Part shown: positions 1 through 64,000 of the stretch, piece by piece
Layout of the letters: every line of letters starts with the position of its first letter
Position numbering within the stretch: position 1 is the first letter of the stretch
Source of the DNA: Puniceicoccales bacterium
Lineage (GTDB): Bacteria > Verrucomicrobiota > Verrucomicrobiia > Opitutales > LL51
Assembly (NCBI GenBank): GCA_031257405.1
Contig: JAIROS010000017.1
Location: forward strand, 34,046-98,045
DNA: 64,000 nt
Direction of reading: 5' to 3'
Notes under the pieces: model-generated
What the model was told of the DNA's origin: nothing
Database searches by the model: none
The model's input: the letters and a program-made list of their open reading frames with translations, nothing else
Translations under genes and position numbers: made by a program

Positions 1-1239
1 GGCCAAACCCACGATTTCAAGATCATCAAAATCAATCTCGAGCGCAAAAATATCGTTATATCCCGCCGCGAACTCATCGAGGAAGAGCGCAAAGAAAAGC
101 GTTTCAAGGCGATGACCAGTATTCAGGTGGGGAATATTTGCCGCGGTGTGGTCAAGAACATTACGGACTACGGGGTATTTGTGGATTTGGACGGGCTCGA
201 CGGCCTGCTGCACATTACGGACATGTCCTGGGGACGGATTTCCCACCCCGCTGAATTGGTACGGGTTGGGGAAGAGATCGAGGTCATGGTTCTCGAGATT
301 GATCCGGAGAAGGGGCGGGTCGCGCTAGGGATCAAACAGACCAAAAATAACCCCTGGGACAACATCGAACACCGCTATCCCATTGGGAGTCGGGTGAAGG
401 GTAAGGTGGTTAATCTCGTTCCTTACGGTGCGTTTATTGAGTTGGAACCGGGCGTCGAAGGTCTGATCCACGTAGCGGAAATGTCCTGGACCAAGCGCAT
501 TAACAAGCCGAACGAGCTTCTAAAGGTGGGCGACGAAATCGAAGCGGCGGTTATTGGCATTGAGAAGGCGAATCAGAAAATTGCGTTAGGGATCAAGCAG
601 CTGGAGGAAAATCCCTGGGAAATGGTCAAGCACAACTATCCCGTAGGCGCGCACATCCGCGGTACTATTCGCAATTTAACGAATTACGGTGCGTTTGTGG
701 AATTGGAGGACGGCATTGACGGGATGATCCACGTTTCGGACATTAGTTGGACGAAGAAGATCAATCAGCCGAGTGAAGTTCTGAAGAAGGGCGACGTTGT
801 GGACGCGATTATTATTGACATTGATCCGGGGCAGCAGCGCATTGCACTTGGCATCAAACAGCTGACAAACGATCCTTGGGAGCACATTGAGACGCTCTTT
901 CAGATTGGCAGTCTTGTTGTTGGGCGGGTGGTAAAAATCACTTCCTACGGGGCATTTATTGAGCTTCAGAATGGCATTGATGGGATGGTACACATTAGTC
1001 AGGTATCCGAGGATCGGGTTGAGAAGATCAAGGATATTTTAGGGATTGGGAGTGAAGTGACGGCGCGTGTCATCAAGATTGATCGCAACGAGCGGCGCAT
1101 TGGGCTTTCGATCAAGGCGGCCAACTACGATGCCAGTGCGCTTGAAGCTGAGATCAAGGCTTACGACAAGTTAAAGAGCGACCAGGAATTGACTAATCTC
1201 GGTGCGATATTTGACAAAATTGACATGGAGAACGTCTGA
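1..1239 (+). CDS. rpsA: 30S ribosomal protein S1, 3' portion (5' end lies upstream of window)
   Basis: Frame 1 is open from base 1 (GQTHDFKIIKINLERKNIVISRRELIEE...) into the 112..1239 ORF. Four tandem S1/OB repeats show the GxVxxIxxYGAFVxL...G(L/M)xHxS pattern. Confidence 0.95.
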   Translation, partial: GQTHDFKIIKINLERKNIVISRRELIEEERKEKRFKAMTSIQVGNICRGVVKNITDYGVFVDLDGLDGLLHITDMSWGRISHPAELVRVGEEIEVMVLEIDPEKGRVALGIKQTKNNPWDNIEHRYPIGSRVKGKVVNLVPYGAFIELEPGVEGLIHVAEMSWTKRINKPNELLKVGDEIEAAVIGIEKANQKIALGIKQLEENPWEMVKHNYPVGAHIRGTIRNLTNYGAFVELEDGIDGMIHVSDISWTKKINQPSEVLKKGDVVDAIIIDIDPGQQRIALGIKQLTNDPWEHIETLFQIGSLVVGRVVKITSYGAFIELQNGIDGMVHISQVSEDRVEKIKDILGIGSEVTARVIKIDRNERRIGLSIKAANYDASALEAEIKAYDKLKSDQELTNLGAIFDKIDMENV

Positions 1240-1245
1240 TTTTTT

Positions 1246-1500
1246 GAAATTATTTTACAATCGCGCCCATTTTTGCGCCAGTGGAAATGGGTTTTCATCG
1301 GGCAGAAATTTTTTGAATTATAAAAATCATTGAGATGAAAATTCGGCATTGGAAATATCCGATCGATGTCGGAAATTTCCATTTTTTTGGAATTATTTTA
1401 CAATCGCAGCTGTTTTTGCGCCAGTGGAGATGGGGTCCTGATTTGAGAAAATTTTATGAAAATTATGGGAATAACTGCCGATCGATGTTCATGGCGAGGG
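1246..1500. repeat. Diverged tandem duplication (period ~143 bp) at the convergent rpsA / ftsL-like junction
   Basis: attattttacaatcgc...gcgccagtgga(a/g)atggg at 1246-1291 recurs at 1389-1434. ccgatcgatgt at 1359-1369 recurs at 1478-1488, inside the 3' end of ORF 1463..1813. Confidence 0.8.
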
Positions 1501-1813
1501 CATTGCGCGTCATGTGCGAACCCTTGTAACTAGCCCACTCGCGCACGTGAAATACGCGTTCCGGGGCACCCGAAAGCGCCAGTAACTTCCCCTTCAAATA
1601 ATAGGCGGTCTGCATCTGCGCGATCCTCGCCAACAACAAAAGCGTCTCACTCTCCAGTACACCGCATTGCGCCTCGATTTTTTTCAAATTATTGGCGTGG
1701 TTAAAGGCCTCTTGGCGGAAGTGGAGCACCCCGAGTACCGCCGCAAAAAATACAAACACAGTGCAGATCCCCAGCGAAATGATCAACTGATAGTTAATAA
1801 ATTGTTTCTTCAT
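1463..1813 (-). CDS. FtsL-like small bitopic membrane protein (positional call)
   Basis: 116 aa with one N-terminal TM helix (LIISLGICTVFVFFAAVLGVL) followed by a coiled-coil-like region. It sits directly downstream of mraZ-rsmH, as ftsL does in dcw clusters. Confidence 0.45.
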   Translation of the reverse strand: MKKQFINYQLIISLGICTVFVFFAAVLGVLHFRQEAFNHANNLKKIEAQCGVLESETLLLLARIAQMQTAYYLKGKLLALSGAPERVFHVREWASYKGSHMTRNALAMNIDRQLFP

Positions 1814-1825
1814 TTTTAATTTATT

Positions 1826-2746
1826 TTAAAATTTTTCTAAAGCCCTTAATTTCGCCGAACGACAGCGGTGATTTGTAAAAATTTCCCCACTATCGGGAAC
1901 TTCCGGGCGCTTGGTCAAAATCGTCGCGACGCGCGGCCGATCACTATATTTTTCATGGCGATCGACGGTCTTGCCGGATTTTTCATTAAAAAATCGTTTT
2001 ACGATGCGGTCTTCCAGGGAGTGAAAACTGAGCGCGACGAGCCGTCCGCCGGCGGCCAAAAGATCGAACGCCCGGGGCAATGCCCCCCTAATTTCCTCCA
2101 ATTCCCCGTTAATCGCGATCCGTAAACCCTGAAATGTCTGCGTCGCGGGATGAATTTTTTTGTAAAATTTTGCGGGCAAATTTTCAGCGATTAGTGCGGC
2201 GAAAGAATCGGCGTACTGCAGCGCACCGCTCCCCCGATTTTCCAAAATGAGGTCCACAATTTTCCGCCAACGGCGCTCCTCCCCGCAATCGCGTATCGCC
2301 TCCTCCAATTGCCATCGGCTGGCCGTTTCGAGAAATTCACGCGCCGGAATCCCCCGCGTCGGGTCCATGCGCATGTCCAATTTTGTGTGATAGCGAAAGG
2401 AAAAACCGCGGCTCGGATCGTCCAACTGCAGCGAAGATACCCCAAAATCAAAAAATATGCCGCGCAAAAAAGGTAAAGAAAGCGCCCCGATTTGCGAAAA
2501 AGTTGTACAAAAAAAATGAAATCGCTCGCCAAAAAGTTGCTTCAAAGCGGCCGCTCGACCTTTAGCTTCCGGATCCCGATCGACGGCGAAGAGTCTAATG
2601 TCGGGGAAATTTTCCAGGAAATAGCGGCTGTGCCCCCCCCCCCCAAATGTGCTGTCCAAAAAATCGCCGCCGCGTCGCAAATCGAGGTAATGAGCCACTT
2701 TTTGCGGCATAATGGGGACGTGGACCGCTGCGTTTTCACCGCTCAT
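1826..2746 (-). CDS. rsmH: 16S rRNA (cytosine1402-N4)-methyltransferase
   Basis: HVPIM...DSTFGGGGHS SAM-binding motif, FDFGVSSLQLD and SFHSLEDRIVK motifs. 4-nt overlap with mraZ. Confidence 0.95.
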   Translation of the reverse strand: MSGENAAVHVPIMPQKVAHYLDLRRGGDFLDSTFGGGGHSRYFLENFPDIRLFAVDRDPEAKGRAAALKQLFGERFHFFCTTFSQIGALSLPFLRGIFFDFGVSSLQLDDPSRGFSFRYHTKLDMRMDPTRGIPAREFLETASRWQLEEAIRDCGEERRWRKIVDLILENRGSGALQYADSFAALIAENLPAKFYKKIHPATQTFQGLRIAINGELEEIRGALPRAFDLLAAGGRLVALSFHSLEDRIVKRFFNEKSGKTVDRHEKYSDRPRVATILTKRPEVPDSGEIFTNHRCRSAKLRALEKF

Positions 2747-3192
2747 AGGCCCAACCCTTTCAGAATGGATGCGATATCCTGCGGCGATTCCCGTCGGACG
2801 TAAATTCTGAATTTCTCAGGATTCCAAATGCTAAACGTGCTGCCGCCGCCCACCAATACGACTTCGGTACCAATGTCCCCGTGTTTTACCAATCTTTCAT
2901 CAATTTTTACACGCCCTTTGGCATCGCAGGTAAAAGTATCCGCTTGGGAAAACAATTTCGCAAGGACCATCTGCCCTTCCGTGTCCCCCAGACTGACTTC
3001 CGACACCTTTTCCTCCAGGCGCGCGACCATTTTAGGCGGGTAGACCGTGATGCAACCGATGGGATTAGGGAGGGCTAAAAAAGTTTCATCCTCACTTTCG
3101 GGGCGCCATTTCGACGGTAAAGCGACGCGCAATTTCTCATCAACCGCCCGTTCATGCTCCCCAACATAAAAACTTTTTACCAAAAAATTCAC
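2743..3192 (-). CDS. mraZ: Transcriptional regulator MraZ
   Basis: 149 aa, two-fold SpoVT/AbrB-like organisation (DEKLRVALPSKWR ... DAKGRVKIDERL). GTG start. First gene of the mraZ-rsmH pair. Confidence 0.9.
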   Translation of the reverse strand: MNFLVKSFYVGEHERAVDEKLRVALPSKWRPESEDETFLALPNPIGCITVYPPKMVARLEEKVSEVSLGDTEGQMVLAKLFSQADTFTCDAKGRVKIDERLVKHGDIGTEVVLVGGGSTFSIWNPEKFRIYVRRESPQDIASILKGLGL

Positions 3193-3223
3193 AACTCAGC
3201 TCCGCTCACAACGGCCCCTATCG

Positions 3224-3256
3224 TTCCATAATTTCCCACAAGTCCCCACTAGTCAA
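3224..3256 (-). promoter_or_regulatory. Candidate Pmra promoter with three 10-bp-phased MraZ-box-like repeats
   Basis: Minus strand reads TTGACT-agtGTGGGGacttGTGGGAaattATGGAAcg. TTGACT (3251-3256) is followed after 17 nt by AATTAT. Boxes lie at 3244-3249, 3234-3239 and 3224-3229, about 30 nt upstream of the mraZ GTG. Confidence 0.5.
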
Positions 3257-3527
3257 CATTTTTCTAATACCCAAAATATCCAACGATGCAAGATTTACTT
3301 TAGATTAACGAAAAAAATTTTCTTTGCGCCGAGCCGGAGAAATTTTGAAGCGTTATGAAGCGAATATTTTTAAATATTTTTCACGTAATTTCACTGAGCG
3401 CCACATTACCCCACACAGAAGTTGCTTCAAAACTTCCCAAATTCACCAAAAAATACCTACACAACCGGGCCCCAAAAGAAAAATTTTTCGGGAAAGTTAT
3501 CCATTAAGTAATAAGTTTATAAAAAAA

Positions 3528-3618
3528 CAGGCCCCGCGGCGTAGCCGCGGGGCCTGAGCGCCCTCAGCCCAAGGAGCATAGCTCCTCTTAAGGGGTTCAA
3601 GGGGAAGGAGTCCCCTTG
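3528..3618. repeat. GC-rich palindrome cluster, element A
   Basis: Perfect 13-bp stem with GTA loop at 3528-3556. aggagc-ata-gctcct at 3572-3586. caagggg-7nt-ccccttg at 3598-3618, overlapping the last codons of the PAP2 gene. 3529-3553 is identical to 34905-34929. Confidence 0.85.
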
Positions 3619-4112
3619 GAAATCCCCTTCGCTGGCGGAAATACAAACAATCTATCAATCAAAAATGCAATCGAAAATCCAACAATAACGTCCCGCCAAT
3701 GATGATATTGCCCATAAATTCGACTGTAGGCGGTCAAAGCAGCGAGCACGACCATCGGTGCCCCCCACCTCCACCCGTAGCGCCTGTACAAAAAAAATGC
3801 CCCCTGGAAAGAAGCCGCCGCGTGGCCCGACGGAAAAGATTTCGTCCCCCCATAGGGGCGAACGCCGATCGCCCAATCACCCGTAAAAAATTTTATACCC
3901 TGCACAACGATCACCATTAAAATAAGAGCACCGGTAAATTGCCCGAAGCCCTCCCGATCCCTGCGGAAAATACTCACCGCAAAACCCATACACGGAATGG
4001 CGATTTGTAAGTAATTTCCAGCTATTACCAGCGGTTCTCGACTACCCAAAATAAAAAAAAAGCAGCCTAAAATGGTCAATAAAAATATAATTCTCAAACC
4101 CTGAACACTCAT
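3597..4112 (-). CDS. PAP2-family membrane phosphatase
   Basis: KSFPSGHAA and SRIYGQYHHWRDV acid-phosphatase motifs, multiple TM helices. Start moved to Met67 (4112) because the upstream part of ORF 3597..4310 translates tRNA-Asp. Confidence 0.8.
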   Translation of the reverse strand: MSVQGLRIIFLLTILGCFFFILGSREPLVIAGNYLQIAIPCMGFAVSIFRRDREGFGQFTGALILMVIVVQGIKFFTGDWAIGVRPYGGTKSFPSGHAAASFQGAFFLYRRYGWRWGAPMVVLAALTAYSRIYGQYHHWRDVIVGFSIAFLIDRLFVFPPAKGISKGTPSP

Positions 4113-4164
4113 TTCAGGCCCAGTCTTTACGACATTTCCGCCGGTGTCAAGATTAAAAGTAGGC

Positions 4165-4241
4165 TGGCGGGATGGACGGGACTCGAACCCGCGACCTCCT
4201 GCGTGACAGGCAGGCGCTCTAACCAATTGAGCTACCACCCC
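4165..4241 (-). tRNA. tRNA-Asp (GUC)
   Basis: Reverse complement GGGGTGGTAGCTCAATTGGTTAGAGCGCCTGCCTGTCACGCAGGAGGTCGCGGGTTCGAGTCCCGTCCATCCCGCCA. Cloverleaf with CTGTCAC anticodon loop, GGTTCGAGTCC T-arm and encoded CCA. Confidence 0.95.
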
Positions 4242-4321
4242 CTTTACGCCGAATGATGCTGAAAGTTGCACGCCCATTGTCAAGCTCCGTTTAAAAAATT
4301 GTCGCCCCATAATCAGCTAAA

Positions 4322-4586
4322 ATCCAGCCGGTTCCGATCGCCCTAAAACGGAAAAACTTTCGACTCAAATGGCTCCATGGCTCCAAAATTTTCCACCCAC
4401 CGATGCTCGAAAAAATCCCGATGGCCGGCCATTGAAAAATATCTCCACCGGTAACATCCAGCCGGTTCCGATCGCCCTAAAACGGAAAAACTTTCGACTC
4501 AAATGGCCTCATGGCCCCAAAATTCTCCACCCACCGATGCTCGAAAAAATCCCGATGGCCATTGAAAAATATCTCCACCGGTAACA
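4322..4586. repeat. Tandem duplication (period 134 bp) of the fmt 3' end plus about 20 bp downstream
   Basis: Copy 4322-4456 versus copy 4456-4586: four substitutions and one 4-bp indel (ggcc). The gene-distal copy is a frameshifted pseudo 3' end of fmt. Confidence 0.95.
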
Positions 4587-5481
4587 TTTTTTTCCCCGGC
4601 TTCTGCAGACTACCTATCACAATCGCACTCCGCCGCCCACAACCAATACACCAGCGATCACCATGTAAAAAAATTTGACACGGCTCACAGGAAATATCCT
4701 CAAACCATCGCTCACTCTCAATCTTACAAAACTCCCCGCCTACACCAATCATACAGCCGGGATGGGGCGTCAGTGCGCGGATGCGCCAAATTAATTCCCG
4801 CGCCGGATGATGAAAATTTAACCCCATATCCCCCTTCTCTACCTTCCGACAAAACGTTACCCCCAACGGATCCTGGACTTCCCGCCTAAACGTCCCCTCC
4901 AGCAAAGAATGTAAATTGCGTTTCAAAATTTCCTTTGCGGCCAGCGATAACTTTTGGGTAACGGACGCCACGTTGTCAGCGCTTTCGATCGCCACGGCCT
5001 CCCGATCCAACACGTCGCCGGCATCCATCTCCTTGACCACCTCCATCAATGAAATCCCCGTCTCGGAAACCCCGGAGGCAATCGCCGCTTCAATGGGCGC
5101 CGCCCCACGAAAACGCGGCAGTAAAGAAGCGTGAAAATTAAAAATCCCCCGCCCCGGTAATTCGCGGACCGCTTTCCCTAAAATATGCCCGTACGCCATC
5201 ACCAAAATTAGGTCGCAACCTGACTCCCCCATCCATTTTACCGTCTCCTCCCTAGGTTTTTCGGGGCGAAATAGCGGGATAGAATGTTCCATGGCCCACC
5301 GCGCGACGGAATTGGGTAGTAATTTTTGTCCGCGGCCCGACCTCCGATCCGGCTGCGTCACAACGCCACTCAAAATCCCCCCCCACTCGCTCCCCAACAG
5401 GAGGTGTTCCAACAGGAGGTGTTCCAACAGGGGTAACGCGATGGAATGCGACCCCATAAATATTATTTTTTGCTGCTCCAC
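4477..5481 (-). CDS. fmt: Methionyl-tRNA formyltransferase
   Basis: IIFMGS...VVTQPDRRSGRGQK, NFHASLLPRFRGAAPI (formyltransferase HxSLLP motif), C-terminal Fmt domain. Confidence 0.95.
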   Translation of the reverse strand: MEQQKIIFMGSHSIALPLLEHLLLEHLLLGSEWGGILSGVVTQPDRRSGRGQKLLPNSVARWAMEHSIPLFRPEKPREETVKWMGESGCDLILVMAYGHILGKAVRELPGRGIFNFHASLLPRFRGAAPIEAAIASGVSETGISLMEVVKEMDAGDVLDREAVAIESADNVASVTQKLSLAAKEILKRNLHSLLEGTFRREVQDPLGVTFCRKVEKGDMGLNFHHPARELIWRIRALTPHPGCMIGVGGEFCKIESERWFEDISCEPCQIFLHGDRWCIGCGRRSAIVIGSLQKPGKKMLPVEIFFNGHRDFFEHRWVENFGAMRPFESKVFPF

Positions 5482-5603
5482 GGAAGTGATTTTTGCGTTA
5501 AAAAACTTTCCGCAAGCCCGTTTTTTCGTAAAAATTTAAAGAAAAATAATCAAACTCATGAAAATTATTGCTTAGCCGAACGATCCCCATTAGTCATTGA
5601 ATC

Positions 5604-6476
5604 ATGGTTAAGGGCATATATTTTTCGTTTTTTCTATCCTATATCGCGGCGGCCACGCTCCTCCTGTTAGCCGGGATAAATGCTAGTATTATTGCGATTG
5701 TAGCGGCATTATTTTTATGGGGATTTTACTTTTTTCACCAAAAATGCCTGCAGAAAGTCCTGTCCCAATTGCACGCGCTCTACGACATCGCCCAGGTGCG
5801 GGGAATTTTTACAAGCGTGGCCTCCCACGAACTGCGGAATCCCATGGCAACCATCTATTCTTCGGTCGACCTCATCGAAAATTACCCCGAAAGCCTTTCC
5901 GAAAGCGAAAAAGCCCACCTTTTCGAAAATGTCCGAAAAAATATCCACCGCATGACAAAAATGATGGACGACATCGTGACAATCGGAAAATTGCAACATA
6001 AACAAATTTTTTGCCTGCCCGAAGAAACGAATATTTTATCGCTGTGCAGCACGATTTGCGAAAGTTTGGAACCTTTCAAGGAGCGCATCGAAATAACGAT
6101 CCCTTTCCAGTTGCCGCTGAGCGTGATTATCGACCAGGCCCTCGTCGACCTCATTTTGAGCAATCTTCTGAATAATGCGCTAAAATATTCCGATCGGCCG
6201 GTCAAACTTCTCATAAATTTTAAAAATAATTCCCTAGTTTTCGACGTCGTCGACAAAGGAATCGGGATCCCGGAAAGCGAAATCGAAAAATTATCCCAAT
6301 TATTTGGGCGCTGTTCGAACACGGGGACGCGGAAAGGGATCGGCATTGGGATGTTTCTGGTCACGCACTGCGTAAAATTGCATCGCGGCAGAATGCAAAT
6401 TTTTTCGAAACAAAATCAAGGAACGCATTTCAGAATAACCCTTCCCGTGCTCCATGTTCAAAATATTGCTCATTGA
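5604..6476 (+). CDS. Sensor histidine kinase (2 TM, HisKA + HATPase_c, no obvious sensor domain)
   Basis: H-box SHELRNPMATI, N-box LLNNALKYS, G-boxes DKGIGIP and GIGIGMFL. Confidence 0.85.
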   Translation: MVKGIYFSFFLSYIAAATLLLLAGINASIIAIVAALFLWGFYFFHQKCLQKVLSQLHALYDIAQVRGIFTSVASHELRNPMATIYSSVDLIENYPESLSESEKAHLFENVRKNIHRMTKMMDDIVTIGKLQHKQIFCLPEETNILSLCSTICESLEPFKERIEITIPFQLPLSVIIDQALVDLILSNLLNNALKYSDRPVKLLINFKNNSLVFDVVDKGIGIPESEIEKLSQLFGRCSNTGTRKGIGIGMFLVTHCVKLHRGRMQIFSKQNQGTHFRITLPVLHVQNIAH

Positions 6477-6837
6477 AGACGATTTTTCGCTTCTATTCAC
6501 GCTGGAGAAGCTGTTGGAATGCCTGGGCTACAGCGCGATTGCGGCCGATAATGGCAACGATGGCTTGCTTCTGTACGAAAAAAATCCGTCCATCGACATC
6601 ATTCTCTGCGACATTGATACGCCGCTGCTGGATGGATTTCAATTTTTACAGCGGATTCAAGGGGGGAGTAGAAAAGTCCCGCCGTTTGCATTTATTTCGG
6701 CCTACGTCGACATAAAAGTTGTGCAAAAAACAAAGGCAATGGGTGCCGACTGCGTCATAAAAAAGCCCATCGACCAGGAAATTTTAAAAATAATTTTACT
6801 CGCCCTTCAAATGAAACGCGAGCTCGAACAAACTTAA
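6454..6837 (+). CDS. Stand-alone response-regulator receiver (CheY-like)
   Basis: ILLIEDD...DIILCDIDTPLLDG...KKP receiver signature. 23-nt overlap with the kinase gene. No output domain. Confidence 0.85.
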   Translation: MFKILLIEDDFSLLFTLEKLLECLGYSAIAADNGNDGLLLYEKNPSIDIILCDIDTPLLDGFQFLQRIQGGSRKVPPFAFISAYVDIKVVQKTKAMGADCVIKKPIDQEILKIILLALQMKRELEQT

Positions 6838-6887
6838 TTTAATGTAAAAAAATATTAAATATTGAATTAAAAATATTAAATATGGGA

Positions 6888-8120
6888 TTAGGCGTCGGTT
6901 TCAGTCGCATCTGTGTCCACATCTGTCTCCACATCTGTTTCCACATCTGTTTCTGTCTCCGTCTCCGCATTTGCCCTTAATCTCGCCCTGATCATATCAA
7001 TTACAGTCGGATCGCGATTACTTTCGGCATAGTCCATTGCAGTTTTTTCATCATTATCCGCCGCAGCCAAATCTATTCTGGGGAAATTCTCCAAAATTTT
7101 TCTGACAATTTCCGGATTTCCCGTGGCAACGGAAAGTATCAATAAATTCCGCCCTCTGGCATCTCTCCACTCCCCGTCTAACATCGGACCATGCTCCTCT
7201 ATAATTCTTGCCATTCCGTCTAAATCCCCTTCCATAATCGCATCACGTAATGCTTCTTCGTAAACAGGCTCCGGCCTTTCCGCTCTCATAGTAGCCAATT
7301 TAGCACGAAATTTCCTAATATTGCGCTGCGCCCTTCTGAGCGTTTTCTTTACAGTTTGGCCGTTTCTATCTCTTGCATCCGGATCAAAAGTAAGATTTCC
7401 CATTATCTTCTCAATGATTGGCAATAAAATTTCAAAATTTGGTTGGCCTACTTTCGGCACAAACTCATGCAGTATCGTTTGACCGAGACTATTGCGTGCA
7501 TCGGCATTGGCAGTAGGTAAGTCCAACAGGAGATTTAAAATTTCCCATGCCCTACACTTCGCGCACATGTGCAAAATCGTATCCCCCATCACATTGTATA
7601 AATTGGGATTAAATCTTGGAGCATTTATCAGCAACCGCGCTATCTCAGCCGCCAATCCGGGCCTCATTCTCTCAAACCTTTCCCTTTGGCAAACCACAAA
7701 CATGATCAGTGTCTCCCGTCTCTGCTCATTTACGATCGCATTAGGATTAACTCCTGCACCTAACAAAAAGGCAATGGTATTTGTATCTCCATCAATTACG
7801 GCCTGTATTAATTGTCTTTCCAGCGAAGGCTCTTCGTTCACCGGGTTTCCCCTTACTACAAAACCCGGATTGAGCAATCCTGGAAAAAACAGAGGAGGAA
7901 GAAACGGAAACATTCTTACCGCTGGCTGTCCTCTTTCCACTTCCCTACGCGGTGCCTCTTCCCCTGGCAGTATTCTCGCCGCGCCCTCTTCTCCTACTTC
8001 CTCTGGCGGTGCTTCTCCTAAATTCGATGCGCCGGACCCGTCATCAGCAGAAGCCAGCAGCACTCCACTTCCACCTAATAATAACAGAACTGTGCTTATT
8101 TTACTTATTTTACGTGACAT
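6888..8120 (-). CDS. Secreted ankyrin-repeat protein with acidic (E/D-T-D-V)n C-terminal tail
   Basis: Signal-peptide-like N-terminus (KISTVLLLLGGSGVLLASA). Several ANK-like units (GDTILHMCAK, LGQTILHEFV, RGRNLLILSVATGNPEIVRKIL). Tail is ETETETDVETDVETDVDTDATETDA. Confidence 0.8.
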   Translation of the reverse strand: MSRKISKISTVLLLLGGSGVLLASADDGSGASNLGEAPPEEVGEEGAARILPGEEAPRREVERGQPAVRMFPFLPPLFFPGLLNPGFVVRGNPVNEEPSLERQLIQAVIDGDTNTIAFLLGAGVNPNAIVNEQRRETLIMFVVCQRERFERMRPGLAAEIARLLINAPRFNPNLYNVMGDTILHMCAKCRAWEILNLLLDLPTANADARNSLGQTILHEFVPKVGQPNFEILLPIIEKIMGNLTFDPDARDRNGQTVKKTLRRAQRNIRKFRAKLATMRAERPEPVYEEALRDAIMEGDLDGMARIIEEHGPMLDGEWRDARGRNLLILSVATGNPEIVRKILENFPRIDLAAADNDEKTAMDYAESNRDPTVIDMIRARLRANAETETETDVETDVETDVDTDATETDA

Positions 8121-8283
8121 AATTCATCCTTCCACGGCCTATATAATACCAGAAAACTGAACCGCGTCAAGTTTTTTTTCGAAAAAAATATGAAATAAAT
8201 TATTTTTTATTTTTTGGGAGTTTAAAGAAAATTTCGTAAAGGATAAGTATTTTTTATTAAATTATAAAAAAAAGCAAAAAAAT

Positions 8284-8677
8284 GTTTTGCCTAGATATAA
8301 GCCGGATTCTGTAGGCTCTGCGCCCGGAATTCATTTATCTAATAACTTTTATAAGCTATTTCTCCCGGAGGAGATGCGACTAACCCGGAATAATCGGGCG
8401 AGCAACCCTATTCCTTATTTGTCTTGCACCGGATTGGGTTTCCATTGCGACGCCCATTGCTGCGCGCCCGGTGAGCCCTTACCTCGCCTTTTCACCCTTA
8501 CCTCGCGGCGGTATCCTTTCTGCTGTACTTTCCGTGGCCATCGTTTAGCGACAACCCCCGCACTTTCATGCGGAATCCTGCTCTGCGGTGTCCGGACTTT
8601 CCTATGGAGAAACGTTGCGGCGACAAAATATATCTCTCGTCCGCAGCCTCCCCCATCGAATTCCCTCTAGGCAAAAC
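8284..8677 (-). ncRNA. rnpB: RNase P RNA, bacterial type A
   Basis: Minus strand carries GGAAAGTCCGGAC (P4 5' strand), GGTAAGGGTGAAAAGGCGAGGTAAGGGCTCACC (P10-P12 region) and ACAGAATCCGGCTTAT (P4 3' strand). P1 pairs GTTTTGCCTAGA with TCTAGGCAAAAC at the two ends. Confidence 0.9.
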
Positions 8678-8831
8678 GCCACCAGTAGAACTAAAACTGC
8701 CACCGATGCAAGCTTTATTTTAATTTATTTTTTCGGTAAAAATTTTATGTCAATTTAATAATTTACCGGCGATAAAATTAAAATTACCACCGGCGTAAAT
8801 TTTATTTTTTCTTATCTTTTTTGAAAAACTT

Positions 8832-10097
8832 TTACCGCAATCCAATGGGCATCAATTTGTCGTTAAGTGTACCCAATCGATTTATACGACTCATATCATC
8901 CTGCGCCATGAGAAAATCATTGTACAGCTGAGTGTTGTAATTAATTATCTGCAATTGTAATACATAAGGATCCGGTATTGGCATGCCTAACTGATTAAAT
9001 AAAAAGTGAATTTTCCTACGAACGGCATCAATCAATTGATTCATACCACATGTCCTGGGATTAGCCACATTTACCCGGGGATCAATCGATAACCCTACCA
9101 AATTTATTAATGCCTGAGGTATATTGGGACCGATAACTTGCTCCACATCGAGTTCCTCACGATGATCGTTGAGTACATCATCGATGTCGTTCGTTAAATT
9201 ATTAAGATCCCTCACTTCAAGCAATTCATTCACTATTGCTCCTATCTGAGCTGGAGTAAGTCTTCCATCTGGATTACGGCTAGGAAGACGTGAAACGGCA
9301 TTCCCAAGCACCTCCCGCATAATTCTTTTAACCATCATATCGTAATCTGCCAAACTCCGCCGACAAATGGCATTCATAAAATTGGTCGCTAATCTTCCAT
9401 CAAATTGTCCCACCAAACTCACATCAAATACAATCTGCAAAGGTAACTTATTACTACCCGTCCCACGCCGATTGACATCAACCCGCGGCTCGTTAATTAA
9501 TCGCCAAACCATCGCTACCCTTACGTCGAGGGGAACAAGATTATTCCCGAGCGCCGCAAGTAATAGCGTCGCATTATCTATATTGGGAATATTCGGATCG
9601 ACTTCAAGCCTGCCAAGTAGCGCTTCAAGACACTCCAGTCGCCCCCAACCTCCCGTTAAGAATAGCGCCGTCTGCCCTCTCGCATTCTGAAGATTCCAAT
9701 TCCGAAGTTCGTACCGCATGATGAGATTAAAAATTCTTTGATAATTTTCACCAAAAATATCCTGCCCACCACCCTTTATCGCTAGCATCAGATCCGTATT
9801 GCCCTCATTATCCGTCGCATTAAAGTCTATACGCGGATTATCTAGAAAAAGCCTGACCATTGCTTCATTACCAGTCCGGACCGCATTCAAATAGTACGTA
9901 TCGCCGTGGGGATCACCGGGAATCCTTTGCGTAGCCATTGCGAGTACAATGTTCGGCGCCATGTCGATTAGCGCCTGCTGATTTCCTTCAACGTCGGCCC
10001 CCTGAGTGCCATGGGCCACATTGCCCATAAAACCCGTAACCATCAATACATTGCATCCCATGCAACCCAATAACTTTTTTCGAATATGTTTTACCAT
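8832..10097 (-). CDS. Secreted ankyrin-repeat-containing protein (ANK N-terminal half, unknown C-terminal half)
   Basis: Hydrophobic N-terminus. ANK-like units TDNEGNTDLMLAIKGGG, ARGQTALFLTGGWGRLECLEALL and DNATLLLAALGNN. Confidence 0.7.
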   Translation of the reverse strand: MVKHIRKKLLGCMGCNVLMVTGFMGNVAHGTQGADVEGNQQALIDMAPNIVLAMATQRIPGDPHGDTYYLNAVRTGNEAMVRLFLDNPRIDFNATDNEGNTDLMLAIKGGGQDIFGENYQRIFNLIMRYELRNWNLQNARGQTALFLTGGWGRLECLEALLGRLEVDPNIPNIDNATLLLAALGNNLVPLDVRVAMVWRLINEPRVDVNRRGTGSNKLPLQIVFDVSLVGQFDGRLATNFMNAICRRSLADYDMMVKRIMREVLGNAVSRLPSRNPDGRLTPAQIGAIVNELLEVRDLNNLTNDIDDVLNDHREELDVEQVIGPNIPQALINLVGLSIDPRVNVANPRTCGMNQLIDAVRRKIHFLFNQLGMPIPDPYVLQLQIINYNTQLYNDFLMAQDDMSRINRLGTLNDKLMPIGLR

Positions 10098-10213
10098 AAC
10101 GGTTTCTTTAATAAAAAAAATTTAAATTTACGAAAGCTTTTTTTTGAAAATATTTTTATTCACATATTTCCATTGATCTTCTGGGGAATTTCGTAGCATT
10201 ATTCACCCATCCG

Positions 10214-11254
10214 ATGGTCATCCTCACTGCTACGATAGTTTTAACGCTCATCACTTCCGCCGCCGCTTCCCTCCTCGAAGCAATCCTCTTTAGCGCCAAT
10301 GATATCGAACTCGAAGACCTCCGCGCCGTATCCAAACGGGCCGCCAATTATATCGAAAAATGTAAAAAAAATGTCGAAGAAACTTCCTCGGCCATCCTCA
10401 TGCTGAGTACCTTTGCCAATACATTTGGTTCGATTGTTGCGGGGGGGTTAGTGGTCAAAACTTACGGCGAAGATATGCTCATTTATTTTTCCATGAGTTT
10501 TACGCTGGCCATCCTGCTTTTCTCGGAAATTTTACCCAAAAATCTCGGCCTGATTTACCGAAAAAAATTATATATCCCCGCCACTTATCTGCTCAAATTG
10601 GTTGTTTCTGTTATGTATCCTTTTTCCTTGGCCTGCCGCTATTTTTTGAGGCTCATTATTGGGAAAAAGCGCGCCGATTCGGCGTATTCGGACCGGGAGA
10701 TCATGCTTTTGGCGGAAAAGAACGTACGCGACGGGACGCTCAGCCAACAGGAACGCAAGATGATCGAAAATACGCTCAAAATGGATTACACGGTGATTGC
10801 CCAGATCATGACGCCGCTGGATCACCTCAGCGCCTACAGTAAAAATATGACGGTCCGCGACGTATTCATTGCCAATAATGAGAATATTCCGGCGGGGCGC
10901 ATCCCGGTTTACTCCCACAATCCGGAGCATTTAATTGGCATTGTCCACCGGCGGAAAATTTTACACGCTTTTGCCACCAATGGCGCCAATATCCAACTGC
11001 GCCGCCTCATGGAAATCCCCAAAGCGCTCCCCGATAACATGTTTGTGGACGACGCGCTGGATGTTTTGCTAAAAAATTTAACGCAGCTTGCATTTGTAAA
11101 AAAAGATAATAAAATTGTCGGCGTACTGACCCTGGACGATATTTTTGAACACATTATTGGCATAGAAATTGCGGAAAATGACGATATTGCGGTCAAGCAG
11201 AGTGTGCAAAATGTCGCCAAGCGGAAGGTTAAATTCGAACGCAATACGCCATGA
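10214..11254 (+). CDS. CNNM/TlyC-CorC family protein (DUF21 membrane domain + CBS pair)
   Basis: N-terminal multi-TM DUF21-like region, SDREIMLLAEKNVRDGTLSQQERKMIENTLKMD linker typical of the family, two CBS-like modules. Confidence 0.85.
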   Translation: MVILTATIVLTLITSAAASLLEAILFSANDIELEDLRAVSKRAANYIEKCKKNVEETSSAILMLSTFANTFGSIVAGGLVVKTYGEDMLIYFSMSFTLAILLFSEILPKNLGLIYRKKLYIPATYLLKLVVSVMYPFSLACRYFLRLIIGKKRADSAYSDREIMLLAEKNVRDGTLSQQERKMIENTLKMDYTVIAQIMTPLDHLSAYSKNMTVRDVFIANNENIPAGRIPVYSHNPEHLIGIVHRRKILHAFATNGANIQLRRLMEIPKALPDNMFVDDALDVLLKNLTQLAFVKKDNKIVGVLTLDDIFEHIIGIEIAENDDIAVKQSVQNVAKRKVKFERNTP

Positions 11255-12951
11255 AATTGAGACAATTTTTACGCAACTCATTCCAAAACGCCGTCGATAA
11301 GTACCAGGGGATTTTTTTCCAGGAGAGCGAGCGACCCGACCCCAAGGGCGAGGAGGACGCCACTCCTACCGCCAATCAAAGCGAAAATGGACCTAATAAT
11401 CCCTTTGCCAGCGATTTCAAAGCCCTCGCCGATTTTTCGGAAAAATTAAACCAGCAAATCGAAAATAACGCCGACGACCTCATCATTATCGGCGATCCCA
11501 ACACCCCCCAAATGCCGTCCGCTTTCCCGTCACCTCCAGCCCAACAATCCCCCGTATCCCCAGTGAATATGCCGGCTTCCGACTTTACCGCGGGCGATGC
11601 CACCGCCACCTACACCACTTTTCCAACCCGGTCTTCTCCCCTCAGCGCCAGCGATTTCGCCGTCTCCGCACCTCCCCTATCCGGCGTCGCAAACCACAAT
11701 ACCGCCACAATACCCATTAATAGCGACTTCGGCAGCGATTTTGCCGTCGATACCCACGCTTCGGCAGTAGTCACCTCCGTCGGGAAAAAAACCAGTAAAC
11801 AAAAACAAAAACGGACGTCCTACAGCTTCACACCACGCCAGTCCAAAGAGAATCGGGAGGCTACAGCGGGGAGTGTCAAGAAAAAAAAGCAGTCGGGGTC
11901 TTTAAATTTAAAAATCGAGAAAAAAGCCCAAATGATCCGCCAATTATCGGCGCTACTCGACGCCGGAATGGATTTACGTTCTTCGCTGGCGATCCTCGAG
12001 GAACAGGAGGTCCGCAGTAAAAATATATGGTTTTTTATTCACGATTTATTTGTAAAAATCGAGGCCGGCGACTCCTTCTCGGACGCACTCGCGGCCTCTA
12101 TCGCAAAATTCGACGCATCCGAAATCGCCATGGTCCGCGCCGGAGAAGCCGTCGGAAAATTGGCCGAAACACTCGCTAAAATGGCTAGTTTGATGGAAAA
12201 AAAAGTTTATATCAAGAAAAAAATTACGTCGGCGATGTTTTACCCGGCGACGGTATTGGTGGTTTCGTCGGCCGTCGTCCTCCTCCTGACTACCTTCGTC
12301 GTCCCCAAATTCGAAAAAGTCATCGTCGACCAAATCGGAGCCAATGCCATGCCCAAATTAACCACCGCCATTATCGCCGTTAGCCGCTTCGTATCCACCC
12401 ACCTCCTCCAAGTATTTATCGCCCTGGGCCTCCTTGTCGCTCTATTTTTCGCCGTAAAAACGATTACACCCGTAAAAAAAATGTTCTACGGACTCCTTCT
12501 AAAAATGCCGCTCATTGGGAATTGTATAATGACGTGGTGTGTAGTGATTTTTTCGCGCACGTTTGGCGATTTACTGGTTTGCGGATGTTCTGTGGTGGAA
12601 TCGCTCAAAATGGCTCGGGAGAGTATCGGGAATTACTACATGAAGGAGAAATTGTCGTCCACCATTGAGGACATTCAGCAGGGGATGTCACTTACGGACT
12701 CGCTACGGCGGCGCAGTGTATTTCCGGCGATGGCGGAGGGGCTTATTAAGGTAGGGGAGGAGTCGGGCAAGCTGGGTGAGATGATGAACAAGGTCGCTTC
12801 GGCCTACGAGGAGCAGCTCAACGAAGTGATTGCGCGCATTACGTCGATGATTGAGCCTATTTTAGTGATATTTCTTGCGGGTTTTGTGGGGGCGGTTGTC
12901 ATTGGTCTTTTTCTTCCGCTAGTTTCGCTGATCCAGAATATTGCCACCTAA
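11251..12951 (+). CDS. Type II secretion / type IV pilus platform protein F family, with ~225-aa low-complexity N-terminal extension
   Basis: Two T2SSF-like halves (LSALLDAGMDLRSSLAIL... and FSRTFGDLLVCGCSVVESL...) with TM segments. C-terminal LFLPLVSLIQNI. Confidence 0.85.
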   Translation: MKLRQFLRNSFQNAVDKYQGIFFQESERPDPKGEEDATPTANQSENGPNNPFASDFKALADFSEKLNQQIENNADDLIIIGDPNTPQMPSAFPSPPAQQSPVSPVNMPASDFTAGDATATYTTFPTRSSPLSASDFAVSAPPLSGVANHNTATIPINSDFGSDFAVDTHASAVVTSVGKKTSKQKQKRTSYSFTPRQSKENREATAGSVKKKKQSGSLNLKIEKKAQMIRQLSALLDAGMDLRSSLAILEEQEVRSKNIWFFIHDLFVKIEAGDSFSDALAASIAKFDASEIAMVRAGEAVGKLAETLAKMASLMEKKVYIKKKITSAMFYPATVLVVSSAVVLLLTTFVVPKFEKVIVDQIGANAMPKLTTAIIAVSRFVSTHLLQVFIALGLLVALFFAVKTITPVKKMFYGLLLKMPLIGNCIMTWCVVIFSRTFGDLLVCGCSVVESLKMARESIGNYYMKEKLSSTIEDIQQGMSLTDSLRRRSVFPAMAEGLIKVGEESGKLGEMMNKVASAYEEQLNEVIARITSMIEPILVIFLAGFVGAVVIGLFLPLVSLIQNIAT

Positions 12952-13115
12952 TTCCGCGCGTATCGGCTTGAATTTTTAAATAAAATATAAATTTTTTCAC
13001 ATAAAATATACATTGGTGATCCATTAATTTTTTATTTGGGGATAGAAATTATTATTTAGGAAAATTTTTCTCATTTAAGATAAAACTAATTAATCAAAAA
13101 GGTAAAGCCGATCAT

Positions 13116-13631
13116 TCAGACAAATTTCTTCAAATTTTCCCAAAGGTACTCTAGCGCTACGGGCAAAACCCGCGTCCCACTAATAATGGGCATGAAATTC
13201 GTATCGCCAGTCCAACGCGGGACCAAATGGCAGTGCAAGTGCTTCGGGATCCCCGCACCCGCCGCTACCCCTAAATTAATCCCAACATTGATGCCGTCCG
13301 GAGCCAACGCTTCCCGCAATACCGCCGCCATATGCGTAACGGCCAGGAAAAAATCAGCGTGCTCCTCCCCAGTCAATTGCTCCAAATCTTGAACCTCACG
13401 CCGCGGCAATACTAGCGAATGCCCCGCATTGTAAGGATATTTGTTCAAAATGGCGAAACTTAGTGGCGTTTTGAAGAGGAGAAGCGATCTTTTTTCGTCG
13501 GGATCGTTGAGGATTTCTAAAAAAGGACTGTCCGTCGCGGGATCTTTCGGGGCGTCGACGTAAGCCATGCGCCAATATGCGTGCAAATATTCCACGGCCC
13601 ACAATGTAACGGATTTTTGTCCCCATGCCAA
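13116..13631 (-). CDS. HIT-family nucleotide hydrolase/transferase (Ap4A-phosphorylase-like)
   Basis: Histidine-triad motif HLHCHLVPRW. NKYPYNAGHSLVLPRR is typical of this HIT subgroup. Confidence 0.8.
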   Translation of the reverse strand: MAWGQKSVTLWAVEYLHAYWRMAYVDAPKDPATDSPFLEILNDPDEKRSLLLFKTPLSFAILNKYPYNAGHSLVLPRREVQDLEQLTGEEHADFFLAVTHMAAVLREALAPDGINVGINLGVAAGAGIPKHLHCHLVPRWTGDTNFMPIISGTRVLPVALEYLWENLKKFV

Positions 13632-13687
13632 TATATTCTTGACACTATGAAAATTTTTTTAAAGAGTTATGGACAATTATTTGGGTC

Positions 13688-13939
13688 ATGGCAAAAACGA
13701 AAGAGGAGATTTTAGAAATCGTACGTGGAATTATTGCGGAAATCGCTCCCGATGAGGATGTCAGCGCGTTGAAAGCGGAGGTCCCGTTGCGGGAGCAATT
13801 GGATTTGGATTCCATGGATTTTTTAGACATTGTTATGGAGTTGCGCAAACGCTATTCCATAGACGTCCCGGAGGCGGATTACGCCCATTTGGAATCCCTC
13901 GACAGCTGCGCCGCCTACTTAGCCGACCGATTTAAGTAA
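13688..13939 (+). CDS. Acyl-carrier-protein-like protein (orphan)
   Basis: 83 aa, LDLDSMDFLDIVMEL phosphopantetheine-attachment-like DSx motif. No partner synthase nearby. Confidence 0.65.
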   Translation: MAKTKEEILEIVRGIIAEIAPDEDVSALKAEVPLREQLDLDSMDFLDIVMELRKRYSIDVPEADYAHLESLDSCAAYLADRFK

Positions 13940-13955
13940 ATAGATTGTTCTGGAA

Positions 13956-15140
13956 TTGTATCCCCATTTTAAATTCGAGGTGACCCACCGAGACCCTTTT
14001 TCGCAGGCGCGTTGCGGTTTACTGGCGACGCCCCACGGCACTCTGGAGACGCCGGCATTTATTTTTTGTGCGACGAAGGGGGCGATGAAATCCGTCACGC
14101 CGCAGCAAATGGTGGAAGCGGGAGCCAAAATAATCCTCGCCAATACTTACCACCTCTCGCTCCTGCCCGGCCCCGAATTCGTTGCGCGCCACGGCGGCTT
14201 ACACCAATTGCTCCACTGGGACCGCCCTATGCTAACGGATTCTGGGGGGTTTCAGATTTTCAGTTTAGGCCATGGGGGAGTTGCGAACGAAATCAAGGGC
14301 CGGCGCAATGGCTATATCCCTAAAACGCTGCTTAAAATTGACGAAGACGGGGCGCATTTTCGGTCCTACGTCGACGGCCGCCCCTGCCTCTTAACCCCGG
14401 AAAAATCCATCGCCATTCAGCGGGCACTGGGCGCTGACCTCATCCTCGCCCTCGACGAATGTACCCCGTTCCACGCCGACAAATTTTACACGGAATGTTC
14501 CATGGAACGCAGTCACCGTTGGGAATGGCGCAGTTTCCTGGAATTCGCTGGGAATAATGACGGTCGCCAGGCGCTATATGGGATTATTCAGGGGGGCATT
14601 TACGGCGATCTCAGGGAACGCAGCAGCCATTTCATTGGGGAACGGGATTTTTTTGGCCAAGCTATCGGCGGTAGTCTCGGCGGGACAAAGGAGCAAATGC
14701 ACGATATCGTCGCGCTAACTTGCCAGTACATCGATAAAAATCGCCCGACTCACCTCCTCGGCATCGGCGGAATTTCGGATATTTGGAACGGCGTAGCCCA
14801 CGGCATCGACAGCTTCGACTGCGTTCACCCGACGCGCCTCGCCCGCCACGGAGGAGCCCTCGTCCACCCGGAAAAAATGGGCGGCAAAGAGTACATTAGC
14901 CTCAAAAATGCCCGGTTCGCCGAAAAAAATTACCCCATCGACGAAAATTGCCCATGTTATTGTTGCAAAAATTTTTCGTGCGCTTACATTCACTACCTGT
15001 TCAAAGCAAAGGAACTGTTAGGCGGCCAGCTGCTGACGATCCACAACGTAGCATTTATGGCGCGTCTGCTAGAGGAGATTAGGAATGCGATTAGGGATGG
15101 GAGTTTTACGGAAAAGGTACGTTCTAAGCCATTATCTTAG
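13956..15140 (+). CDS. tgt: tRNA-guanine transglycosylase (queuine tRNA-ribosyltransferase)
   Basis: TPAFIFCATKGA, ANTYHL, LTDSGGFQIFSL, LDEC and CxCxxC-x-H zinc site (CPCYCC...H). TTG start. Confidence 0.95.
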   Translation: MYPHFKFEVTHRDPFSQARCGLLATPHGTLETPAFIFCATKGAMKSVTPQQMVEAGAKIILANTYHLSLLPGPEFVARHGGLHQLLHWDRPMLTDSGGFQIFSLGHGGVANEIKGRRNGYIPKTLLKIDEDGAHFRSYVDGRPCLLTPEKSIAIQRALGADLILALDECTPFHADKFYTECSMERSHRWEWRSFLEFAGNNDGRQALYGIIQGGIYGDLRERSSHFIGERDFFGQAIGGSLGGTKEQMHDIVALTCQYIDKNRPTHLLGIGGISDIWNGVAHGIDSFDCVHPTRLARHGGALVHPEKMGGKEYISLKNARFAEKNYPIDENCPCYCCKNFSCAYIHYLFKAKELLGGQLLTIHNVAFMARLLEEIRNAIRDGSFTEKVRSKPLS

Positions 15141-15900
15141 GCTCAGGAAATTGGGGAAGCGCTGGTCGCTAAAATTAGCGGAATTTTTAGATTTTTTTTA
15201 TATTTTATTGCGGTCGCGGCTATTCCGTTTCATCGATTTCTGCGGTGTTATTTTAAAATTTTACTCAAAAAATTACCACTTCGCGAAAACGGACCTGGCT
15301 ATTATCAGCGAATATTGGCTCGACTCGCCCTTTGCGATCAGTCGGCGGTACCTGAAACTGAAACTCGAACCCGATGTGTACCAGTACGGTGAGACGCCCC
15401 TATTGACCCTCGAAAAAATCGCCCACTACGCCCACATCACGGAGCGGGATTGTGTATTTGAACTGGGCTGCGGGACGGGTCGCTGTGCCTTTTGGCTGGC
15501 GCACTTTACGGGCTGCCGCGTCGTCGGCATCGAACAAATTCCCGAATTCGTGGATTTCGCCAGTCAATTAGTAGGGAAAGGCGATATTTTAGCGGGGAAA
15601 ATCAGCTTTATTCGGGATGATTTTTTCAATGCTGATCTCAGTCCTGCGACGGCGATTTACTGCTACGGATCGAAGATGGACGACCATCAGATCGAGTCGC
15701 TCATCCTGAATCTCCGGGATACGCAGCCGGGAACAATCATAATCACCGTCAGCTACAGTTTGAATGAAATTATTGCTTCGAGTAAAAATCGGGCGATTTC
15801 GAGGGAATATTTCCCCATTATCGCCCAGTTCGATGGCGAATTTTCCTGGGGGAAAGCTACCGTTTTTATCCAAAAAAAATTACCACAATACCCATCCTAA
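15085..15900 (+). CDS. Class I SAM-dependent methyltransferase
   Basis: Motif I VFELGCGTGRCAF. The start is uncertain because the ORF overlaps the tgt 3' end by 56 nt. Confidence 0.7.
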   Translation: MRLGMGVLRKRYVLSHYLRLRKLGKRWSLKLAEFLDFFYILLRSRLFRFIDFCGVILKFYSKNYHFAKTDLAIISEYWLDSPFAISRRYLKLKLEPDVYQYGETPLLTLEKIAHYAHITERDCVFELGCGTGRCAFWLAHFTGCRVVGIEQIPEFVDFASQLVGKGDILAGKISFIRDDFFNADLSPATAIYCYGSKMDDHQIESLILNLRDTQPGTIIITVSYSLNEIIASSKNRAISREYFPIIAQFDGEFSWGKATVFIQKKLPQYPS

Positions 15901-16814
15901 GCCCTGGGATGCGCCCGATTGTACGCCGCCTGCATAAACCCAGAATGCACATGGGTGTAAATCTGCGTCGTCGATAAATGCGTGTGCCCCAAAAGCTCCT
16001 GCACCAAACGAAGATCAGCACCGCTATTGAGCATGTGAGTGGCGTAACTGTGGCGCAATTTGTGGGGACTTATATCCATCGGTAAATTCCCGTGCCGCAA
16101 ATAAAATTTCAGCCGATTCTGTACCTGCCGCGCCGTTAAACGCTCCCCACGCTCCTCAACGATCACCCACCGATCACAAGTCATAGCTATCCCCGTCCCC
16201 TCCCTAAATCGCTCCAGCGCCCGAACCGAATAACGGCCAATGGGACAAAGACGCTCCTTGCCCCCCTTGCCCAAAATTTTTACAGAACATCGCCCAAAAT
16301 CAATATCCCCGTAGCGCAACGATAGCAACTCGCCCAAACGCATGCCACTGTTGTAAAGCAATTCCAGGATCAGCGTGTCTCGCAAAAATAAAAATTTTGA
16401 AATTTTTTCCTCCCCAAATAGTTTTTCCGGCAGGTGAAGGAGTTGGGCGACCTCCTGCGGCGACAGAATTTTGGGTAAAGTTTTATCTTTTTTTGGTCCT
16501 TTGAGGTTCACAAATGGGTTAGCGGCGATTATTTTTTTCCGCTCCAGAAATACAAATAACGCTTTCAGGCCCGACAGACGATTGGCTACCGTCGATTTTT
16601 TATTACGCCCCCAAAACTCGATTAAATACTGGCGGACGGTCCATTCATCGACAGCTTCCCAGTCGCGGATCGCACTATAGTGCAGTAAAAAATTAATAAA
16701 TTTTTCAATAGATGTCACGTAACTCTCCAGCGTATGGGGCGACAATTGCCGCTCGACTTCCAGGGTGCGGATAAATTCGGCGTAGGGGAAATGCATGGGT
16801 CGGTTCCTTTCCAT
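15897..16814 (-). CDS. Tyrosine recombinase, XerC/XerD family
   Basis: N-terminal SAM-like domain and C-terminal catalytic signature HKLRHSYATHML...LLGHTHLSTTQIYTHV. Confidence 0.85.
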   Translation of the reverse strand: MERNRPMHFPYAEFIRTLEVERQLSPHTLESYVTSIEKFINFLLHYSAIRDWEAVDEWTVRQYLIEFWGRNKKSTVANRLSGLKALFVFLERKKIIAANPFVNLKGPKKDKTLPKILSPQEVAQLLHLPEKLFGEEKISKFLFLRDTLILELLYNSGMRLGELLSLRYGDIDFGRCSVKILGKGGKERLCPIGRYSVRALERFREGTGIAMTCDRWVIVEERGERLTARQVQNRLKFYLRHGNLPMDISPHKLRHSYATHMLNSGADLRLVQELLGHTHLSTTQIYTHVHSGFMQAAYNRAHPRA

Positions 16815-16885
16815 ATTTTCAATAAAAACGGGATTAACCCGCGATTTTACTTGACGGACGGCTTATTTTTGAATGTTTTAGGGGC

Positions 16886-17143
16886 ATGGCAAGTAAAGAA
16901 GATCGGATTGAGGAGAATGTCCCGGGAAGGTTTTACGTGGACGACCAGTGCATTGGCTGCGACATGTGCCGCAGTCTTGCGCCGGATTTTTTTGGTGAGG
17001 CGGCCGAGGGTGGATCTTTCGTCAAAAAGCAGCCGCTATTACCCCAGGACATCGAAATTTGTTTAGAAGCGATGGACAGTTGCCCCGCGGAAGCCATTGG
17101 CGACGACGGCGAGGATAGCGACGACGAGGAAGAAGACGAATAA
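16886..17143 (+). CDS. Small ferredoxin with acidic C-terminal tail
   Basis: CIGCDMC...SCPAEAI cluster ligands. Tail GDDGEDSDDEEEDE. Confidence 0.8.
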   Translation: MASKEDRIEENVPGRFYVDDQCIGCDMCRSLAPDFFGEAAEGGSFVKKQPLLPQDIEICLEAMDSCPAEAIGDDGEDSDDEEEDE

Positions 17144-17427
17144 AACGCATTCCAGAAATGACAAAAACGAATAAAATTTGTCCCGGAAATAATAAAAATA
17201 AATAAAATATATCTAAAAAATGATGAAATTTACTCGATTTCCCAGCCTTTTATTATTTCTTACTTATCTATTATTTTCTATTTACGATTTTCGCCGGCCT
17301 TCTGCGTAGGGAAGTTTCGTGCCGGAAATTTTCCTTAATTTTTGCATATTGATTACGATATTTTTAAATTATCCCCGCTGCGATTGTCCATCCGAGTGGG
17401 GGTTATTTATTTTTTATAATTATAGGA

Positions 17428-18099
17428 TCACCTAGAATGCGGCGTTTCTGTATCTAAAATCCGGCCACCTACGCCGTCCACAGCCTCTTGCATGCTCCCC
17501 GTACTCCCACTAGCCGTCGAAAGCTTCCCGCCTCCCTCGGATAAATCCGTGTACCAACGCACTTGGCCGTCCAAAAAAGCTACAAAACCACCCTCCGCTC
17601 CCCAAACACCATCCGCTTGAGTCCAACGCCCATTGTATAAATCCAATCCCCTCGAAAATGCTACGGGAGTCGTCGCCGCAGTAACTTCCCGCGTAATGCA
17701 CCCAATCAAACAAACACTTAAATGCTTTCCCCCCTCCCAAGCATGCTGCCCATCATCAATCGGCCATACATTTTCCCGCAATACGTCCGCCGCTTTCTTA
17801 TCCCCGGGGAAAACAAAAATATGGGCATTATTGAGGTCACCACCCTGCGCACACCCCTCGATTAATTGCACGGTATTACTCGCATCGGGTATGAAGCCAT
17901 TGTCCTGATAATAGCGGCAGTACGTTTCTGCGATTTGCTTCATGTAGGCCCGCGCCTTCGACTTCCGCGCACTCGATAAAACTTTCTGCGCCGTCGGTAA
18001 AACAAGGGACATGAGTATGGTAATAATGCTGACCACCACGATCAGTTCTATGAGCGTAAAAGCCCTATTGTTTTTTAAATTTTTCATAATATTTTTCAT
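17428..18099 (-). CDS. Prepilin-type N-terminal methylation-domain pseudopilin (paralogue 1)
   Basis: A|FTLIELIVVVSIITILMSLVLP N-terminus (Ala rather than Gly at -1). C-terminal GGFVAFLDGQVRWY motif shared with the two neighbours. Confidence 0.8.
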   Translation of the reverse strand: MKNIMKNLKNNRAFTLIELIVVVSIITILMSLVLPTAQKVLSSARKSKARAYMKQIAETYCRYYQDNGFIPDASNTVQLIEGCAQGGDLNNAHIFVFPGDKKAADVLRENVWPIDDGQHAWEGGKHLSVCLIGCITREVTAATTPVAFSRGLDLYNGRWTQADGVWGAEGGFVAFLDGQVRWYTDLSEGGGKLSTASGSTGSMQEAVDGVGGRILDTETPHSR

Positions 18100-18103
18100 T
18101 TTA

Positions 18104-18856
18104 TTAATAATAATCGTAATAATCGTAATAATAACTACTTCCGCTTCCGCCGGAACTTCCGCTTCCGCCGGGACTTTCGCCCTTGCTGTAATTACTCACG
18201 TATCCAGCGCTGAGTACTCTGGCATCGCTGGGAATCGCCTCGGTAATCAGACTCGTCACATCCGTCATGTCCGCCCGCATCAATTTGCCAAAAACATTAT
18301 TGTCAAACCACTTCACTTGGCCGTCGAGAAAGGCAATAAAGCCACCCTTTCTCCCAAAAACACCTTGCCCTTCATCCCAACTACCGTCGCTATTCAAACC
18401 CCGCGTGTAAATAATGGGGGTGGTATTCGGCGGACAGGAATCGGATAAATTGATGACGATATTGACGCTAAATGTCTCGCCCGAAAAACAATAGGTTGGA
18501 CTCTGACCATCGGCTTGAACAAGGGTATCCTTTGTCGGTTTATTCGACGCTCTCGCCCCCGCATCCGACGAAAAAACGTAGCAATTGGGATCATTTAGCA
18601 GCCCTTCCCTCGCCAATATCTCGGAAAATTCCCTGATACTCCCCACCAATTGGCCACCTCCATTATAAAAATCGCCCTTATCTTCGCGGTACATCAGGTA
18701 AGCATTGGCGATTTGTTTGATGCAATTTTGGGCATTAGTTCTTCTGGAACGCTCCATGACGCCTCCGATGGAAGGCAAAACGAAGGCCATCAGCACGCCT
18801 ATGATCGAAACCACGACGATCAATTCAACTAGCGTAAATCCATTTTTTTTACCCAT
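18104..18856 (-). CDS. Prepilin-type pseudopilin (paralogue 2) with Gly/Ser then Tyr/Asp C-terminal tail
   Basis: MGKKNG|FTLVELIVVVSIIGVLMAFVLP, GGFIAFLDGQVKWF. Tail GGSGSSGGSGSSYYYDYYDYY. Confidence 0.8.
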   Translation of the reverse strand: MGKKNGFTLVELIVVVSIIGVLMAFVLPSIGGVMERSRRTNAQNCIKQIANAYLMYREDKGDFYNGGGQLVGSIREFSEILAREGLLNDPNCYVFSSDAGARASNKPTKDTLVQADGQSPTYCFSGETFSVNIVINLSDSCPPNTTPIIYTRGLNSDGSWDEGQGVFGRKGGFIAFLDGQVKWFDNNVFGKLMRADMTDVTSLITEAIPSDARVLSAGYVSNYSKGESPGGSGSSGGSGSSYYYDYYDYY

Positions 18857-19025
18857 TTTTATTCCAAAATTATCCGCTTTTTAGATTTCATCCGGAGTTT
18901 TTTCGCCGCCACCACTGTCGCCGCCGCCATCATTTGCCCCAAAGTACACGAACTACCGCCACTCGCCATCCGCCGTAAATCCATTTTTTTTACCCATTTT
19001 TATTCCAAAATTATCCGCTATTTAG
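18834..19025. repeat. Junction duplication (period 141 bp) copying the pseudopilin-2 start and upstream region
   Basis: gtaaatccattttttttacccatttttattccaaaattatccgct at 18834-18878 recurs at 18975-19019. The sequence between resembles the pseudopilin-3 3' end. Confidence 0.9.
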
Positions 19026-19037
19026 CACGATGCTTTA

Positions 19038-19823
19038 TTATAACACTTCGGGTTTGCTATCGCCGCCGCCACTCTCACTGCCCGTGCCATTTTCCTTCAC
19101 TCCACTCGCCTTCAAAACCGCCGCCGAACTCGGAATCGTCTGCAAAATATCATTCGTCGTCCCTCCGCCACCCCACGCCACTAACTTCCCCGCACTATTC
19201 CCTTCTTCACCATCCCCACCCAGATCCTCATACCACTCGACGTGCCCATCGAGATAAGCAATGTACCCCCCCTTGCTCCCATATACGCCGCCCTCCTTGG
19301 GATCACTTTTATTCTCGGGCCATCTGGCGACACCGCCACTTACCTCCGGAATCCCGCGGGTAAACGCAATGGGCGTCGTCGATAGCGGCGCATCCATCGG
19401 TACGTTATTGATCAGATAAACACTAAATTCTATGTCATCGTCGCCGTCCCAGGCGTTGTTATCCGCCAAACTCGAGTCCACGATCGCTTTTCTGACCACC
19501 TTCGACGCCCCACTATCTCCGGAAAAAGAATAAATATTGGGGTCATTCAAGTACCCGCCGCGCGCCAATACGAGTGCCCACTCCTTTCCCGTCGCCTTAT
19601 CGGTCAAATTAATATTGCGTCCATTGACGTCGTCGTTGCAGTACTGGCTATAGGCCATGGCGATTTGTTTCAAACAGTTGGCGCCTTTAGTCCGACGGGC
19701 GCTGTCCATCACCTTATTAACTGCGGGAACGAGTAACGAAATCAAAATCCCTATGACCGCGATCGCGATCAGCAGCTCAATCAGTGTAAATCCCCCGGTT
19801 ATTTTTTTTCTTTCCACTTTCAT
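19038..19823 (-). CDS. Prepilin-type pseudopilin (paralogue 3)
   Basis: KKITGG|FTLIELLIAIAVIGILISLLVP, GGYIAYLDGHVEWY. Confidence 0.8.
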   Translation of the reverse strand: MKVERKKITGGFTLIELLIAIAVIGILISLLVPAVNKVMDSARRTKGANCLKQIAMAYSQYCNDDVNGRNINLTDKATGKEWALVLARGGYLNDPNIYSFSGDSGASKVVRKAIVDSSLADNNAWDGDDDIEFSVYLINNVPMDAPLSTTPIAFTRGIPEVSGGVARWPENKSDPKEGGVYGSKGGYIAYLDGHVEWYEDLGGDGEEGNSAGKLVAWGGGGTTNDILQTIPSSAAVLKASGVKENGTGSESGGGDSKPEVL

Positions 19824-19907
19824 ATCCTGATTTGCTATTATTGATTTTTCGTCAAAAAGTCAAATAAAAATAAATAAAAATTATAAAAAAATTACGATTT
19901 TGGGGTA

Positions 19908-20816
19908 TTATTTTCGTGCGGCATGGCCTTTGAGAAAGTGATCCAGGGCCTGGAAATAATTTTCCCCCGTACTCATTTCCAGTAGATCGATGCCCACTTT
20001 TTTGAGGCGATCGCTGAAAATTTTGCCGTAATAGCCCCGTTCATTTTTATATTTTTTTTGAAATTGTTTAGCAGAAGTATTAATTTCAAAAATTTCTCCG
20101 GTTTCCGCGTCCTCGAAAACCACGGGCCCAACGCCAAGCAATTCCCGCTCTCGAGCGTCCTCAACCTTTAGGCAAACTAAGTCGTGGCGGCGATTTAAAA
20201 CCTCCAGCGCATGGGTCAATTGATTAATTTTTTGTAAATCCGGCTGTAAAAAATCGCTCAGCAAAAAAACAATGGCCCGCTTTTTAAACATGCCGCTCAA
20301 AGCAGAAATCGTGCGGATAAGATCGGTATTTTTGGACTGCGGCTCGTGGAATAAAATATCGCGGATGATGCGTAAAATGTGTTTACGTCCTTTTGCGGGC
20401 GGTACAAATTTTTCTACCCGGTCGGAAAATAATAGGAGCCCCACCTTGTCGCTATTCCGCGTCGCCGAAAACGCTAATAAACTGGACAGCTCCGTCAAAA
20501 CTTCCCGTTTGCTGAGGAAAATACTCCCGAAATCCAACGAAGCACTGACGTCGACCACCAATACTACCGTCAATTCGCGGTCTTCGCGGAATTTTTTGAT
20601 AAACGGCCGGTCCATTTTCGCCGTAATATTCCAATCGATGGACCGAATGTCGTCGCCGGGCATGTACTCGCGCACCTCTTCAAAATCAATCCCCTGGCCC
20701 TTGAAAATACTGCGGTAAGCACCCATGAGATGTTCATCCAGGAGGCGGTTGGTCCGGATTTCTAGCTGCCGCACCCGCCTCAAAACATTGCGCGTGACTT
20801 CCGATTGCATGTCCAT
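19908..20816 (-). CDS. DUF58-domain protein (MoxR-associated, vWA-like)
   Basis: FKGQGIDFEEVREYMPGDDIRSIDWNITAK signature. Immediately downstream of the MoxR ATPase gene. Confidence 0.85.
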   Translation of the reverse strand: MDMQSEVTRNVLRRVRQLEIRTNRLLDEHLMGAYRSIFKGQGIDFEEVREYMPGDDIRSIDWNITAKMDRPFIKKFREDRELTVVLVVDVSASLDFGSIFLSKREVLTELSSLLAFSATRNSDKVGLLLFSDRVEKFVPPAKGRKHILRIIRDILFHEPQSKNTDLIRTISALSGMFKKRAIVFLLSDFLQPDLQKINQLTHALEVLNRRHDLVCLKVEDARERELLGVGPVVFEDAETGEIFEINTSAKQFQKKYKNERGYYGKIFSDRLKKVGIDLLEMSTGENYFQALDHFLKGHAARK

Positions 20817-20896
20817 GAATATCGTAAAAAATTAGGAAATTGAATTTAAAATTTCTGTAGTCATCACTCCGTGCATATCCATAATTCCCGCAAAAA

Positions 20897-21886
20897 TCAG
20901 GGAACGGGAACCGTGTTTAAAATTTTTGTAATAATTGACTCGGATTTTACATTCTCCGCCTCCGCTTCGTAAGTCACTACCATCCGGTGCCGTAACACGT
21001 CCATGGCTATCGATTTCACATCCTGCGGCGTCACGTACCCCCGACCTTGTAAAAATGCCCACGCCCGCGAGGCCATCGCTAACGCAATCGTCGCCCGCGG
21101 CGATGCCCCAAATTCAATGTAATTGTCCATCGTCAGCCCAAAATCACTCGGCTTGCGCGTCGCAAAAACAATTTTTACAATATAATCGCAAATCTTCTCG
21201 TCCATGTACATCTCGTCGAGTAACTTCCGCGAAACTAAAATCGTGTCGGGATTAATCACCGCCCGCACTTCCGTATTGGGTTGACTCTTCCCCATCGCCC
21301 GTAAAATCTGCTTCTCCTGCTCCATGTCGGGGTAATCGATGTTGAGTTTCATTAAAAATCGGTCCACCTGCGCCTCCGGTAAAGGATACGTCCCCTCCTG
21401 ATCGACGGGATTCTGTGTCGCAAAAACGATAAATGGCGACGGCAAAGGGTAAGTTTGGTCGGCGATGGTGACCTGCTTTTCCTGCATAGCCTCGAGAAGC
21501 GCACTCTGTACCTTGGCCGGCGAACGATTAATCTCATCGGCAAGGACGATATGGGCGAAAACGGGCCCCTTTTTTACCTCGAAAGACCCTTCCCGCTGGT
21601 TGTAGATGAGGGTACCGATGATATCGGCGGGCAGGAGATCGGGCGTAAATTGGATGCGCCGGAAATCGGCTTGGATCGTAGCGGCGAGGGTTTTAACGGT
21701 TAGGGTTTTAGCGAGGCCCGGCACACCTTCGAGGAGGATGTGGCCATTGGCGAGTAACCCGACGATCATGCGGTCGATCATGTAGCGTTGGCCGACGATG
21801 ACCCGCCCCATTTCATCGCGCAACAGCGAGACCCAACTGGATGCCTCACGAATCTTATTATTCAGTTCTGTTAAGCTGTCCGACAT
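20897..21886 (-). CDS. MoxR-family AAA+ ATPase
   Basis: LLEGVPGLAKT Walker A, VLADEINR Walker B, ATQNPVDQEGTYPLPEAQVDRF. Start moved to MSDSLTELNN (21886). Confidence 0.9.
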   Translation of the reverse strand: MSDSLTELNNKIREASSWVSLLRDEMGRVIVGQRYMIDRMIVGLLANGHILLEGVPGLAKTLTVKTLAATIQADFRRIQFTPDLLPADIIGTLIYNQREGSFEVKKGPVFAHIVLADEINRSPAKVQSALLEAMQEKQVTIADQTYPLPSPFIVFATQNPVDQEGTYPLPEAQVDRFLMKLNIDYPDMEQEKQILRAMGKSQPNTEVRAVINPDTILVSRKLLDEMYMDEKICDYIVKIVFATRKPSDFGLTMDNYIEFGASPRATIALAMASRAWAFLQGRGYVTPQDVKSIAMDVLRHRMVVTYEAEAENVKSESIITKILNTVPVP

Positions 21887-22052
21887 AATTTCATTTTTAT
21901 ATAACTGATTTTCCCTGCAGGTCAATAACAAATTTCGGGGTGGAAGTATTTTTTGCGGCGGGAGTATTTTTGGCAATGGCGCTGGATCTCAATTTGTGGG
22001 CCGCCGGGCACAAATATCTTGACGAAAAGTATGCGTTCTCATTGTATTATGG

Positions 22053-23666
22053 ATGGTAAACGGAGAAAATTTTTATAAAAAAATCGTACAAATTTTACTA
22101 TTGAGTACGCTCACGGCGTTGCTACTGATGGCTCCTGACTTTATTTTTGCGGCGGCCAGTGATGTTTTTAAAGTTTCGCGCGACTGGAAAGCGATCCTAT
22201 TTTTAGCGCCGTTGAGTTTGGGAATCGTCCTATCGCCCCGCTGGTTTTCGGCTATTTTACTCATTTTTTTGGGATGTATGCAGACCATGCAGTTCGTCCA
22301 CCTGGCTTACTTCGGCGTCCACCTATCCCCCTTCGCGCTCCACTTCATGCAAAAAGAAATGGGCGACGTCTGGACTGAAATCGCATTTTTTTGGAAAGAT
22401 TACGGGTACATTTTGCCGATGATTTTCATTCCGTTTTTACTAATTTACCTCCTCAATAGGAAGTCTTCCGTGCAAAAACCGTGGCTTGGGGTACTCACCA
22501 TCGCCTGCATTTTCGGCAGCATCGGCCACCGCCTTTGCGGCGACGTCTCCCAACGTTTCGTACCCAATTCGCGGCGCATTACGCTTTACAATTCTTTGAA
22601 AAGTTTTTTTGGCTACTTTATCGTCAAATATCGCCACTACAATTTCAAAACTTATGCGCCCTACGTCGTCGAAAAAAATCAGTATTTTAGCCGCAAAGGC
22701 CCCATTACTATCGTCTACATCATCGGCGAAAGTTGCAACTACCGCCGCATGTCGCTCTTCGGCTACGGAGATAATGACACGACCCCGTGTTTAAAAAATT
22801 TATCAAAAATAAACAATAATTTCATCTTTAAAGTCGGTATTTCGGGAGCGAATTCGACGCTTTCCTCGACAAAATTCATCACCAACGCGATCTATGAACC
22901 CGATAATTTGAAGCAGACGGGCCTCGACACAACCAATTTATTCAAGCTGGCCAAGCAAAGCGGATTCCAAACTTTTTACTGGTCGACGCAGTGCGACACG
23001 CTGCTTTCGAGCATCGGCGGCGCGCAATACATCGATTCCATCGTCACGAAAGAGACCGACCCCATCCAAATTCGCCTCAAAAAAGACCTTTACCTCCTCG
23101 AACGCATCAAAAAACAAAAATATTCGGACAAAAATTTCATCGTTTTGCACCAAAATAGCGTGCATTCTCCTTACGAAACGACCTACGGACAGGGCTACCA
23201 GCCGCCGCACATATTTTCCGGAAATCCCCAAAAAATTCTCGACGACTACGACAACGCGATGCTTTACAACGACTTTCTGATCAGTCAAATATTTGAGTTT
23301 TTTAATAAAAATTCCCATCCTTTTTACATTATTTGGGCTTCGGATCATAACGAATTGCTTGGCGAAAAGGGGATGTACGGCCACGGCTCGGGGAATTTGA
23401 TACCCGAGGCTGCCCAGATCCCCGTCCTCGTACAAAGTAACGACCCCGAATTTCTCGAGAAAATAAGCCACATTTTCGCCATTACCCATTACGAAATCGC
23501 TAAACTCCTCGCGGAACAAATCGGCTTCACAATCACCAATCCCAACGAAAAAGAAAATGTTTTTTACACCAATGGCATCGACTACAACGGCAGATTGGGT
23601 TACATTCGTTTTACAAAAAATCCGGCCACGCAAACGGTCAACTACGACCAGCCGTCCATGAATTAA
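22053..23666 (+). CDS. Phosphoethanolamine-transferase-like membrane sulfatase (EptA/LptA family)
   Basis: About 5 N-terminal TM helices, then a sulfatase domain (YIIGESCNYRRMSLFGY, LHQNSVHSPY, SDHNELLGEKGMYGHG). Confidence 0.85.
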   Translation: MVNGENFYKKIVQILLLSTLTALLLMAPDFIFAAASDVFKVSRDWKAILFLAPLSLGIVLSPRWFSAILLIFLGCMQTMQFVHLAYFGVHLSPFALHFMQKEMGDVWTEIAFFWKDYGYILPMIFIPFLLIYLLNRKSSVQKPWLGVLTIACIFGSIGHRLCGDVSQRFVPNSRRITLYNSLKSFFGYFIVKYRHYNFKTYAPYVVEKNQYFSRKGPITIVYIIGESCNYRRMSLFGYGDNDTTPCLKNLSKINNNFIFKVGISGANSTLSSTKFITNAIYEPDNLKQTGLDTTNLFKLAKQSGFQTFYWSTQCDTLLSSIGGAQYIDSIVTKETDPIQIRLKKDLYLLERIKKQKYSDKNFIVLHQNSVHSPYETTYGQGYQPPHIFSGNPQKILDDYDNAMLYNDFLISQIFEFFNKNSHPFYIIWASDHNELLGEKGMYGHGSGNLIPEAAQIPVLVQSNDPEFLEKISHIFAITHYEIAKLLAEQIGFTITNPNEKENVFYTNGIDYNGRLGYIRFTKNPATQTVNYDQPSMN

Positions 23667-23672
23667 TCCCCG

Positions 23673-25274
23673 TCACTCGCCCGCGCACTTGTAAAAATTA
23701 GTGATCTGCTCCGACAGAAATTTGTCCGGATTCCGAACCGCCTCCAGCGGAATCTCAAAATCTTTCCGCCCACCATCCTTCAACAATAACTGCAAACCAT
23801 AGCCGTAATCCTCAAATAATCGATTGCACGTCGCCATAACACTCGCCCGATTTTCCCGCGCTACCTCCCCAATTTCCCCAATCGCCGCCGCCGTGAAATG
23901 TAAAAAAATCCCGTGGGCCGCCCCAAATAATTCCACAAAACGCTCCACGTCCCCATGAATGTCCCGTAACCCATCGGTACCCTCGGATTGTAAAATATTT
24001 TTTAAATAATTCCCCGGATCGTTCACCGCTTCGGCATCCAAAATAATCGACCGAATGGCCGTCGAGGGTAACTCAAATTTCATGTCCCGAAATATGCGCT
24101 CCAAAACCGTCAATAGGCCACGCGCACCCGTTTTTTCCCGAGCCGCCGCCCGCGCAATTTCCCCCAACGCACCTCCCTCAAAACCAATATCTATGCCGTA
24201 TCCACTGAAATCTTCCTCGTATTGCCTAATAATCGAGCCCTCCGATGACGATAAAATGCGCTCCAATTCGGCCTCCCCCAGCGCCTTGCAAGCCACACGC
24301 ACCGGTAAACGACCAATAAATTCCGGCTCAAAACCGTATTGGATGAAATCCTCCGTCTGCGCCTTCGCCAAAAATTCAAAATCATAGTCCGCAGTCCCCC
24401 GCGCCGCCCCAAATCCAATCTGCGCCGTCCCTAGCCGCTTCTTCACCAAATCACCCAACTTATCAAAGGCACCGCTCACAATAAATAAAATATTTTTCGT
24501 ATTAATTTTGTCCGCCTGCTGCCGCTTACCGCCCCCCATGGACATCAGCGTCCGCATTTGGTTGAGCATATCGGTCTGGCTAAACACGCTTACCTCGGTT
24601 TCCTCCATCAGTTTGAGCAGATTAATTTGGACGCCGCGCCCGGAAATATCTCGCCCGGAATCGCCCACCGCATTCGTTATTTTGTCGATCTCGTCGATGA
24701 AAACAATCCCGTACTGCGCCAATTCCACATTGCCATTGGCAATTTTAATCAGGCTCCGAATGATGTCCTCGACGTCGCCCCCCACGTAACCCGTCTCCGA
24801 AAATTTCGTCGCATCCGCCTTGACAAAGGGTACGCCGATCAATTTCGCGATCGTTTTGACCAAATAAGTTTTTCCCACGCCCGTCGGTCCCAAAATCAGT
24901 ACGTTCTGTTTGATGTACTCGCAGGGCTTGCGAGATTTCCCGCCGATGGCGTTGCAAATGTGGTTATAGTGGTCGCAGATGGCGACGGACAGTACTTTTT
25001 TGGCCTCCTCCTGGGAAATGACGAAGCGGTCGAGGTACTCCTTAATTTCCTTCGGCTTCAGATTGAAATTGTGGATCCGTTTGAGCGCTTCCCGATCGTC
25101 CTCGGCCTGCTCCAAAGGCGCTTTTTCACTCGGTTCTTCCTGGGGATTTTCGTTAAATGGGAAGGCGGCGATTTTCACATTTGCCCCGACTTTTCCGAGA
25201 ATATCGCCAAACTGTTTCGTCAATTCTTCGAACGGATTTTGCTTCTCTTCCAACTCCTTTTTACGGTCCATCAT
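23673..25274 (-). CDS. ClpX-like AAA+ unfoldase lacking the N-terminal zinc-binding domain, with C-terminal extension
   Basis: LDRFVISQEEAKKVLSVA, Walker A GPTGVGKT, pore loop GYVG, Walker B IVFIDEIDK, IGFG ClpP-docking-like loop. No Cys in the first ~90 aa. Confidence 0.8.
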   Translation of the reverse strand: MMDRKKELEEKQNPFEELTKQFGDILGKVGANVKIAAFPFNENPQEEPSEKAPLEQAEDDREALKRIHNFNLKPKEIKEYLDRFVISQEEAKKVLSVAICDHYNHICNAIGGKSRKPCEYIKQNVLILGPTGVGKTYLVKTIAKLIGVPFVKADATKFSETGYVGGDVEDIIRSLIKIANGNVELAQYGIVFIDEIDKITNAVGDSGRDISGRGVQINLLKLMEETEVSVFSQTDMLNQMRTLMSMGGGKRQQADKINTKNILFIVSGAFDKLGDLVKKRLGTAQIGFGAARGTADYDFEFLAKAQTEDFIQYGFEPEFIGRLPVRVACKALGEAELERILSSSEGSIIRQYEEDFSGYGIDIGFEGGALGEIARAAAREKTGARGLLTVLERIFRDMKFELPSTAIRSIILDAEAVNDPGNYLKNILQSEGTDGLRDIHGDVERFVELFGAAHGIFLHFTAAAIGEIGEVARENRASVMATCNRLFEDYGYGLQLLLKDGGRKDFEIPLEAVRNPDKFLSEQITNFYKCAGE

Positions 25275-25322
25275 AGCGGATATTTTGGGACTTTAGGGAA
25301 AAAAACTGGCTGGCAAGCAAGA

Positions 25323-25868
25323 TCATTGGGAAGCATGTTGCGGCAGTAATTTTTCGATGATTTCGAACAGGATGGCCTCGACTTCTCCCGGGGGAATTTT
25401 TCTTTTACAACATGCGCTCAGCGTAGTCGCCGTCGCCTGCAACTCGCCGGGGAAGCGGGAAATATCGCCTGCGACGTTGAGGCCGATACCCGTCACAGCG
25501 AGGATAATTTCATGGCCGACGACACGGGTTTCGGTCAAAATGCCACACATTTTTTTACCATCGCAGTAGATATCGTTGGGGTATTTGACGGTCAAAGGGA
25601 CGCCGAAAGTCCGTTGCAAACGTTCTGCGATTTTTTCGGCAACGGCGATCGAAAAATTCTGGAATTTTTCCGGTGATTGTTGGGGTTTGAAGGCGAAACT
25701 GACGTACAAATTGCCCGCATCCGCGCTGTACCAGGTGCGATCGAACTGGCCTTTTCCCTTTGTTTGCGTCGTAGCGACAATCGCGAAGGGAAGCATCTGG
25801 CGCCGATCAAAGTGGCGAAAGCACTCATCATTCGAACTATCGATTGTGTCGTAGCGAAAAATTTCCAT
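25323..25868 (-). CDS. birA: Biotin-[acetyl-CoA-carboxylase] ligase (no HTH domain)
   Basis: TQTKGKGQFDRTWYS (GRGRxGRxW-type motif), KYPNDIYCDGKKMCGIL. Start moved to MEIFRYDTIDSSN (25868). Confidence 0.8.
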   Translation of the reverse strand: MEIFRYDTIDSSNDECFRHFDRRQMLPFAIVATTQTKGKGQFDRTWYSADAGNLYVSFAFKPQQSPEKFQNFSIAVAEKIAERLQRTFGVPLTVKYPNDIYCDGKKMCGILTETRVVGHEIILAVTGIGLNVAGDISRFPGELQATATTLSACCKRKIPPGEVEAILFEIIEKLLPQHASQ

Positions 25869-25873
25869 GGGCT

Positions 25874-26127
25874 CACAAAAACCGTGCCATTTCATCGGAT
25901 TATTCCCAGTAAATATCCGCCCTAATGGCCACCCGATTTTTATATTTCTTAAACTTGAACACCTTTTTCCTCCTGTCAATCATAAAATTTTCATCAAAAT
26001 TACACCACTCCACTAAAAATTCGCCCCGTTACTCCAAAAAATATTTTCACAGATTTACACAAAAACCGCGCCATTTTATCGGATTATTCCCAGTAAATAT
26101 CAGCCCCGCTACTCCAAAAAATATTTC
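25874..26127. repeat. Composite junction duplication between the birA 5' end and the udg 3' end
   Basis: cacaaaaaccg(t/c)gccatt..atcggattattcccagtaaatat at 25874-25925 recurs at 26058-26108 (period 184). c(g/a)ccccg(t/c)tactccaaaaaatattt at 26022-26047 recurs at 26102-26127 (period 80) and includes the udg stop. Confidence 0.9.
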
Positions 26128-26996
26128 CGCTGCCTCTCCGAAATGGCCATCCCAACCCGCTCCATAACCTTCATCATGTCCTCCCAAACAACACGCTTCA
26201 TCCGATTCGTCCCGTTGCGCAGCAGGTACGAGGGATGGAAAGTGATCATCAGCGGAATGCCGCAAAATTCGTGCCAATTCCCCCGCACGGAAGACATTTT
26301 TCGCCCCCTATCGTAGCCCAATAACCCGCTGACCGCCGTCGCTCCAAGCGCCACAATGGCTTCGGGCTTGACAATTTGCACCTGCTCGATCAAATGGGGC
26401 AAACAGTGCTGCATCTCCTCCTGAGTCGGCGGGCGATTGCCGGTATCCGTATCCATTTCGGGGCGCCAATTCATGATATTGCCAATGTAAACATCTTCGC
26501 GCGTGAGGCCCATCGCCGCGATAATTTTGGTCAGCAGCTGTCCCGCTCGGCCGACAAAAGGTAGGCCCTGGATCTCTTCGTCGGCACCGGGAGCTTCGCC
26601 GCAAAAGAAAATTTTCGCATCCAAATTCCCCACGCCGAATACTAAATTTTTCCCTGGCCGCACGTGTTTTTTCAGCGTTTCGTTTTCCAAAACCCTCCGC
26701 CGCAAATCCTCCCAATGCTCTTGTTTACTCGAAAAAATCTTTTTTTGGGGCCCGTGGAACGCAATTGTCGGAATTTCAGTTGGGCTATAATTTTTCGTTT
26801 GGGAACCGCCATTTTCCTCGGAATTTTTGGGGGGTACATCGCGCGGGGGACAGTGGCTGACGGGCGCCGACTCCGTTCGGGACGGGCTATAATGTTCCAA
26901 AAAATCCAGATTTTCCGGGCTAATCGGGACCGTCGGAATGCCACTATTTTTCATCTTTTCCAAAACACTAATCAACGCATCGAGCTCATTCGCCAT
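26109..26996 (-). CDS. Uracil-DNA glycosylase, family 4
   Basis: FCGEAPGADEEIQGLPFVGRAGQLL and HPSYLLRN motifs. Start moved to MANELDAL (26996) to avoid overlapping the upstream gene. Confidence 0.85.
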   Translation of the reverse strand: MANELDALISVLEKMKNSGIPTVPISPENLDFLEHYSPSRTESAPVSHCPPRDVPPKNSEENGGSQTKNYSPTEIPTIAFHGPQKKIFSSKQEHWEDLRRRVLENETLKKHVRPGKNLVFGVGNLDAKIFFCGEAPGADEEIQGLPFVGRAGQLLTKIIAAMGLTREDVYIGNIMNWRPEMDTDTGNRPPTQEEMQHCLPHLIEQVQIVKPEAIVALGATAVSGLLGYDRGRKMSSVRGNWHEFCGIPLMITFHPSYLLRNGTNRMKRVVWEDMMKVMERVGMAISERQRKYFLE

Positions 26997-27045
26997 GGAA
27001 AAAGTATAGATAAATTTTGCCGCGGTAAAGCAATTTCGCCGGCGT

Positions 27046-27444
27046 TTATCCGCTAAAAATGGGAATATTTTCGTAGTGAAAGAGCGTGCGAGTGCTGCCG
27101 TCACAGGCAATTTCGATGACATCGAAGCGAAAAAATTGTAAATAATTTTGACCAATGTAGGCTTCGAGGACCGGTTTCAAAGCCGATTTTTTCTTTTTAG
27201 TGACGGAAAAATAACCGGAGACGAGCGCATTTTTCTGCCGCGCACGAACCTCGACGAATACGGTGACCGCGCCGTCCTGGGCGATAATATCGATTTCGCC
27301 ACTTTTATGGCGCCAATTTTTCTCAAGAATTTTATATTTTTTTCTCTTTTTTAAAAAATTTTCAGCCAATTTCTCGCCATCGTTGCCGGTTTTTTGCCTC
27401 GGAGTCAACGCCGTTTTGCGGAAAAATTTTACAAAAAATTCCAT
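27046..27444 (-). CDS. YraN-family (UPF0102) endonuclease-like protein
   Basis: GEIDIIAQDGAVTVFVEVRAR core motif, about 130 aa. Confidence 0.8.
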   Translation of the reverse strand: MEFFVKFFRKTALTPRQKTGNDGEKLAENFLKKRKKYKILEKNWRHKSGEIDIIAQDGAVTVFVEVRARQKNALVSGYFSVTKKKKSALKPVLEAYIGQNYLQFFRFDVIEIACDGSTRTLFHYENIPIFSG

Positions 27445-27744
27445 AATCTAAAACTAAATATCCCCGATAATACTCCTGCCCTCAACCTTTTCTCACGATT
27501 TCTACCCATAGCACTCATATCAAAAAACGATCCCAGAGAAAAAGCAAGCAAAAATTTATCATTTTTTAAAAAAATCCATAAATATCTCCCCGAAATGAAT
27601 CCTACCGCGAAATCTGCGAAAAAATTTGAAAATATAACGAACACAATAATACACTATGCCCGACCCATGAATAAAAATTTCGTAAAAAATATAAAATAAT
27701 CAGCTGCCCTCCACGAACACCAGCGCCCCACCAAAAAAATCCGG

Positions 27745-27817
27745 AGCCGGGGATGAGATTCGAACTCACGACCCACGCATTACGAATGCGTTGCTCTACC
27801 AGCTGAGCTACCCCGGC
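27745..27817 (-). tRNA. tRNA-Thr (CGU)
   Basis: Reverse complement GCCGGGGTAGCTCAGCTGGTAGAGCAACGCATTCGTAATGCGTGGGTCGTGAGTTCGAATCTCATCCCCGGCT. Followed by CCG, so CCA is not encoded. Confidence 0.93.
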
Positions 27818-27914
27818 AAAACTTTTCAGAATCTGTCCCCACAAAAATAATATAACTTCCAACTTTCTAAAAAAAATTCCTCCTAAAAAACTCTCATTCA
27901 CTGTAAAATCGCGG

Positions 27915-27987
27915 AGCCGACTGTCAGACTTGAACTGACGACCGTCCGCTTACAAGGCGGGTGCTCTACCAACTGAGCTAAGTCGGC
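27915..27987 (-). tRNA. tRNA-Thr (UGU)
   Basis: Reverse complement GCCGACTTAGCTCAGTTGGTAGAGCACCCGCCTTGTAAGCGGACGGTCGTCAGTTCAAGTCTGACAGTCGGCT. Short variable arm, CTTGTAA loop. Followed by CCG. Confidence 0.88.
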
Positions 27988-27989
27988 GC

Positions 27990-28064
27990 TGGTGGGTCGA
28001 CTGGGATTCGAACCCAGAACCAATGGCTTAAAAGGCCACTGCTCTACCGTTGAGCTACCAACCC
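27990..28064 (-). tRNA. tRNA-Lys (UUU)
   Basis: Reverse complement GGGTTGGTAGCTCAACGGTAGAGCAGTGGCCTTTTAAGCCATTGGTTCTGGGTTCGAATCCCAGTCGACCCACCA. Only 2 nt from the next tRNA. Confidence 0.93.
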
Positions 28065-28445
28065 CCTCCAACTCAGCACCCTAATCGACCAATCCTCGCT
28101 GTCAATTCCCTTTTTAACCAATTTTGCTAACCCTATTTTTGATTTTTTTGTAATTAAATTTTAAAAACCGCAGGCGAGTCGCAATTATACAAAAAATAGT
28201 AAAATTAACTTCGGACGGAGTGATTTCGGCGCGCAAGTACCAGCAAAGTCCCCGCACTTCAAATATAATAAACAATCAATGGGAAAAATATTTGTCAAGT
28301 AAAATCGCAATGGCACAAAAAAAATAATAGACAACTCCCAAAATATCCATTAAATATATAAATACCAAAGCGGCTTCGGATTCTAAATTTAATAAAAGTT
28401 CAAATTTAACAAAAATTATAGGGGAAATATCGTCCCGTACCCATA

Positions 28446-29264
28446 CTAGCGCCTTAGCCGATCACCAAAAACCGTCAATGCCCATATAATAATAATAAAC
28501 GCAGCCGACGGAAAAAATACCTGCCACGGCGCCGTCGCCATAAACTTCGCCCCCTCCGCAATCAATATCCCAAGTGAACTCCTGGGCGGCTGTACCCCTA
28601 GCCCTAAAAAACTTAAAAACGATTCCAATATGATAACCGCCGGCAGCGTGATGATAAAACAAACCGTCGCTATCCCCATTATATTCGGCAATACGTGCCT
28701 CCAAATAATCCTCATCTCCCGCTCACCTAACCCCCGCGCTGCCTGCACATACCCACTCTCCCTAATCCTTAAAACCTCTCCGCGAATAATCCGCGCCGTC
28801 GTCATCCATTCCACTACACTAATCGCAAAAAATAATACCCCTGCCCGCCGACCAAAAATAACCATCAGTAAAATGACGATGAGTGTCAACGGAATCGGGT
28901 ATAAAATATCCACCACACGCATCAAAATTAAATCAATTAACCCACCAAAATATCCAGAAATAATCCCGTAAAATGTCCCAAAACTTACCGCCATTAGCGC
29001 CGCTAAAATCCCTATCGACAGAGAAATGTAACAGCCATAGAGTACCCGCGAAAAGAGATCTCGCCCGAGCCGATCCGTCCCAAACCAGTGCTCCCAACTG
29101 GGCGCTACCGCCCCTAGCGCAATGTCCTGCTGGTAATAGGGGTGACTATAAACCCGCCAACCAACCAGTAATATCCCGCCAATGGCCATAAAACTAAAAA
29201 TATATCTCCTAATGCGCACAAAAATATTGACACTTCGATTTTTATATTCTACTCCAAAGGTCAA
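28446..29264 (-). CDS. ABC transporter permease, DppC/OppC-like (singleton)
   Basis: 6-TM BPD-transport pattern with an EAA-like loop (YVQAARGLGEREMRIIWRHVLPN). No partner ABC genes adjacent. Confidence 0.8.
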   Translation of the reverse strand: MTFGVEYKNRSVNIFVRIRRYIFSFMAIGGILLVGWRVYSHPYYQQDIALGAVAPSWEHWFGTDRLGRDLFSRVLYGCYISLSIGILAALMAVSFGTFYGIISGYFGGLIDLILMRVVDILYPIPLTLIVILLMVIFGRRAGVLFFAISVVEWMTTARIIRGEVLRIRESGYVQAARGLGEREMRIIWRHVLPNIMGIATVCFIITLPAVIILESFLSFLGLGVQPPRSSLGILIAEGAKFMATAPWQVFFPSAAFIIIIWALTVFGDRLRR

Positions 29265-29330
29265 CGCTTAAAAGTGGCGTTTTTTCATTTACAAGGGATA
29301 TAATTTCCTTAGCCGTAAAAAAAATACTCC

Positions 29331-29885
29331 GTGGATTATAAAATTAGTGGAGAAATACACCTCATTGGGGCGCCGATTTTACGCACGGTCGGCATTCCCA
29401 TTGTCGATTTTTCTCCGGAATTGGGTATTTTTTTTGGGCAAATGGACCGCATCATGAGGGCGGATCAGGGCATCGGCATCGCTGCGCAACAGGTCGGGTT
29501 AGCGGTCCGCTGCTGTATCGTCGACGTATCGGAGTGCGCCGCCGAGGGAAAAGATTTTTGCATTCTCAACGGTAATCCCGTCGCGCCACAGGCGATTATG
29601 CCGCTGTACATTTGCAATCCGAAAATTGTGGCGGCGGAGCATTTATGTACACTCCGCGAAGGTTGCCTATCGATTCCCCACTTCCGCTACGAAATCGAAC
29701 GGCCGGAAACTATTACGGTTTTTTTCTCCGACCCGAAGGGAAATGCGCAAAAAATAACGTGCAATGGCGTACTGGCGCGGTGCATGCAGCATGAATTTGA
29801 CCATCTCGACGGGAAATTATTTATCGATTGGCTTTCTCCGAGCGGGGAAAAAAAATTCAAACGTTTTTTGAAAAATCGGGAATAA
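29331..29885 (+). CDS. def: Peptide deformylase
   Basis: GIGIAAQQVG, EGCLSIP and HEFDHLDG motifs. GTG start. Confidence 0.95.
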   Translation: MDYKISGEIHLIGAPILRTVGIPIVDFSPELGIFFGQMDRIMRADQGIGIAAQQVGLAVRCCIVDVSECAAEGKDFCILNGNPVAPQAIMPLYICNPKIVAAEHLCTLREGCLSIPHFRYEIERPETITVFFSDPKGNAQKITCNGVLARCMQHEFDHLDGKLFIDWLSPSGEKKFKRFLKNRE

Positions 29886-29947
29886 TAGTTATATTTTTTG
29901 ACGACAATGACAATAAACAATAAAAAAATACCTGAGTTTTTACTGAA

Positions 29948-30160
29948 AATTAGCAGCTATGAATTGCAATAGGATGGAGGCCAGCCACGGAACTGAGCAT
30001 TCCGCTAAGAAAATTTCCCAGTTATATTTTTCGGCGAAAATGGCGGTAAGTTGTAAAAAACATTTGCGTTTTTGTTTGCCTGTTTGTAGAGAATTAGCAG
30101 CTATGAATTGCAATAGGATGGAGGCCAGCCACGGAACTGAGCATTCCGCTGAGAAAATTT
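29948..30160. repeat. Direct repeat of a ~69-bp unit (period 144 bp) upstream of tRNA-Gly
   Basis: aattagcagctatgaattgcaataggatggaggccagccacggaactgagcattccgct(a/g)agaaaatttc at 29948-30016 and 30092-30160, with one mismatch. Confidence 0.95.
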
Positions 30161-30210
30161 CACTTTTTTCTTGACTGAAAAAACGAGATCGCGATGGTAC
30201 GGAAATTGCT

Positions 30211-30286
30211 GCGAGCGTAACTCAATTGGCAGAGTGCCACCTTGCCAAGGTGGATGTTGAGGGTTCGAACCCCTTCGCTCGCACCA
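30211..30286 (+). tRNA. tRNA-Gly (GCC)
   Basis: GCGAGCGTAACTCAATTGGCAGAGTGCCACCTTGCCAAGGTGGATGTTGAGGGTTCGAACCCCTTCGCTCGCACCA. Possible TTGACT -35 element at 30171-30176. Confidence 0.95.
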
Positions 30287-30293
30287 CTAAAAT

Positions 30294-31097
30294 TTATCTC
30301 GCAACGGGGTTGGTTATTTCCATCGGTGGTTCTGGGGGTAATGTATCATTTTGGTACTGCACCTGTTGTCCCCCTCCTGCTTGCTGTCCTGCTGCTCCAT
30401 GCGGTATCCTCGAAAAATTTCTCAATAACTGCCAAAAAAAGTTTATCACGATTTCAACACAATCTTTGGTGGTGTCCATCACTGTTTTCGTCTTCGCGAT
30501 TTCAGCTTTTTTCTCCATTTTATACTTCTTAATTTCCATTTCATAAAAAGACTTTCCTTCGTAGACTTCTTCTTCCTCCTTTTCCTCTTGGCTACCTATC
30601 CTAATCTCTTTCTCCAAAAGTTCAAAAACTCTATGTTCCAGCATTTCCGTTTTGGCCCCTTTCGCATCGATATTTTTAAAATTATCGTAAAATTCAAAAC
30701 TTCCATTGAGATTGTACATTATGCATCGCCCATTCTCCTTATCGATAAATAGCATGGGTTTGTTGCGCTGCTTATACAAAGTAACAATCTCTTTTCCTTG
30801 CGGTCCCGGAAGCAATCTCTCAAGAAAAGGCATAATGAAATTGATCTTTTCAGTTTCCAACTTAATCACCTCCGACGGCCTTTGGATAATTCTTGGGGGT
30901 TGAGGGGGAGTATTAGAAACGGGAGTGTTAGAAACACGTGGGGTAAGCGGATTTCCTAAGTTCAATGTCGCCAAAGGATTCCCTTTTGGAAGCAAATTTG
31001 GAGCTCCTTCCATCCTTGAAGCCACCGCGGCAAACCCAACCGAAATTAATCCCGTCTCTACCACTAGGAGACATCCCATTTTTCCAAGTATTTTCAT
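30294..31097 (-). CDS. Hypothetical secreted protein (no recognisable domain)
   Basis: 267-aa ORF with a hydrophobic N-terminus, NTPVSNTPVSNTPPQPP repeat, Glu/Lys-rich middle and Gln/Gly-rich C-terminus. Ends 7 nt from tRNA-Gly. Confidence 0.5.
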   Translation of the reverse strand: MKILGKMGCLLVVETGLISVGFAAVASRMEGAPNLLPKGNPLATLNLGNPLTPRVSNTPVSNTPPQPPRIIQRPSEVIKLETEKINFIMPFLERLLPGPQGKEIVTLYKQRNKPMLFIDKENGRCIMYNLNGSFEFYDNFKNIDAKGAKTEMLEHRVFELLEKEIRIGSQEEKEEEEVYEGKSFYEMEIKKYKMEKKAEIAKTKTVMDTTKDCVEIVINFFWQLLRNFSRIPHGAAGQQAGGGQQVQYQNDTLPPEPPMEITNPVAR

Positions 31098-31196
31098 AAT
31101 CTAACCTTTGTTGTGGAAAAGTATTATGCATATTTTTCACGCTTTGCAAATGTTTTTTTACGAAAAATTTCTTTTTATTGGGGGAAATAAAAATAA

Positions 31197-31448
31197 TTAT
31201 ATTTTTTGGGTTGGATTCTCGTTTTTACATTTACCGCAGGCCTCACACTGTGCGATCAGATTATCCAGGGCATATTTTGTTTGATTTTCGAGCCAGAGCA
31301 CGCGTTCGACGAATGATTTTTCCAAAAATTCTTGCAGGCGGCAATCCATTCCCTCCACTTCCTTTCGCGCCATTACCATAAGTTTTGCCATTTTTTCCAC
31401 TCGAATTTTTGCCCATTCCCTTTCAAGTTTACGTTGGTCCCGTGCCAT
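31197..31448 (-). CDS. Hypothetical small coiled-coil protein with C-terminal CxxCxxC
   Basis: 83-aa ORF, charged heptad-like sequence, QCEACGKCK near the end. No clear RBS. Confidence 0.35.
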   Translation of the reverse strand: MARDQRKLEREWAKIRVEKMAKLMVMARKEVEGMDCRLQEFLEKSFVERVLWLENQTKYALDNLIAQCEACGKCKNENPTQKI

Positions 31449-31605
31449 GATTCACACTTGTACTTTTCCGAATGTTTGACAATACGATAGCGGCGGCGGA
31501 ATGATTTTTAAAAAATTTTAATAAATCATCCCGATATTTGCAGTGGGATATTTAAAAAAAACTAATAAATCGCGCATCGAACAACGATGAAATATTTTTA
31601 AAAAA

Positions 31606-32283
31606 TTAATAAATTATTCCGATGCCTGCGCTCCCCATATCCGCTATATTTTCCAAATAAATGACCAAAACAACGGCCCCTTCCGCGACCTCAAACGCCA
31701 CCTGTTCCGCGACCGTGCGGTTAAAACAGGAATTATCCCCGGGGAAATGGAGCTCCCGATCGTCCAACTCCCAGCGCAAACCACGCGTCGTCACCCGCCC
31801 AAAAGGTACCGCAAATAGCGACAATTTTGTCGCCAGCGGCAGACGTAAAGCCAAACGATCCCGCACAACCATAGCAACATTCGGCGGCATGTAAGCAACG
31901 GCATCCGTCTGCGCAAAAATGGCTATATTACTCAAAATATGGTCGATGTACCCCCCATTTATCCCCAAAATAATGGGCGGCGATAGATGATTTTCGCGGG
32001 CAAATTTTAACGCCTTTTGGAAATCCGAAAAGTCCTGATCTTCGGCCACTATTTTCCGCGTTTTGGACGCAATGGGCACTCGAATGCTGTCGCAATCGCC
32101 GATGACAACGTCCGCCACTATACCCCTCTCCCACAACAAATTGTAGGCCCCGTCGGCGGCGATAATCGGCAAATCGAAATGGGAAAAAAATGTGCGGCCC
32201 GGCAGCGCCCCCTTCAGACAAAGCAGAGAACGATACGCCCCCAGCAGAGGTAATATGCTTAAAAATTTTTGCTCATTTTTCAA
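31606..32283 (-). CDS. Thiamine pyrophosphokinase
   Basis: IAADGAYN, GDCDS, DQDFSDFQKAL and GINGGYIDHILSNI match the TPK catalytic-domain pattern. Confidence 0.8.
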   Translation of the reverse strand: MKNEQKFLSILPLLGAYRSLLCLKGALPGRTFFSHFDLPIIAADGAYNLLWERGIVADVVIGDCDSIRVPIASKTRKIVAEDQDFSDFQKALKFARENHLSPPIILGINGGYIDHILSNIAIFAQTDAVAYMPPNVAMVVRDRLALRLPLATKLSLFAVPFGRVTTRGLRWELDDRELHFPGDNSCFNRTVAEQVAFEVAEGAVVLVIYLENIADMGSAGIGIIY

Positions 32284-32300
32284 TATTTCGTAAATAAATT

Positions 32301-33368
32301 TTAAAACTTAGCGTCGAATTGTAAATCCGGAATGTTCCTAAAAAAAATACGCATATTTTCAGCGCGAATAATATCGCGTTCCTCCGGCGATAAATTCTTA
32401 TCGTACAAAACAACCAAATTCCCCGGCTGCGACTCTACCATGTAACGGTCAATTCCGGCGCGATTTTGCCCGTCAATGAGACCGCAGTCCGCCGCCAAAC
32501 GCATCCACGCTAACATCTCAAACGCCTCCTCGCTCTCCAGCGTGTAACAGGAACATAGCACACCGTAAATGCGGCCAATTTTGTTCAAAAATTGCGTGCG
32601 ACTATGCTTCAAAATCCCTTCGCGGGCCGATTTTTCCTGGTCAATAATCGTCTTAATCACGTGCTCCAAACGCTGAATCTCATCCGTTTCGCAAATGCCC
32701 AGCGTCTGCTGATTCGATATCTGATACATGTACCCCCGCGCCTGTGACCCCTCCCCGTGTACGCCGCGAACGACGATCCCAATCTGCTGGACCGCGTCGA
32801 TGAGGTGCTGAATCTGTTCCGCCATCCCTAATCCGGGGAGATGCAGCATAATGGAAGCGCGCATCCCCGTCCCCACATTACTGGGACACGCCGTCAAATA
32901 CCCCATCGGCTGGGAAAAAGCGTAGTAACCGTCGTCGATGGCGTCGTCGATGTCATTAATTTTTTTCCAAATGTCGCGCAATTGTAATCCGCTGCCGATC
33001 ACCTGTATCCGCAAATGGTCCTCCTCGTTAATCATGATCGACGCCAACGCCCTATCACTGCAAATCACGCCCGCCCCCACTTTCCTCTCCAGCAACTCCT
33101 TGCTAATCACACGCCGCTCCTGGAGGGCCAATTGTTCGGGTTTTTTGAGTTCCGACAGATCGATAAAAATTTTAAAATCTTTTAACTTTTGTACGTAATG
33201 TTTGGCGAAATTGAGGATTTCGGTACGTTCGCTATCCTTTGCGTTGGAAGGGAATCGGAATTGGGAAAAATTGCGCGCCAGCCGCACGCGGGAACTCACC
33301 ACAATCGGCTGACTATGCTCCTCGAAGCGCTTGCCGTACTCCAAAAGCAACTTTTTAACCGTTCTCAT
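32301..33368 (-). CDS. mcsB: Protein arginine kinase (ATP:guanido phosphotransferase)
   Basis: NEEDHLRIQ, CPSNVGTGMRASIMLHLPGL and HGEGS motifs. Confidence 0.9.
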   Translation of the reverse strand: MRTVKKLLLEYGKRFEEHSQPIVVSSRVRLARNFSQFRFPSNAKDSERTEILNFAKHYVQKLKDFKIFIDLSELKKPEQLALQERRVISKELLERKVGAGVICSDRALASIMINEEDHLRIQVIGSGLQLRDIWKKINDIDDAIDDGYYAFSQPMGYLTACPSNVGTGMRASIMLHLPGLGMAEQIQHLIDAVQQIGIVVRGVHGEGSQARGYMYQISNQQTLGICETDEIQRLEHVIKTIIDQEKSAREGILKHSRTQFLNKIGRIYGVLCSCYTLESEEAFEMLAWMRLAADCGLIDGQNRAGIDRYMVESQPGNLVVLYDKNLSPEERDIIRAENMRIFFRNIPDLQFDAKF

Positions 33369-33855
33369 GCCTTAGCGAGCGCAACGCATCCCTAATCCTC
33401 GCCGCCTCCTCGAAACGCTCCCCCTCTATCGCCAGCCGCAACTTTTCTTCGAGGGACTCCCGTGTCAACGTTTTTTTTGCGTGGACGGTAAAGCATTTGG
33501 GTTGTTTACCGATGTGATCCAAATTTTTTTGCATATTTTCGATAAGGGGCAGGAGTTTTTCCCGCAACGATTCGTAGCACTGGGGACACCCCAAATTGCC
33601 TGTTTTTTTAAAAAGTTCCACGGTATAGCCACAATATTCGCAGCAATCGTGTGTTGTTATGGCTGGGTTAAGGTCGCCGAAAAGGGCGGTGCCGATATTT
33701 TTAGTCACGGAAAATGGCATCACATTACTGGTCAACACCCCGTAACTGCGCGCGCACGCCTCGCATAAATTGATTGTTTGTTTTATGCTATGGACGATTT
33801 GTTCGATGTGGACCGCCGCTGGTTTTCCGCAAATACTACACTTGAGTGATTCCAT
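33355..33855 (-). CDS. mcsA: McsA-like activator (zinc-finger pairs + UVR domain)
   Basis: CSICGK...CEAC and CEYCG...CPQC Cys pairs, C-terminal UVR motif LEEKLRLAIEGERFEEAARIRDAL. Overlaps mcsB by 14 nt. Start moved to MESLKCSICG (33855). Confidence 0.85.
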   Translation of the reverse strand: MESLKCSICGKPAAVHIEQIVHSIKQTINLCEACARSYGVLTSNVMPFSVTKNIGTALFGDLNPAITTHDCCEYCGYTVELFKKTGNLGCPQCYESLREKLLPLIENMQKNLDHIGKQPKCFTVHAKKTLTRESLEEKLRLAIEGERFEEAARIRDALRSLRHENG

Positions 33856-34075
33856 AAACAAAAATTTTACCCCATCGCCATCCCGCCGTCGACCGTGACC
33901 ACCGCGCCCGTTATGTAACTCGCCCCAGCAGAACACGAATGGGTAATTTGTTCGATGTGGACCGCCGCCGGTTTCCCGCAAATACTACACTTGAGTGATT
34001 CCATAAACAAAAATTTTACCCCATCGCCATCCCGCCATCGACCGTGACCACCGCGCCCGTTATGTAACTCGCCCC
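33797..34075. repeat. Tandem duplication (period 149 bp) spanning the mcsA 5' end, the intergenic region and the fabG 3' end
   Basis: 130-bp copies at 33797-33926 and 33946-34075 differ at about 3 positions. They create a pseudo fabG 3' end and a pseudo mcsA start (ATG complement at 34002-34004). Confidence 0.95.
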
Positions 34076-34762
34076 TTCGGAGCATAAAAAATCCACGGCG
34101 TGGGCGATATCTTCGGGAGTCCCCATGCGCTTCATGGGAATCAATTTTTTGGTTTCTTCAATAATTTTTTCGGACAGCGCGGCGGTCATATCGCTTTCGA
34201 TGAACCCGGGCGCCACTACGTTGACGCAAATCCCGCGGGAAGCGACCTCCTTCGCCACCGACCTGCTAAAACCAATCATCCCCGCCTTCGCCGCAGCATA
34301 ATTCGCTTGCCCAAAATTACCAGTTTTACCAATAATTGAAGAAATATTTACAATTCTGCCCCAGCGATTCTGTACCATCCCCCGCAAAAGATGTTTGGTC
34401 CAGTGAAAACAGCTGCTCAAATTCGTCCCAATCACATCCTCCCAATCCTCCGTACTCATCCGCATCAGCAACGCATCGCGCGTAATCCCAGCATTATTGA
34501 CCAAAATATCAATCGCACCGTGCTTCGCCAGTAAATCCCCACAAATTAACTCCACTGCCCCCCCGTCGGAAACATCCACGGAAATCGCTCCCGCTTCTCC
34601 ACCACCGGCAATAATCTCCTGGGCAATTTGCTCGCAATTCTTCGAACGACTAACACAAATCACGTAAATCGACCGCCGCGCCAATTTTTTCGCAATCGCC
34701 GCCCCTAAACCACGGCCAGCCCCCGTCACTAACGCAACCCGCTTCTCTCCGACTCCTACCAC
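34016..34762 (-). CDS. fabG: 3-oxoacyl-[ACP] reductase
   Basis: KRVALVTGAGRGLGAAIA (TGxxxGxG), NNAG, SSIIGKTGNFGQANYAAAKAG (YxxxK), ITGAVVTVDGGMAMG. GTG start at 34762 is proposed (249 aa) because the longer ORF runs through palindromic element B. Confidence 0.9.
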   Translation of the reverse strand: MVGVGEKRVALVTGAGRGLGAAIAKKLARRSIYVICVSRSKNCEQIAQEIIAGGGEAGAISVDVSDGGAVELICGDLLAKHGAIDILVNNAGITRDALLMRMSTEDWEDVIGTNLSSCFHWTKHLLRGMVQNRWGRIVNISSIIGKTGNFGQANYAAAKAGMIGFSRSVAKEVASRGICVNVVAPGFIESDMTAALSEKIIEETKKLIPMKRMGTPEDIAHAVDFLCSEGASYITGAVVTVDGGMAMG

Positions 34763-34861
34763 AAACCCATTATGGCCGCATCCCCCCCTAACGTCAATAG
34801 GGATTTTTAAAATAATTTTTTCACCACCTATAGAAATAATTATATCGGGCTTCCGCCCCCT

Positions 34862-34939
34862 CCCAGGCCCCGCCAGGAGTCGTAGACTCCTTGGCCTGCT
34901 TCGCAGGCCCCGCGGCGTAGCCGCGGGGCGGGGCCTGGG
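34862..34939. repeat. GC-rich nested palindrome, element B (78 nt, cloverleaf-shaped)
   Basis: An 11-bp perfect closing stem (34862-34872 with 34929-34939) encloses three hairpins with GTA, TTC and GTA triloops. 34905-34929 is identical to 3529-3553. Confidence 0.9.
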
Positions 34940-35023
34940 CTTAGGTCTGCACAAAAATTCACCTCCTGTGAAGGGATTAAAAAAAAGATATCTTCTTTTC
35001 CGGCGGGCTTTATTTTTACATTT

Positions 35024-37813
35024 CTATCGTCGTCGACAAATCCGTGCGCGTTGCCTCCTTCGTTCCGCTTTTTCGATCTCGGATTCATCCCCATCTTCTG
35101 CGCCTCTGCGGAATATTTTACCCCAATTTAACTTTATTTTCTCAGGTTTATAGGTCGCCTTTTCGAAGGAAGGCCTCTCGTAGTCGTTAGTTAAAATAAA
35201 TTCATCCGGTTTCAGCGTCGGTTCTCCCGCCAAATTGCCCTCCGTAAAGAAGCGACTCAGCTGCGCCGTCTGGGTATCATCGTGGTGGATAATGGTCGGC
35301 GTGATGATATAAATCCGCTCCGTCACACTATTGCCGCGGTTACTCATTTTAAACAGATGGCCGATGAGTGGGATATCTTTCAGGATGGGGATACCGGCGG
35401 AACTGACTTCGTGTATTTCTTTGAAGGAGCCGCCGATAAATAGACTCTGCCCCTCGAAAACCGATGCCTCCGTATTGACCGTCCGCGTCGTGGTACCCGG
35501 ACCACTGGAGCCCTGACGCGGATTAGTAGTAAACCCACCGTCTTGGACCTCAATTAACAATTTAATTTTTGGCATACCGTTGGCATCAAATTCCCCCATA
35601 ATAATATGGGGGACCACCGTTAATTTAGTGGAGACCGTCACGTCGAATAGCCCGCCCGCCTTTGCTCCTTGGGTTTCCACGTAGGCGGTTTCGGACGTAT
35701 CGATCACGGCGCCGATATTATCCAAAGTAATGACCGACGAGCGGATTAGCGTCTGTCCATTGCCGACCTCCTCCAGGATATTCAGCGTTTCGGACATGGA
35801 ATAATTTTTAAATAATTTATCAAAATTCATAACCAAACTCGCCTCTGTGGCATCCAAAAAATTAAAGGAAATGCGCTTCGATTTTTTTTCCGCGTCCGCT
35901 GCTGTGGTACCAGCGCCTCCAGCGGCTACCGCCATACGCCGATTAGCTTCCAATTTGGAACGTATTTTTAGGGAACCGGATTTGGTGATATCCACTACGG
36001 CGATCTCGATTTTCAGCGCATCCCTGGAGACGTCCAGTTGCTGAATAATGCTCTCAATAAAGGGCATATCCTGGCGCTTGGCTTTGACAATAACCGCATT
36101 TAAACGCGTATCAAAGGTAACAAAAATATCGCTCAAATTGAGGGGATTTTTTTCCCCTCCCTGGGGGGCCATTTTACCCACGTCTTTGGCTTCGCTGCTA
36201 TCTTTTTTAGCTTTTTCGGCGTGGTAGGCGGTCCCGGGTATGGCTTTTGCCGCAGTCGCTCCACCGGCCTTCGAATTGTCGATCTGTAACCCAATGCTGC
36301 TCTCGCCGACAGGCCCCGTTATCGCTCCCACCATCTGCTGTAGCATCGTCGCAACACCCGGAATATTCATGTTCCCACCGCGGTAATTGACTATCATATC
36401 GTAGGCCCAAGCGTGTTTCAGCGGAAAAGAACGAATGTCGTACACATTGCTGACGCGTTCGATTACAATTTTTTTAGAAAGTTCTTCTATGAGGGACATG
36501 AGTTTAGGGGGGCCGCTCACCACTAAAATACCGGCGGTTTCCAGGGGTCTGAAGGTCACATTGGAGCTCAAAAATCCGAGCTGCGAAATGACCCTAACCA
36601 GGGTACGCATCTCATCGCGATTCATCTGGTAGACCGACGACGACACTTCGTCGCTCTTGTAAACATACATCATACTGCCGTCAAAAAACCAAACTAATCC
36701 GTAGGCATTGATGATATCTTTCCAGAATTGGTGGGGGGTAACGTTACTAAATTTTCCATTGACGACGTCGGCGACTTTATCGCTCACGATGACGTCCATC
36801 GACTGCATCACACAGAAATTGCGGATTAATTCTTTCAGCTCCTGATTTTTAGCGAAGTGGTAATATTCTGCGGTTTTCCAGGGCAGACGGTCAGCGGGGT
36901 CGCCTTCGGTAAGGGCCATTGAAGTGACTATTTCGACGGAACTCAGGTCGATGAGGGGGGTTATTGAATCGCCCATGACTTTACGGGTTAGCGGAATTTC
37001 GCTAGATTTTTCCTGGGCATTTGCTATTGGCGCCGCTGGCGATACAGCCGCCGCTGGCAATGGTCCTGAAATATTTTCATTTAGTGACGATCCCGAAATA
37101 TTTGTTACTGGCGCTGCAGGCAATATAGCTACCGCAGGCAACGATTCCGGAGCATTTGTTACTGGCGTTGCAGGCAATACAGCCGACGCAGGCGGGGGTC
37201 CTGAAACATTTTCATTTAGCAATGGTCCCGGAGTATTTCCATTTGGCAACGATCCCGAAATATTTGTTATTGGCGCTGCAGGCAATACAGCCGCCGCAGG
37301 CAATGGTTCCGAAATATTTGTTATTGGCAATGGTCCTGAAATATTTGTTACTGAATCCACTGGCAATACAGCTGCCGCTGGCAATGGTTCCGGAATATCT
37401 GTTACAGCTGCCGCAGGCAATACAGCCGCCGCTGGCAATGGTCCCGGAGTATTTCCATTTGGCAACGATCCCGAAATATTTGTTATTGGCGCTGCTGGCG
37501 ATATAGCCGACGCTGGCAATGATCCCGGAGTATCCCCAGCCGGAACCACTCCCGACGCTGAACCCTTGGCCCCCATAGCCCTCTTGGGCCCATCAATAAT
37601 GTATATGTCCTTCCTGTTCTTCGGTATCACTCCCCCCGCCTCCAATCCACTCGATACACCCGCTAACGCTCCCCCAGTAGCCGTAGCCCCCCTCTCGCTA
37701 CCCTCCGCCCTGTGAATTAAATCCGAATCACGGCTCAATAATGCGCAAGAAAATGATAATGCCGATAGGCCACAAACTGTGTAAAAAATCCCCTTCATCT
37801 CCCTAAAACCCAA
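35024..37813 (-). CDS. sctC: Type III secretion system secretin with ~300-aa repeat-rich N-terminal extension
   Basis: N0-like YGLVWFFDGSMMYVYKSDE. SctC hallmark FPLKHAWAYDMIVNYRGGNMNIPGVATMLQQMV. Secretin core ending GIPILKDIPLIGHLFKMSNRGNSVTERIYIITPTII. Confidence 0.85.
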   Translation of the reverse strand: MGFREMKGIFYTVCGLSALSFSCALLSRDSDLIHRAEGSERGATATGGALAGVSSGLEAGGVIPKNRKDIYIIDGPKRAMGAKGSASGVVPAGDTPGSLPASAISPAAPITNISGSLPNGNTPGPLPAAAVLPAAAVTDIPEPLPAAAVLPVDSVTNISGPLPITNISEPLPAAAVLPAAPITNISGSLPNGNTPGPLLNENVSGPPPASAVLPATPVTNAPESLPAVAILPAAPVTNISGSSLNENISGPLPAAAVSPAAPIANAQEKSSEIPLTRKVMGDSITPLIDLSSVEIVTSMALTEGDPADRLPWKTAEYYHFAKNQELKELIRNFCVMQSMDVIVSDKVADVVNGKFSNVTPHQFWKDIINAYGLVWFFDGSMMYVYKSDEVSSSVYQMNRDEMRTLVRVISQLGFLSSNVTFRPLETAGILVVSGPPKLMSLIEELSKKIVIERVSNVYDIRSFPLKHAWAYDMIVNYRGGNMNIPGVATMLQQMVGAITGPVGESSIGLQIDNSKAGGATAAKAIPGTAYHAEKAKKDSSEAKDVGKMAPQGGEKNPLNLSDIFVTFDTRLNAVIVKAKRQDMPFIESIIQQLDVSRDALKIEIAVVDITKSGSLKIRSKLEANRRMAVAAGGAGTTAADAEKKSKRISFNFLDATEASLVMNFDKLFKNYSMSETLNILEEVGNGQTLIRSSVITLDNIGAVIDTSETAYVETQGAKAGGLFDVTVSTKLTVVPHIIMGEFDANGMPKIKLLIEVQDGGFTTNPRQGSSGPGTTTRTVNTEASVFEGQSLFIGGSFKEIHEVSSAGIPILKDIPLIGHLFKMSNRGNSVTERIYIITPTIIHHDDTQTAQLSRFFTEGNLAGEPTLKPDEFILTNDYERPSFEKATYKPEKIKLNWGKIFRRGAEDGDESEIEKAERRRQRARICRRR
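37010..37540 (-). repeat. In-frame imperfect tandem repeats inside sctC (Pro/Ala-rich; higher-order period 216 bp)
   Basis: AAPITNISGSLPNGNTPGPL occurs at aa 107-126 and 179-198. Interspersed (E/G)PLPAAAVLPAAP(I/V)TNIS units span aa ~93-266. Confidence 0.9.
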
Positions 37814-38231
37814 AAATCGTTAAATTGGAACCGCGAGGTACCTCCAGCGAATAGTCGTACGCATCCGCCCAAAATGCTAAATTTGTCACAAAAGATTCCG
37901 CTTCCGCAAATAGGTTATCGGCGAATAACTCCGCCAAAGATTTTTTGCGAAAAAGACACAGCCGATTTGTTTCGCTTTCGATGGCAATCGTATCGTCGGT
38001 ATCGGCAATTCTCCCAAAATTCCAACGCAATATATTTTTCAATTTTCCCAAATCATTTTCCGTAATTTCCTCCGTAAAATACCCGAAAAAAGTGAGGAAT
38101 CGGCTATCCAAATGCACCATCTTTAACTCCAAACGCCCGTCTATGACCACCTCACAAACCGAATGACTGGGGTCGTGATCTTCTATGCGAAAATAGCGCG
38201 CCAAGATTTCGATTGCTTTCACCCATTCCAT
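37803..38231 (-). CDS. CesT/SycE-like type III secretion chaperone (candidate)
   Basis: 142 aa from MEWVKAIE, acidic. Core HSVCEVVIDGRLELKMVHLDSRFLTFFGYF resembles class I T3S chaperones. The stop overlaps the sctC start by 11 nt. The ORF could extend to 38327. Confidence 0.6.
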   Translation of the reverse strand: MEWVKAIEILARYFRIEDHDPSHSVCEVVIDGRLELKMVHLDSRFLTFFGYFTEEITENDLGKLKNILRWNFGRIADTDDTIAIESETNRLCLFRKKSLAELFADNLFAEAESFVTNLAFWADAYDYSLEVPRGSNLTIFGF

Positions 38232-38356
38232 CAATAATTCGTTTTTATCAAAAAGTTTTGGGCCTGCAAGCCAGAAAGTGTATTGAAAAAAAATTTCAGT
38301 AAAAAATATGAGAAAAATTGTTATCATCCTCCATCCGGCGGCGATAGATACTCCCC

Positions 38357-39157
38357 ATGTTCGAGAAAATTAGTAGTAAAAACAATGAGAAAATTAAGTT
38401 TATCGACAAGCTCAAGAAGTCATCGCACCGGAAAAAATTCGGTCTATTTCCCGTCGAAGGATTTCGAGAAATTTCCCGCGCCCACAGTAGGCAATTCCTA
38501 GCGGAACTCATCTTTTGCGAAGAATATTTCGCGGGACGAGACGATTTTTACGCTTTGGTCGAGCGGCTTGGGCGGGAGAATGTAAAAATCACGCAGGTCA
38601 CGCCCGATGTATACCGGAAGATCTCCCTCTGCGAAAATGGCAGCGGATTGATCGCCCTTGCGCGCGCGAAAAATGTGGCCATCGATGCTTGCACGCCGCC
38701 CGCAAACGGACTTTTTGTTGCGACGGAAAATATCGAAAAACCGAGTAATTTAGGGGCCATTATTCGGACAGCGGAATCGGCTGGCGTCGACGGCGTAATC
38801 GTCCTCGGCCGCTCCACGGAAATCTTTAACCCGCACGTCATCCGCAATTCCCAGGGCGCCGTTTTTTTCACGCCCATTTACCACGCTTCAACGGAGGAAT
38901 TCCTAGCATTTATGCGCCGAAATCAGCTATCGCTCTACGTCACTTCGCCCGGTGCGCAAAGGCTATATTTTGAGGAAGATTTTCGCGGCGGGACGATTAT
39001 TCTTGTGGGTTCGGAGAAGGGGGGGGTATCTGATTTTTGGTTGCGGGAGAGACGGACGATTCGGATTCCCCAGAATGGTTTTTCGGATTCGCTGAACGTC
39101 TCCGTTGCGACGGCTATTGTGTTATACGAGTGTGTTCGCCAGCGCCTAGCGAAATAA
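38357..39157 (+). CDS. SpoU/TrmH-family RNA 2'-O-methyltransferase
   Basis: NLGAIIRTAESAGVDGVIV, LVGSEKGGVS and IPQNGFSDSLNVSVATAIVLYE motifs. Confidence 0.85.
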   Translation: MFEKISSKNNEKIKFIDKLKKSSHRKKFGLFPVEGFREISRAHSRQFLAELIFCEEYFAGRDDFYALVERLGRENVKITQVTPDVYRKISLCENGSGLIALARAKNVAIDACTPPANGLFVATENIEKPSNLGAIIRTAESAGVDGVIVLGRSTEIFNPHVIRNSQGAVFFTPIYHASTEEFLAFMRRNQLSLYVTSPGAQRLYFEEDFRGGTIILVGSEKGGVSDFWLRERRTIRIPQNGFSDSLNVSVATAIVLYECVRQRLAK

Positions 39158-39405
39158 ATCCGCGCATATTTTTGGGCCAAACAATAAAGTAAAATTTCGG
39201 ACCAAATAACAAAGTAAAATGCCACCCACTCGGTTCCATTCTACCCAATACAACAAAAAAATAAAAAAATTACAGCCAACGCCCTTTTGTAAAACGAAAT
39301 CCGCGCATATTTTTAGCCAAAAAACAAAATAAAATTTCGGACCAAATAACAAAGTAAAATGCCACCCATTCGGTTCCATTCCGCTCAGTACAACAAAAAA
39401 ATGAA
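39156..39405. repeat. Tandem duplication (period 141 bp) between the trmH-family stop and ffh
   Basis: aaatccgcgcatattttt...aaatttcggaccaaataacaaagtaaaatgccaccca(c/t)tcggttccatt at 39156 and again at 39297. The copies diverge toward their 3' parts. Confidence 0.9.
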
Positions 39406-39455
39406 CCCACACCCGCCTTAAAGTTTGACGGAAATCCGTTTACCCCTATGGAAGT

Positions 39456-40781
39456 ATGCCGATGTTTGAGTCGATTACCGAAAAAATTAGCAATATTTTT
39501 AAAAATTTGCGCGGCCTCGGAAAACTTTCGGAGCAAAATATCGCCGAAGCCCTGGGCGAAATCCGTTCCGCATTGCTGTCCGCAGACGTCAATTTCTCCG
39601 TCGCCAATAACTTCATCCAGCGCGTAAAAACCCAGTGCCTCGGACAAGTTGTAATCCAAAATGTCACGCCGGAACAGCAATTCACCAAAATTATTTTTGA
39701 CGAACTGGTCAAATTGTTGGGCGACGAAAGTGCTCCCGAATTGAGTTCGAAGCGGCCGCTGAAAATCCTCCTGGTCGGACTACACGGCTCCGGTAAAACG
39801 ACGACGGCGGTAAAACTCGCCAAATTTCTGAAAACTAAGGCCAATTTTTCCCGTCCCTTGACGATCGGCTGCGACATTTACCGACCGGCGGCTACCGACC
39901 AACTCGAAACCCTCTCCCAACAAACCGCCATCGATTGCTACGTCGACCACAATTGTAAAAATGTTATAGAAATTGCCCATTCTGGGGTCCGGTATGCCGA
40001 AAAAAATGGCTGCGATTTACTGCTCTTCGACACCGCAGGCCGCTTGCAAATCGACGAAAATTTGATCCGAGAAATCCGCGATATCTCCGCGAAAATCCAG
40101 CCCGATGAAGTATTTTTAGTTGCCGATAGTGCGCTGGGTCAGGAGGCGGCGAACGTCGCCCGATCGTTCCACGCGGCCGTCCCCCTAACCGGTATCATCC
40201 TGACCAAACTCGATGGCGATAGCCGTGGTGGCGCGGCTTTGTCCATGAAGGAGGTCACCGGCGTGCCGATCCGCTACGTGGGGACGGGCGAAAAAATTGA
40301 ATCGCTCGAAATATTTCATCCGTCGCGCATCGCCCAACGCATTTTAGGTATGGGGGATGTGGTTTCTCTGGTTGAAAAAGCGCAGGAGCAAATCGATGAA
40401 AAACAGGCGAAAGAGCTTGAAAAAAAAGCGAAAAAAGGTAAATTCGACATGAATGATTTCCTTCAGCAACTGCAATCGATACAAAAAATGGGCCCCATGG
40501 AATCTCTGATTAAGCATTTTCCGGGCATGCACAACATCGAAATCGACCCCAAAACCGGTGATAAAATGAAACATACCCAGGCCATTATTTGTTCCATGAC
40601 GCCCAAAGAGCGCTCCCGCCCGGAAATTATCGACGGCTCCCGACGTTTGCGCATTGCCAAAGGCTGTGGTTTATCGGTCCAAAAAGTCAATATGTTGTTA
40701 AAAAATTTTAAACAAATACAGGTCATGATGAAAAAAATGAAAAATTCGCGCGCCAATTTGGCTTCGCTTTTGGGGATGTAA
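39456..40781 (+). CDS. ffh: Signal recognition particle protein
   Basis: N domain, G domain (GLHGSGKTTT, DTAGR, TKLDGD) and Met-rich M domain. Confidence 0.97.
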   Translation: MPMFESITEKISNIFKNLRGLGKLSEQNIAEALGEIRSALLSADVNFSVANNFIQRVKTQCLGQVVIQNVTPEQQFTKIIFDELVKLLGDESAPELSSKRPLKILLVGLHGSGKTTTAVKLAKFLKTKANFSRPLTIGCDIYRPAATDQLETLSQQTAIDCYVDHNCKNVIEIAHSGVRYAEKNGCDLLLFDTAGRLQIDENLIREIRDISAKIQPDEVFLVADSALGQEAANVARSFHAAVPLTGIILTKLDGDSRGGAALSMKEVTGVPIRYVGTGEKIESLEIFHPSRIAQRILGMGDVVSLVEKAQEQIDEKQAKELEKKAKKGKFDMNDFLQQLQSIQKMGPMESLIKHFPGMHNIEIDPKTGDKMKHTQAIICSMTPKERSRPEIIDGSRRLRIAKGCGLSVQKVNMLLKNFKQIQVMMKKMKNSRANLASLLGM

Positions 40782-40782
40782 A

Positions 40783-41010
40783 ATGGGAAAAATATTTGTA
40801 AAATTCCTTATCTTACCCATCCGATTTTACCGATTATTTCTGTCTCCATGTAAAATTTTTTTCTTCGGACCCCATTGCCATTGCCGATTTTCCCCGACTT
40901 GCTCCCATTTTGCCGTGCGCGTACTCCAAAAATATTCCCCGCCAAAAGCATTCCTCCTCATCGCCGCCCGCTTGCTAAAATGTCAGCCCCTGTATCGGAA
41001 AAAATTGTAA
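40783..41010 (+). CDS. yidD: Membrane protein insertion efficiency factor YidD
   Basis: 75 aa, LILPIRFYRLFLSP...CRFSPTCSHFA signature. Confidence 0.85.
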   Translation: MGKIFVKFLILPIRFYRLFLSPCKIFFFGPHCHCRFSPTCSHFAVRVLQKYSPPKAFLLIAARLLKCQPLYRKKL

Positions 41011-41173
41011 ATCTGGCCGCTTTTTTGACCATTTTTTGCGGCAAAAGCCGTGCATGAAATGCACAGGGTGTAAAACAAAGTTTTATACCCTCCAAAGCGT
41101 TTTGGACGCTTTGGGCTTTTGCCGTCACAAAAAATTCACTTGCTGGGGGCGACAAAATTCGCTCTATGGGGGC

Positions 41174-41857
41174 ATGTTTTATTTGGGGCCAATGCACATT
41201 GCCGTTGTTATGGATGGCAATCGCCGCTGGGCTAAAAAAAACAATTTCCCTTTATTTTACGGGCATCGCCGTGGGGTACACGCGGTTAGCGAGGTCACCA
41301 AAACGGCCCTTGATCGCGGGATTTCCCATCTCACATTTTTCGCTTTTTCCACGGAAAATTGGAAGCGTTCGGGGGGTGAAATTTCCTATTTGATGCGACT
41401 ATTTTCCCGTTCCATCGACCGCTACGAAACATTTTTACTCCGCGAAGGGATTTGCGTCCGATTCATTGGGGATTTGGCGCCGCTGGACCCCGATTTACTG
41501 GGCAAAATTTCATCGATTCAAGAGCAAACGCAGCGCAATGAAAAACTTTTTTTGACGATCGCCATCAACTACGGCAGTCGCGATGAGGTCGTCCGGGCCG
41601 TAAAAAAAATGTCAATTAACGAGCTCCAAAATTGTTCCTGGGAAACGTTTCGGCGGCACTTGGATAGCGCGGACTTACCCGACGTCGACCTCTTCATTCG
41701 CACATCGGGGGAGCAGCGTTTGAGCAATTTTCTTCTGCTGCAATCCGCCTATGCGGAACTGATTTTCGTCCAAAAAAATTGGCCGGAGTTCACGGGGGAG
41801 GACTTTGGGGACGTGCTGCAGGAATTCGGCCAACGGAAAAGGAATTTTGGCAAATGA
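41174..41857 (+). CDS. uppS: Undecaprenyl diphosphate synthase
   Basis: HIAVVMDGNRRWA, FAFSTENWKR and RTSGEQRLSNFLLLQSAYAEL motifs. Start moved to MFYLGPMH (41174). Confidence 0.93.
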   Translation: MFYLGPMHIAVVMDGNRRWAKKNNFPLFYGHRRGVHAVSEVTKTALDRGISHLTFFAFSTENWKRSGGEISYLMRLFSRSIDRYETFLLREGICVRFIGDLAPLDPDLLGKISSIQEQTQRNEKLFLTIAINYGSRDEVVRAVKKMSINELQNCSWETFRRHLDSADLPDVDLFIRTSGEQRLSNFLLLQSAYAELIFVQKNWPEFTGEDFGDVLQEFGQRKRNFGK

Positions 41858-41878
41858 TGAAAAAATAATAAAAAAATA

Positions 41879-42724
41879 ATGAAAGCGAGAGTGGGGAGTA
41901 CGGTTATTTTGTGTGTATTGGTGGCGTGGGTACTTTGGTCTGCGGGGATTTTGGGCGGCGTTTTTTTACTGGCGCTATGTTCGGCCCTGACCCAGTGGGA
42001 ACTATACCAACTGATGGAAAAAATGGGTTGGAAGCCGCAAAAAAAAATGGCTACGGCGTGGGGGATCATCGTTGTCCAGGGAAGTTTTTTCAGTCGGGAG
42101 GGTATTTTTGATTTCAGCTACGTTTTATCTGCGCTTGTCCTGGCGACGGTTATTTTCGCATTTTTCGTGGTTCTGGCGGGGGAGCCGGAGGATTTAAAAA
42201 ACATTTTTCTCCCGACAATTTTTGGTATTTTGTATGTTCCGACTTTGTTTTGCATTCCGCTATTATTCGCCCGCAACCTCCTGATTTTATCGGACCCCAA
42301 TCTCCCCCTACTGCTCATTTTGTGGATTATTTTCGTTGCCAAACTCAGTGACATTGGGGGTTTACTGGTGGGTCGGAGATTTGGGAAACGCAAATTGGCG
42401 CCGGCTTTCAGTCCCCAAAAAACTTACGAAGGGCTAATGGGCTCGCTATTATTTTCGGTTACGGGGGGATATATTTTTGTTTTTTGTTGTGGTTGCGCTT
42501 GGCCGGCGAATTTTACGGGCATAAAAATTGGGGCGATTGCGGCTATTATCGCGGTTATTGCGCTCATTTCGGACCTAGTGGAATCGGGGTTCAAGCGCCT
42601 TGCGGGGGTAAAGGATTCGGGGCGCATGATTCCTGGGATTGGCGGCGCATTTGACCTGATGGACAGCCTCATTTTATCGCTGCCCGCGGGGGTTATTATC
42701 ATTAAAACGTTTATTTTTCGGTAA
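41879..42724 (+). CDS. cdsA: Phosphatidate cytidylyltransferase
   Basis: Multi-TM, SDIGGLLVGRRFGKRKL...SPQKTYEG...SGFKRLAGVKDSGRMIPGIGGAFD signature. Confidence 0.9.
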   Translation: MKARVGSTVILCVLVAWVLWSAGILGGVFLLALCSALTQWELYQLMEKMGWKPQKKMATAWGIIVVQGSFFSREGIFDFSYVLSALVLATVIFAFFVVLAGEPEDLKNIFLPTIFGILYVPTLFCIPLLFARNLLILSDPNLPLLLILWIIFVAKLSDIGGLLVGRRFGKRKLAPAFSPQKTYEGLMGSLLFSVTGGYIFVFCCGCAWPANFTGIKIGAIAAIIAVIALISDLVESGFKRLAGVKDSGRMIPGIGGAFDLMDSLILSLPAGVIIIKTFIFR

Positions 42725-42733
42725 AAAATTTAC

Positions 42734-43426
42734 ATGAGTCGCGGTAAATTATTTGTTATAGCCACGCCCATTGGGAATTTGAGCGACATGACTTTTCGTG
42801 CCGTCGAGACGCTCAAGCGGTGCAGTTTGATTGCCTGCGAAGATACGCGAATTTCGTCACATTTGCTGCGGCATTTCAGCATCAGCGCCCCGCTTATTGC
42901 CTACCACGACCGAAACGAGCGGGAGCAGGTAAATTTTTTGATAAAAAAGATAGAAGAGGGCGGGGAAATTGCCATTATTTGCGATGCGGGCACGCCGACG
43001 ATTAGTGATCCTGGATTTAGGATTGTCCGTGAATGTAAAAAAAATGATATTGACGTCGTACCGATTCCCGGCGCGAGTGCGATGATTGCGGCGCTTTCGG
43101 CTTCTGGGCTACCGACCCACTGCTTCTTTTTCCTAGGATTTCCGGGGCACAGGGCAAGTGCGCGCATTAAAATTTTAGAGCAATACGCCGCGGCGGGTGG
43201 GACTTTGGTTTGCTACGAATCCTGCCACCGCCTCGAAAAATTTCTCCACGACATCGCCCACGTTTACGGTCTGGAGCGCGTGATTTCCATTGGAAAAGAA
43301 CTGACGAAGATCCACGAAACAATTGTAACGGCCCCCGTCGGCGAAGTGCTATTGAATGTAAAAAAAATGATAACAATCAAGGGGGAATTTGTCGTACTGG
43401 TTGCGCCGGCCCGCTACACGCTCTAG
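42734..43426 (+). CDS. rsmI: 16S rRNA (cytidine1402-2'-O)-methyltransferase
   Basis: LFVIATPIGNLSDMTFRAVETLKRCSLIACEDTR and CDAGTPTISDPG motifs. Confidence 0.93.
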   Translation: MSRGKLFVIATPIGNLSDMTFRAVETLKRCSLIACEDTRISSHLLRHFSISAPLIAYHDRNEREQVNFLIKKIEEGGEIAIICDAGTPTISDPGFRIVRECKKNDIDVVPIPGASAMIAALSASGLPTHCFFFLGFPGHRASARIKILEQYAAAGGTLVCYESCHRLEKFLHDIAHVYGLERVISIGKELTKIHETIVTAPVGEVLLNVKKMITIKGEFVVLVAPARYTL

Positions 43427-44199
43427 TCCGATTCCCGTGGGAGCATTAAAATCGACCCCGAAAGCAGCTTTGTACACTCGTGCCGCGGACGAAATATGAT
43501 GTCATCGGGCACGCCCCGCTCCACAATCTCCCCCCCGCTCATAACGCAAACGCGATCCGCCATCCGCTGTAAAATCGAAAAATCGTGGGTAACCAGCAGC
43601 ATCGCAAAACCTAAATCCTCCTGCAATGCCTTTATTAAAGCCAAAATTTGGTCCTGCAGGATGACATCGAAAGCCGTCGTCGGCTCATCGGCGATGAGTA
43701 ATTTGGGGCGATTCATCAAGGCCAGAGCAATCATAACACGCTGCTGCATCCCCCCACTCAATTCGTGGGGATAGGCCCGAAAAATTCTCAGGGGATCCCT
43801 AAATCCGACCTTTCTGAGCATCCCCAACGCACGATCCTTCCGCCCTAGACCCTCCGCAATCTCGAGTAATTGGTAGCCCACCGTCAGAACGGGATTCAAT
43901 GCCCAGGCGGGTTCCTGAAAAATATGGGCGACTTTGTGGCGTCGAATGGCGACCAAATCGGGGTACGGCAAATTTAAAATCGGCTGCCGATCTACAAAAA
44001 TTTCCCCAGAAATGGTGACATTGGGCCGCAAACGCATGATACTTTCCGCGATCAGCGTCTTCCCGCTGCCACTTTTCCCCACCAACGCGAGGGTTTCTCC
44101 GGCGGCAATCGCAAAGGAAATTCCCCGGATTGTGGGATGTTCCGAATTGGTAAAACTTATAGTCAGATTCCGGACCGCAAGATAGGCACTATTCCCCAT
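43423..44199 (-). CDS. ABC transporter ATP-binding protein, DppD/OppD-like (singleton)
   Basis: Walker A GKSGSGKT, signature LSGGMQQR, Walker B LLIADEPTTAFD. Its stop shares the CTAG at 43423-43426 with the rsmI stop. Confidence 0.85.
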   Translation of the reverse strand: MGNSAYLAVRNLTISFTNSEHPTIRGISFAIAAGETLALVGKSGSGKTLIAESIMRLRPNVTISGEIFVDRQPILNLPYPDLVAIRRHKVAHIFQEPAWALNPVLTVGYQLLEIAEGLGRKDRALGMLRKVGFRDPLRIFRAYPHELSGGMQQRVMIALALMNRPKLLIADEPTTAFDVILQDQILALIKALQEDLGFAMLLVTHDFSILQRMADRVCVMSGGEIVERGVPDDIIFRPRHECTKLLSGSILMLPRESD

Positions 44200-44650
44200 A
44201 ATTTTTTTTGAATAATTATCCCCAAATTATTTAATATTGCCAACGATGTCGAGCCGATATATATGAGGCGCATTTTCCGGCGGCAATCGCAAAGAAAATT
44301 CCCCGGACCGTGGGACGTTCCGCGTTGGTAAAACTTATAGTCAGATTCCGGACCGCAAGATAGGCATCACTCCCCATAATTTTTCTGAACAATTGTCCCC
44401 AATTATTTAACATTGCCAACGATGTCGAGCCGATATATATGAGGCGCATTTTCCGGCGGCAATCGCAAAGGAAATTCCCTGGACCGTGGGACGTTCCGAA
44501 TTGGTAAAACTTATAGTCAGATTCCGGACCGCAAGATAGGCATCACTCCCCATAATTTTTCTGAACAATTATCCCCAATTATTGAACATTGCCAACGATG
44601 TCGAGTCATATATATACTACCCCCAATTATTTAACGTTGCCAACCATGCC
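44101..44650. repeat. Three tandem ~177-bp copies of the promoter region plus the first ~34 codons of the ABC ATPase gene
   Basis: ggcggcaatcgcaaag starts at 44101, 44279 and 44455. ATG complements lie at 44197-44199 (real gene), 44375-44377 and 44551-44553. The third copy decays after about 44615. Confidence 0.95.
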
Positions 44651-44684
44651 AAGCCATCTAATCTTACGCAAATAACGATTATTT

Positions 44685-44981
44685 ATGGACAGAGATATTA
44701 TTATTTCCGGCGTGCATCTGGATTTAACCGATGCTTTGAAAAAAATTGTCAGCGAAAAAGCAGAAAAATTATTCCGCCACGAAGGACGGATCGTTCGCCT
44801 GCGCTTCGAACTGGAACACGCAACCAGTAGAAATCCCGCAGAAGAATTCGTCGCCAAAGGACATATCGAAATCCAAGGCCCAGATATTATCGCGACGGCT
44901 ATCAGCGATGACCTCTATAAATCAGTGGACCTGCTTATCCAAAAATTAGATCGCCAACTTAATGAACATTTTCATAAGTAA
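44685..44981 (+). CDS. hpf: Ribosome hibernation promoting factor (short HPF/RaiA type)
   Basis: 98 aa, IIISGVHLDLTDALKKIVSEKAEKL...HIEIQGPDIIA pattern of the sigma-54 modulation protein/S30EA family. Confidence 0.85.
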   Translation: MDRDIIISGVHLDLTDALKKIVSEKAEKLFRHEGRIVRLRFELEHATSRNPAEEFVAKGHIEIQGPDIIATAISDDLYKSVDLLIQKLDRQLNEHFHK

Positions 44982-45023
44982 ATCGTGAATTTTTAAATAA
45001 AAAAAGGGAAATTTCCGCGCGGC

Positions 45024-45111
45024 TTCGGGCAAAAGCTGCGCGCAAAGCGCGCAAAAACATGAACTCCGTTCATGTTTTCAAGGAGCTTTGCTCCTTAAGC
45101 TTTTGCCCGAA
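45024..45111. repeat. Nested palindrome, element C (88 nt, perfect four-way junction)
   Basis: A 14-bp closing stem (45024-45037 with 45098-45111) encloses hairpins at 45038-45052 (6 bp, AAA loop), 45054-45078 (11 bp, TCC loop) and 45080-45096 (7 bp, TTT loop). All stems are perfect Watson-Crick with 0-1 nt linkers. Confidence 0.92.
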
Positions 45112-45145
45112 AGAAACAACTATGCATTGATTTGTCAAGTTATTT

Positions 45146-47701
45146 TTAGCGCACAACGACGTTAAAAATTTTCCCGGGAACATAAATTTTTTTTATAATT
45201 TCCTTACCGGAAACAAATGCCATAAATCGACTCCGCTGCCAGGCGATTTTCTCAACTGCTTCCTGACTCGCATCGCCGTCCACCAAAATTTCATCGCGGA
45301 CTCTGCCATTGACTTGGAGTATTATTTTCGCTTGATTGGCGGCAAATTTAGACGCATCATAGGCCGGCCAGCTCGCCTTTGCAACGGAAAATGCTCCGCC
45401 CAGACGCGCCCACAATTCCTCCGCGATGTGGGGGGCAAAGGGGGCTAACAATTGTAAAAATATGCGCACCGTCGAACGACTAATTCCCATTTTTTGCGCG
45501 CCATTAACAAAAATCATCATCTGCGCGATCGCCGTATTTAATTGCAATGCCTCGATCTCTTCCGTAACTTTTTTTACAGTTTGATGCAACAATGTCTCCA
45601 CGCCAACGCCATCTTCTTCGGGGAATTTTTTTACATTTCCATCGCCGTCAATGCAAAGCGCCCACACCTTCTTCAAAAAACGATACACCCCCTCAATTCC
45701 CTGCGTACTCCACGGTTTCATGGCATTGAGCGGCCCCAAAAACATCTCATAAAGCCGCAGGGAATCGGCACCGTATCGGCAAATTACATCGTCGGGATTT
45801 ACAACATTTCCACGACTTTTTGACATTTTAGTGCCGTCGCTCCCCAAAATAATCCCCTGGTGATACAGCCTCCTAAAAGGCTCCTCGGCCCCAGAAATCG
45901 CACCCACATCGTACAAAAATAAATGCCAAAAGCGCGCGTAAAGCAAGTGTAAAACGGCGTGTTCCGCCCCACCAATGTAAAAATCCGGACTCTTCCAATA
46001 GGCCTCCGCCGCAGGATCCACTAAACTTTCCCCACAATCCGGCGACATGTAACGCAAATAATACCAGCAGGAACCCGCCCATTGCGGCATCGTGTTGCTC
46101 TCGCGCACCGCCGGTACAAAATTTTCCGCCGCCTCCCCGGAAATTTCCCCCGTCGATAAATTTACAAAAATATTAAGCCACCGCTTCGCCCGGACAAGCG
46201 GACTCTCGCCGTCGTCGGAAGGTAAATAGGTGTCCGTCTCGGGTAAAGTCAGCGGCAACTGCGCTTCTGCAACCGGAATCGCACACCACTCAGTACCCCC
46301 CTTCCCGTAGGAAACCACATCGTCCGGAATTTTGCCCATAAAATAAGCGTTTTTCGCCGCCAACGCACGGTCGTAGTGGGCCCGCTCGATCCAAAGAATC
46401 GGCACCGGTTCGCCCCAGTAGCGCTGCCGAGAAAATAGCCAATCGCGCAATTTATATTTCACGGCGACCCTCCCAAAACCTTCCCGTTCCGCCTTTTGCG
46501 TTATTTTTTTCCGTGCTTCGGCCGCCGGTAAACCATCGAATTCGCCCGAGTTAATCAGCCGGCCTTCCCCACAAAACGGCAAAGGTAATTCATTTTTGGG
46601 GTCTGCTATGACTTGTTTTACGGGAATATCAAATTTTTTTGCAAATTCGAAATCGCGGTCGTCGTGGGCCGGTACCGCCATAATCGCCCCCGTGCCGTAG
46701 GACACAAGGACGTAGTCCGCTACCCAAATCGGAATCAATTCCCCGTTGTACGGATTTTTCGCGAAACTCCCCGTGAATACCCCCGACTTCTCTTTGGCCA
46801 AATCTGTGCGCTCCAAATCGCTTTTCCTCTTGGTATCGGCGACGTAGGCCCGGACTTTTTCCCGATTTTCCACCGCCGTTACCCGCTCGACTAATTCGTG
46901 CTCGGGGGCTAAAACGAGGAATGTCGCGCCGTAAATGGTATCGGGACGGGTCGTGTAAACGCAAATTTTGGGGCCATCGGGAACAATCTCAAAGTCCAAT
47001 TCCGTTCCCTCCGAACGCCCAATCCATGCGATTTGCTGGCGCTTCGTCGAGTCCGGCCAGTCGATTCCCTCGAGCCCCCCCAATAATCGGTCCGCATAGC
47101 GCGTGATTCTCAGGACCCACTGGCGTAAATTTTTCCGTTCCACCGGGAAATCCCCCCGCTCCGAACGACCGTTGATCACCTCCTCATTGGCCAATACCGA
47201 CCGCAATTCCGGACACCACCAAACGGGTTTATCATCCACGTACGCCAGCCCGTGTTTAAATAATTGTAAAAAAATCCACTGCGTCCACCGGAAATAATGG
47301 GGGTCCGTCGTATCCACTTCCCGGTCCCAATCGATGGCGAAACCCAGTGACTGAATCTGTTCGCGGAAGCGCCGAATATTATTTTCCGTATTGATTGAGG
47401 GGTGTTGGCCGGTAGCGATGGCGTGTTGTTCGGCGGGCAAACCGAAGGCGTCCCAGCCCATGGGGTGTAAAACATTGAAGCCGTTAGCCCACTTGTAGCG
47501 CGCCAGAATATCCGAAGCGGTATAGCCTTCCGGGTGGCCGATATGCAGGCCTGCGCCCGAGGGGTAAGGGAACATATCCAAAACGTAATATTTTTCCATC
47601 GGACTCTCATTTTCCGCGCGAAAGGTTTTTTCTTCCAACCATTTTTTCTGCCAAAATGGCTCTATTTCCCGGAAGTCATAATTTTTACAGCTTGTGGCCA
47701 T
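45146..47701 (-). CDS. leuS: Leucyl-tRNA synthetase
   Basis: PYPSGAGLHIGH (HIGH), KMSKSRGN (KMSKS), CP1 editing domain, 851 aa. Confidence 0.97.
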   Translation of the reverse strand: MATSCKNYDFREIEPFWQKKWLEEKTFRAENESPMEKYYVLDMFPYPSGAGLHIGHPEGYTASDILARYKWANGFNVLHPMGWDAFGLPAEQHAIATGQHPSINTENNIRRFREQIQSLGFAIDWDREVDTTDPHYFRWTQWIFLQLFKHGLAYVDDKPVWWCPELRSVLANEEVINGRSERGDFPVERKNLRQWVLRITRYADRLLGGLEGIDWPDSTKRQQIAWIGRSEGTELDFEIVPDGPKICVYTTRPDTIYGATFLVLAPEHELVERVTAVENREKVRAYVADTKRKSDLERTDLAKEKSGVFTGSFAKNPYNGELIPIWVADYVLVSYGTGAIMAVPAHDDRDFEFAKKFDIPVKQVIADPKNELPLPFCGEGRLINSGEFDGLPAAEARKKITQKAEREGFGRVAVKYKLRDWLFSRQRYWGEPVPILWIERAHYDRALAAKNAYFMGKIPDDVVSYGKGGTEWCAIPVAEAQLPLTLPETDTYLPSDDGESPLVRAKRWLNIFVNLSTGEISGEAAENFVPAVRESNTMPQWAGSCWYYLRYMSPDCGESLVDPAAEAYWKSPDFYIGGAEHAVLHLLYARFWHLFLYDVGAISGAEEPFRRLYHQGIILGSDGTKMSKSRGNVVNPDDVICRYGADSLRLYEMFLGPLNAMKPWSTQGIEGVYRFLKKVWALCIDGDGNVKKFPEEDGVGVETLLHQTVKKVTEEIEALQLNTAIAQMMIFVNGAQKMGISRSTVRIFLQLLAPFAPHIAEELWARLGGAFSVAKASWPAYDASKFAANQAKIILQVNGRVRDEILVDGDASQEAVEKIAWQRSRFMAFVSGKEIIKKIYVPGKIFNVVVR

Positions 47702-47767
47702 GGTGTGCTATGCTAGGAAATGGCATCAAAAAACAAGCCGGAAATTATAAATTCACAGGCCCACGTC

Positions 47768-48658
47768 TCAGTTATCGGGCGGCCCCAATCGAATGCCCCT
47801 TCGCCTCCGACTAACGAAAATTATTAAAAATATTCCTAAAAATAATAAAAATAAACTGTAAAATTGCCCACGCGTCAGCCCCAATATCAATCCCGCATCC
47901 GGCTCCCGAAAAAATTCACACCCAATGCGCCCAATGGCGTAAAGTACTAAAAAAATGCCTCCCAAATACCCAATACAACACCTCCGATAAATCAAAATTT
48001 GTAAAATAATAAATGGTAAAAATCCTTCGAAAAATGCCTCGTACAACGGCGAAGGATGGCGCGCCACTAGCCCTAATACTCCGTCCCGCACAAAAATTAC
48101 CCCCCAGGGAACCGCCGTTTCCCGACCCAATAACTCCCCATTGACAAAATTCCCTAAACGCCCAACCATTAAACATAGCGGAATAATCGAACTCACCACG
48201 TCCCCAACCCTGTACCTATCACGGCGATACCTCCAAGAAAAATATAAAATCGCTAAAATTCCTCCCGCAAAACCTCCGTGACTCGCCATTCCTCCCCGCC
48301 AAATCTGAAAAAATATTAAAGGATTAGTCGAAAAATTGTCAAAATCATAGAGCAAACAGTACCCTAAACGCCCGCCCATTACCGCCCCCAGCGCAAAATA
48401 AATCAATAATGCTTCATTCTCCTCGGACGACAGCGGCGAAAGTCCCTTCCGCGAATAAAACGCTAAAAAAAATTGTACCAGAAAAAAACTAACCACGTAA
48501 CACACCCCATACCAACGTATCCCCTCCACCCACCAACCCGCAGGAAAATGGATCGCAAAAGGATCGATATCAATCACAATATGTAACAACATTAGCAAAA
48601 ATTTTACCCAAAATTTATCCCACGCCCACCGCAGTAACACTAAATATCTAAACCCCAT
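47768..48658 (-). CDS. lgt: Prolipoprotein diacylglyceryl transferase
   Basis: IRWYGVCYVVSF, WRGGMASHGG and GRLGNFVNGELLGR motifs. Confidence 0.93.
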   Translation of the reverse strand: MGFRYLVLLRWAWDKFWVKFLLMLLHIVIDIDPFAIHFPAGWWVEGIRWYGVCYVVSFFLVQFFLAFYSRKGLSPLSSEENEALLIYFALGAVMGGRLGYCLLYDFDNFSTNPLIFFQIWRGGMASHGGFAGGILAILYFSWRYRRDRYRVGDVVSSIIPLCLMVGRLGNFVNGELLGRETAVPWGVIFVRDGVLGLVARHPSPLYEAFFEGFLPFIILQILIYRRCCIGYLGGIFLVLYAIGRIGCEFFREPDAGLILGLTRGQFYSLFLLFLGIFLIIFVSRRRRGIRLGPPDN

Positions 48659-48733
48659 GTTTCAATCCCAAATAATTTTTCAAAAAATTTTATTGCCAAA
48701 ATCCGGAAATAATTTGTTAATTACTCGGCGACC

Positions 48734-50266
48734 ATGAAGAATTTTTACCTTACCACGGCGATTGACTATGCGAACGGACATCCCCACATCGGCCACGCCT
48801 ACGAAAAAATTCTAGCGGATGTGATTTGTCGGACGAAGCGCCTATTGGGCCACGACGTACATTTTCTGACGGGCCTCGACGAACACGGACAAAAAGTGGA
48901 ACAGACGGCTAGGGAACGCGGGATTTCGCCGCAAGCGCTCTGCGATTCCGTGGCGCGGGAATTCATCGAAATGTGCGCGCAACTAAACATCTCCTACGAC
49001 GACTACATTCGCACCACACAGCCCCGACATAAGGCCATCGTGGGCGATATCCTCCAAAAACTTTTTGCCAAAGGCGATATTTACAAAGCGGAGTACACGG
49101 GCCACTACAGCACGCGCGCCGAACGTTTTCTCCAGGAAAAGGACAAAGTGGACGGAATTTGGCCGGAAATAGAATTTGGGGAGGTCGCGGAGATCACGGA
49201 AACGAATTATTTTTTCAAATTAAATCCCCACAAGGGGTGGCTCATCGACTACATCGCAGCCCACGAAAATTTTATTTTCCCGAAATTCCGCGCCAAACAG
49301 GTCCTCGAATTTCTGAAGGAGGACATCAATGATCTCTGCATTTCCCGGCCCAAAAGCCGCCTTTCCTGGGGGATCGAGCTCCCTTTCGACCCGGATTATG
49401 TGACCTACGTTTGGTTTGATGCGCTGATCAATTACATTTCCGCCGTTGGGTACGGTGGGGAAAATTTTTCCGCATTTTGGCCGGTGGACTACCACGTCAT
49501 CGGCAAGGACATCCTCGTTCCGGCGCACTCCATTTACTGGCCGATCATGCTCCGCGCCCTCGATTTACCGATGCCCCAAACATTTCTCGTCCACGGCTGG
49601 TGGCTATGTTCCGGCGAAAAAATGTCAAAAAGTGCCGGCAATGTGGTCGATCCCCTCGGCTACGCGAAGCAATTCGGGACGGACGCGTTTCGTTATTTTG
49701 TTATTCGCGAAATGAATGTTGGTCAGGACAGCGATTTTTCCCACGAACTTTTTTTATCGCGCTACAATAACGACCTGGGGAATGATTTCGGAAACCTCGT
49801 CAGCCGCACGATTAATATGCTCCAGCGCTATTGCGGCGGCGTGATCCCGGAAATCGCCGGCCCCGAAACTCCAGAAACGGAAATCGCCGACCTCTGGACC
49901 CAAACGCAGGAAAAAGTGCTCGAGGCCTACGACCAACTGCAATTCCACAGGGCTTTGGAAGATATTTTTACATTTATATGTGCGATTAACAAATTTTTAG
50001 AAATCCGCGCCCCTTGGAAGCTGGCGAAGTCCGGCGAGCCCAAAGACCAAGTACGCCTGCGCAATTCGTTGGCCGTTTGCGCCGAAGGCATCCGCTTAGC
50101 CGCGGCAATTTTAACGCCCATTTTACCCAATACTTCACAAAAAATTTCCGAAATTTTTCAACTCGACGCCACCCATTGGGGGGAATATTTGCGGTGGGGC
50201 GACCATTTCCTGGCCAACAAATCTTTGGCGGTGGAATCCCTCATTTTATTCCCAAGAATAGCTTGA
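48734..50266 (+). CDS. metG: Methionyl-tRNA synthetase (short form, no C-terminal tRNA-binding domain)
   Basis: YANGHPHIGH (HIGH) and KMSKSAGN (KMSKS). Confidence 0.97.
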   Translation: MKNFYLTTAIDYANGHPHIGHAYEKILADVICRTKRLLGHDVHFLTGLDEHGQKVEQTARERGISPQALCDSVAREFIEMCAQLNISYDDYIRTTQPRHKAIVGDILQKLFAKGDIYKAEYTGHYSTRAERFLQEKDKVDGIWPEIEFGEVAEITETNYFFKLNPHKGWLIDYIAAHENFIFPKFRAKQVLEFLKEDINDLCISRPKSRLSWGIELPFDPDYVTYVWFDALINYISAVGYGGENFSAFWPVDYHVIGKDILVPAHSIYWPIMLRALDLPMPQTFLVHGWWLCSGEKMSKSAGNVVDPLGYAKQFGTDAFRYFVIREMNVGQDSDFSHELFLSRYNNDLGNDFGNLVSRTINMLQRYCGGVIPEIAGPETPETEIADLWTQTQEKVLEAYDQLQFHRALEDIFTFICAINKFLEIRAPWKLAKSGEPKDQVRLRNSLAVCAEGIRLAAAILTPILPNTSQKISEIFQLDATHWGEYLRWGDHFLANKSLAVESLILFPRIA

Positions 50267-50296
50267 ATTCGAAAAAAAATCACTAGGGGTAATGCC

Positions 50297-50608
50297 ATGG
50301 CGAAGATTCTTTCCCTCTCCGAAGACGCGTTTGAGTCCACGATCCGCGAAAATGCGGGTAAAATTATTGTCGATTTTTGGGCGCCGTGGTGTGGTCCGTG
50401 CCGATCGCTGGGGAAGGTCCTCGACGCCATAGCCGCCGAACGAGACGATATCAGCATTTACAAAATTAACGTCGACGAATGCTCTTTTTTAGCGGAACAG
50501 TACGACATTTCTTCGATCCCCGCGTTACTATTTTTTAACAAAGGTAGGATGATTGATTTGACGGTGGGGATGATGATGAAGCAGGATATCGTCGCAAAAT
50601 TTCATTAA
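50297..50608 (+). CDS. trxA: Thioredoxin
   Basis: FWAPWCGPC active site, 103 aa. Confidence 0.93.
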   Translation: MAKILSLSEDAFESTIRENAGKIIVDFWAPWCGPCRSLGKVLDAIAAERDDISIYKINVDECSFLAEQYDISSIPALLFFNKGRMIDLTVGMMMKQDIVAKFH

Positions 50609-50659
50609 CCCAACTCTTTTAAACTTGACTTGTGCGCATTTTTTCCATCCCATTGTAAC

Positions 50660-51625
50660 ATGTTCGATCAGGTTCGGAAGCGCTATCTCACGGGAATCGC
50701 TTGGTTTATCGCGAGTCTTGTGATATGCGAGACCAACGATGCCATTACGAAATTTTTGGGAAAGGGGTTGAGTCCTTTGCATGTGATATTTGGGCGATTT
50801 TTTTTCAGCACGCTTACGCTTTTCCCATTTATGCTGGGGCGCGCGGAAAATTTTCGCAGCCGATACTGGGGGGCGAATTGTTTACGGGGGCTGATTTTAT
50901 TTGTGGGCATGTTTATTTGGTGTTACGGCCTTGACGCGTCCCAGCTGAGTATCGCCTGTCTGATTAATTTCACGACGCCCATGTTCACGCTCATTTTGGC
51001 GGCATTTATTTTGAAGGAAAAGATTGGGAGGCCCCGCATTATCGCGACTATTATTGGATTTTTGGGGGTAGCGGTTGTGCTCAATCCCCGCACGGCCTCA
51101 TTCCCCATCGCCGCCGCCGCGTTATTTTTGATATCGGCCGTATTTTTCGCCGCACTCGACGTCCTCAATAAAATACTGGTCACCCGGGAAAATACGCTGA
51201 CGAGTTTATTTTACACCGGTTTTTTCACAATGTTATTTTCCGCTGCAGCGGTAGTGATTGTCCATTGCAAGGGGCGAGAAGGGGCGCCACTTATATTTTG
51301 GGAATTCATTTCCGGGCTTCTGTCCGTCGAATTGGCCCACATTTTATTACTGATTTTACTGGGGATCGGCGCGAATTTACTGATGTTTTGCATTTTGAAA
51401 TCCTTTTCGCACGTCGATATTTCGGCCACGGCGCCTTTTCGGTACATTGAATTAATTTTGGCCAGCGCGTTTGAATATTTATTTTTTGGTGAAAAAATTT
51501 CGATTAATGCCGTTTGGGGGGCGATTATTATTGTTCCGAGCGTCATTTATCTCGCGCGCTACGAGGCTAAGGCCAGGCTCCGGCACCGCCAAAAAGAACC
51601 CATTTCGTCGCTTCGCTGTTGCTAG
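50660..51625 (+). CDS. EamA/DMT-family transporter
   Basis: 10-TM pattern with two EamA-like halves. ATG at 50660 preferred over the TTG at 50630. Confidence 0.8.
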   Translation: MFDQVRKRYLTGIAWFIASLVICETNDAITKFLGKGLSPLHVIFGRFFFSTLTLFPFMLGRAENFRSRYWGANCLRGLILFVGMFIWCYGLDASQLSIACLINFTTPMFTLILAAFILKEKIGRPRIIATIIGFLGVAVVLNPRTASFPIAAAALFLISAVFFAALDVLNKILVTRENTLTSLFYTGFFTMLFSAAAVVIVHCKGREGAPLIFWEFISGLLSVELAHILLLILLGIGANLLMFCILKSFSHVDISATAPFRYIELILASAFEYLFFGEKISINAVWGAIIIVPSVIYLARYEAKARLRHRQKEPISSLRCC

Positions 51626-51648
51626 TACAAGTGGATAATCCCGCCGCC

Positions 51649-52002
51649 TCACTCCTTCCACACGGTCTCCAAATATTTCCAAAAAGAGTCGTACTGCTCG
51701 AACATTTGCTCGTCGGTGATCGGCAATTTATTGCGGTAGACAAAGTCGGAAAGCGTGTGTTGGTGTAAAATGTAGGCGCAGAAAACGATGTCCCCACGCA
51801 TCTCGAAGTACACGCGCAGGTCGCCGATGCGACAGCGGTAAATATCCGCACTGCCGCGGCGAAATTTTTTTACTTTTAGCAACTCCTTCCGCAGACATTC
51901 GTCGCAATAGTCGCTCAATTGGCCGATAAACTGGAGTTGAGCCATTTTGTCCATTTTGTTAAATTCCATTAAACTTTGGTCGCTAAACGTAATTTGGTGC
52001 AT
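51649..52002 (-). CDS. RelE/ParE-superfamily toxin-like protein with ~35-aa C-terminal extension (no antitoxin seen)
   Basis: ITFSDQSLMEFNKMDKMAQLQFIGQL ... IYRCRIGDLRVYFEMRGDIVFCAYILHQ matches the RelE/ParE fold pattern. Start moved to MHQITF (52002). Confidence 0.6.
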   Translation of the reverse strand: MHQITFSDQSLMEFNKMDKMAQLQFIGQLSDYCDECLRKELLKVKKFRRGSADIYRCRIGDLRVYFEMRGDIVFCAYILHQHTLSDFVYRNKLPITDEQMFEQYDSFWKYLETVWKE

Positions 52003-52208
52003 AACGCGGCTATGAGCGTATGGATTTTTCGGTTCTTGCAACGCTATAGCATTTTTTTTGATGGGAGCGATGCATGGTTTCAGCGCCACTATTTTATAAA
52101 AAAAAAGTAAACTTTCCTTAAACACAATCTAACTTATAACGCGGCTGTGGGCGTATGGGTTTTTCGGTTCTTGCAACGCTATAGCATTTTTTTTGATGGG
52201 AGTGATGC
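52001..52208. repeat. 73-bp direct repeat (period 135 bp) in a divergent promoter region
   Basis: ataacgcggct(a/g)tg(a/g)gcgtatgg(a/g)tttttcggttcttgcaacgctatagcattttttttgatgggag(c/t)gatgc at 52001-52073 and 52136-52208. Copy 1 abuts the toxin-like ATG and copy 2 contains the nuclease start. Confidence 0.95.
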
Positions 52209-54706
52209 CCGGTTTTGTCGCAAATTCCTTTGCCGATATAGAAGGCGAATTTTTACAAATCGTTTCGCGATTCGACCCCCTCTCGCCGCTACCTTCTGCC
52301 ATAATTTGTCCGTCGGCGGTTGAGATAAAATTTGTAAAATATTTTTTCGCAACGCAGCAAATATCCCTCGCCAACGCACATTTTTACACATCTCAAACAT
52401 TAATGGCGGCGCTATGGGGGCAAATTTTCCCGGGAGAGCACATTATGGATGGCCGCGACATTAAATTACTGGTGCAAAACGGTGGATTTTTTGGCGATCA
52501 CCGGGTACTCGCAAAAATTTTCCTGGAGGAATTTCCCGCCGAAATTGATGCATGTTTACAAAAAGTAATCAATTTTTTAACACAACAATGCGTAAATTTT
52601 CGTTGGAGCACACCTCGGCAAGCGCTACAAAAGATGGCGGCGGCGGCGCAACCGATCTTCGAGTCCTGTGTTTTACTGGGGTACTCCTCGCCAAACCCCT
52701 CTCCATCGGATTTTCTCGCATTTGTAAAAAAACTTTCTAAAAACGTAATATATTTTACTTTTAATCGGAACGACGGCGAACGCAACACCCTTAACGCACT
52801 GGAAATGACTTTCGGTCGTGCGCAAAATATTGAAAATATTAGTCAAAAAAGGGAAAATTTTAACACAAAATTTTCAATTGTAGGGGATTCGGTCGACGCC
52901 GCGCGATGCTGCAGTACCGCCCTCGCCGCCGCTGAAATAGCGGGAACAACGGCGATTATTTGTTCGGCGGACGCGCATGCCCAGCTGGTCGCCCACGAAC
53001 TCGATGCCCTCCGCATTCCTTACCACAGCGGATTTTCGAGAAAAATTTTTGACGCCACCGATAGCGTCGTTTCCGCCTGGTACCAATTTCAACTGCATGG
53101 AAATTTTGAATGTTTTTTACATTTTTTAGACATTATTCGCGCCCAAAATCGGCTACCATTTTCTGGGGATGACTACAAATATTTGTCTTTTTTGTTTCAC
53201 CGTTACCCCATCGATTCCGTCGAACGCCTGGCGCCCTGGATCGAGGATCCGCAAATCAACGCCATTCTTCTGCGCTATCCGCTCTTGCCCGGGCGGGCTA
53301 CCGTGGATGAATTTGTCCAAAAAACGGCGCCCATTTTCCCGGAAATCCGCGAAAAAATATCCCATTTTCCCTCCGATTTTTGTGTACAAAAGGGTGCATT
53401 TTTGGAGTATGTTTTAGCCGTTCACAGAGCCGCGAAACCTCCCGCCAAAGAACCATTTTTCTGCCCCATTTTCATCGTGGACATGCCCACGGCGACCCGG
53501 CTCCACTTCGAACATATCATTGTATTTTGCGACAAAACGGCCCCCAACGATGCCGCTGCGCCCGATAATTTTGAAGATTTATTTCCACTTTTAAGTGCAA
53601 AAAATTTACATTTAATCGCAGAAAAAAACAATATCCCCATCTACTTCGCCCAACATTATAAAAATATTCACCGCCAAATTCTCGACGCCCCCGCGATCCA
53701 AATGCTGTCCCGATTTTTCGTTTTTCCGGCAGCGGATTACGATCCGGCGCCCTACGAAATTCTGAGTAAAATCAACGCCCAGCGGAGTAATAAACTCGAA
53801 AATTTTGGGCCATTTGAGTACGCCGCGGGGAGCCTGGACACGGAAAATTTATCCATTCCGATCACCGCCATCGAACGCGCTTTCACTGACCCCGAAGCCA
53901 TTTGGTACCGCTATGTCGCCCAAAATGATCGCCCTCCATTGCGATTTGAAAAACAAAAATTTGACGGAATTTTTACCCACTCGCTCCTCCACTGGCCCAG
54001 CGAAATTCGTCCGACGCGGGAAGCATTCCGAGCCCACATCGCCCAAAAACAAAAGCACCGGCAACACATTTTGGAACAATTTTCCCCCGGTTTACTCCTC
54101 CGAGACACCCTAAATGGCGAAAATCCCTATATTTTAGCGGAAAAAATAGTGCAATGGGACGATTTTCCTTTTATGGCGAGCGAGTGCGATTTGCAATCGA
54201 CTTTTCCCCTGGAAAACGGCATAACTATTCCGCTCCACGGGCGCGCCGACTGCATTTTGTCGCAATTCCCGCTTCGCCGCCGATTCCACAAAGATAATGC
54301 CGACAATCGCCTGCTCGTTATCGACCTTAAAACTGGCTCTGCGACGCAAAGTGACCTCCTAAAATTCGCCAAACCGTTCGCCGGCCTGCCCCCGTCGCTA
54401 TCGGGCCTGCAACTCGTCCTTTACGGCCTCATTTTGGAAAATTTCGGCTACAAAAATATCCGGCTCCTCATCCTCAATGGCGACCCTTACGAACGGGCGG
54501 AACCCATCGCGCTCCGCAGTATTACACAGGGCGAGAATTTCCCATTCATCAAGAATTTCTTAAAAAATTTAATTGTCAAGGGTATTTTTGGCTATGGCGA
54601 AAGTAATTCATTCCAAGGGAGGCATTTTTCCTCGCCGGCCGCCGTCATCCCCCCCAACAACGCCGTCATCCGCGAAAAACGAAAAAAACTTTTCTGGACT
54701 TTTTAA
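52196..54706 (+). CDS. AddB-like PD-(D/E)xK nuclease with Walker-less helicase-like N-terminal region (orphan)
   Basis: C-terminal nuclease motifs GIFTHSLLH, LHGRADCI, LLVIDLKTG and QLVLYGLIL. No GxxxxGK(S/T) anywhere in the protein. No addA/uvrD-like partner adjacent. Confidence 0.6.
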   Translation: MGVMPGFVANSFADIEGEFLQIVSRFDPLSPLPSAIICPSAVEIKFVKYFFATQQISLANAHFYTSQTLMAALWGQIFPGEHIMDGRDIKLLVQNGGFFGDHRVLAKIFLEEFPAEIDACLQKVINFLTQQCVNFRWSTPRQALQKMAAAAQPIFESCVLLGYSSPNPSPSDFLAFVKKLSKNVIYFTFNRNDGERNTLNALEMTFGRAQNIENISQKRENFNTKFSIVGDSVDAARCCSTALAAAEIAGTTAIICSADAHAQLVAHELDALRIPYHSGFSRKIFDATDSVVSAWYQFQLHGNFECFLHFLDIIRAQNRLPFSGDDYKYLSFLFHRYPIDSVERLAPWIEDPQINAILLRYPLLPGRATVDEFVQKTAPIFPEIREKISHFPSDFCVQKGAFLEYVLAVHRAAKPPAKEPFFCPIFIVDMPTATRLHFEHIIVFCDKTAPNDAAAPDNFEDLFPLLSAKNLHLIAEKNNIPIYFAQHYKNIHRQILDAPAIQMLSRFFVFPAADYDPAPYEILSKINAQRSNKLENFGPFEYAAGSLDTENLSIPITAIERAFTDPEAIWYRYVAQNDRPPLRFEKQKFDGIFTHSLLHWPSEIRPTREAFRAHIAQKQKHRQHILEQFSPGLLLRDTLNGENPYILAEKIVQWDDFPFMASECDLQSTFPLENGITIPLHGRADCILSQFPLRRRFHKDNADNRLLVIDLKTGSATQSDLLKFAKPFAGLPPSLSGLQLVLYGLILENFGYKNIRLLILNGDPYERAEPIALRSITQGENFPFIKNFLKNLIVKGIFGYGESNSFQGRHFSSPAAVIPPNNAVIREKRKKLFWTF

Positions 54707-54739
54707 TTAAAATCAAATGCTAATGGGCAACGCAGCGCT

Positions 54740-56434
54740 ATGGTAAAAGTTTTTTCGTGTGCCGTATTTTTCTTGACAATTTTATTTTTGGGGTGTTTTT
54801 TCCTTTGGCCCATTTGGGAGATTATCCGGGGCGGTTTTTTAAACGTCGACGGGAAATTTACGCTCGGATTTTTTAAAATTATTTTCGAAAACGACATTTA
54901 CGTCGAGGGCATTTTACACGCGATTGCGTCGGGGATTTTTTCCACGTTACTGGCGCTGACCATCGCCCTCCCCCTGGCTTACTTTTCACACAAATATGAA
55001 TTTCCTTTCAAAAAATTACTCACTGCGTGTGTTCTCCTGCCCATCATGTTACCGCCGTTTGTGGGGGCGATTGGCATTCAGCAAATTTTTGGTTCCTACG
55101 GCATGCTCAATTCCATTTTGCTCAAACTGGGCATCATTCAGCCGCCACACTTCGTCGACTGGCTCGGGCACTACAAATTTCCGGGGATGATTCTCATGAA
55201 CGCGCTCAGTTTGTACCCCATTCTCTACCTGAATATCATTGCGTCTCTGGCGAGCATTGATCCGGCGATGGAGGAGGCGGCGGCGAATTTTGGGTGTACG
55301 GGGATCAGGCGTTTTTTTAAAATTACTTTACCACTGATTATGCCCGGTGTTTTTGCGGGGTCGACGCTCGTTTTCATTTGGGCGTTCACCGAATTGGGCG
55401 TCCCCCTCATTTTCAATTATAACGCGATCACTTCCGTCCAAATTTTTTTCGGGTTGAAGGACATTGGCAGCAATCCGTTTCCCTACGCGCTTGTTGCGAT
55501 GATGCTATGTTTTTCGGTTTTATTTTACGCCATTGGGAAGGGATTTTTGGGGCGTCAAAATACGGCGACGGTATCCAAGGCAACCCACGCAGCCGTAGTA
55601 CTAAAGCCGTCCTGGATTTTTCGGTGGGCGTTGAGCGGGACATTTGCCGCCATCACACTCGTAGCGCTTTTACCCCACTTGGCGGTCATTTTGAAATCCT
55701 GTTCTCTGGATTGGTATAATTCGATTATTCCCTGCGCTTGGACGTCAAAAAATTATGAAATTGCCCTGGGCCATCCGCTGACCATACCTTCCATCCAAAA
55801 CAGCCTCGTTTACTCCAGTTGCGCCACACTGATTACACTTTTTTTAGGGATTGCGATTGCTTTTGTGACGGCTCGGACGCAATTTTTTGGGCGGGGGTTA
55901 ATCGACACGCTTTCGATGTTACCGCTTGCGGTTCCCGGTTTAGTAACGGCGTTTGGCTATTTGGCGATGAGTCAGGCGGGTTGTCCGTTTGCGTTTCTCA
56001 ATCCCATCGAAAATCCGACGGCGCTACTGATCATTGCCTACGCCATTCGTCGGCTTCCGGTGATGGTACGGGCGGCTATGGCTGGATTTCAGCAGACGAG
56101 TGTAGCCTACGAGGAGGCGGCTCAATGTTTTGGTTGTTCGCCGTTGAAGTCGGTATTTAGGATTACGATTCCGCTGATGAGTGCCAATCTCATTGCGGGC
56201 GGGCTACTGGTTTTTTCGCAGGCCATGATGGGGGTATCCGACTCGATGATATTGGCTCAGAAGCAGCAATTTTATCCCATTACGAAGGCCATTTACGAGC
56301 TTGTCCACATGCTTGGCGACGGGCCATTTTTAGCTTGTGCGCTGGGGGTATGGGCCATGTCTTTTCTTGCCATCACGATTATTGGCGCCACGACGATTAT
56401 GGGCAAGCGCTTCGGCTCCATCTTTAGTATGTAA
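54740..56434 (+). CDS. ABC transporter permease, fused two-domain type (FbpB/ThiP-like; singleton)
   Basis: About 12 TM with two BPD-transport halves, each carrying an EAA-like loop (EEAAANFGCTGIRRFFKITLPL and EEAAQCFGCSPLKSVFRITIPL). Confidence 0.8.
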   Translation: MVKVFSCAVFFLTILFLGCFFLWPIWEIIRGGFLNVDGKFTLGFFKIIFENDIYVEGILHAIASGIFSTLLALTIALPLAYFSHKYEFPFKKLLTACVLLPIMLPPFVGAIGIQQIFGSYGMLNSILLKLGIIQPPHFVDWLGHYKFPGMILMNALSLYPILYLNIIASLASIDPAMEEAAANFGCTGIRRFFKITLPLIMPGVFAGSTLVFIWAFTELGVPLIFNYNAITSVQIFFGLKDIGSNPFPYALVAMMLCFSVLFYAIGKGFLGRQNTATVSKATHAAVVLKPSWIFRWALSGTFAAITLVALLPHLAVILKSCSLDWYNSIIPCAWTSKNYEIALGHPLTIPSIQNSLVYSSCATLITLFLGIAIAFVTARTQFFGRGLIDTLSMLPLAVPGLVTAFGYLAMSQAGCPFAFLNPIENPTALLIIAYAIRRLPVMVRAAMAGFQQTSVAYEEAAQCFGCSPLKSVFRITIPLMSANLIAGGLLVFSQAMMGVSDSMILAQKQQFYPITKAIYELVHMLGDGPFLACALGVWAMSFLAITIIGATTIMGKRFGSIFSM

Positions 56435-56509
56435 AAAAATAATTAGAAAACAAAACGTCTAATGGACTTCTCTAGCCCATAAATCAACTTAGCCCGCTAA
56501 ATTATACCA

Positions 56510-59500
56510 TCACTTTACCTCACGCGCAAAAAATGCTACCCGGTCCAAAACTCCCTCCTGAAAATATTCTAAACAAACGTAAATAACCGGCGTAATGTAA
56601 AGCGTCACCACCTGCGAAAAAATTAACCCCCCAACTACACATAGCCCCAACGGCATCCGCGATAAACCATCCGCTCCCCACCCCGCAGCAATCGGTACCA
56701 TCCCCATCAATGCCGCTAAAGTCGTCATCATTATCGGCCGAAAACGTACCAGACTCGCTTCGTAAATCGCTTCCTCCGGCGACTTCCCCTCCTCCCGCCG
56801 CCGCATGATCGCAAAATCAATAATCATAATGCCGTTTTTCTTTACGATCCCTAGCAACATGAATAACCCTATGCACGCATAAAGCGATAGCTCCATCCCC
56901 TCAAAATGTAAAACGTCCTTGGCTATAAATAACGTCGTCAATCCCCCCAACATCGCCACACTTAGCGACGATAATACCGTTAGGGGATGAATGTAACTCT
57001 CGTAAAGGATGCCCAAAATCGTGTACATCACAAAAATCGCAACCAATAAAAGCAAAATAATCATGCGCATGGTCGCCGCAAACGTCGCCGCTTCCCCCTG
57101 AAACGCCCCAACTACCGATAGCGGCAATAACTCCTGCGCTTTGGATTGAATGAATTCCACCGCCTCGCCAATCGCAAATCCACTGCGTAAATTAAAATAC
57201 AGCGTCACCGAATTCATGTTATTGATGTGGCAAACGGAAACGGGCCCCAAATGTTTTTTCGTCGTCGCTACGGATTGAAAAGGCGTCAAATCCCCGTTAC
57301 CCGCGTGGACATACAGGCTGCTCAAATCGTCGACGGAACGCCGCGCCTCCTCCTTCGCCGTCACAATTACCTTGTGCTGATCGATATCACCCTTGATCAA
57401 ATAGGCGTAATTTTCCGAAAAAGCATTCTTGATTTCCTCTTCCACGGCCGCTACACTAACCCCATAAAGCGCGGCCTGTTCGCGTAAAAATTCGATTTGT
57501 ATTTCGGGGTTTTGTAAAAATAAATCGCTGGATACGCTCGCAAATCCGGGGTGACTCAGCATCGCCATTTGTAATTTTTGGGCGGGCTCGACCAGGTCCG
57601 CAAAATTATTGGAGGTCAGCGAAAAACAGTACTTCCCCTGATTCGTCTTCTGCGCCCCCGTATTAATTTGTAAATTGGGCATGGGTTGTAAAAATGTCAT
57701 GGCGCCGGGGATCATATACAATTTTTTGGAGAGATCGCGCGCCACTTCCTGTATCGTCGTTTTCCCCCTGTCCGGCTTCAAAAATGCAACCACAAGCCCC
57801 TGATTACTCTGCAAAAGCCCGCTCAATCCCGACAGTAAAATCGCCTGGTGAATGTGCTCATCGCTCGCTAACGCCGCCCGTACCTGCTCCTGATAATCCT
57901 GCATCTGCTTCGGCGACGTCCCCTCCTTCCCAATGAATACTCCCATCATGATGCCGCTATCCCCTTCCGGTAAAAATGTTTTCGGTAATTTTACAAAACA
58001 AACGTAGGTGAGGAGCGTGCATAGGACCCAAATGAAAATGGCCGTCTTCCTCTTATTCAAAAACCAACGCAGCGTCCGTCCGTAAAAATTTAAAAATCGA
58101 GCCTCCACAAAATGCGCAAACCGTTCCAATGCTGTGCGATTCTCCTCTTTAATGGGCTTGAGTAACCGGGCACACATCATCGGCGTCACCGTAATGGATA
58201 GTACCCCCGACGCGAGAATGGCTACGACAATGGTAATGGAAAATTCCCGAAAAATGCGTCCCAATTGTCCCGGCATGAAAATCATCGGAATAAATACGGC
58301 CGCTAGCGATAGGGTCATCGATAAAATTGTAAACGTAATCTCCTTCCCACTCGCCACCGACGCTTGCAACGGCGTCTCCTTGAACTTCTCCATCCGACGT
58401 ACCATATTTTCCAAAAAAACAATCGCGTCGTCCACTAAAAATCCAATGGCTAACGTCAGCGCCAATAGGGACAAATTATCGAGTGAATAACCCAAAAATC
58501 GCATGACTACAAACGTAATAAGCAGTGACAGCGGTAGCGCCACAACGGGTATCATCGTCTCGCGGAGGCGCCCAAGAAATAAAAAAATAACCGCCACAAC
58601 CAATAAAAATGCGATCACCAACGTCTCCTTAACATCGTTAATCGAATCCACAATTTTATTGGCGCGATTGTACACGGCCGTCAGCGTCGCCGATGAAGGT
58701 AATTGGCGGTTGATCTCCGGGATTAATTGCTCAACGGCCTCCGAAATTTTGATGGCATTCGCCCCAGCCGCACGCGTCACCGCAAGCGCTACACTAGCCC
58801 GACCCGATGCCATGTCCCGACTCCAATAACACGTCTTGACATCGTTCGACTCTACCCCATCTATCGCCTCTCCCACATCCCTTAAATAAACCGGCGCCCC
58901 ATTTTTGTAAGCAATAATCAGGTCCTGGTAACCCTTCGCCGTCTCCAATTGCCCCAAAGGCTTCAAAATAACCGCGTTTTTCTTCCCCTTTAAACTTCCT
59001 GCCGCCATCGAAACCGTCCCGGCTTGCACCGCCTTGATAATATCCGAAATCGTCAGGCCCCTGTTGTATAATTTGTCTCCATCGAGTTCAATGCGAATTG
59101 CCCGCTTAATGCCGTAAACCTGTACCTTCGAAACCCCTTCCAAAATACTAATCTTATTGCAAATTTCCCGGTCCGCTAAATCGTATAACTCCGCCTCCGA
59201 TAGACAATCACTGCCCAAATTGAGGAAATAAATGGGGATACCGTTGGGGTCTGTTTTTTCGTAGACCGGCTGGGAAGGCATATCCCGTGGCAGCTGGCTC
59301 GAGGCGCGGGTGATCGCCGATTGCACGTCCGTCGCCGCCGAATCAATGCCCTTGTTGAGATTGAATTGTAAAGTAATACTCACCGCCCCTTGCATACTCG
59401 TCGACGATACCTGCTCAATCCCCGAAATCTGCATGAACTCCTTCTCCAACGGCGAAGCAATATTGGCCGCTACCATCTGAGGGTCCATCCCCGGATAAGC

Positions 59501-59650
59501 CGCACGTACGTTGATAATGGGGTAGTCGACGGTCGGCAAATCGCTCACCGGCAAATCCAAATAACTGAAAATACCCGCCAAAATAATGGAGAGGACCAGG
59601 AGCACGGTCATCACCGGCCGTTTAATAAAAATTTCACTAAAATTTTGCAT
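56510..59650 (-). CDS. RND efflux pump inner-membrane permease (AcrB/HAE1 family)
   Basis: 1046 aa. N-terminal FIKRPVMTVLL, 12-TM plus two large periplasmic loops, VDDAIVFLENM motif. Confidence 0.95.
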   Translation of the reverse strand: MQNFSEIFIKRPVMTVLLVLSIILAGIFSYLDLPVSDLPTVDYPIINVRAAYPGMDPQMVAANIASPLEKEFMQISGIEQVSSTSMQGAVSITLQFNLNKGIDSAATDVQSAITRASSQLPRDMPSQPVYEKTDPNGIPIYFLNLGSDCLSEAELYDLADREICNKISILEGVSKVQVYGIKRAIRIELDGDKLYNRGLTISDIIKAVQAGTVSMAAGSLKGKKNAVILKPLGQLETAKGYQDLIIAYKNGAPVYLRDVGEAIDGVESNDVKTCYWSRDMASGRASVALAVTRAAGANAIKISEAVEQLIPEINRQLPSSATLTAVYNRANKIVDSINDVKETLVIAFLLVVAVIFLFLGRLRETMIPVVALPLSLLITFVVMRFLGYSLDNLSLLALTLAIGFLVDDAIVFLENMVRRMEKFKETPLQASVASGKEITFTILSMTLSLAAVFIPMIFMPGQLGRIFREFSITIVVAILASGVLSITVTPMMCARLLKPIKEENRTALERFAHFVEARFLNFYGRTLRWFLNKRKTAIFIWVLCTLLTYVCFVKLPKTFLPEGDSGIMMGVFIGKEGTSPKQMQDYQEQVRAALASDEHIHQAILLSGLSGLLQSNQGLVVAFLKPDRGKTTIQEVARDLSKKLYMIPGAMTFLQPMPNLQINTGAQKTNQGKYCFSLTSNNFADLVEPAQKLQMAMLSHPGFASVSSDLFLQNPEIQIEFLREQAALYGVSVAAVEEEIKNAFSENYAYLIKGDIDQHKVIVTAKEEARRSVDDLSSLYVHAGNGDLTPFQSVATTKKHLGPVSVCHINNMNSVTLYFNLRSGFAIGEAVEFIQSKAQELLPLSVVGAFQGEAATFAATMRMIILLLLVAIFVMYTILGILYESYIHPLTVLSSLSVAMLGGLTTLFIAKDVLHFEGMELSLYACIGLFMLLGIVKKNGIMIIDFAIMRRREEGKSPEEAIYEASLVRFRPIMMTTLAALMGMVPIAAGWGADGLSRMPLGLCVVGGLIFSQVVTLYITPVIYVCLEYFQEGVLDRVAFFAREVK

Positions 59651-59668
59651 AATCCGTCACCATTTTTA

Positions 59669-60841
59669 TCAGTGCTGCTGCTGGGGATTGCCCCCGGGTA
59701 CACCGCCGCCGCCGCCTTCCGGCAGGGGAATCACGTTGGAGCCCGGACCCAGTAATAAATTGCCGCGCAAAATAATCATATCCCCTTCGCTTACCCCACG
59801 CTCCATAACCGTAAAATCTTCGCCCTGGTACCCAACTTCCGGATAAATTTGCGCCGCCTTATGCTTCGTCGCCGAGGTTTCATCGGGCTTCACGGCAAAT
59901 AAATAGGGCTTGCCCGCGTTGTTTATTTTAATGCTCTCCGAGGGGACAACGGTGACATCCTTCAGCACCTCGAGCTCGATGCGTACCCGTACCGCCGCTC
60001 CCGACCAAAAATTCCCTTCACTATTACTAAATTCGCCCCTCAAATGCATCAAACCACCGGCACCATCAATCCTATTGTCAAGAAATTTTAAAACGCCCCG
60101 CACACGAAGCTCCCCGCCGGCAATGGGGGTAATCTCCAAATTTAATCGCCGATTATTGGCCTCAAATCGCCGCTTTAGCCGGTAAAAATCGTTCTCCGCA
60201 ACAAAAAAATCGACGCTCATCGGCGCCATCTGACCAATCGTAGCGAGCTTTCGCTTATCGTCGACAACGGCCCCACAATCGATCAAACGCTGCCCCACCA
60301 TGCCCGCTAAAGGAGCCCGGATAAAACAATAATCCAAATCCACTTTCGCCCGCTCAATCGCCGCTTCCGCCCCGGTAATGCTGGCTTTGTCCTGCTCCAC
60401 CCGCGCCAAATAAGTCTCGAATTCCTGCTTGGAAATGTAGTCCTTGTCGGCGAGCGATCGGGAACGCTCCAATTGGACTTGGTCGATGGCGAGTTGCGCA
60501 CGATAACGGTCGCGATCCGCCTCCGCTGCCTTTAAAATGGCCTTATATTTGCGGTCGTCGATGCGGAATAGCGGCTGCCCTTGCTCGACAAAAGACCCCT
60601 CCTCGAAATCCACGGAAATAATTTTGCCGCTCACCTGCGATACCACCTCCACCTCGTTGTAAGCCCGACAGCGCCCCACGGAAGTTAAATGGATCGGGAA
60701 ATCCCTTTTTACCGCCTTACTGACCACAACGGGAACGGGCGACTTTACCTTCGCCGGCTCCTCGACTTTCCGGCCACATCCTCCGCAAACAATGGCCCCT
60801 AAAATAAAAAAAAATTTTACCATTAATTTCCGCTCTAGCAT
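59669..60841 (-). CDS. RND efflux periplasmic adaptor (membrane fusion protein)
   Basis: Lipoprotein-like N-terminus (GAIVCGGC), barrel-sandwich/coiled-coil pattern, Gly-rich tail. Confidence 0.9.
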   Translation of the reverse strand: MLERKLMVKFFFILGAIVCGGCGRKVEEPAKVKSPVPVVVSKAVKRDFPIHLTSVGRCRAYNEVEVVSQVSGKIISVDFEEGSFVEQGQPLFRIDDRKYKAILKAAEADRDRYRAQLAIDQVQLERSRSLADKDYISKQEFETYLARVEQDKASITGAEAAIERAKVDLDYCFIRAPLAGMVGQRLIDCGAVVDDKRKLATIGQMAPMSVDFFVAENDFYRLKRRFEANNRRLNLEITPIAGGELRVRGVLKFLDNRIDGAGGLMHLRGEFSNSEGNFWSGAAVRVRIELEVLKDVTVVPSESIKINNAGKPYLFAVKPDETSATKHKAAQIYPEVGYQGEDFTVMERGVSEGDMIILRGNLLLGPGSNVIPLPEGGGGGVPGGNPQQQH

Positions 60842-60853
60842 AGCTGTCCTCCC

Positions 60854-62290
60854 CTACTGCTCCAAAATTTTCCCCGCACAATAGGCCAATTTTACCCGGC
60901 TCACAGACAGGTCATTTTTGGCGAAAATGAGTTGTTTTCTTGCGTTAGAAAGTGCGCTTTGGGACGTCGATAGGTCCGTAAACGAGCTCAGGCCGCTGGC
61001 ATAGGCTTCCCGCGTGTAGCGAAATGCTTCCAAAGCGGAACGCTCCGCCTCCTTCGCCGAACCTAATTTCTGGACCGCCGATTTTAAAGCGTAAAAATAT
61101 TCCCAAATTTCGCTCGCAATGTCAATGGCTTGGGCTTTCAATTGTTGGCCGGCTATCTTCATATCCTCGTGCGCCATGAGTTGCTCAGCCATTTTCAGGT
61201 GGCCATCGAAAATATCCCACTTCAATCCCACGTACGCTTCAAAATTATTATACATCCCCGGCACATGCTGGACCTTCTTTCGCGACGCCTTTACCCCCGC
61301 GACCACCTCCGGATAACGATCGTATTGCCTGGCATTTAAATTATGTTTTTTCGCCTCCAACGCTTCCCGCTTAGCCCGCATATCCTGGCGTAATTCCAGA
61401 GCCTCCCCAATCAAACGTTCCACGCCGCCCACGTCGGGAACCTCCTCCCCGTCATCGGCCATCACCCGTAACCGATCGCTGACGCGGATTCCCACCGTTT
61501 GGGCCAGGCGCGCGCGCGCAGACTCTACGGCCGACCGCGAATGCTCTAACTCAAATACCGCAGCACTATAAGCCGCCTGCGCCTTCAGCAGGTCCTGCCT
61601 ACTAGCTAAGCCCGATTGGTAGCGATTTTCAGCCGCATTGAGCGCAATTTTCGCGTCCTCCAAATTTTGTTCACTGGCGCGGACGATCGCGATGGCCGCA
61701 TTTAGGGCGAAATAAGCCAGATTGACCCCGTACGCCACCTGCTGCAAAGCGTGGTTGAATTGGAAATTAGCTGCCCTCAAAGCCCCTAACGCCGCCGCAG
61801 AACTTTCCCGATGCGCCCCGAATTTGAATAGGGAATAATTGATTTCGAGTTGGGGGTAGGCGACGCTGGCGATGGACGTCGCTAAATGTTTACCGTCGGG
61901 CCCTTTCCCGCCCAATTGCTCGCTTCGACCGGCATTTAAACTGGCGGTTACGTGGGGATAAAAAGCGCTATCGGCCTTCATTTTTTGGGCCAAAGCGGAC
62001 GCAGCTTGGTGCCAGGCAACCCTCGTCGACGGATTGCGCTCGAACGCCAAATCGAGCAACTCATAGAGATCCAAATCGTGGTCAGATGTAAAAAAAATTT
62101 CCCTTTCGGAAGCCAACGGGGCAGCTGTTGGGGGGGTATTGTTCGCGGCCTCCCTGAAGTAAAACGCCCGCTGCTCATTTTTTACAACCTCCTCCTCAAA
62201 AGAACGGCAGCCTCCGACGCCCACCAATCCAACGGGTACAAATGAAAAAAATTTTCCCACTCGGGGGCACAACTCTCTTCTCGACTGCAC
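60854..62290 (-). CDS. TolC-family outer-membrane efflux protein
   Basis: Lipobox-like LVGVGGC, two OEP repeats with long coiled-coil-forming segments. First gene of the OMF-MFP-RND operon. Confidence 0.85.
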   Translation of the reverse strand: MQSRRELCPRVGKFFSFVPVGLVGVGGCRSFEEEVVKNEQRAFYFREAANNTPPTAAPLASEREIFFTSDHDLDLYELLDLAFERNPSTRVAWHQAASALAQKMKADSAFYPHVTASLNAGRSEQLGGKGPDGKHLATSIASVAYPQLEINYSLFKFGAHRESSAAALGALRAANFQFNHALQQVAYGVNLAYFALNAAIAIVRASEQNLEDAKIALNAAENRYQSGLASRQDLLKAQAAYSAAVFELEHSRSAVESARARLAQTVGIRVSDRLRVMADDGEEVPDVGGVERLIGEALELRQDMRAKREALEAKKHNLNARQYDRYPEVVAGVKASRKKVQHVPGMYNNFEAYVGLKWDIFDGHLKMAEQLMAHEDMKIAGQQLKAQAIDIASEIWEYFYALKSAVQKLGSAKEAERSALEAFRYTREAYASGLSSFTDLSTSQSALSNARKQLIFAKNDLSVSRVKLAYCAGKILEQ

Positions 62291-62296
62291 GGCTTT

Positions 62297-62325
62297 AGGA
62301 TATCGACGGCCGCTTTTATTGTCAA
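62297..62325 (-). promoter_or_regulatory. Candidate sigma-70-type promoter of the efflux operon
   Basis: Minus strand TTGACA (62320-62325), 17 nt, TATCCT (62297-62302). Lies between the lspA stop and the OMF ORF. Confidence 0.4.
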
Positions 62326-62345
62326 GTTATTTTTATTTTTATTTT

Positions 62346-62804
62346 TTAAAGGTCACTTATTTTGGGCGCGAGGAATAGCAGAGAAAATGCCGCCAGACAC
62401 AGCGACGCGTCGGCGACGTTGAAGGCCGGCCAGTGATAAATTTGTAAATTAATATTAACAAAATCGATAACAAATCCCCGATAAAACCGATCCAGCGCGT
62501 TACTTAAAACCCCGCCCAACAGCAATCCAAAGGTGACGGGGCGCTCGTAAACCCCGAAAAAATGCCGCTTCCAAAGGAGAATGCCCACAAAAATAATACC
62601 CAAAATGGCGAGCCATGGCGCGCGATCGGGCAACAAACTCCACGCGCAACCGGTGTTATGGGCGAGCGAAAAACTTAGCCACCCCCCACAATTAATACTC
62701 CCCTGCGGCAAATAAATTTCGGCTAAAAATTTCGTCCCCTGATCGCATAAAATAGTCCCGAAAACGAAGCTCCCTAGAATAAATTTACTCCTCCGTTTGT
62801 TCAT
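62346..62804 (-). CDS. lspA: Lipoprotein signal peptidase II
   Basis: DQGTKF, NTGCAWS and FNVADASLC motifs. Start moved to MNKRRSKF (62804). Confidence 0.9.
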   Translation of the reverse strand: MNKRRSKFILGSFVFGTILCDQGTKFLAEIYLPQGSINCGGWLSFSLAHNTGCAWSLLPDRAPWLAILGIIFVGILLWKRHFFGVYERPVTFGLLLGGVLSNALDRFYRGFVIDFVNINLQIYHWPAFNVADASLCLAAFSLLFLAPKISDL

Positions 62805-63477
62805 CGTAAGCCCCGCCGAAAACATCCTCCGTCTCGTCCGCGAAGAGCGCATTCGTCTGTTTTTCCCTTCTCAGCGCCATTTTTCGTTCGAATTCCTGCT
62901 GCCCTCTCACGGAATAACGCGCGAATGGGACGGCTTCCAGGCGTTCGGCGGCAATTTCCTCGCCGGTAATTTCACAAATTCCATAGGTTCCGTTGACAAT
63001 TCGGTCGATGGCGTCCTGCACCTCCTTTTTTTTATCGGCCTCCTTTCGCAGCAAACTCCAAGCGAACTCGATTTCCGGCGGTACCGCGCCCACCTTATTA
63101 TCCAAAACTTCCCTCAGTTGCAAAAGTTTATTATAATATTTTTCATATTTTGCATCGACTACACCTTCCTTTACTTTGGGCGGCGAAATTTTATTGATTG
63201 GGCTAAAACCTAGGATATCGGCGACTCCTGCGGCTGAGATAACCGTATTTTTATTTTCGATTAAAACTTTTTCGATTAGCTTTTGCTTATTTTGAATTTT
63301 GATGCGATTTTCCTGTTCCCGCTGCTCATTTTCGCGATTGAGGAGGACACGCCTGAGGTCCTCCATCGAAAAGTAAATACCATCCGCGTCGGATGACGGA
63401 TTGGCCTGCCTCCTGCGATTTTTTAAGGCCCTTAGCAGCGCCTGCATGTCACTTTTTACATTTTCAACCTTGTTCAT
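62785..63477 (-). CDS. DksA/TraR-family protein with a degenerate (Cys-poor) zinc finger and long N-terminal region
   Basis: DAIDRIVNGTYGICEITGEEIAAERLEAVPFARYSVRGQQEFE aligns by eye to the DksA C4 finger region but keeps only one of four Cys. Position upstream of lspA. Confidence 0.7.
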   Translation of the reverse strand: MNKVENVKSDMQALLRALKNRRRQANPSSDADGIYFSMEDLRRVLLNRENEQREQENRIKIQNKQKLIEKVLIENKNTVISAAGVADILGFSPINKISPPKVKEGVVDAKYEKYYNKLLQLREVLDNKVGAVPPEIEFAWSLLRKEADKKKEVQDAIDRIVNGTYGICEITGEEIAAERLEAVPFARYSVRGQQEFERKMALRREKQTNALFADETEDVFGGAYDEQTEE

Positions 63478-63480
63478 GTC

Positions 63481-64000
63481 CTAATTTTTCGAAAAATTTC
63501 CCTCCAATGCGCGCCGACAGCGCTCCGAAATGCCTTTAAATTCCCCATAGTCGACGAGTTTCGGGACGCGCCGCCAACTGCGCTGACAACGCTCCCACCC
63601 GCATAGCGCCGCTTCAACACACGTCTCCCCCTGCGCTTCCATGAGGACAACCTGCGAAATAATGAAAAATTCCGGTAAATCCTTTTCATGTTTTTCCAAA
63701 ATTTTAAACATATCATCGCTGCCTTTGATGATAATTTTCGCGTCGAGTGACTGCCCAATGACTTTATTTTGGCGCAAAATTTCTAATTTTTCGTGAATTT
63801 TTTCGCGGAATTGTATAATCGCCTCCACTTCCGCCTCCTCGGGGAAATCTTCCACCTCCGATACGTCAGGCCAATCCATCAAATGCACGGACGCTGCCCC
63901 ACGACCGCCCGGGAAATAATCCATCGCCTCGTCCGCCGTAAACGTCAAAATGGGGGCCAACAGACGTGTGAGCGCCCCGAAAATGATCGCCATGGCCGTC
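63481..64000 (-). CDS. ileS: Isoleucyl-tRNA synthetase, C-terminal part (continues beyond window end)
   Basis: The frame stays open to base 64000. Anticodon-binding/C-terminal region with a CxRxW...C-type zinc-finger remnant (CGWERCQRSWRRV...ISERCRRAL). Classical ileS-lspA neighbourhood. Confidence 0.88.
   Translation of the reverse strand, partial: TAMAIIFGALTRLLAPILTFTADEAMDYFPGGRGAASVHLMDWPDVSEVEDFPEEAEVEAIIQFREKIHEKLEILRQNKVIGQSLDAKIIIKGSDDMFKILEKHEKDLPEFFIISQVVLMEAQGETCVEAALCGWERCQRSWRRVPKLVDYGEFKGISERCRRALEGNFSKN

Follow-up and report, generated by a model that had tools for sequence, protein, structure and literature searches.

The region analysed here (the window) is a stretch of 64 kb from a Puniceicoccales MAG, which belongs to a host-associated verrucomicrobial lineage of the termite gut. 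The coding share of the window is 91%. An earlier note on this DNA had listed ten near-identical duplications at gene junctions. Nine of these ten loci are true short-range direct duplications (Table 1). TRF alone flags two of them, 33797–34075 (period 149) and 44098–44615 (period 176, 2.9 copies), and the remaining loci were recovered by a gap-free repeat search, local alignment and a self-BLAST census. The tenth, at 31500..31623 (31505–31625 in the note), had been proposed as a ~90-bp duplication (offset 91) and is rejected: it consists of 36 AT-rich nucleotides with 86% identity and an alignment score of 44, which is not above chance. It falls below the BLAST cut-off and is absent from the census, and the spacer homology test is not significant there.

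Table 1. Duplications and in-frame repeats in the window
Feature	Position	Strand	Copies and periods
rpsA spacer duplication	1240..1466	.	1240–1321 / 1383–1466, period 143, ~77–79% identity
fmt 3'-end duplication	4318..4587	-	4318–4451 / 4452–4587, period 134, 93%, clean true tandem
fmt in-frame repeat	5394–5431		15 bp
ankyrin tail in-frame repeat	6908–6953		12 bp
pseudopilin tail in-frame repeats	18108–18180		9 and 18 bp
pseudopilin-pair duplication	18833..19025	-	18833–18884 / 18974–19025, offset 141, 98% over 52 nt
UDG-birA spacer duplication	25874..26126	-	25874–25922 / 26058–26106, offset 184; 26010 / 26090, offset 80
def-tRNA spacer duplication	29887..30172	+	29887–30017 / 30020–30161, offset 133–144
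fabG/mcsA duplication	33790..34084	-	33797–33926 / 33946–34075, period 149, 97.7% over 130 nt
sctC N-terminal in-frame repeat region	37019..37534	-	base unit 27 bp (TRF)
rlmB-ffh spacer duplication	39156..39438	+	39156–39265 / 39297–39405, period 141, 110-nt core 90%
ABC ATPase-start array	44043..44660	-	~3 copies, period 176–178, 93–97% identity
divergent-promoter spacer duplication	51984..52215	.	52001–52080 / 52136–52215, period 135

The self-BLAST census found 19 short-range direct HSPs in the window and none in each of 20 block-shuffled windows. Only ~5 comparable repeats were found by the same census in 80 other verrucomicrobial loci (1.15 Mb), which corresponds to a ~40-fold higher repeat density in the window. 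One additional census match, 27736 / 27905, represents two similar tRNA genes. Head-to-tail direct repeats are seen at the nine window loci with periods of 134–184 bp, and at six loci in relatives with periods of 146–184 bp. The median period of these 15 events is ~147 bp, and no period was seen between ~31 bp and 126 bp. As the earlier note had proposed, the duplications are recurrent. They are also locus-specific: according to the census of the window, the units are unrelated to one another. Self-BLAST of the window revealed no dispersed copies of the units, with a single 26-nt dispersed match as the only exception, no inverted self-matches and no border motif common to the loci. These results confirm that head-to-tail duplications of ~145 bp are real and recurrent in this lineage.

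The units were thought to include the first or last tens of base pairs of a flanking gene, and this is clear at only part of the loci. The unit at fabG/mcsA runs from the last ~70 nt of fabG across an 11-nt spacer into the first ~65 nt of mcsA, and both genes are intact. At the fmt locus, the copy 4452–4581 holds the genuine 3' end of fmt, with its stop at 4477, together with 25 nt, and 4318–4451 is a pseudo 3' end; fmt itself is full length against TIGR00460, and a tRNA gene lies beside the locus at 4168–4241. The 52-nt core of the pseudopilin pair contains 28 nt of upstream sequence and codons 1–8 of the downstream pilin, and the remaining 89 nt are a diverged pseudo-copy of the C-terminal tail of the upstream pilin (z = 4.7). 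The unit of the ABC ATPase array is composed of the first ~105 nt of the gene (start at 44199) and ~70 nt upstream of it. This array yields pseudo gene starts and carries a nested 48-bp repeat at its right end. The two chimeric ORFs reported earlier both exist: 33867..34085, in which the N-terminus of McsA is fused to the C-terminus of FabG, and 44231..44449 in the ABC ATPase array. At 1240, 29887 and 39156, the units are essentially intergenic and coding ends are not clearly included. The first of them lies in a convergent spacer between the stop codons of rpsA (1239) and a 116-aa ORF (1463). A tRNA gene is in the downstream flank of 29887 (30211–30283), and a 25-bp tandem duplication is nested in the 39156 locus at 39170–39220.

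The copies are near-identical only in a part of each unit, a core of 49–130 nt, and the rest of the unit is strongly diverged. At the def-tRNA spacer, for example, identity is 97% in the 73 nt at the 3' side of the unit and 66–76% in its 5' part, and at 51984 the core of 80–97 nt shows 86–92.5% identity and the pieces beside the new joint are scrambled. Between the copies lie 0–135 nt of unit-derived sequence, with nothing inserted. The spacers between the cores are diverged parts of the unit at four loci (homology z = 3.1 to 10.8), such as the 61 nt between the rpsA spacer copies (z = 3.1). In the UDG-birA spacer (z = 5.6), one copy of a ~184-bp unit has an internal deletion of ~104 nt, which explains the two offsets. 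Core mismatches comprise 51 transitions and 12 transversions; they affect all four bases in both copies and show no adenine bias.

In-frame repeats are also present inside genes. Those in fmt, the ankyrin tail and the pseudopilin tail are as first described. The repeat in sctC had been given as 216 bp; its periods are multiples of 27 bp in general (54, 81, 108, 135 and 162), and the higher-order periods reach 135 and 162 bp. One sister contig, L081, has a private in-frame 126-bp duplication in this region. Duplications of about this size inside coding DNA are in-frame and restricted to the SctC repeat region.

Independent assemblies of sister lineages were compared with the window. They are ~86–92% identical in nucleotide sequence, with a divergence at 4-fold sites of K ~0.25, and those that differ in copy number, at ~88% identity, are species-level relatives rather than strains. 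Four window duplications are single-copy in sisters. The fabG/mcsA junction is single-copy in L001, L081 and L082, with a spacer of 11–15 nt; the 52001 locus in L083 and L084, whose lineages share 86% identity; the 39156 locus in L085, with AAATCCA at both ends; and the 18833 locus in L086, a contig of a sister MAG. The UDG-birA spacer is also single-copy in L081. Gene content is unchanged at these junctions. Conversely, L086 (three copies of 147 bp versus one, at the xerC spacer), L087 (152 and 161 bp) and L081 (152 bp) have private duplications, either at sites with one copy in the window or at further junctions. Sister contigs break off at the borders of the 44043 array, L085 ending at window position 44052 and L083 beginning at 44735; such breaks, also seen in the Logan contig L168, are the only hints of variable copy number within one population or isolate.

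Two duplications are shared between lineages. The rpsA spacer is duplicated at the orthologous site in L169 (sample 3300042643; offset 184), and the def-tRNA spacer in L081 (sample 3300042618; offset 146). The rpsA spacer copies are 77% and 86% alike within the lineages, and orthologous copies are 57–64% alike between them. In the def-tRNA spacer, homogenisation affects a different half of the unit in the two lineages (97% vs. 51%). The greater similarity within than between lineages indicates concerted evolution or repeated re-duplication. The comparison with relatives suggested in the earlier note thus reveals differences of one versus two copies, and its view that the duplications are recent or homogenised holds: some occur in a single lineage only, and the copies evolve in concert at two loci.

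It is highly improbable that the repeats are assembly artefacts, with the assembler having joined alleles of co-occurring strains, or contig ends that overlap, head to tail. All sequences compared come from short-read metagenome assemblies, the periods are near the typical read length of 150 nt or k = 119–141, and divergence is concentrated at the new joints. Besides, the Logan contig L168 (k = 31) breaks in a 39-nt run common to both copies of the 39156 locus. The orthologous duplications of the rpsA and def-tRNA spacers, however, recur across independent samples and assemblies, each with sequence particular to its lineage, which makes an artefact unlikely. Many copies are 77–90% identical with indels and could easily be resolved by any assembler, and a single-copy genome would offer no alternative location for the unique sequence of the joints and spacers. 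De Bruijn contigs hold only k-mers present in reads. Ns are absent, three-copy arrays exist, and the transition bias of core mismatches resembles real evolution.

Footprints of mobile or site-specific elements (MITE or REP-like sequences, att duplications at tRNA genes, or DGR repeat pairs) are an even less credible source. Two loci are located 40–75 nt from tRNA genes, a xerC-type recombinase gene adjoins the private array in L086, and the unit length is similar to that of DGR template and variable repeats. Units differing from locus to locus and lacking inverted termini argue against a mobile element, and dispersed small elements (MITE, REP/BIME, Correia and MIRU) are rejected because the loci share no family and the window has no inverted self-matches. 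The tRNA genes themselves are outside the repeats. Duplication of att sites is rejected since no integrase-bearing element separates the copies, which are adjacent or 19–135 nt apart with unit-derived sequence in between. DGR is rejected because the mismatches are ordinary, transition-biased and not adenine-specific, and reverse transcriptase is absent from the flanking genes and unknown ORFs scanned. The earlier note had remarked that no transposase, reverse transcriptase or att structure explains the pattern, and none was found among the window genes scanned; neither reverse transcriptase nor transposase nor phage integrase is encoded near the loci.

All 15 events are at gene junctions, and the flanking genes are intact, with full-length family matches. 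Among random segments of 135–180 bp, 22–27% do not lie within one gene, and nine of nine in the window corresponds to p ~2e-6. This placement had been interpreted as exact positioning on junctions. Such targeting is not required: a tandem duplication spares the genes only when its breakpoints are in different genes, so that purifying selection alone predicts the pattern. Survivorship is the simplest reading of the junction placement.

The best explanation, and one that is probably correct, combines a birth by slippage or template switching, this survivorship filter, and long-lived, patchily homogenised arrays. Birth most likely involves short microhomologies ~140 bp apart, between which the replicating strand slips or switches template; this would convert r-X-r to r-X-r-X-r. 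Inspection of the unit borders for microhomology, as proposed in the earlier note, gave a clear result at two of the nine loci, TAACAT (6 nt, at 4452 and 4582) in the 4318 locus and AAATCCG (7 nt, at 39156 and 39432) in the 39156 locus; the others are without clear microhomology. The 6–7-nt microhomology at these two loci points to slippage or template switching. After the event, native sequence would be kept up to the right breakpoint by copy 1 and from the left breakpoint on by copy 2. Harm would therefore be avoided only by duplications that have their two breakpoints in separate genes or in spacer DNA. With 91% of the genome coding, such a filter would leave only junction-spanning survivors, plus the in-frame events in the N-terminus of SctC. 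Fragments of gene ends, fragments of gene starts and chimeric ORFs could be regarded as passive by-products. The surviving arrays appear to be long-lived, with the copy number shifting between 1, 2 and 3. They seem to suffer internal deletions, and gene conversion or unequal exchange would homogenise them in patches, leaving the unconverted parts to decay. This would explain the constant period with a high-identity core of variable length.

Two observations fit this birth less well. Slippage should favour short periods, but the range of ~31–126 bp is empty; thus the size preference is not explained by the proposed birth. Moreover, the pieces beside the new joint are 35–50% diverged at four loci, and yet every sister is single-copy there. 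Because this divergence exceeds the neutral divergence to the sisters, either the duplication was lost repeatedly in the sisters or the birth is error-prone and produces filler.

A dedicated molecular ruler that sets the ~145-bp length and prefers gene boundaries would make both placement and period mechanistic, and is considered rather unlikely. It could be illegitimate recombination between neighbouring DNA-wrapping complexes, or another lineage-specific enzyme; gyrase, which has ~140 bp of DNA wrapped around it and is active at the 3' ends of genes, is a candidate. The tightness of the periods and the gap below them are in its favour, as are the messy or filler-like joints and the similar range in the unrelated E. 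ruminantium and in Wolbachia VNTR-141 (PMC3287509). Unit borders are at or beside stop codons at 1240, 29887 and 39156, although the way the repeats are detected may account for this, since it is the pseudo-coding pieces that have diverged. Against a ruler, no candidate enzyme was found in the window, the borders are without a common motif, and the joints with microhomology are classic ones. Selection for the duplications, through doubled promoters, terminators or 5' leaders, or through insulation of packed or translationally coupled genes, seems less likely still. It would be consistent with the highly similar cores being mostly spacer DNA and with the persistence of the rpsA and def-tRNA duplications in two lineages. 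In contrast, promoter-like or terminator-like sites are not in excess in the units, no Rfam family matches them, and units at different loci have nothing in common. Close relatives carry one copy at the same junctions, and the cores, only 57–74% identical between lineages, are not under strong constraint.

The combination of slippage or template switching with survivorship can be compared with known systems. Textbook duplication by slippage or template switching does not favour lengths near 145 bp, and its frequency falls with distance. The r-X-r-X-r joints at 4318 and 39156 are like those of microhomology-mediated tandem duplication in E. coli, although several other joints here are not clean. 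MIRU are tandem repeats that occupy the spacers between operon genes, with ends that interact with the stop and start codons on either side. Their units are 40–100 bp long and constitute one dispersed sequence family, whereas each locus here duplicates its own unique sequence.

The earlier note had also stated that no bacterial process with a unit of ~140 bp is described. This is contradicted by E. ruminantium and by Wolbachia. Changes in E. ruminantium are reportedly gains and losses of ~150-bp units (Collins et al. 2005; Frutos et al. 2006), and most of its pseudogenes are said in the primary papers to be truncated gene fragments associated with repeats. Its genome has 201 tandem-repeat rows, which occupy 6.3% of the genome with a TRF mean period of 138.7 bp (PMC3287509 Table 4). 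The repeats actively expand and contract in non-coding regions between close strains, and their mechanism is listed as an open question (PMC10710844). Locus-specific units of ~140–150 bp, non-coding placement and a host-restricted bacterium are in common with the window. E. ruminantium is, however, an alphaproteobacterium with ~64% coding sequence, long spacers and a mean of 4.8 copies per array, with a maximum of 65. Here, in a verrucomicrobial window, there are mostly two and at most three copies, and nearly every event straddles a gene end.

In Wolbachia wMel, VNTR-141 and VNTR-105 are intergenic, with units of 141 and 105 bp that are ~99% identical, and their copy number varies from 0.8 to 7.3 among close strains. 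Slipped-strand mispairing and concerted evolution were proposed for them (PMC3287509). They are two marker loci per genome with 23-bp hairpins and short internal repeats in the units and with higher copy numbers, unlike the roughly ten loci in 64 kb here, where no hairpin is conserved in every unit. Unit length, junction or non-coding placement, copy-number difference between relatives and concerted evolution are shared with this class. The duplications may thus be filed with the long-period intergenic tandem repeats (VNTR) of E. ruminantium and Wolbachia, for which Verrucomicrobiota would be a new phylum.

The window was surveyed with Tandem Repeats Finder (TRF, default settings), a gap-free direct-repeat search, local alignments and a self-BLAST census. 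TRF picks up just two of the ten gene-junction duplications claimed in an earlier note, 33797–34075 (period 149) and 44098–44615 (period 176, 2.9 copies). It also lists small repeats that are in frame, as well as the repeat region of sctC. Seven more of the claimed loci are recovered by the other three approaches. The tenth candidate, the pair 31500/31591, comprises just 36 AT-rich nt of 86% identity, falls below the BLAST threshold and was rejected. Another pair, 27736/27905, corresponds to two similar tRNA genes according to Rfam.

Short-range direct HSPs number 19 in the window and 0 in each of 20 block-shuffled windows. The same census of 80 other verrucomicrobial loci (1.15 Mb) finds about five comparable repeats, and most other matches there are coding-domain paralogy, such as a 228-bp repeat in ClpC. 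When the coding repeats of the rpsA S1 domains and sctC are set aside, self-BLAST finds no direct repeats with an offset >200 bp in the window. It finds no inverted repeats there either, and only a single dispersed match, of 26 nt. These facts indicate that each unit is specific to its locus, rather than a copy of a single shared element. The duplications recur, lie in tandem, and never disrupt a gene. The pattern is real, non-random and biologically generated.

Coordinates of duplications and RNA genes in the window and in contigs of sister lineages (L081, L086, L087, L169). DAS, direct-repeat search, alignment and self-BLAST.
Sequence	Position	Feature	Offset, period or unit (bp)	Detection or context
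Window	1240/1383	duplication	offset 143	DAS
Window	4318/4452	duplication	offset 134	DAS
Window	18833/18974	duplication	offset 141	DAS
Window	25874/26058 and 26010/26090	duplication	offsets 184 plus 80	DAS
Window	29887/30020	duplication	offset 133–144	DAS
Window	33797/33946	duplication	offset 149	TRF, DAS
Window	39156/39297	duplication	offset 141	DAS
Window	44043–44660	array	period 176–178	TRF, DAS
Window	52001/52136	duplication	offset 135	DAS
L086	4065–4514	private array, three units, 93% identical	unit 147	convergent spacer xerC/methyltransferase gene; window 15779–15889 single-copy
L087		duplications	152 and 161	
L081		duplications	146 and 152	
L169		duplication	offset 184	
Window	27745–28064	tRNA genes, three-gene cluster		Rfam
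Window	4168–4241	tRNA gene		Rfam
Window	30211–30283	tRNA gene		Rfam
Window	8282–8660	RNase P RNA		Rfam

Wherever a single-copy relative exists, the structure has precisely the form of a tandem duplication across the junction. The unit between fabG and mcsA is composed of ~70 nt of the fabG 3' end, an 11-nt spacer and ~65 nt of the mcsA 5' end. Here, fabG is completed by the upstream copy and mcsA is begun by the downstream copy. Between the copies lies the chimeric ORF that had been read from the sequence, in which the McsA N-terminus is fused to the FabG C-terminus. The same logic is seen at the fmt 3' end, the pilin/pilin junction, the ABC ATPase 5' end, the divergent spacer at 52001 and the rlmB-ffh spacer. 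At UDG-birA, the unit is 184 bp and one copy has lost about 104 nt, which accounts for the two offsets of this locus.

The copies had been described as near-identical. This holds at most loci for a core of 49–130 nt (90–98% identity), but the rest of the unit is heavily diverged, with homology still detectable at four loci (z = 3.1 to 10.8). The non-core sequence was not found to be copied from elsewhere in the window; the longest spacer matches there are 9–17 nt, at chance level or from the same locus, and a templated filler was rejected. Because the core varies in length and the remainder is diverged but homologous, the period, not the core length, is the conserved quantity. Each copy of the 141-bp unit at 39156 also contains a nested 25-bp tandem duplication (39170–39220). 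It is missing from the sister contig L085, indicating that the small duplication is older than the large one.

The genes beside the duplications are ordinary housekeeping genes: rpsA, fmt, two pseudopilin genes, UDG, birA, def, thiamine diphosphokinase, mcsB, mcsA, fabG, sctC, an rlmB-like methyltransferase gene, ffh, an ABC ATPase gene and hpf. No mobile-element domains are found in the unknown ORFs near the loci. Five ORFs (52193–54706, 30294–31097, 51649–52125, 37803–38327 and 1463–1813) have no Pfam or NCBIfam match and are conserved in sister lineages; one product is 837 aa long. Two junction duplications lie 40–75 nt away from a tRNA gene. An overlap with a tRNA gene shows that the start of the long ORF 3597..4310 is called too far upstream.

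The parent contig of the window is 98,351 bp long and belongs to a Puniceicoccales MAG, with protein accessions of the form MDR05906xx. Among species-level genomes of the GTDB set, the closest is that of a Puniceicoccales MAG from termite gut (McsB identity 80%). No record was an exact match to the Ffh or McsB sequence of the window, and a metagenome-contig scan with McsB yielded only distant relatives of at most 45% identity, which do not help in polarisation. Contigs of at least three sister lineages were found through exact-protein look-ups. They show 86–92% nucleotide identity to the window and to one another, with K of about 0.25 at 4-fold sites.

Comparison with close relatives, also proposed earlier, finds four window duplications single-copy in sisters: fabG/mcsA in L081, L082 and also the more distant L001, 52001 in L083 and L084, 39156 in L085, and 18833 in L086. 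The sisters bear duplications of their own, every one at a junction. In the L086 array, the final ~35 nt of each internal unit is a diverged, 9-nt-deleted version of the 3' end of the gene. Two spacers, those of rpsA and def-tRNA, are present as duplications in the window as well as in a sister lineage. For rpsA, identity between copies is 77% and 86% inside a lineage and 57–64% for orthologous copies from different lineages. For def-tRNA, the 3' half of the unit is homogenised in the window (97%); in L081, it is instead some 50 nt of the 5' part that show high identity (90% over 52 nt), and the 3' halves there are only 51% alike. Such a pattern is the mark either of old duplications evolving in concert or of the same place being duplicated again and again. 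Under either reading, the process is active and lineage-wide. Duplications are gained and lost among lineages and partly homogenised, and the comparative evidence for turnover and concerted evolution is good.

The same contigs differ from the window in other respects. A glucosaminidase-domain gene of about 0.6–0.8 kb is present in L083 (7133–7906) and L084 (1985–2590) and absent from the window at 51634–51639; the lineage of the window has cleanly lost this gene. In L083, the lgt-metG spacer is enlarged (307 nt vs 75 nt in the window) and includes an 86-nt inverted copy (86% identity) of the hpf-leuS spacer (294–379 and 4024–4109), indicating that short segments are sometimes copied to distant sites in inverted orientation. 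L087 lacks 1.7 kb at 2417/2418, where window positions 45812 and 44122 are joined; the missing part comprises hpf, the 176-bp array and the 3' end of leuS. This is either a deletion truncating leuS or a misassembly caused by the array. The sctC-fabG spacer of the window includes a 78-nt GC-rich element (34862–34939, minus strand), with a partial copy at 3528–3553. Its predicted fold has a 13-bp closing stem and three 7-bp triloop hairpins (MFE −75.1 kcal/mol, z = −7.25). The element is 98.7% identical in L081 and L082, with flanks at about 88%, and matches no Rfam family (top match tfoR, E = 0.098). It could be a structured RNA or DNA element not yet described. Amino-acid identity between the window and L081–L086 is only 92–96% at a 4-fold-site divergence of about 0.25, which suggests that purifying selection is relaxed, in keeping with a host-restricted lifestyle. 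Genes for a type III secretin and ankyrin-repeat proteins are likewise present in the window.

Judged from assembled contigs, an assembly artefact is an unlikely source of the duplications. Corresponding spacers are duplicated in independent samples, each with lineage-specific sequence. Many copies are diverged to 77–90% identity with indels, which is trivial for any assembler, and arrays of three copies exist. A single-copy genome could not accommodate the joint and spacer sequences, which are unique. Core mismatches are transition-biased (51 vs 12), as real evolution would produce. A k = 31 Logan contig assembled from the same sample as the window, and 100% identical to the window, ends 30 nt into a 39-nt run common to both copies at 39156. 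Such a break is expected if the reads hold both contexts. Sister contigs stop exactly at the borders of the 176-bp array.

Known generators of repeats were also considered and rejected. The mismatches show no adenine bias and no reverse transcriptase is found among the unknown ORFs near the loci, contrary to a DGR. According to self-BLAST, the units have neither the shared sequence nor the inverted termini of a MITE or REP-like element. An att duplication does not fit because nothing is inserted between the copies. As for regulatory doubling, promoter-like and terminator-like sites are not above shuffles, no Rfam family is matched, and the cores are poorly conserved between lineages.

Inspection of unit borders for microhomology, another proposed check, is positive at two loci; at the other seven, the parts near the joint are diverged. 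The fmt unit is flanked by TAACAT. The rlmB-ffh unit is flanked by AAATCCG, and its single-copy relative carries AAATCCA at both ends. The resulting r-X-r-X-r signature suggests that duplications are born by microhomology-mediated slippage or template switching. The pieces beside the new joint are 35–50% diverged at four loci where every sister is single-copy. This far exceeds the neutral divergence to those sisters and calls for one of two things, that the sisters lost their copies repeatedly or that the birth event was error-prone.

Only 22–27% of random 135–180-bp segments are not contained in one gene, whereas all nine observed duplications are at junctions (p about 2e-6). A tandem duplication spares all genes exactly when its ends lie in different genes, so purifying selection predicts the junction pattern without targeting. 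Placement is most simply explained by selection, which would keep junction-spanning events. In line with this, duplications of similar size within coding DNA are only in-frame ones in the repeat-tolerant SctC N-terminus. In the window these have higher-order periods of 135 and 162 bp, and L081 has one of 126 bp that is private to it.

When all events in the window and sisters are pooled (n = 15), the periods are 134–184 bp with a median of about 147. Nothing is seen between the slippage repeats of 9–31 bp and 126–134 bp, except the one deletion-derived 80-bp offset, and there are no periods above 184 bp. The truly interesting aspect is the preference for ~145 bp, which recurs in unrelated host-restricted bacteria. 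It can be speculated that the duplication mechanism uses a physical ruler, for instance gyrase as a DNA-wrapping complex or another factor, which would set this period at gene boundaries, convergently in the Puniceicoccales lineage, Ehrlichia ruminantium and Wolbachia; we regard this as rather improbable. If true, it would be a previously unrecognised size-quantised mutational process making spacer DNA, pseudo gene ends and chimeric ORFs.

The duplications show a route by which compact genomes acquire spacer DNA, spare copies of promoters and gene starts, and small chimeric ORFs. In practice, such loci break short-read assemblies and yield over-long or spurious ORF calls. Orthologous junctions carry one, two or three copies in the several sister lineages at hand, which opens breakpoints, gene-conversion tracts and loss rates to direct study.

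The E. ruminantium papers of Collins in 2005 and Frutos in 2006 reportedly describe units of ca. 150 bp and truncated gene fragments. TRF finds 201 tandem repeats in E. ruminantium; their period averages 138.7 bp, and together they take up 6.3% of its genome (PMC3287509, Table 4). Wolbachia wMel contains the intergenic VNTR-141 and VNTR-105, whose copy number is variable among close strains and for which slippage plus concerted evolution has been proposed (PMC3287509). The earlier statement that no bacterial process with a ~140-bp unit has been described is thus incorrect. The instability of Portiera is of another kind, with microsatellites of 7 bp (PMC3673631). Every tested feature of the long-period intergenic tandem repeats of E. 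ruminantium and Wolbachia is found here. The window duplications are a new member of that known class and bring it to a new phylum. They differ in their much higher coding density and low copy number, and in that they almost always straddle gene ends. Verrucomicrobiota thus provides a second case, phylogenetically independent of Anaplasmataceae, of size-restricted ~140–150 bp duplication with rapid turnover. With two independent cases, the length preference looks general to some host-restricted bacteria rather than a quirk of Ehrlichia.

What the first reader, a model, noticed from the sequence alone, without database searches (positions are those of the whole stretch)
34862..34939. Element B: 78-nt cloverleaf-shaped nested palindrome between sctC and fabG
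An 11-bp perfect closing stem (cccaggccccg / cggggcctggg) encloses three consecutive hairpins with 3-nt loops: ccaggagtc-GTA-gactccttgg, ggcctgc-TTC-gcaggcc and ccccgcggc-GTA-gccgcgggg. The overall shape is tRNA-like, but it has no D/T-loop consensus and triloops instead of 7-nt loops. It sits ~85 nt after the sctC stop and ~100 nt before the proposed fabG start. Likely roles are an RNA 3'-end/stability element, a protein-binding four-way junction, or a cruciform-forming DNA site.
Basis: seen in the sequence. Interest (0 to 1): 0.65.

Follow-up and report, generated by a model that had tools for sequence, protein, structure and literature searches.

The report
Flippable cloverleaf palindrome repeat element
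The 78-base "cloverleaf" is real, but it is not a tRNA-like gene: it is one copy of a family of self-complementary DNA repeats found between genes in a group of termite-gut bacteria, and it sits in the opposite orientation in the closest related genome.

Summary
Window 34862-34939 folds on either strand into a 13-bp closing stem around three 7-bp triloop hairpins (-69 kcal/mol, z -6 to -7), 84 nt after the sctC stop and 99 nt before the fabG start. It is not tRNA-like, has no Rfam match and is not a canonical terminator.

It belongs to a lineage-specific family of GC-rich palindromic modules in termite-gut Puniceicoccales MAGs. Sister genomes carry the same hairpins (CCCGCGGC-nnn, CAAGGAGTC-nnn) in 250-350-nt mosaic arrays after sctC and before the fabG promoter. 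The window holds two sibling cloverleaves (41038-41125, 45024-45111).

The element behaves as DNA:
- In the closest relative it is 77/78 identical but inverted relative to its flanks.
- It is absent from the next closest relatives.
- A sibling type has an extra copy in a close relative where the window has 51 nt.
- Stems change by compensatory doubles, with almost no G·U pairs.
- Loops are mostly cGNAg, the DNA mini-hairpin motif.

Best reading: a REP/MITE-like nested palindrome kept perfect, flipped and spread through hairpin-mediated template switching or an unseen hairpin-specific transposase. Any effect as an sctC 3'-UTR structure is inferred. It is a new variant of a known kind, of moderate interest.

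The parts
34862..34939 (.). Element B: 78-bp nested palindrome (four-way junction on either strand)
   Evidence: The copy in L021/L025 is 77/78 identical but inverted relative to its flanks.
34862..34874 (.). Left arm of the 13-bp closing stem / inverted repeat (CCCAGGCCCCGCC)
   Evidence: The arms are unchanged in the inverted L021 copy, so the flip is bounded by them.
34927..34939 (.). Right arm of the closing stem (GGCGGGGCCTGGG)
34875..34891 (.). Hairpin 1, AGGAGTC-GTA-GACTCCT: a copy of the family module CAAGGAGTC-nnn-GACTCCTTG
   Evidence: The module occurs in L001, L002 (five copies), L003, L004, L006, L007, L008, L015 and L020 with different triloops. It is aligned in A3.
34893..34909 (.). 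Hairpin 2, GGCCTGC-TTC-GCAGGCC (GCGAAGC mini-hairpin motif on the - strand). It stands where relatives have a long variable hairpin or a small CTCCC-gta-GGGAG hairpin.
34910..34926 (.). Hairpin 3, CCGCGGC-GTA-GCCGCGG (extendable to 34907-34929): a copy of the family module (G)CCCCGCGGC-nnn-GCCGCGGGG(C)
   Evidence: The same stem occurs at window 3528-3556 and in L001, L002, L003, L006, L007, L008, L015 and L020.
41038..41125 (.). Sibling cloverleaf (88 nt; closing stem GCGGCAAAAGCC) between yidD and uppS
   Evidence: Its orthologue in L023 has 5 substitutions and is all Watson-Crick. Covariance-model hit at 66 bits.
45024..45111 (.). Sibling cloverleaf (88 nt; closing stem TTCGGGCAAAAGCT) between the convergent genes hpf and leuS
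   Evidence: It has an orthologue in L024 and is absent from L022. A paralogue lies at L024:4021-4113.
3528..3556 (-). Simple hairpin CAGGCCCCGCGGC-GTA-GCCGCGGGGCCTG, the same module as hairpin 3 and the base of B's closing stem. On the - strand it is followed by TTTTTTT, so it is terminator-like.
3560..3620 (.). Degenerate family modules next to the 3528 hairpin (AAGGAGC-ata-GCTCCTC; CAAGGGGA-aggag-TCCCCTTG)
34769..34797 (-). Context: sigma-70-like fabG promoter TTGACG-17-CATAAT, 64 nt downstream of B on the transcribed strand. It is conserved in relatives with and without B.
35024..37813 (-). Context: sctC (type III secretin) ORF. B lies in its 3' flank.
34016..34762 (-). Context: fabG-like short-chain dehydrogenase, GTG start

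Best explanation
B is one copy of a lineage-specific family of non-coding, GC-rich nested palindromes. The family is REP/BIME- or MITE-like and fills intergenic DNA in a clade of termite-gut Puniceicoccales (Verrucomicrobiota).

Shown:
- B's hairpins are recognisable family modules.
- In sister genomes the same modules, in the same order relative to sctC and fabG, form 250-350-nt mosaic arrays.
- In this lineage they are condensed and enclosed by a 13-bp inverted repeat, which creates the four-way junction.
- The unit is flipped, gained and lost between close relatives.
- Its stems evolve by paired changes on both arms.

Inferred mechanism: the palindromes extrude as hairpins in single-stranded DNA during replication. 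The cGNAg triloops are the most stable DNA hairpin caps. Intra-element template switching then copies one arm from the other. That process would keep stems perfectly Watson-Crick on both strands, produce 'compensatory' doubles in one step, extend closing stems, and invert loops or the whole unit between its inverted repeats. A hairpin-specific (HUH-type) transposase that has not been seen here is the alternative engine for dispersal.

Inferred consequence at this site: B is transcribed at the end of the sctC message, upstream of fabG's own promoter. In either orientation it would form a structure of about -69 kcal/mol that can block 3' exonucleases or impede read-through. This would be a by-product that may be tolerated or mildly useful, not the reason the element exists.
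For: Family membership:
- A hairpin census finds conserved stems with varying loops in 9 genomes.
- L002 carries 7 composite copies in 20 kb.
- B(-) aligns with the arrays after sctC in L007, L015 and L002 (A3).
- B(-) also aligns with the three-hairpin array before the fabG promoter in L003:13897-13957.
- L003:19691-19766 is a B-like cloverleaf at another locus.

DNA-level behaviour:
- L021 and L025 carry B at the same site, 77/78 identical but inverted, while every flank is collinear.
- B is absent from L013 and L014, which keep the same sctC-fabG junction and promoter.
- The 45024 type is absent from L022.
- It has a second, oppositely oriented copy at L024:4021, where the window has only 51 nt.

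Palindrome maintenance:
- Six cloverleaves have about 209 Watson-Crick pairs, only 5 G·U pairs, and near-equal energies on both strands.
- Three 45024-type copies show 8 pairs changed on both sides against 1 G·U and 4 unpaired cells.

Loops:
- 46 of 80 triloops are GNA on one strand, against 12.5% expected, and 59 of 80 are closed by C-G.
- GCGNAGC is an extraordinarily stable DNA mini-hairpin and is much weaker as RNA (PMC13037366).

Negatives:
- No tRNA or Rfam identity.
- No U-tract after B.
Against: - No transposase or HUH gene was found in about 330 kb of available sequence, so the dispersal engine is unknown.
- No consistent target-site duplications were seen.
- Only 64 kb of the source genome is visible, so B's copy number there is unknown.
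- B is far more conserved (98.7%) than its flanks: spacers 64-84%, coding 88-92%, P about 0.001. This could mean sequence-level function rather than recent homogenisation.
- Composite arrays face the same way relative to transcription in 4 of 4 co-directional contexts.
- The window's 41038 copy carries its three wobbles on the transcribed strand.

The last two points hint weakly at RNA-level selection.
Confidence: 0.55

Rival explanations
1. B is a selected RNA element. It would be a 3'-UTR stabiliser or read-through insulator of the sctC transcript, a very stable four-way junction that stops 3'-5' exonucleases and separates sctC from the fabG promoter. The DNA-level features would be side effects of structural selection.
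For: - Position between the stop codon and the next promoter.
- Related multi-hairpin arrays start within a few nt of stop codons in L001, L002, L007 and L015.
- Composite orientation is TAAGGGC-first relative to transcription in 4 of 4 co-directional cases.
- Three G·U pairs lie on the transcribed strand in the 41038 element, while its relative is all Watson-Crick.
- Compensatory changes occur.
- B is more conserved than its flanks.
Against: - B is inverted in the closest relative, so its RNA there is the complement.
- It is absent from the next closest relatives, which have the same gene junction.
- Cloverleaves also sit between divergent genes (L024:4021, L003:19691).
- There is no U-tract.
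- There are almost no G·U pairs, and the triloops are of the DNA-favoured cGNAg type rather than RNA tetraloops.
- One wobble (L003:16429) is on the non-transcribed strand.
Confidence: 0.2
2. B is a DNA site recognised as a junction or cruciform by a host protein and used for a cellular function. Candidates are nucleoid or gyrase anchoring as proposed for BIMEs, a single-strand priming or hairpin-promoter signal, or an invertase-driven switch.
For: - A perfect four-way junction with no linker bases forms on both strands.
- cGNAg mini-hairpins act in ssDNA priming sites and in phage N4 hairpin promoters (PMC13037366).
- The segment is found in both orientations, bounded by inverted repeats.
- All six clear examples have three hairpins.
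Against: - No invertase or junction-specific gene lies next to it. Its neighbours are sctC, fabG, mcsA and mcsB. The only recombinase in the window is a Xer-like gene 18 kb away.
- There is no promoter inside.
- Inner hairpin sequences are not conserved between copies.
- The element is dispensable in close relatives.
Confidence: 0.1
3. B is a degenerate tRNA or tRNA-like gene, another known ncRNA, or a chance fold.
For: Only the superficial cloverleaf outline.
Against: - ARAGORN and Rfam find the five real tRNAs and RNase P RNA but nothing here. The best sub-threshold hits reach 17-20 bits against 52-70-bit cut-offs.
- Helices are 13/7/7/7 bp with 3-nt loops and no linkers.
- None of 200 shuffles folds as well.
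- Homologous copies exist elsewhere.
Confidence: 0.02

Closest known systems
REP / BIME elements and REPIN-RAYT systems of proteobacteria
   Same: - Short GC-rich extragenic palindromes.
- Clustered in mosaic combinations between genes, mostly just after stop codons.
- High density in some genomes and absent from close relatives.
- Able to act as mRNA 3' barriers.
- REPINs are hairpin-forming doublets conserved at orthologous sites.
   Different: - Unrelated sequences in a different phylum.
- Perfect rather than imperfect stems.
- 3-nt cGNAg loops.
- Units nested inside a closing stem to give a four-way junction instead of a single long hairpin.
- No RAYT gene found in the sequence available.
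Bacterial MITEs (Correia, RPE, Nezha, BOX-type modular repeats)
   Same: - Non-coding units of 76-93 bp with terminal inverted repeats (the closing stem).
- Dispersed paralogous copies.
- Presence/absence differences between close relatives.
   Different: - No consistent target-site duplication.
- No parent IS with matching ends seen.
- Copies share architecture and closing stem while their inner hairpins differ.
Double-hairpin elements and GC clusters of fungal mitochondrial DNA (from my own knowledge: Paquin, Laforest and Lang 2000; Weiller 1989)
   Same: - Small GC-rich multi-hairpin elements in AT-richer intergenic DNA.
- Structure conserved more than sequence.
- Insertion polymorphism.
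- No coding capacity.
   Different: - Organellar, not bacterial.
- Two tandem hairpins without an enclosing stem.
Minute hairpin-associated inversions in chloroplast non-coding DNA (from my own knowledge: Kelchner and Wendel 1996) and quasi-palindrome template-switch mutation in E. coli (Ripley 1982; Dutra and Lovett 2006)
   Same: - A short segment between short inverted repeats flips between close relatives.
- Imperfect palindromes are 'corrected' to perfect ones by copying one arm from the other.
   Different: - There the flipped piece is a simple loop of a few to tens of nt.
- Here it is a 52-nt block that itself holds three hairpins.
- The mechanism is inferred here, not demonstrated.
T- or Y-shaped nested palindromes of ssDNA replicons (AAV/parvovirus ITRs, Streptomyces telomere 3' overhangs) and GCGNAGC DNA mini-hairpins (PMC13037366)
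   Same: - A closing stem enclosing small hairpins with 3-nt loops.
- GNA loops closed by C-G.
   Different: - Those sit at the ends of linear replicons and prime replication.
- B is an internal, chromosomal, intergenic element with three inner hairpins.

Membership tests
tRNA / tRNA-like structure | 7-bp acceptor stem, D/anticodon/T arms with 7-8-nt loops, conserved T-loop and D-loop bases | tested here: not met
   ARAGORN finds 5 tRNAs elsewhere and none here. Rfam RF00005 gives no hit here, even at E<=10. Helices are 13/7/7/7 bp with 3-nt loops.
Rho-independent terminator | GC-rich hairpin immediately followed by a U-tract on the transcribed strand | tested here: not met
   No T-run follows the closing stem on either strand. 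The related simple hairpin at 3528-3556 does have TTTTTTT on the - strand.
REP/BIME-type extragenic palindromes | Short GC-rich palindromic units confined to intergenic DNA | tested here: met
   All modules lie between ORFs. They are enriched 15-30-fold over shuffles in L003 and L015.
REP/BIME-type extragenic palindromes | Many copies per genome, combined in recurring mosaics | tested here: inconclusive
   Met in relatives: 7 composites in 20 kb of L002, and recurring module order. In the source genome only 64 kb is visible, with 3 cloverleaves and one array.
REP/BIME-type extragenic palindromes | Cognate RAYT (Y1/HUH transposase) gene | tested here: inconclusive
   None was found by tblastn with a YafM sequence recalled from memory over all loci, nor by Pfam in window ORFs. 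The whole genomes were not searchable.
MITE | Terminal inverted repeats | tested here: met
   Closing stems of 11-15 bp. The GGGCAAAAGC core is shared by the 41038, 45024 and L024 copies.
MITE | Target-site duplication flanking each copy | tested here: not met
   No consistent direct repeat flanks B, the L021 copy, or the L024:4021 insertion.
MITE | Dispersed paralogous copies and occupied versus empty sites | tested here: met
   L024 holds two copies 3.7 kb apart, and the window lacks one of them. L022 is empty at the 45024 site. L013 and L014 are empty at the B site.
Invertible DNA switch (inverton) | Segment bounded by inverted repeats and found in both orientations | tested here: met
   Window versus L021/L025: 77/78 identical in the opposite orientation, with collinear flanks. 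This is between lineages only.
Invertible DNA switch (inverton) | Both orientations within one population; adjacent invertase; promoter or other asymmetric signal inside | tested here: not met
   No invertase lies next to it and no promoter lies inside. Within-population mixtures could not be tested because no reads are available.
Any Rfam RNA family | Score at or above the family's gathering threshold | tested here: not met

The most novel reading that the evidence does not exclude
The cloverleaf would itself be the unit of a so far undescribed class of non-autonomous bacterial mobile DNA. In this reading it is a four-way-junction-forming nested palindrome, always a closing stem plus three cGNAg-capped hairpins. 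It would be recognised by shape rather than sequence, in single-stranded or cruciform DNA. It would then be copied, flipped and inserted by a structure-specific enzyme or replication pathway, which would explain why architecture and closing stems persist while inner hairpins turn over.
Probability: 0.2. Interest if true: 0.8.

Novelty: new variant of a known kind. Interest (0 to 1): 0.55.

Why it matters
This gives an uncultured, host-associated verrucomicrobial clade its own REP/MITE-like repeat system. Three features are unusual:
- Units are nested into perfect four-way junctions.
- Loops are of the DNA mini-hairpin type.
- A whole 78-bp unit is caught in both orientations between close relatives.

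Practical consequences:
- The elements coincide with synteny breakpoints around the type III secretion locus.
- They mislead gene callers, which extend fabG and uppS start calls through them.
- They will break assemblies and confuse terminator or ncRNA prediction in these MAGs.

If the arm-to-arm copying mechanism holds, the family is a natural example of 'compensatory' stem evolution without RNA-level selection. That is a caution for covariation-based RNA discovery.

Tried and rejected
- tRNA, tmRNA or a known RNA family: ARAGORN and Rfam were negative in both gathering and E<=10 modes.
- Canonical terminator: no U-tract.
- Exact look-ups of the window's own proteins returned nothing, so the source contig is not on record.
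- The single metagenome scan, with the window's Ffh, returned only three relatives at 46-47% identity and was wasted.
- A viral-contig scan for CAAGGAGTCnnnGACTCCTTG found nothing.
- tblastn with an E. coli RAYT sequence recalled from memory found nothing. This is weak evidence.
- A Pfam sweep of 44 window ORFs found no transposase, only a Xer-like recombinase 18 kb away.
- Literature searches for nested palindromes, cloverleaf REPs and Puniceicoccales T3SS found nothing relevant.
- I first guessed that L003:16429 was the orthologue of 41038. tblastn synteny showed it lies between mcsB and a TPK-like gene, a site that is empty in the window.
- No covariance model was built for the B type, because the copies share too little alignable sequence. 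The model of the 45024 type found no further strong copies beyond those already seen.
- Target-site duplications were looked for and none was consistent.

Full report
OBSERVATION

Window 34862-34939 reads CCCAGGCCCCGCC | AGGAGTC-GTA-GACTCCT | T | GGCCTGC-TTC-GCAGGCC | CCGCGGC-GTA-GCCGCGG | GGCGGGGCCTGGG. ViennaRNA returns this four-way junction as the minimum-energy fold on both strands. With 11-12 nt of flank on each side the energies are -72.3 and -75.1 kcal/mol, with z-scores of -6.2 and -7.3, and none of 200 dinucleotide shuffles folds as well. DNA parameters give the same fold at about -41 kcal/mol on either strand.

A fold scan of all 64 kb, and a faster inverted-repeat-seeded scan, find only three objects of this kind: 34862-34939, 41038-41125 and 45024-45111. 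Each has an 11-14-bp closing stem, three hairpins, 3-nt loops and 0-1 junction bases.

ARAGORN and Rfam find five real tRNAs and RNase P RNA in the window but nothing at the element, even at E<=10.

CONTEXT

Genes here run on the minus strand.
- ORF 35024-37813 carries Secretin, Secretin_N and T3S N0 domains, so it is sctC.
- ORF 34016-34762 is a FabG-type short-chain dehydrogenase. Its GTG start is placed by homology to the gene call in L013.
- B lies 84 nt after the sctC stop and 99 nt before that GTG.
- A TTGACG-17-CATAAT promoter-like site lies at 34797..34769(-), 64 nt beyond B.
- No T-run follows B on either strand.

The siblings lie between yidD and uppS (co-directional, + strand) and between the convergent genes hpf and leuS.

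The secretin's homologues are named 'MAG: Puniceicoccales bacterium'. They come from the JAIR/JAIS/JAIT MAG series and JGI samples 33000426xx. The isolate and contig names suggest termite-gut metagenomes, but I did not verify the habitat.

B BELONGS TO A CLADE-WIDE FAMILY OF PALINDROMIC MODULES

I fetched 12 loci around secretin orthologues and further contigs by exact-protein look-up.

A census of perfect GC-rich hairpins shows 0.4-1.8 per kb in L001-L004, L006-L008 and L015. Shuffles of L003 and L015 give about 0-1 per locus, against 15 and 30 observed. L005 and L009-L014 have essentially none.

The same stems recur in many genomes with different loops:
- CAAGGAGTC-nnn-GACTCCTTG
- (G)CCCCGCGGC-nnn-GCCGCGGGG(C)
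- [AG]TGGGGC-nnn-GCCCCA[CT]
- CCAGGGGA-nnnn-TCCCCTGG
- CTAAGGGC-nnnnn-GCCCTTAG
- long variable hairpins

They are strung in a recurring order into 250-350-nt composites. L002 has seven composites in 20 kb, and L015 has them in four intergenic regions.

B's hairpins 1 and 3 are two of these modules. The simple hairpin at window 3528-3556 is the same module as hairpin 3 and as the base of B's closing stem.

Read in the sctC direction, B(-) aligns with the composites that follow sctC in L007, L015 and L002 (A3). It also aligns hairpin for hairpin with an unenclosed three-hairpin array just upstream of the fabG promoter in L003: GCCCCGCGGC-ttc-…, CTCCC-gta-GGGAG, AAGGAGTC-tgt-…. L003:19691-19766 is a B-like cloverleaf at a different locus.

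So B is a condensed, enclosed derivative of a family array, not a one-off.

B BEHAVES AS DNA THAT MOVES AND FLIPS

Four comparisons with relatives bear on this.

1. Inversion. L021 (JGI 3300042618) is collinear with window 23.6-37 kb at 86-91% nucleotide identity. It carries the element at the same place. BLAST and MAFFT show L021(+) matching window(+) at 77/78, while every flanking block matches window(-). A Logan assembly (L025, SRR14710901) is identical to L021 across this intergenic region. The 13-bp arms are unchanged, so the flip is bounded by the closing-stem inverted repeats. Any k-mer longer than the 13-bp arm links a flank to one end of the interior, so an assembly artefact is unlikely (inference).

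2. Absence of B. L013 and L014 have secretins 81% and 76% identical. They keep the sctC-fabG junction and the promoter block but have no element, with intergenic spacers of 123 and 54 nt.

3. Fate of the sibling cloverleaves.
- The 41038 cloverleaf is present in the same orientation in L023.
- The 45024 cloverleaf is present in the same orientation in L024.
- The 45024 type is absent from L022, which instead has an ordinary hairpin plus T-run.

4. An extra paralogue. L024 has a second, oppositely oriented copy at 4021-4113, between divergently transcribed lgt and an aminoacyl-tRNA synthetase gene. The window has only 51 nt at that position.

Gene order around sctC differs among relatives, and the breakpoints sit at these elements:
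- sctC-[element]-fabG in the window, L013 and L021.
- sctC-[element]-ffh … [array]-fabG in L003.
- sctC-[element]-uppS in L015.

HOW THE STEMS EVOLVE

- Six clear cloverleaves hold about 209 Watson-Crick pairs and five G·U pairs. They fold about equally on both strands.
- Three copies of the 45024 type were aligned (A10). They have 41 pairs, 96.7% of cells paired, 8 pairs changed on both sides, one G·U and four unpaired cells. Slid controls give 25-50% pairing.
- Between the window and L024, hairpin 2 of the 45024 element carries two A-T to G-C double changes.
- Among 80 triloop hairpins of the clade, 46 have GNA on one strand, against 12.5% expected (binomial P about 1e-21, though copies are not independent). 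59 are closed by C-G.
- GCGNAGC is the 'mini-hairpin DNA' motif. It is extraordinarily stable as DNA and much less so as RNA (PMC13037366).
- Within one element the GNA loops lie on different strands (B: GTA, TTC, GTA). That fits loop or unit flipping better than one-strand selection.

MECHANISM

The preferred explanation is a REP/MITE-like family whose palindromes extrude as hairpins in single-stranded DNA and are copied arm from arm by template switching. One process would then account for five features:
- Watson-Crick-only stems on both strands.
- One-step 'compensatory' doubles.
- Extension of B's closing stem from the 6 complementary bases already present in the ancestral array (CCCCGC/GCGGGG, A3) to 13 bp.
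- Loop and unit inversion.
- Indels.

This step is inferred from precedent that I cite from my own knowledge: quasi-palindrome correction in E. coli and minute hairpin inversions in chloroplast DNA.

A hairpin-specific HUH transposase is the alternative engine, but none was found. Whole genomes could not be searched.

At this site B is expected to be part of the sctC 3' UTR. In either orientation it would form a very stable junction that can impede 3' exonucleases or read-through into the separately promoted fabG. This is plausible but untested.

POINTS THAT KEEP THE RNA RIVAL ALIVE

- B is 98.7% conserved while its spacers are 64-84% and its coding flanks 88-92% identical, P about 0.001 at 11% divergence. 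This means either real constraint or recent homogenisation or re-insertion.
- Composite arrays face the same way relative to transcription in all four fully resolved co-directional contexts.
- The window's 41038 copy differs from its all-Watson-Crick orthologue by three transitions, all giving G·U on the transcribed strand. By chance this is 1 in 8.

Points against the RNA rival:
- The inversion.
- Dispensability in close relatives.
- Copies in divergent promoter regions.
- The loop type.
- One wobble on the non-transcribed strand.

A model built from the three 45024-type copies (R1) gives the following hits:
- The 41038 element at 66 bits and its L023 orthologue at 83 bits.
- B and its L021/L025 copies at 30-32 bits (E about 1e-4; E-values are rough).
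- Only sub-threshold hits on the linear arrays.

The three window elements therefore share an architecture that is detectable above background. No further strong copies exist in the 331 kb held.

VERDICT

B is a new, architecturally unusual variant of a known kind, extragenic palindromic repeats or MITE-like elements. Its function beyond repeat dynamics is unproven.

Noticed in passing
window 34757-34800 (- strand); also L013, L014, L021, L003:14030-14050: The fabG GTG start (34762) lies only 6 nt after the -10-like CATAAT of a conserved TTGACG-17-CATAAT site. This suggests a leaderless mRNA. A similarly conserved block (AAAATTCACTTGCTG…GCTCTATGG) directly precedes the in-frame ATG of uppS at 41174.
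   Followed up: partly
window 34016-34954 (TTG ORF); L021 2585-3400; L023 1521-2348: Automatic gene calls in relatives extend fabG (271-274 aa) and uppS (275 aa) upstream. The uppS call runs through the cloverleaf, so the palindromes cause start-codon mis-calls.
   Followed up: partly
window 3528-3556 and 3560-3620: A perfect 13-bp hairpin followed by TTTTTTT on the minus strand (terminator-like) lies between tRNA-Asp and mraZ. Degenerate family modules sit next to it.
   Followed up: partly
window 35024 / L003 11926-12188 / L015 12565-12856: Synteny breakpoints around sctC coincide with the palindromic elements. sctC is followed by fabG in the window, ffh in L003 and uppS in L015. This suggests the repeats mediate rearrangements.
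   Followed up: partly
L002 1-20340: A composite palindromic element of about 300 nt occurs roughly every 2.5-3 kb, seven copies in 20 kb, so it fills almost every intergenic region sampled. L005 has a secretin of similar identity and has none.
   Followed up: partly
L023 1498-1599 versus window 41031-41132: The relative's copy has an extra 24-nt segment (CGCAACAAAGTCGCAACAAAAAAT) that makes the closing stem 18 bp (TTTGTTGCGGCAAAAGCC). The window copy lacks it and carries three G·T wobbles.
   Followed up: no
window 6888-8123(-), 8832-10121(-), 8282-8660(-): Two ankyrin-repeat ORFs flank the RNase P RNA gene. Ankyrin proteins together with a type III secretion system suggest a host-associated or intracellular lifestyle.
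   Followed up: no
window 15897-16862(-): A Xer-like tyrosine recombinase (Phage_integrase plus SAM-like N domain). It is the only recombinase seen in the window and lies 18 kb from B.
   Followed up: no
window 32301-33981(-): An McsA-like (UVR motif) and McsB-like (ATP:guanido phosphotransferase) gene pair lies downstream of fabG. The pair is conserved in all relatives examined.
   Followed up: no
window 17428-19859(-), 11233-12951(+): Three consecutive ORFs with prepilin-type N-terminal methylation motifs, plus a T2SS protein F gene. These point to a type II secretion or type IV pilus-like system in addition to the T3SS.
   Followed up: no

Follow-up and report, generated by a model that had tools for sequence, protein, structure and literature searches.

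A chaperone-secretin gene pair, probably detached from a complete but scattered Ysc-like type III secretion system, in a Puniceicoccales bacterium with a reduced genome

[quoted passage not shown] The downstream one, sctC (35024..37798, (-)), starts with an ATG at 37798 and encodes the type III secretion outer-membrane ring secretin (924 aa), as judged from the TIGR02516 profile, Pfam and structure matches, and a tree. The upstream one (37803..38231, (-)) encodes a class I (CesT-family) type III secretion chaperone of 142 aa with a pI of 4.7, assigned on the basis of start conservation, profiles, fold and homology. On its far side, an intergenic region defined by the gene limits (38232..38356) separates the chaperone gene from a divergent gene for a SpoU/TrmH-family methyltransferase (38357-39157, (+)), and a divergent spoU gene lies beside the chaperone-sctC pair in most relatives. 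Behind sctC, a spacer (34763..35023), in which a REP-like palindrome of 78 nt (34862-34939) is accompanied by a promoter-like site (TTGACG-17-CATAAT, 34797-34769), is followed by fabG (34016-34762, (-); TIGR01830 FabG, 321 bits), mcsA (33355-33855, (-); McsA, 90 bits) and mcsB (32301-33368, (-); McsB, 354 bits). These three genes are housekeeping neighbours outside the secretion module, and injectisome genes other than sctC were not found in the window.

Concerning the secretin, which a preliminary description had assigned to SctC, the whole protein scores 307.4 bits with TIGR02516 (cut-off 238.45), about three times the score of either rival profile (GspD 106 bits, PilQ 93 bits). The Pfam domains PF21304 (T3S_SPI-1_N0), PF03958 (Secretin_N) and PF00263 (Secretin) all exceed their cut-offs, and among solved structures InvG and MxiD match best, with about twice the score of GspD. 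In a tree with GspD- and PilQ-annotated proteins as references, named SctC proteins (YscC, CdsC) not being among them, the secretin is split with 100% support from GspD, PilQ and the two other secretins of its own genome. A GspD or PilQ identity was rejected, and the preliminary assignment stands. Branching within the SctC tree agrees first with genus, then with family and then with order, and the signal peptide (MKxIFYTVxGLS) is kept among relatives. The labels obtained for 30 representatives of a HMMER search were Puniceicoccales, Opitutales, Desulfovibrionaceae and Bilophila only. The reading frame of sctC (35024-37813, (-)) is intact with its invariant residues conserved, such that a pseudogene was rejected; it is open further 5' up to a TTG at 37813, an alternative start that would result in an 11-nt overlap with the chaperone gene.

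After its signal peptide and ahead of the N0 domain, the secretin carries a Pro/Ala/Ser/Gly-rich extension (residues ~20-295; 36914..37741, (-)), delimited by AlphaFold2 and by comparison with relatives, for which a disordered state is predicted (pLDDT 31-40, without secondary structure). Tandem Repeats Finder detects imperfect tandem repeats in this extension (37032-37534, (-)) with a base unit of 27 nt (9 aa) and periods of 27, 54, 81, 108, 135 and 162 nt. Its length varies from 190 to 290 aa among close relatives, and it is missing from more distant SctC of the same order; it is a clade-specific tandem-repeat region, disordered according to the model. The folded core (35279..36901, (-)), delimited by AlphaFold2 secondary structure (pLDDT 70-92) and Pfam limits, comprises N0 and N1 (residues ~300-490), N3 (~556-626) and the secretin beta-barrel (~668-837), and AlphaFold2 predicts two disordered insertions in it (residues 492-554 and 621-661). 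The C-terminal tail (35027..35278, (-)) is likewise predicted to be disordered, with a basic helix at its end (...RRRQRARICRRR). This basic C-terminus is kept across relatives, and the tail may be S-domain-like.

The reading frame of the chaperone extends from 37803 to 38327 ((-)); the conserved start is M33 (ATG at 38231), its position being conserved in 11 homologues. Behind the stop codon TAG (37805-37803) come GGAG and, next, the ATG of sctC at 37798, i.e., the gap measures 4 nt, and this spacing makes a tight coupling of the two genes plausible. The chaperone-sctC pair is kept in all 11 related loci that reach far enough upstream and in three further genomes.

That a CesT-like chaperone precedes the secretin gene, as had been suggested beforehand, is supported by profiles, fold and homologues. 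The sequence is very divergent: against Pfam CesT (PF05932), the window's own protein reaches 14.9 bits (gathering score 22), and 11 of 11 members of its family match at relaxed E-values (best 6.9e-6). Every match in a PDB profile search is a CesT-type chaperone. The AlphaFold2 model (pLDDT 82.7) exhibits an alpha-beta3-alpha-beta2-alpha fold, and nearly all of its top Foldseek matches are class I type III secretion chaperones (TM-score 0.6-0.75). Among these, ExsC, VecA, SrcA and CesT rank above 1xkp_B, a chain of the YopN-SycN-YscB complex; chain B is the sole matching chain of PDB 1XKP (rank 39). A YscB-specific model was not matched in an NCBIfam search with E-values up to 10. In two relatives with clustered T3SS genes, G200 and G238, the chaperones encoded upstream of sctC score above the PF05932 cut-off (33.3 and 65.9 bits, respectively). 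That of G200 (145 aa, CesT-family) is homologous to the window's chaperone family (hhalign 90%, E 1.4e-6), and that of G238 matches the window's chaperone by BLAST (E 4.9e-7).

The preliminary description had also supposed that the T3SS genes must be scattered, and a search of the rest of the source genome (a Puniceicoccales assembly of 822 kb, 30 contigs, 89% complete) indeed revealed a complete set of injectisome genes, which occupy at least six loci. Further T3SS genes are located on contigs C7, C10, C13 and C20. SctV, SctN, SctJ, SctU, SctR and SctD all exceed curated cut-offs; SctS, T, K, L, O and Q, identified by Pfam, adjoin on the same contigs, as does a TPR chaperone directly upstream of sctV, which is itself followed by a giant ORF (more than 5,500 aa). 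Contig C13 encodes TyeA (45 bits), SctE, SctF and SctG, likewise identified by Pfam. Two further C13 products score below cut-off, a SycN-like one (10034-10423; E 0.001) and an SctW-like one with a weak LcrE/SctW match (10752-11816; 24 bits). Three more CesT-family genes, with neighbours of unknown function, are found in the genome.

Given an incomplete assembly of 30 contigs, the scattering might be an artefact of fragmentation, or sctC a decaying remnant. However, each T3SS locus is bordered by housekeeping genes inside its own contig, and distances of 160-270 kb separate sctV, sctN, sctU and sctC in a closed congeneric genome (878 kb), on which grounds an assembly artefact was rejected. A remnant is contradicted by the intact frame and conserved invariant residues of sctC and by its retention in 14 of 16 family relatives (genomes of 0.6-1.1 Mb), such that the probability of either explanation is next to nil. 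In a tblastn search of 12 related loci, other T3SS genes were not found within 8 kb of sctC.

The 5.8-Mb relative G200 possesses a single collinear cluster, W-TyeA-SycN-X-Y-V-[chaperone]-C-D-E-F-G-H-J-K-L-N-O-P, in which the chaperone gene is situated between sctV and sctC; the source genome keeps the orders D-E-F-G and J-K-L-N-O. In Yersinia and Pseudomonas, yscB-yscC (pscB-pscC) heads the yscA-L operon, and the order yopN-tyeA-sycN-yscX-yscY-yscV is found as well. Traits of the Ysc family present here are a separate TyeA, needle chaperones of YscE/YscG type, YscK, YscO and, in G200, the collinear order. Among solved structures YscV is nearest to SctV (807 bits), and the SctV C-domain shares 54% identity with YscV versus 43% with CdsV; a C-domain tree of seven sequences, including PDB-derived YscV, CdsV, SsaV and EscV, did not place the Verrucomicrobia relative to YscV and CdsV.

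Since the window's chaperone is homologous to the one preceding sctC in G200, it sits at the yscB position, and its probable partner is the gatekeeper's SycN-like chaperone. As the YscB model is unmatched and 1xkp_B is outranked, this role is deduced from gene position and from the presence of SycN, TyeA and SctW. The same unmatched model, the CesT-family chaperones matched by PDB profiles and a Foldseek list led by ExsC, VecA, SrcA and CesT would also suit a multi-cargo class IB chaperone (as Spa15, InvB and CesT) or an ExsC-like regulatory one in place of a gatekeeper co-chaperone of YscB type. Its place beside a structural gene would then follow from a role in handling several effectors or in tying gene expression to secretion; no effector-like gene is adjacent to it, while the three other CesT-family genes of the genome do have neighbours of unknown function. 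We consider such a role possible but rather doubtful, because the chaperone gene holds the yscB position in the collinear cluster of both G200 and G238, the SycN-like chaperone beside TyeA and SctW is without an obvious partner, and an ExsA- or ExsD-like regulator was not noticed, albeit outside any systematic search.

Concerning the neighbouring mcsAB genes, the preliminary description had stated that in Chlamydia trachomatis the secretin gene (CT674, yscC/cdsC), unusually long at its N-terminus, lies beside karG/mcsB (CT675). Both points are correct: the two genes are adjacent, with mcsA following as CT676 (consecutive genes sctQ-pkn5-cdsC-mcsB-mcsA), and CdsC, a protein of 921 aa, possesses a unique domain of ~250 residues at its N-terminus. 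The conserved PVC/chlamydial synteny block proposed on this basis is not supported, the adjacency being limited to one genus. In the genus of the window, mcsAB is situated at most ~4 kb from the chaperone-sctC pair in seven of nine informative loci, and five of the nine exhibit the direct order sctC-fabG-mcsA-mcsB. The other 19 SctC-bearing Verrucomicrobiae genomes whose sctC loci were inspected lack mcsAB in the vicinity of sctC; the sister genus contributes two informative loci to this set, and 17 genomes lie beyond it. The free-living relative Cerasicoccus arenae has the order fabZ-mcsA-mcsB-clpC with T3SS genes not nearby, and in the relatives with clustered T3SS genes (G200, G238 and G125) T3SS genes, instead of mcsAB, lie within 9 kb of sctC.

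This distribution within the Verrucomicrobiae speaks against the view that sctC beside arginine-kinase genes is a PVC-ancestral synteny block or is kept by a functional connection of the injectisome with McsAB/ClpC proteolysis in PVC bacteria that live inside cells. The view draws on the chlamydial order cdsC-mcsB-mcsA, a chance match being expected in only a few per cent according to a rough estimate, and on two features of both lineages, the dispersal of the T3SS genes and the N-terminal extension of the secretin. However, fabG lies in between here, and the REP-like element and the promoter-like site split sctC from fabG; the mcsAB genes point in the same direction as sctC, whereas the numbering of CT675 and CT676 suggests that chlamydial mcsAB converges on cdsC. 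Moreover, TyeA is separate, the gene order is Ysc-like and not chlamydial, and the chlamydial secretin is reported to resemble that of T2SS (Abby and Rocha 2012; Nans et al. 2015) and, in the literature, to have a separate origin. We regard an ancestral or functional block as very improbable, and the adjacency looks coincidental. It is also quite unlikely, in our estimation, that the shared features point to parallel adaptation, i.e., that two host-associated PVC lineages (this clade probably living inside hosts) independently gained a secretin extension of ~250-280 residues and an mcsAB neighbour for reasons other than chance. If true, the extension could constitute a functional spacer or surface element suited to life inside eukaryotic cells, and the assembly of the injectisome in these bacteria might be controlled through arginine phosphorylation and ClpC proteolysis.

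As a whole, the observations are best explained if chaperone-sctC became separated from the other genes of a complete Ysc-like T3SS of the non-flagellar type in a Puniceicoccales bacterium whose genome is reduced, an explanation to which we assign a probability of roughly 0.75. The source bacterium is probably a symbiont of termite-gut protists ('Nucleococcus cluster'). SctC would be exported by the Sec pathway and build the ring of the injectisome in the outer membrane. The 142-aa protein, by its fold a class I chaperone, would be cytoplasmic, descended from the gene directly upstream of sctC in a contiguous ancestral cluster and, by virtue of the tight junction, co-expressed with sctC. Its most likely task would be to pair with the SycN-like chaperone encoded on C13 and to keep the gatekeeper (SctW/YopN-like protein plus TyeA) ready for secretion. 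Genome reduction and rearrangement would have broken the cluster into at least six loci, and the same breakage would have brought chaperone-sctC beside fabG-mcsA-mcsB at the base of one genus, without a functional link.

Under this explanation, an entire verrucomicrobial family (genome sizes 0.6-1.1 Mb) would have retained a complete Ysc-like injectisome while its cluster dispersed, an independent parallel to Chlamydia. It lends itself to asking which gene links outlast genome reduction, that of chaperone and sctC being one of them, and points to type III secretion as the tool used by presumed protist symbionts on their hosts. It also corrects the attractive but unsupported notion of a deep PVC synteny.

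Compared to class I chaperones of CesT/SycE type (PF05932), the window's chaperone is similar in size, acidic pI, fold and family matches, but it is very divergent and has no adjacent cargo gene. The T3SS of Chlamydia resembles the present one in its scattered genes within the small genome of a host-dependent PVC bacterium, in a secretin of ~920 aa whose N-terminus is extended by 250-280 residues, and in mcsAB adjoining the secretin gene. There are, however, several differences between them. In the present system fabG stands between the secretin gene and mcsAB, and their proximity is a trait of a single genus. The chlamydial loci are broken elsewhere (J-K-L-R-S-T and D...N-O-P-Q-pkn5-C), whereas J-K-L-N-O is found here; CopN is fused in Chlamydia and TyeA not separate, whereas TyeA has a gene of its own here. 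The extension in the window's secretin is predicted to be a disordered low-complexity repeat, and this secretin has an N0 domain of type III secretion type and matches InvG and MxiD better than GspD, which speaks against a T2SS-like type, whereas a T2SS-like secretin is reported for Chlamydia.

From the Ysc/Psc injectisomes, the system studied here differs in the distribution of its genes over at least six loci amid housekeeping genes, in the disordered repeat extension of ~275 residues in the secretin, in a chaperone without a match to YscB models, and in the giant ORF after sctV. It shares with them a class I chaperone gene directly upstream of the secretin gene, a separate TyeA beside SycN-like and SctW-like genes, and a TPR chaperone directly upstream of sctV.

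The secretin gene sctC (35024-37798) and the small chaperone gene preceding it (37803-38231) form a tightly linked pair in the window's ORF reading, both on the minus strand. The observation of an SctC secretin with an upstream chaperone beside fabG-mcsA-mcsB, made in a preliminary description of this DNA, is confirmed. Concerning the secretin, the NCBI SctC equivalog model TIGR02516 yields 307.4 bits (cut-off 238.45 bits), whereas the rival models GspD and PilQ reach 106 and 93 bits; Secretin, Secretin_N, and the T3S-specific N0 domain exceed their Pfam cut-offs, and the best matches among solved structures are InvG (114 bits) and MxiD (110 bits), with GspD behind at about 55 bits. In trees built on the matches of an exhaustive HMMER search with the secretin core as query, the protein falls inside a large SctC radiation; a branch with 100% support separates this radiation from proteins annotated as GspD or PilQ and from the two other secretins of the same genome. 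These additional secretins are very divergent (contig C26, 979-aa ORF; contig C12, 59717-60754, 808-aa ORF); the former groups with GspD-annotated proteins (91% support), the branching of the latter, within the non-SctC outgroup, is not settled, and both fit the pseudopilin genes mentioned in the preliminary description.

Since a signal peptide (MKxIFYTVxGLS) is conserved at the far N-terminus in relatives, the start of sctC is placed at the ATG at 37798, giving a product of 924 aa; the recorded product (P0007, 650 aa) does not contain this peptide and is too short. The segment from about residue 20 to 295, in which Pro, Ala, Ser, and Gly abound, consists of imperfect repeats with a unit of 27 nt and is predicted to be disordered throughout (pLDDT 31-40). 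This extension differs in length and sequence among close relatives, is missing from the compared SctC of more remote members of the order, and matches the chlamydial N-terminal domain only in length. The SctC-bearing frame is open for 1,691 aa in one genome (G274, C1:51279-52103) and for 1,102 aa in another (G260), so that lineages differ greatly in how long this extension is.

The small upstream gene encodes a type III chaperone of class I, in agreement with the CesT-like chaperone proposed beforehand. Orthologues share a start at M33 (ATG at 38231, with GTG instead in two relatives), from which the protein comprises 142 aa with a pI of 4.7, and its stop codon TAG is followed by GGAG and the ATG of sctC, an order maintained in relatives. 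A profile of 11 orthologues matches exclusively CesT-type chaperones in the PDB, and Pfam CesT is matched by all 11 at relaxed thresholds. The AlphaFold2 model (pLDDT 82.7) exhibits an alpha-beta3-alpha-beta2-alpha topology, and nearly all top Foldseek matches in the PDB are class I chaperones (ExsC, VecA, SrcA, CesT, SycT, SicP, SycE, SycH, SigE, SpcU). The 32 hydrophobic residues opening the long chaperone ORF (38232-38327) are unconserved; rather than coding sequence, this stretch is probably part of the T-rich promoter region between the divergent genes. Three more CesT-family genes (58-80 bits) exist in the genome, at C29:18621-19124 (minus strand), C8:8376-8858 (plus strand), and C2:2853-3338 (minus strand); two of them precede same-strand ORFs of about 200-430 aa with no assigned identity, constituting candidate chaperone-effector pairs.

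The assembly (822 kb, 30 contigs, 89% complete) encodes a full injectisome in at least six loci, each bordered by housekeeping genes, as was expected from the isolated position of the pair: sctS-T-U and sctJ-K-L-N-O, both on contig C7; a TPR chaperone, sctV, an uncharacterised 465-aa gene, and a giant ORF on C10; sctQ-R on C20; sctW-like, tyeA, and sycN-like genes on C13, divergent from sctD-E-F-G; and the chaperone-sctC pair in the window. In a congener whose closed genome spans 878 kb, the genes are likewise dispersed, with sctV at 101 kb, sctN at 261 kb, sctU at 528 kb, and sctC at 772 kb. The giant ORF (C10:8806-25368), two genes downstream of sctV beyond the 465-aa gene, exceeds 5,520 aa and runs off the contig end; directly downstream of sctU lies a gene for a small ankyrin-repeat protein (C7:8914-9450).

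Loci related to the window stem from Puniceicoccales MAGs whose names resemble termite-gut bins. Within the family, 14 of 16 species, all of 0.6-1.1 Mb in genome size, have SctC; it occurs in the rest of the order mostly in small genomes and class-wide in 12 of 251 sampled genomes. In another family (f24), two closed genomes of 0.9 Mb possess a stand-alone SctC over the cut-off, with no other T3SS genes detected within 9 kb of sctC. The 'Nucleococcus cluster' has been described as a group of verrucomicrobial endosymbionts that live in termite-gut protists and have genomes of about 1 Mb (PMC8204192); the window genome, we infer, belongs to it.

Concerning the mcsAB neighbourhood, the adjacency of cdsC and mcsB in Chlamydia given in the preliminary description agrees with the published order (CT672 sctQ, CT673 pkn5, CT674 cdsC, CT675 mcsB, CT676 mcsA). 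Its interpretation as a conserved PVC/chlamydial synteny block, however, is not supported: the direct order sctC-fabG-mcsA-mcsB occurs in the window and in four congeneric genomes (a further one has a 2-kb insert, one carries the block on the other side, and two are without it), and among Verrucomicrobiae sctC loci mcsAB is near sctC neither in the sister genus nor in 17 further genomes. McsB is ubiquitous across the phylum, and the free-living Cerasicoccus arenae has fabZ-mcsA-mcsB-clpC. Moreover, sctC and fabG are separated by about 260 nt containing a GC-rich, REP-like palindrome of 78 nt (34862-34939) and a promoter-like site (10/12), and CdsC is reported to be T2SS-like and of separate origin (Abby and Rocha 2012; Nans et al. 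2015). On these grounds, the neighbourhood shared with Chlamydia is read as a coincidence produced by genome shrinkage. Translation of the palindrome gives the long fabG ORF a false N-terminus rich in Arg and Pro; fabG itself probably begins at the GTG at 34762.

The pair itself has counterparts in larger genomes. One of 5.8 Mb from the same class (G200) contains a single collinear cluster, W-TyeA-SycN-X-Y-V-[145-aa ORF]-C-D-E-F-G-H-J-K-L-N-O-P, in which sequence support exists only for V, C, D, G, J, K, L, N, O, TyeA, and the Y-like TPR gene, the other labels being assigned from the order and length of the genes. The 145-aa ORF scores above the Pfam CesT cut-off and aligns with the window chaperone family (hhalign probability 90%, E 1.4e-6). 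In G238, a genome of 1.8 Mb from the same order, V and translocator-sized genes are followed by a 189-aa CesT protein, which matches the window chaperone by BLAST, and then C. Given these homologous CesT genes directly before sctC, the pair is ancestral.

Ysc-family systems exhibit the gene order yscB-yscC (pscB-pscC), and the window pair holds this position. The nearest solved structure to SctV is YscV (full-length match, 807 bits); in its C-domain SctV shares 54% identity with YscV and 43% with chlamydial CdsV (YscV vs. CdsV 41%), and in a small SctV tree the branching among Verrucomicrobia, YscV, and CdsV is not settled. Further Ysc-like traits are a separate TyeA, a SycN-like gene, YscE- and YscG-type needle chaperones, YscK, YscO, and a TPR gene abutting sctV. 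The chaperone-sctC pair is a fragment of a Ysc-like T3SS in a reduced verrucomicrobial genome.
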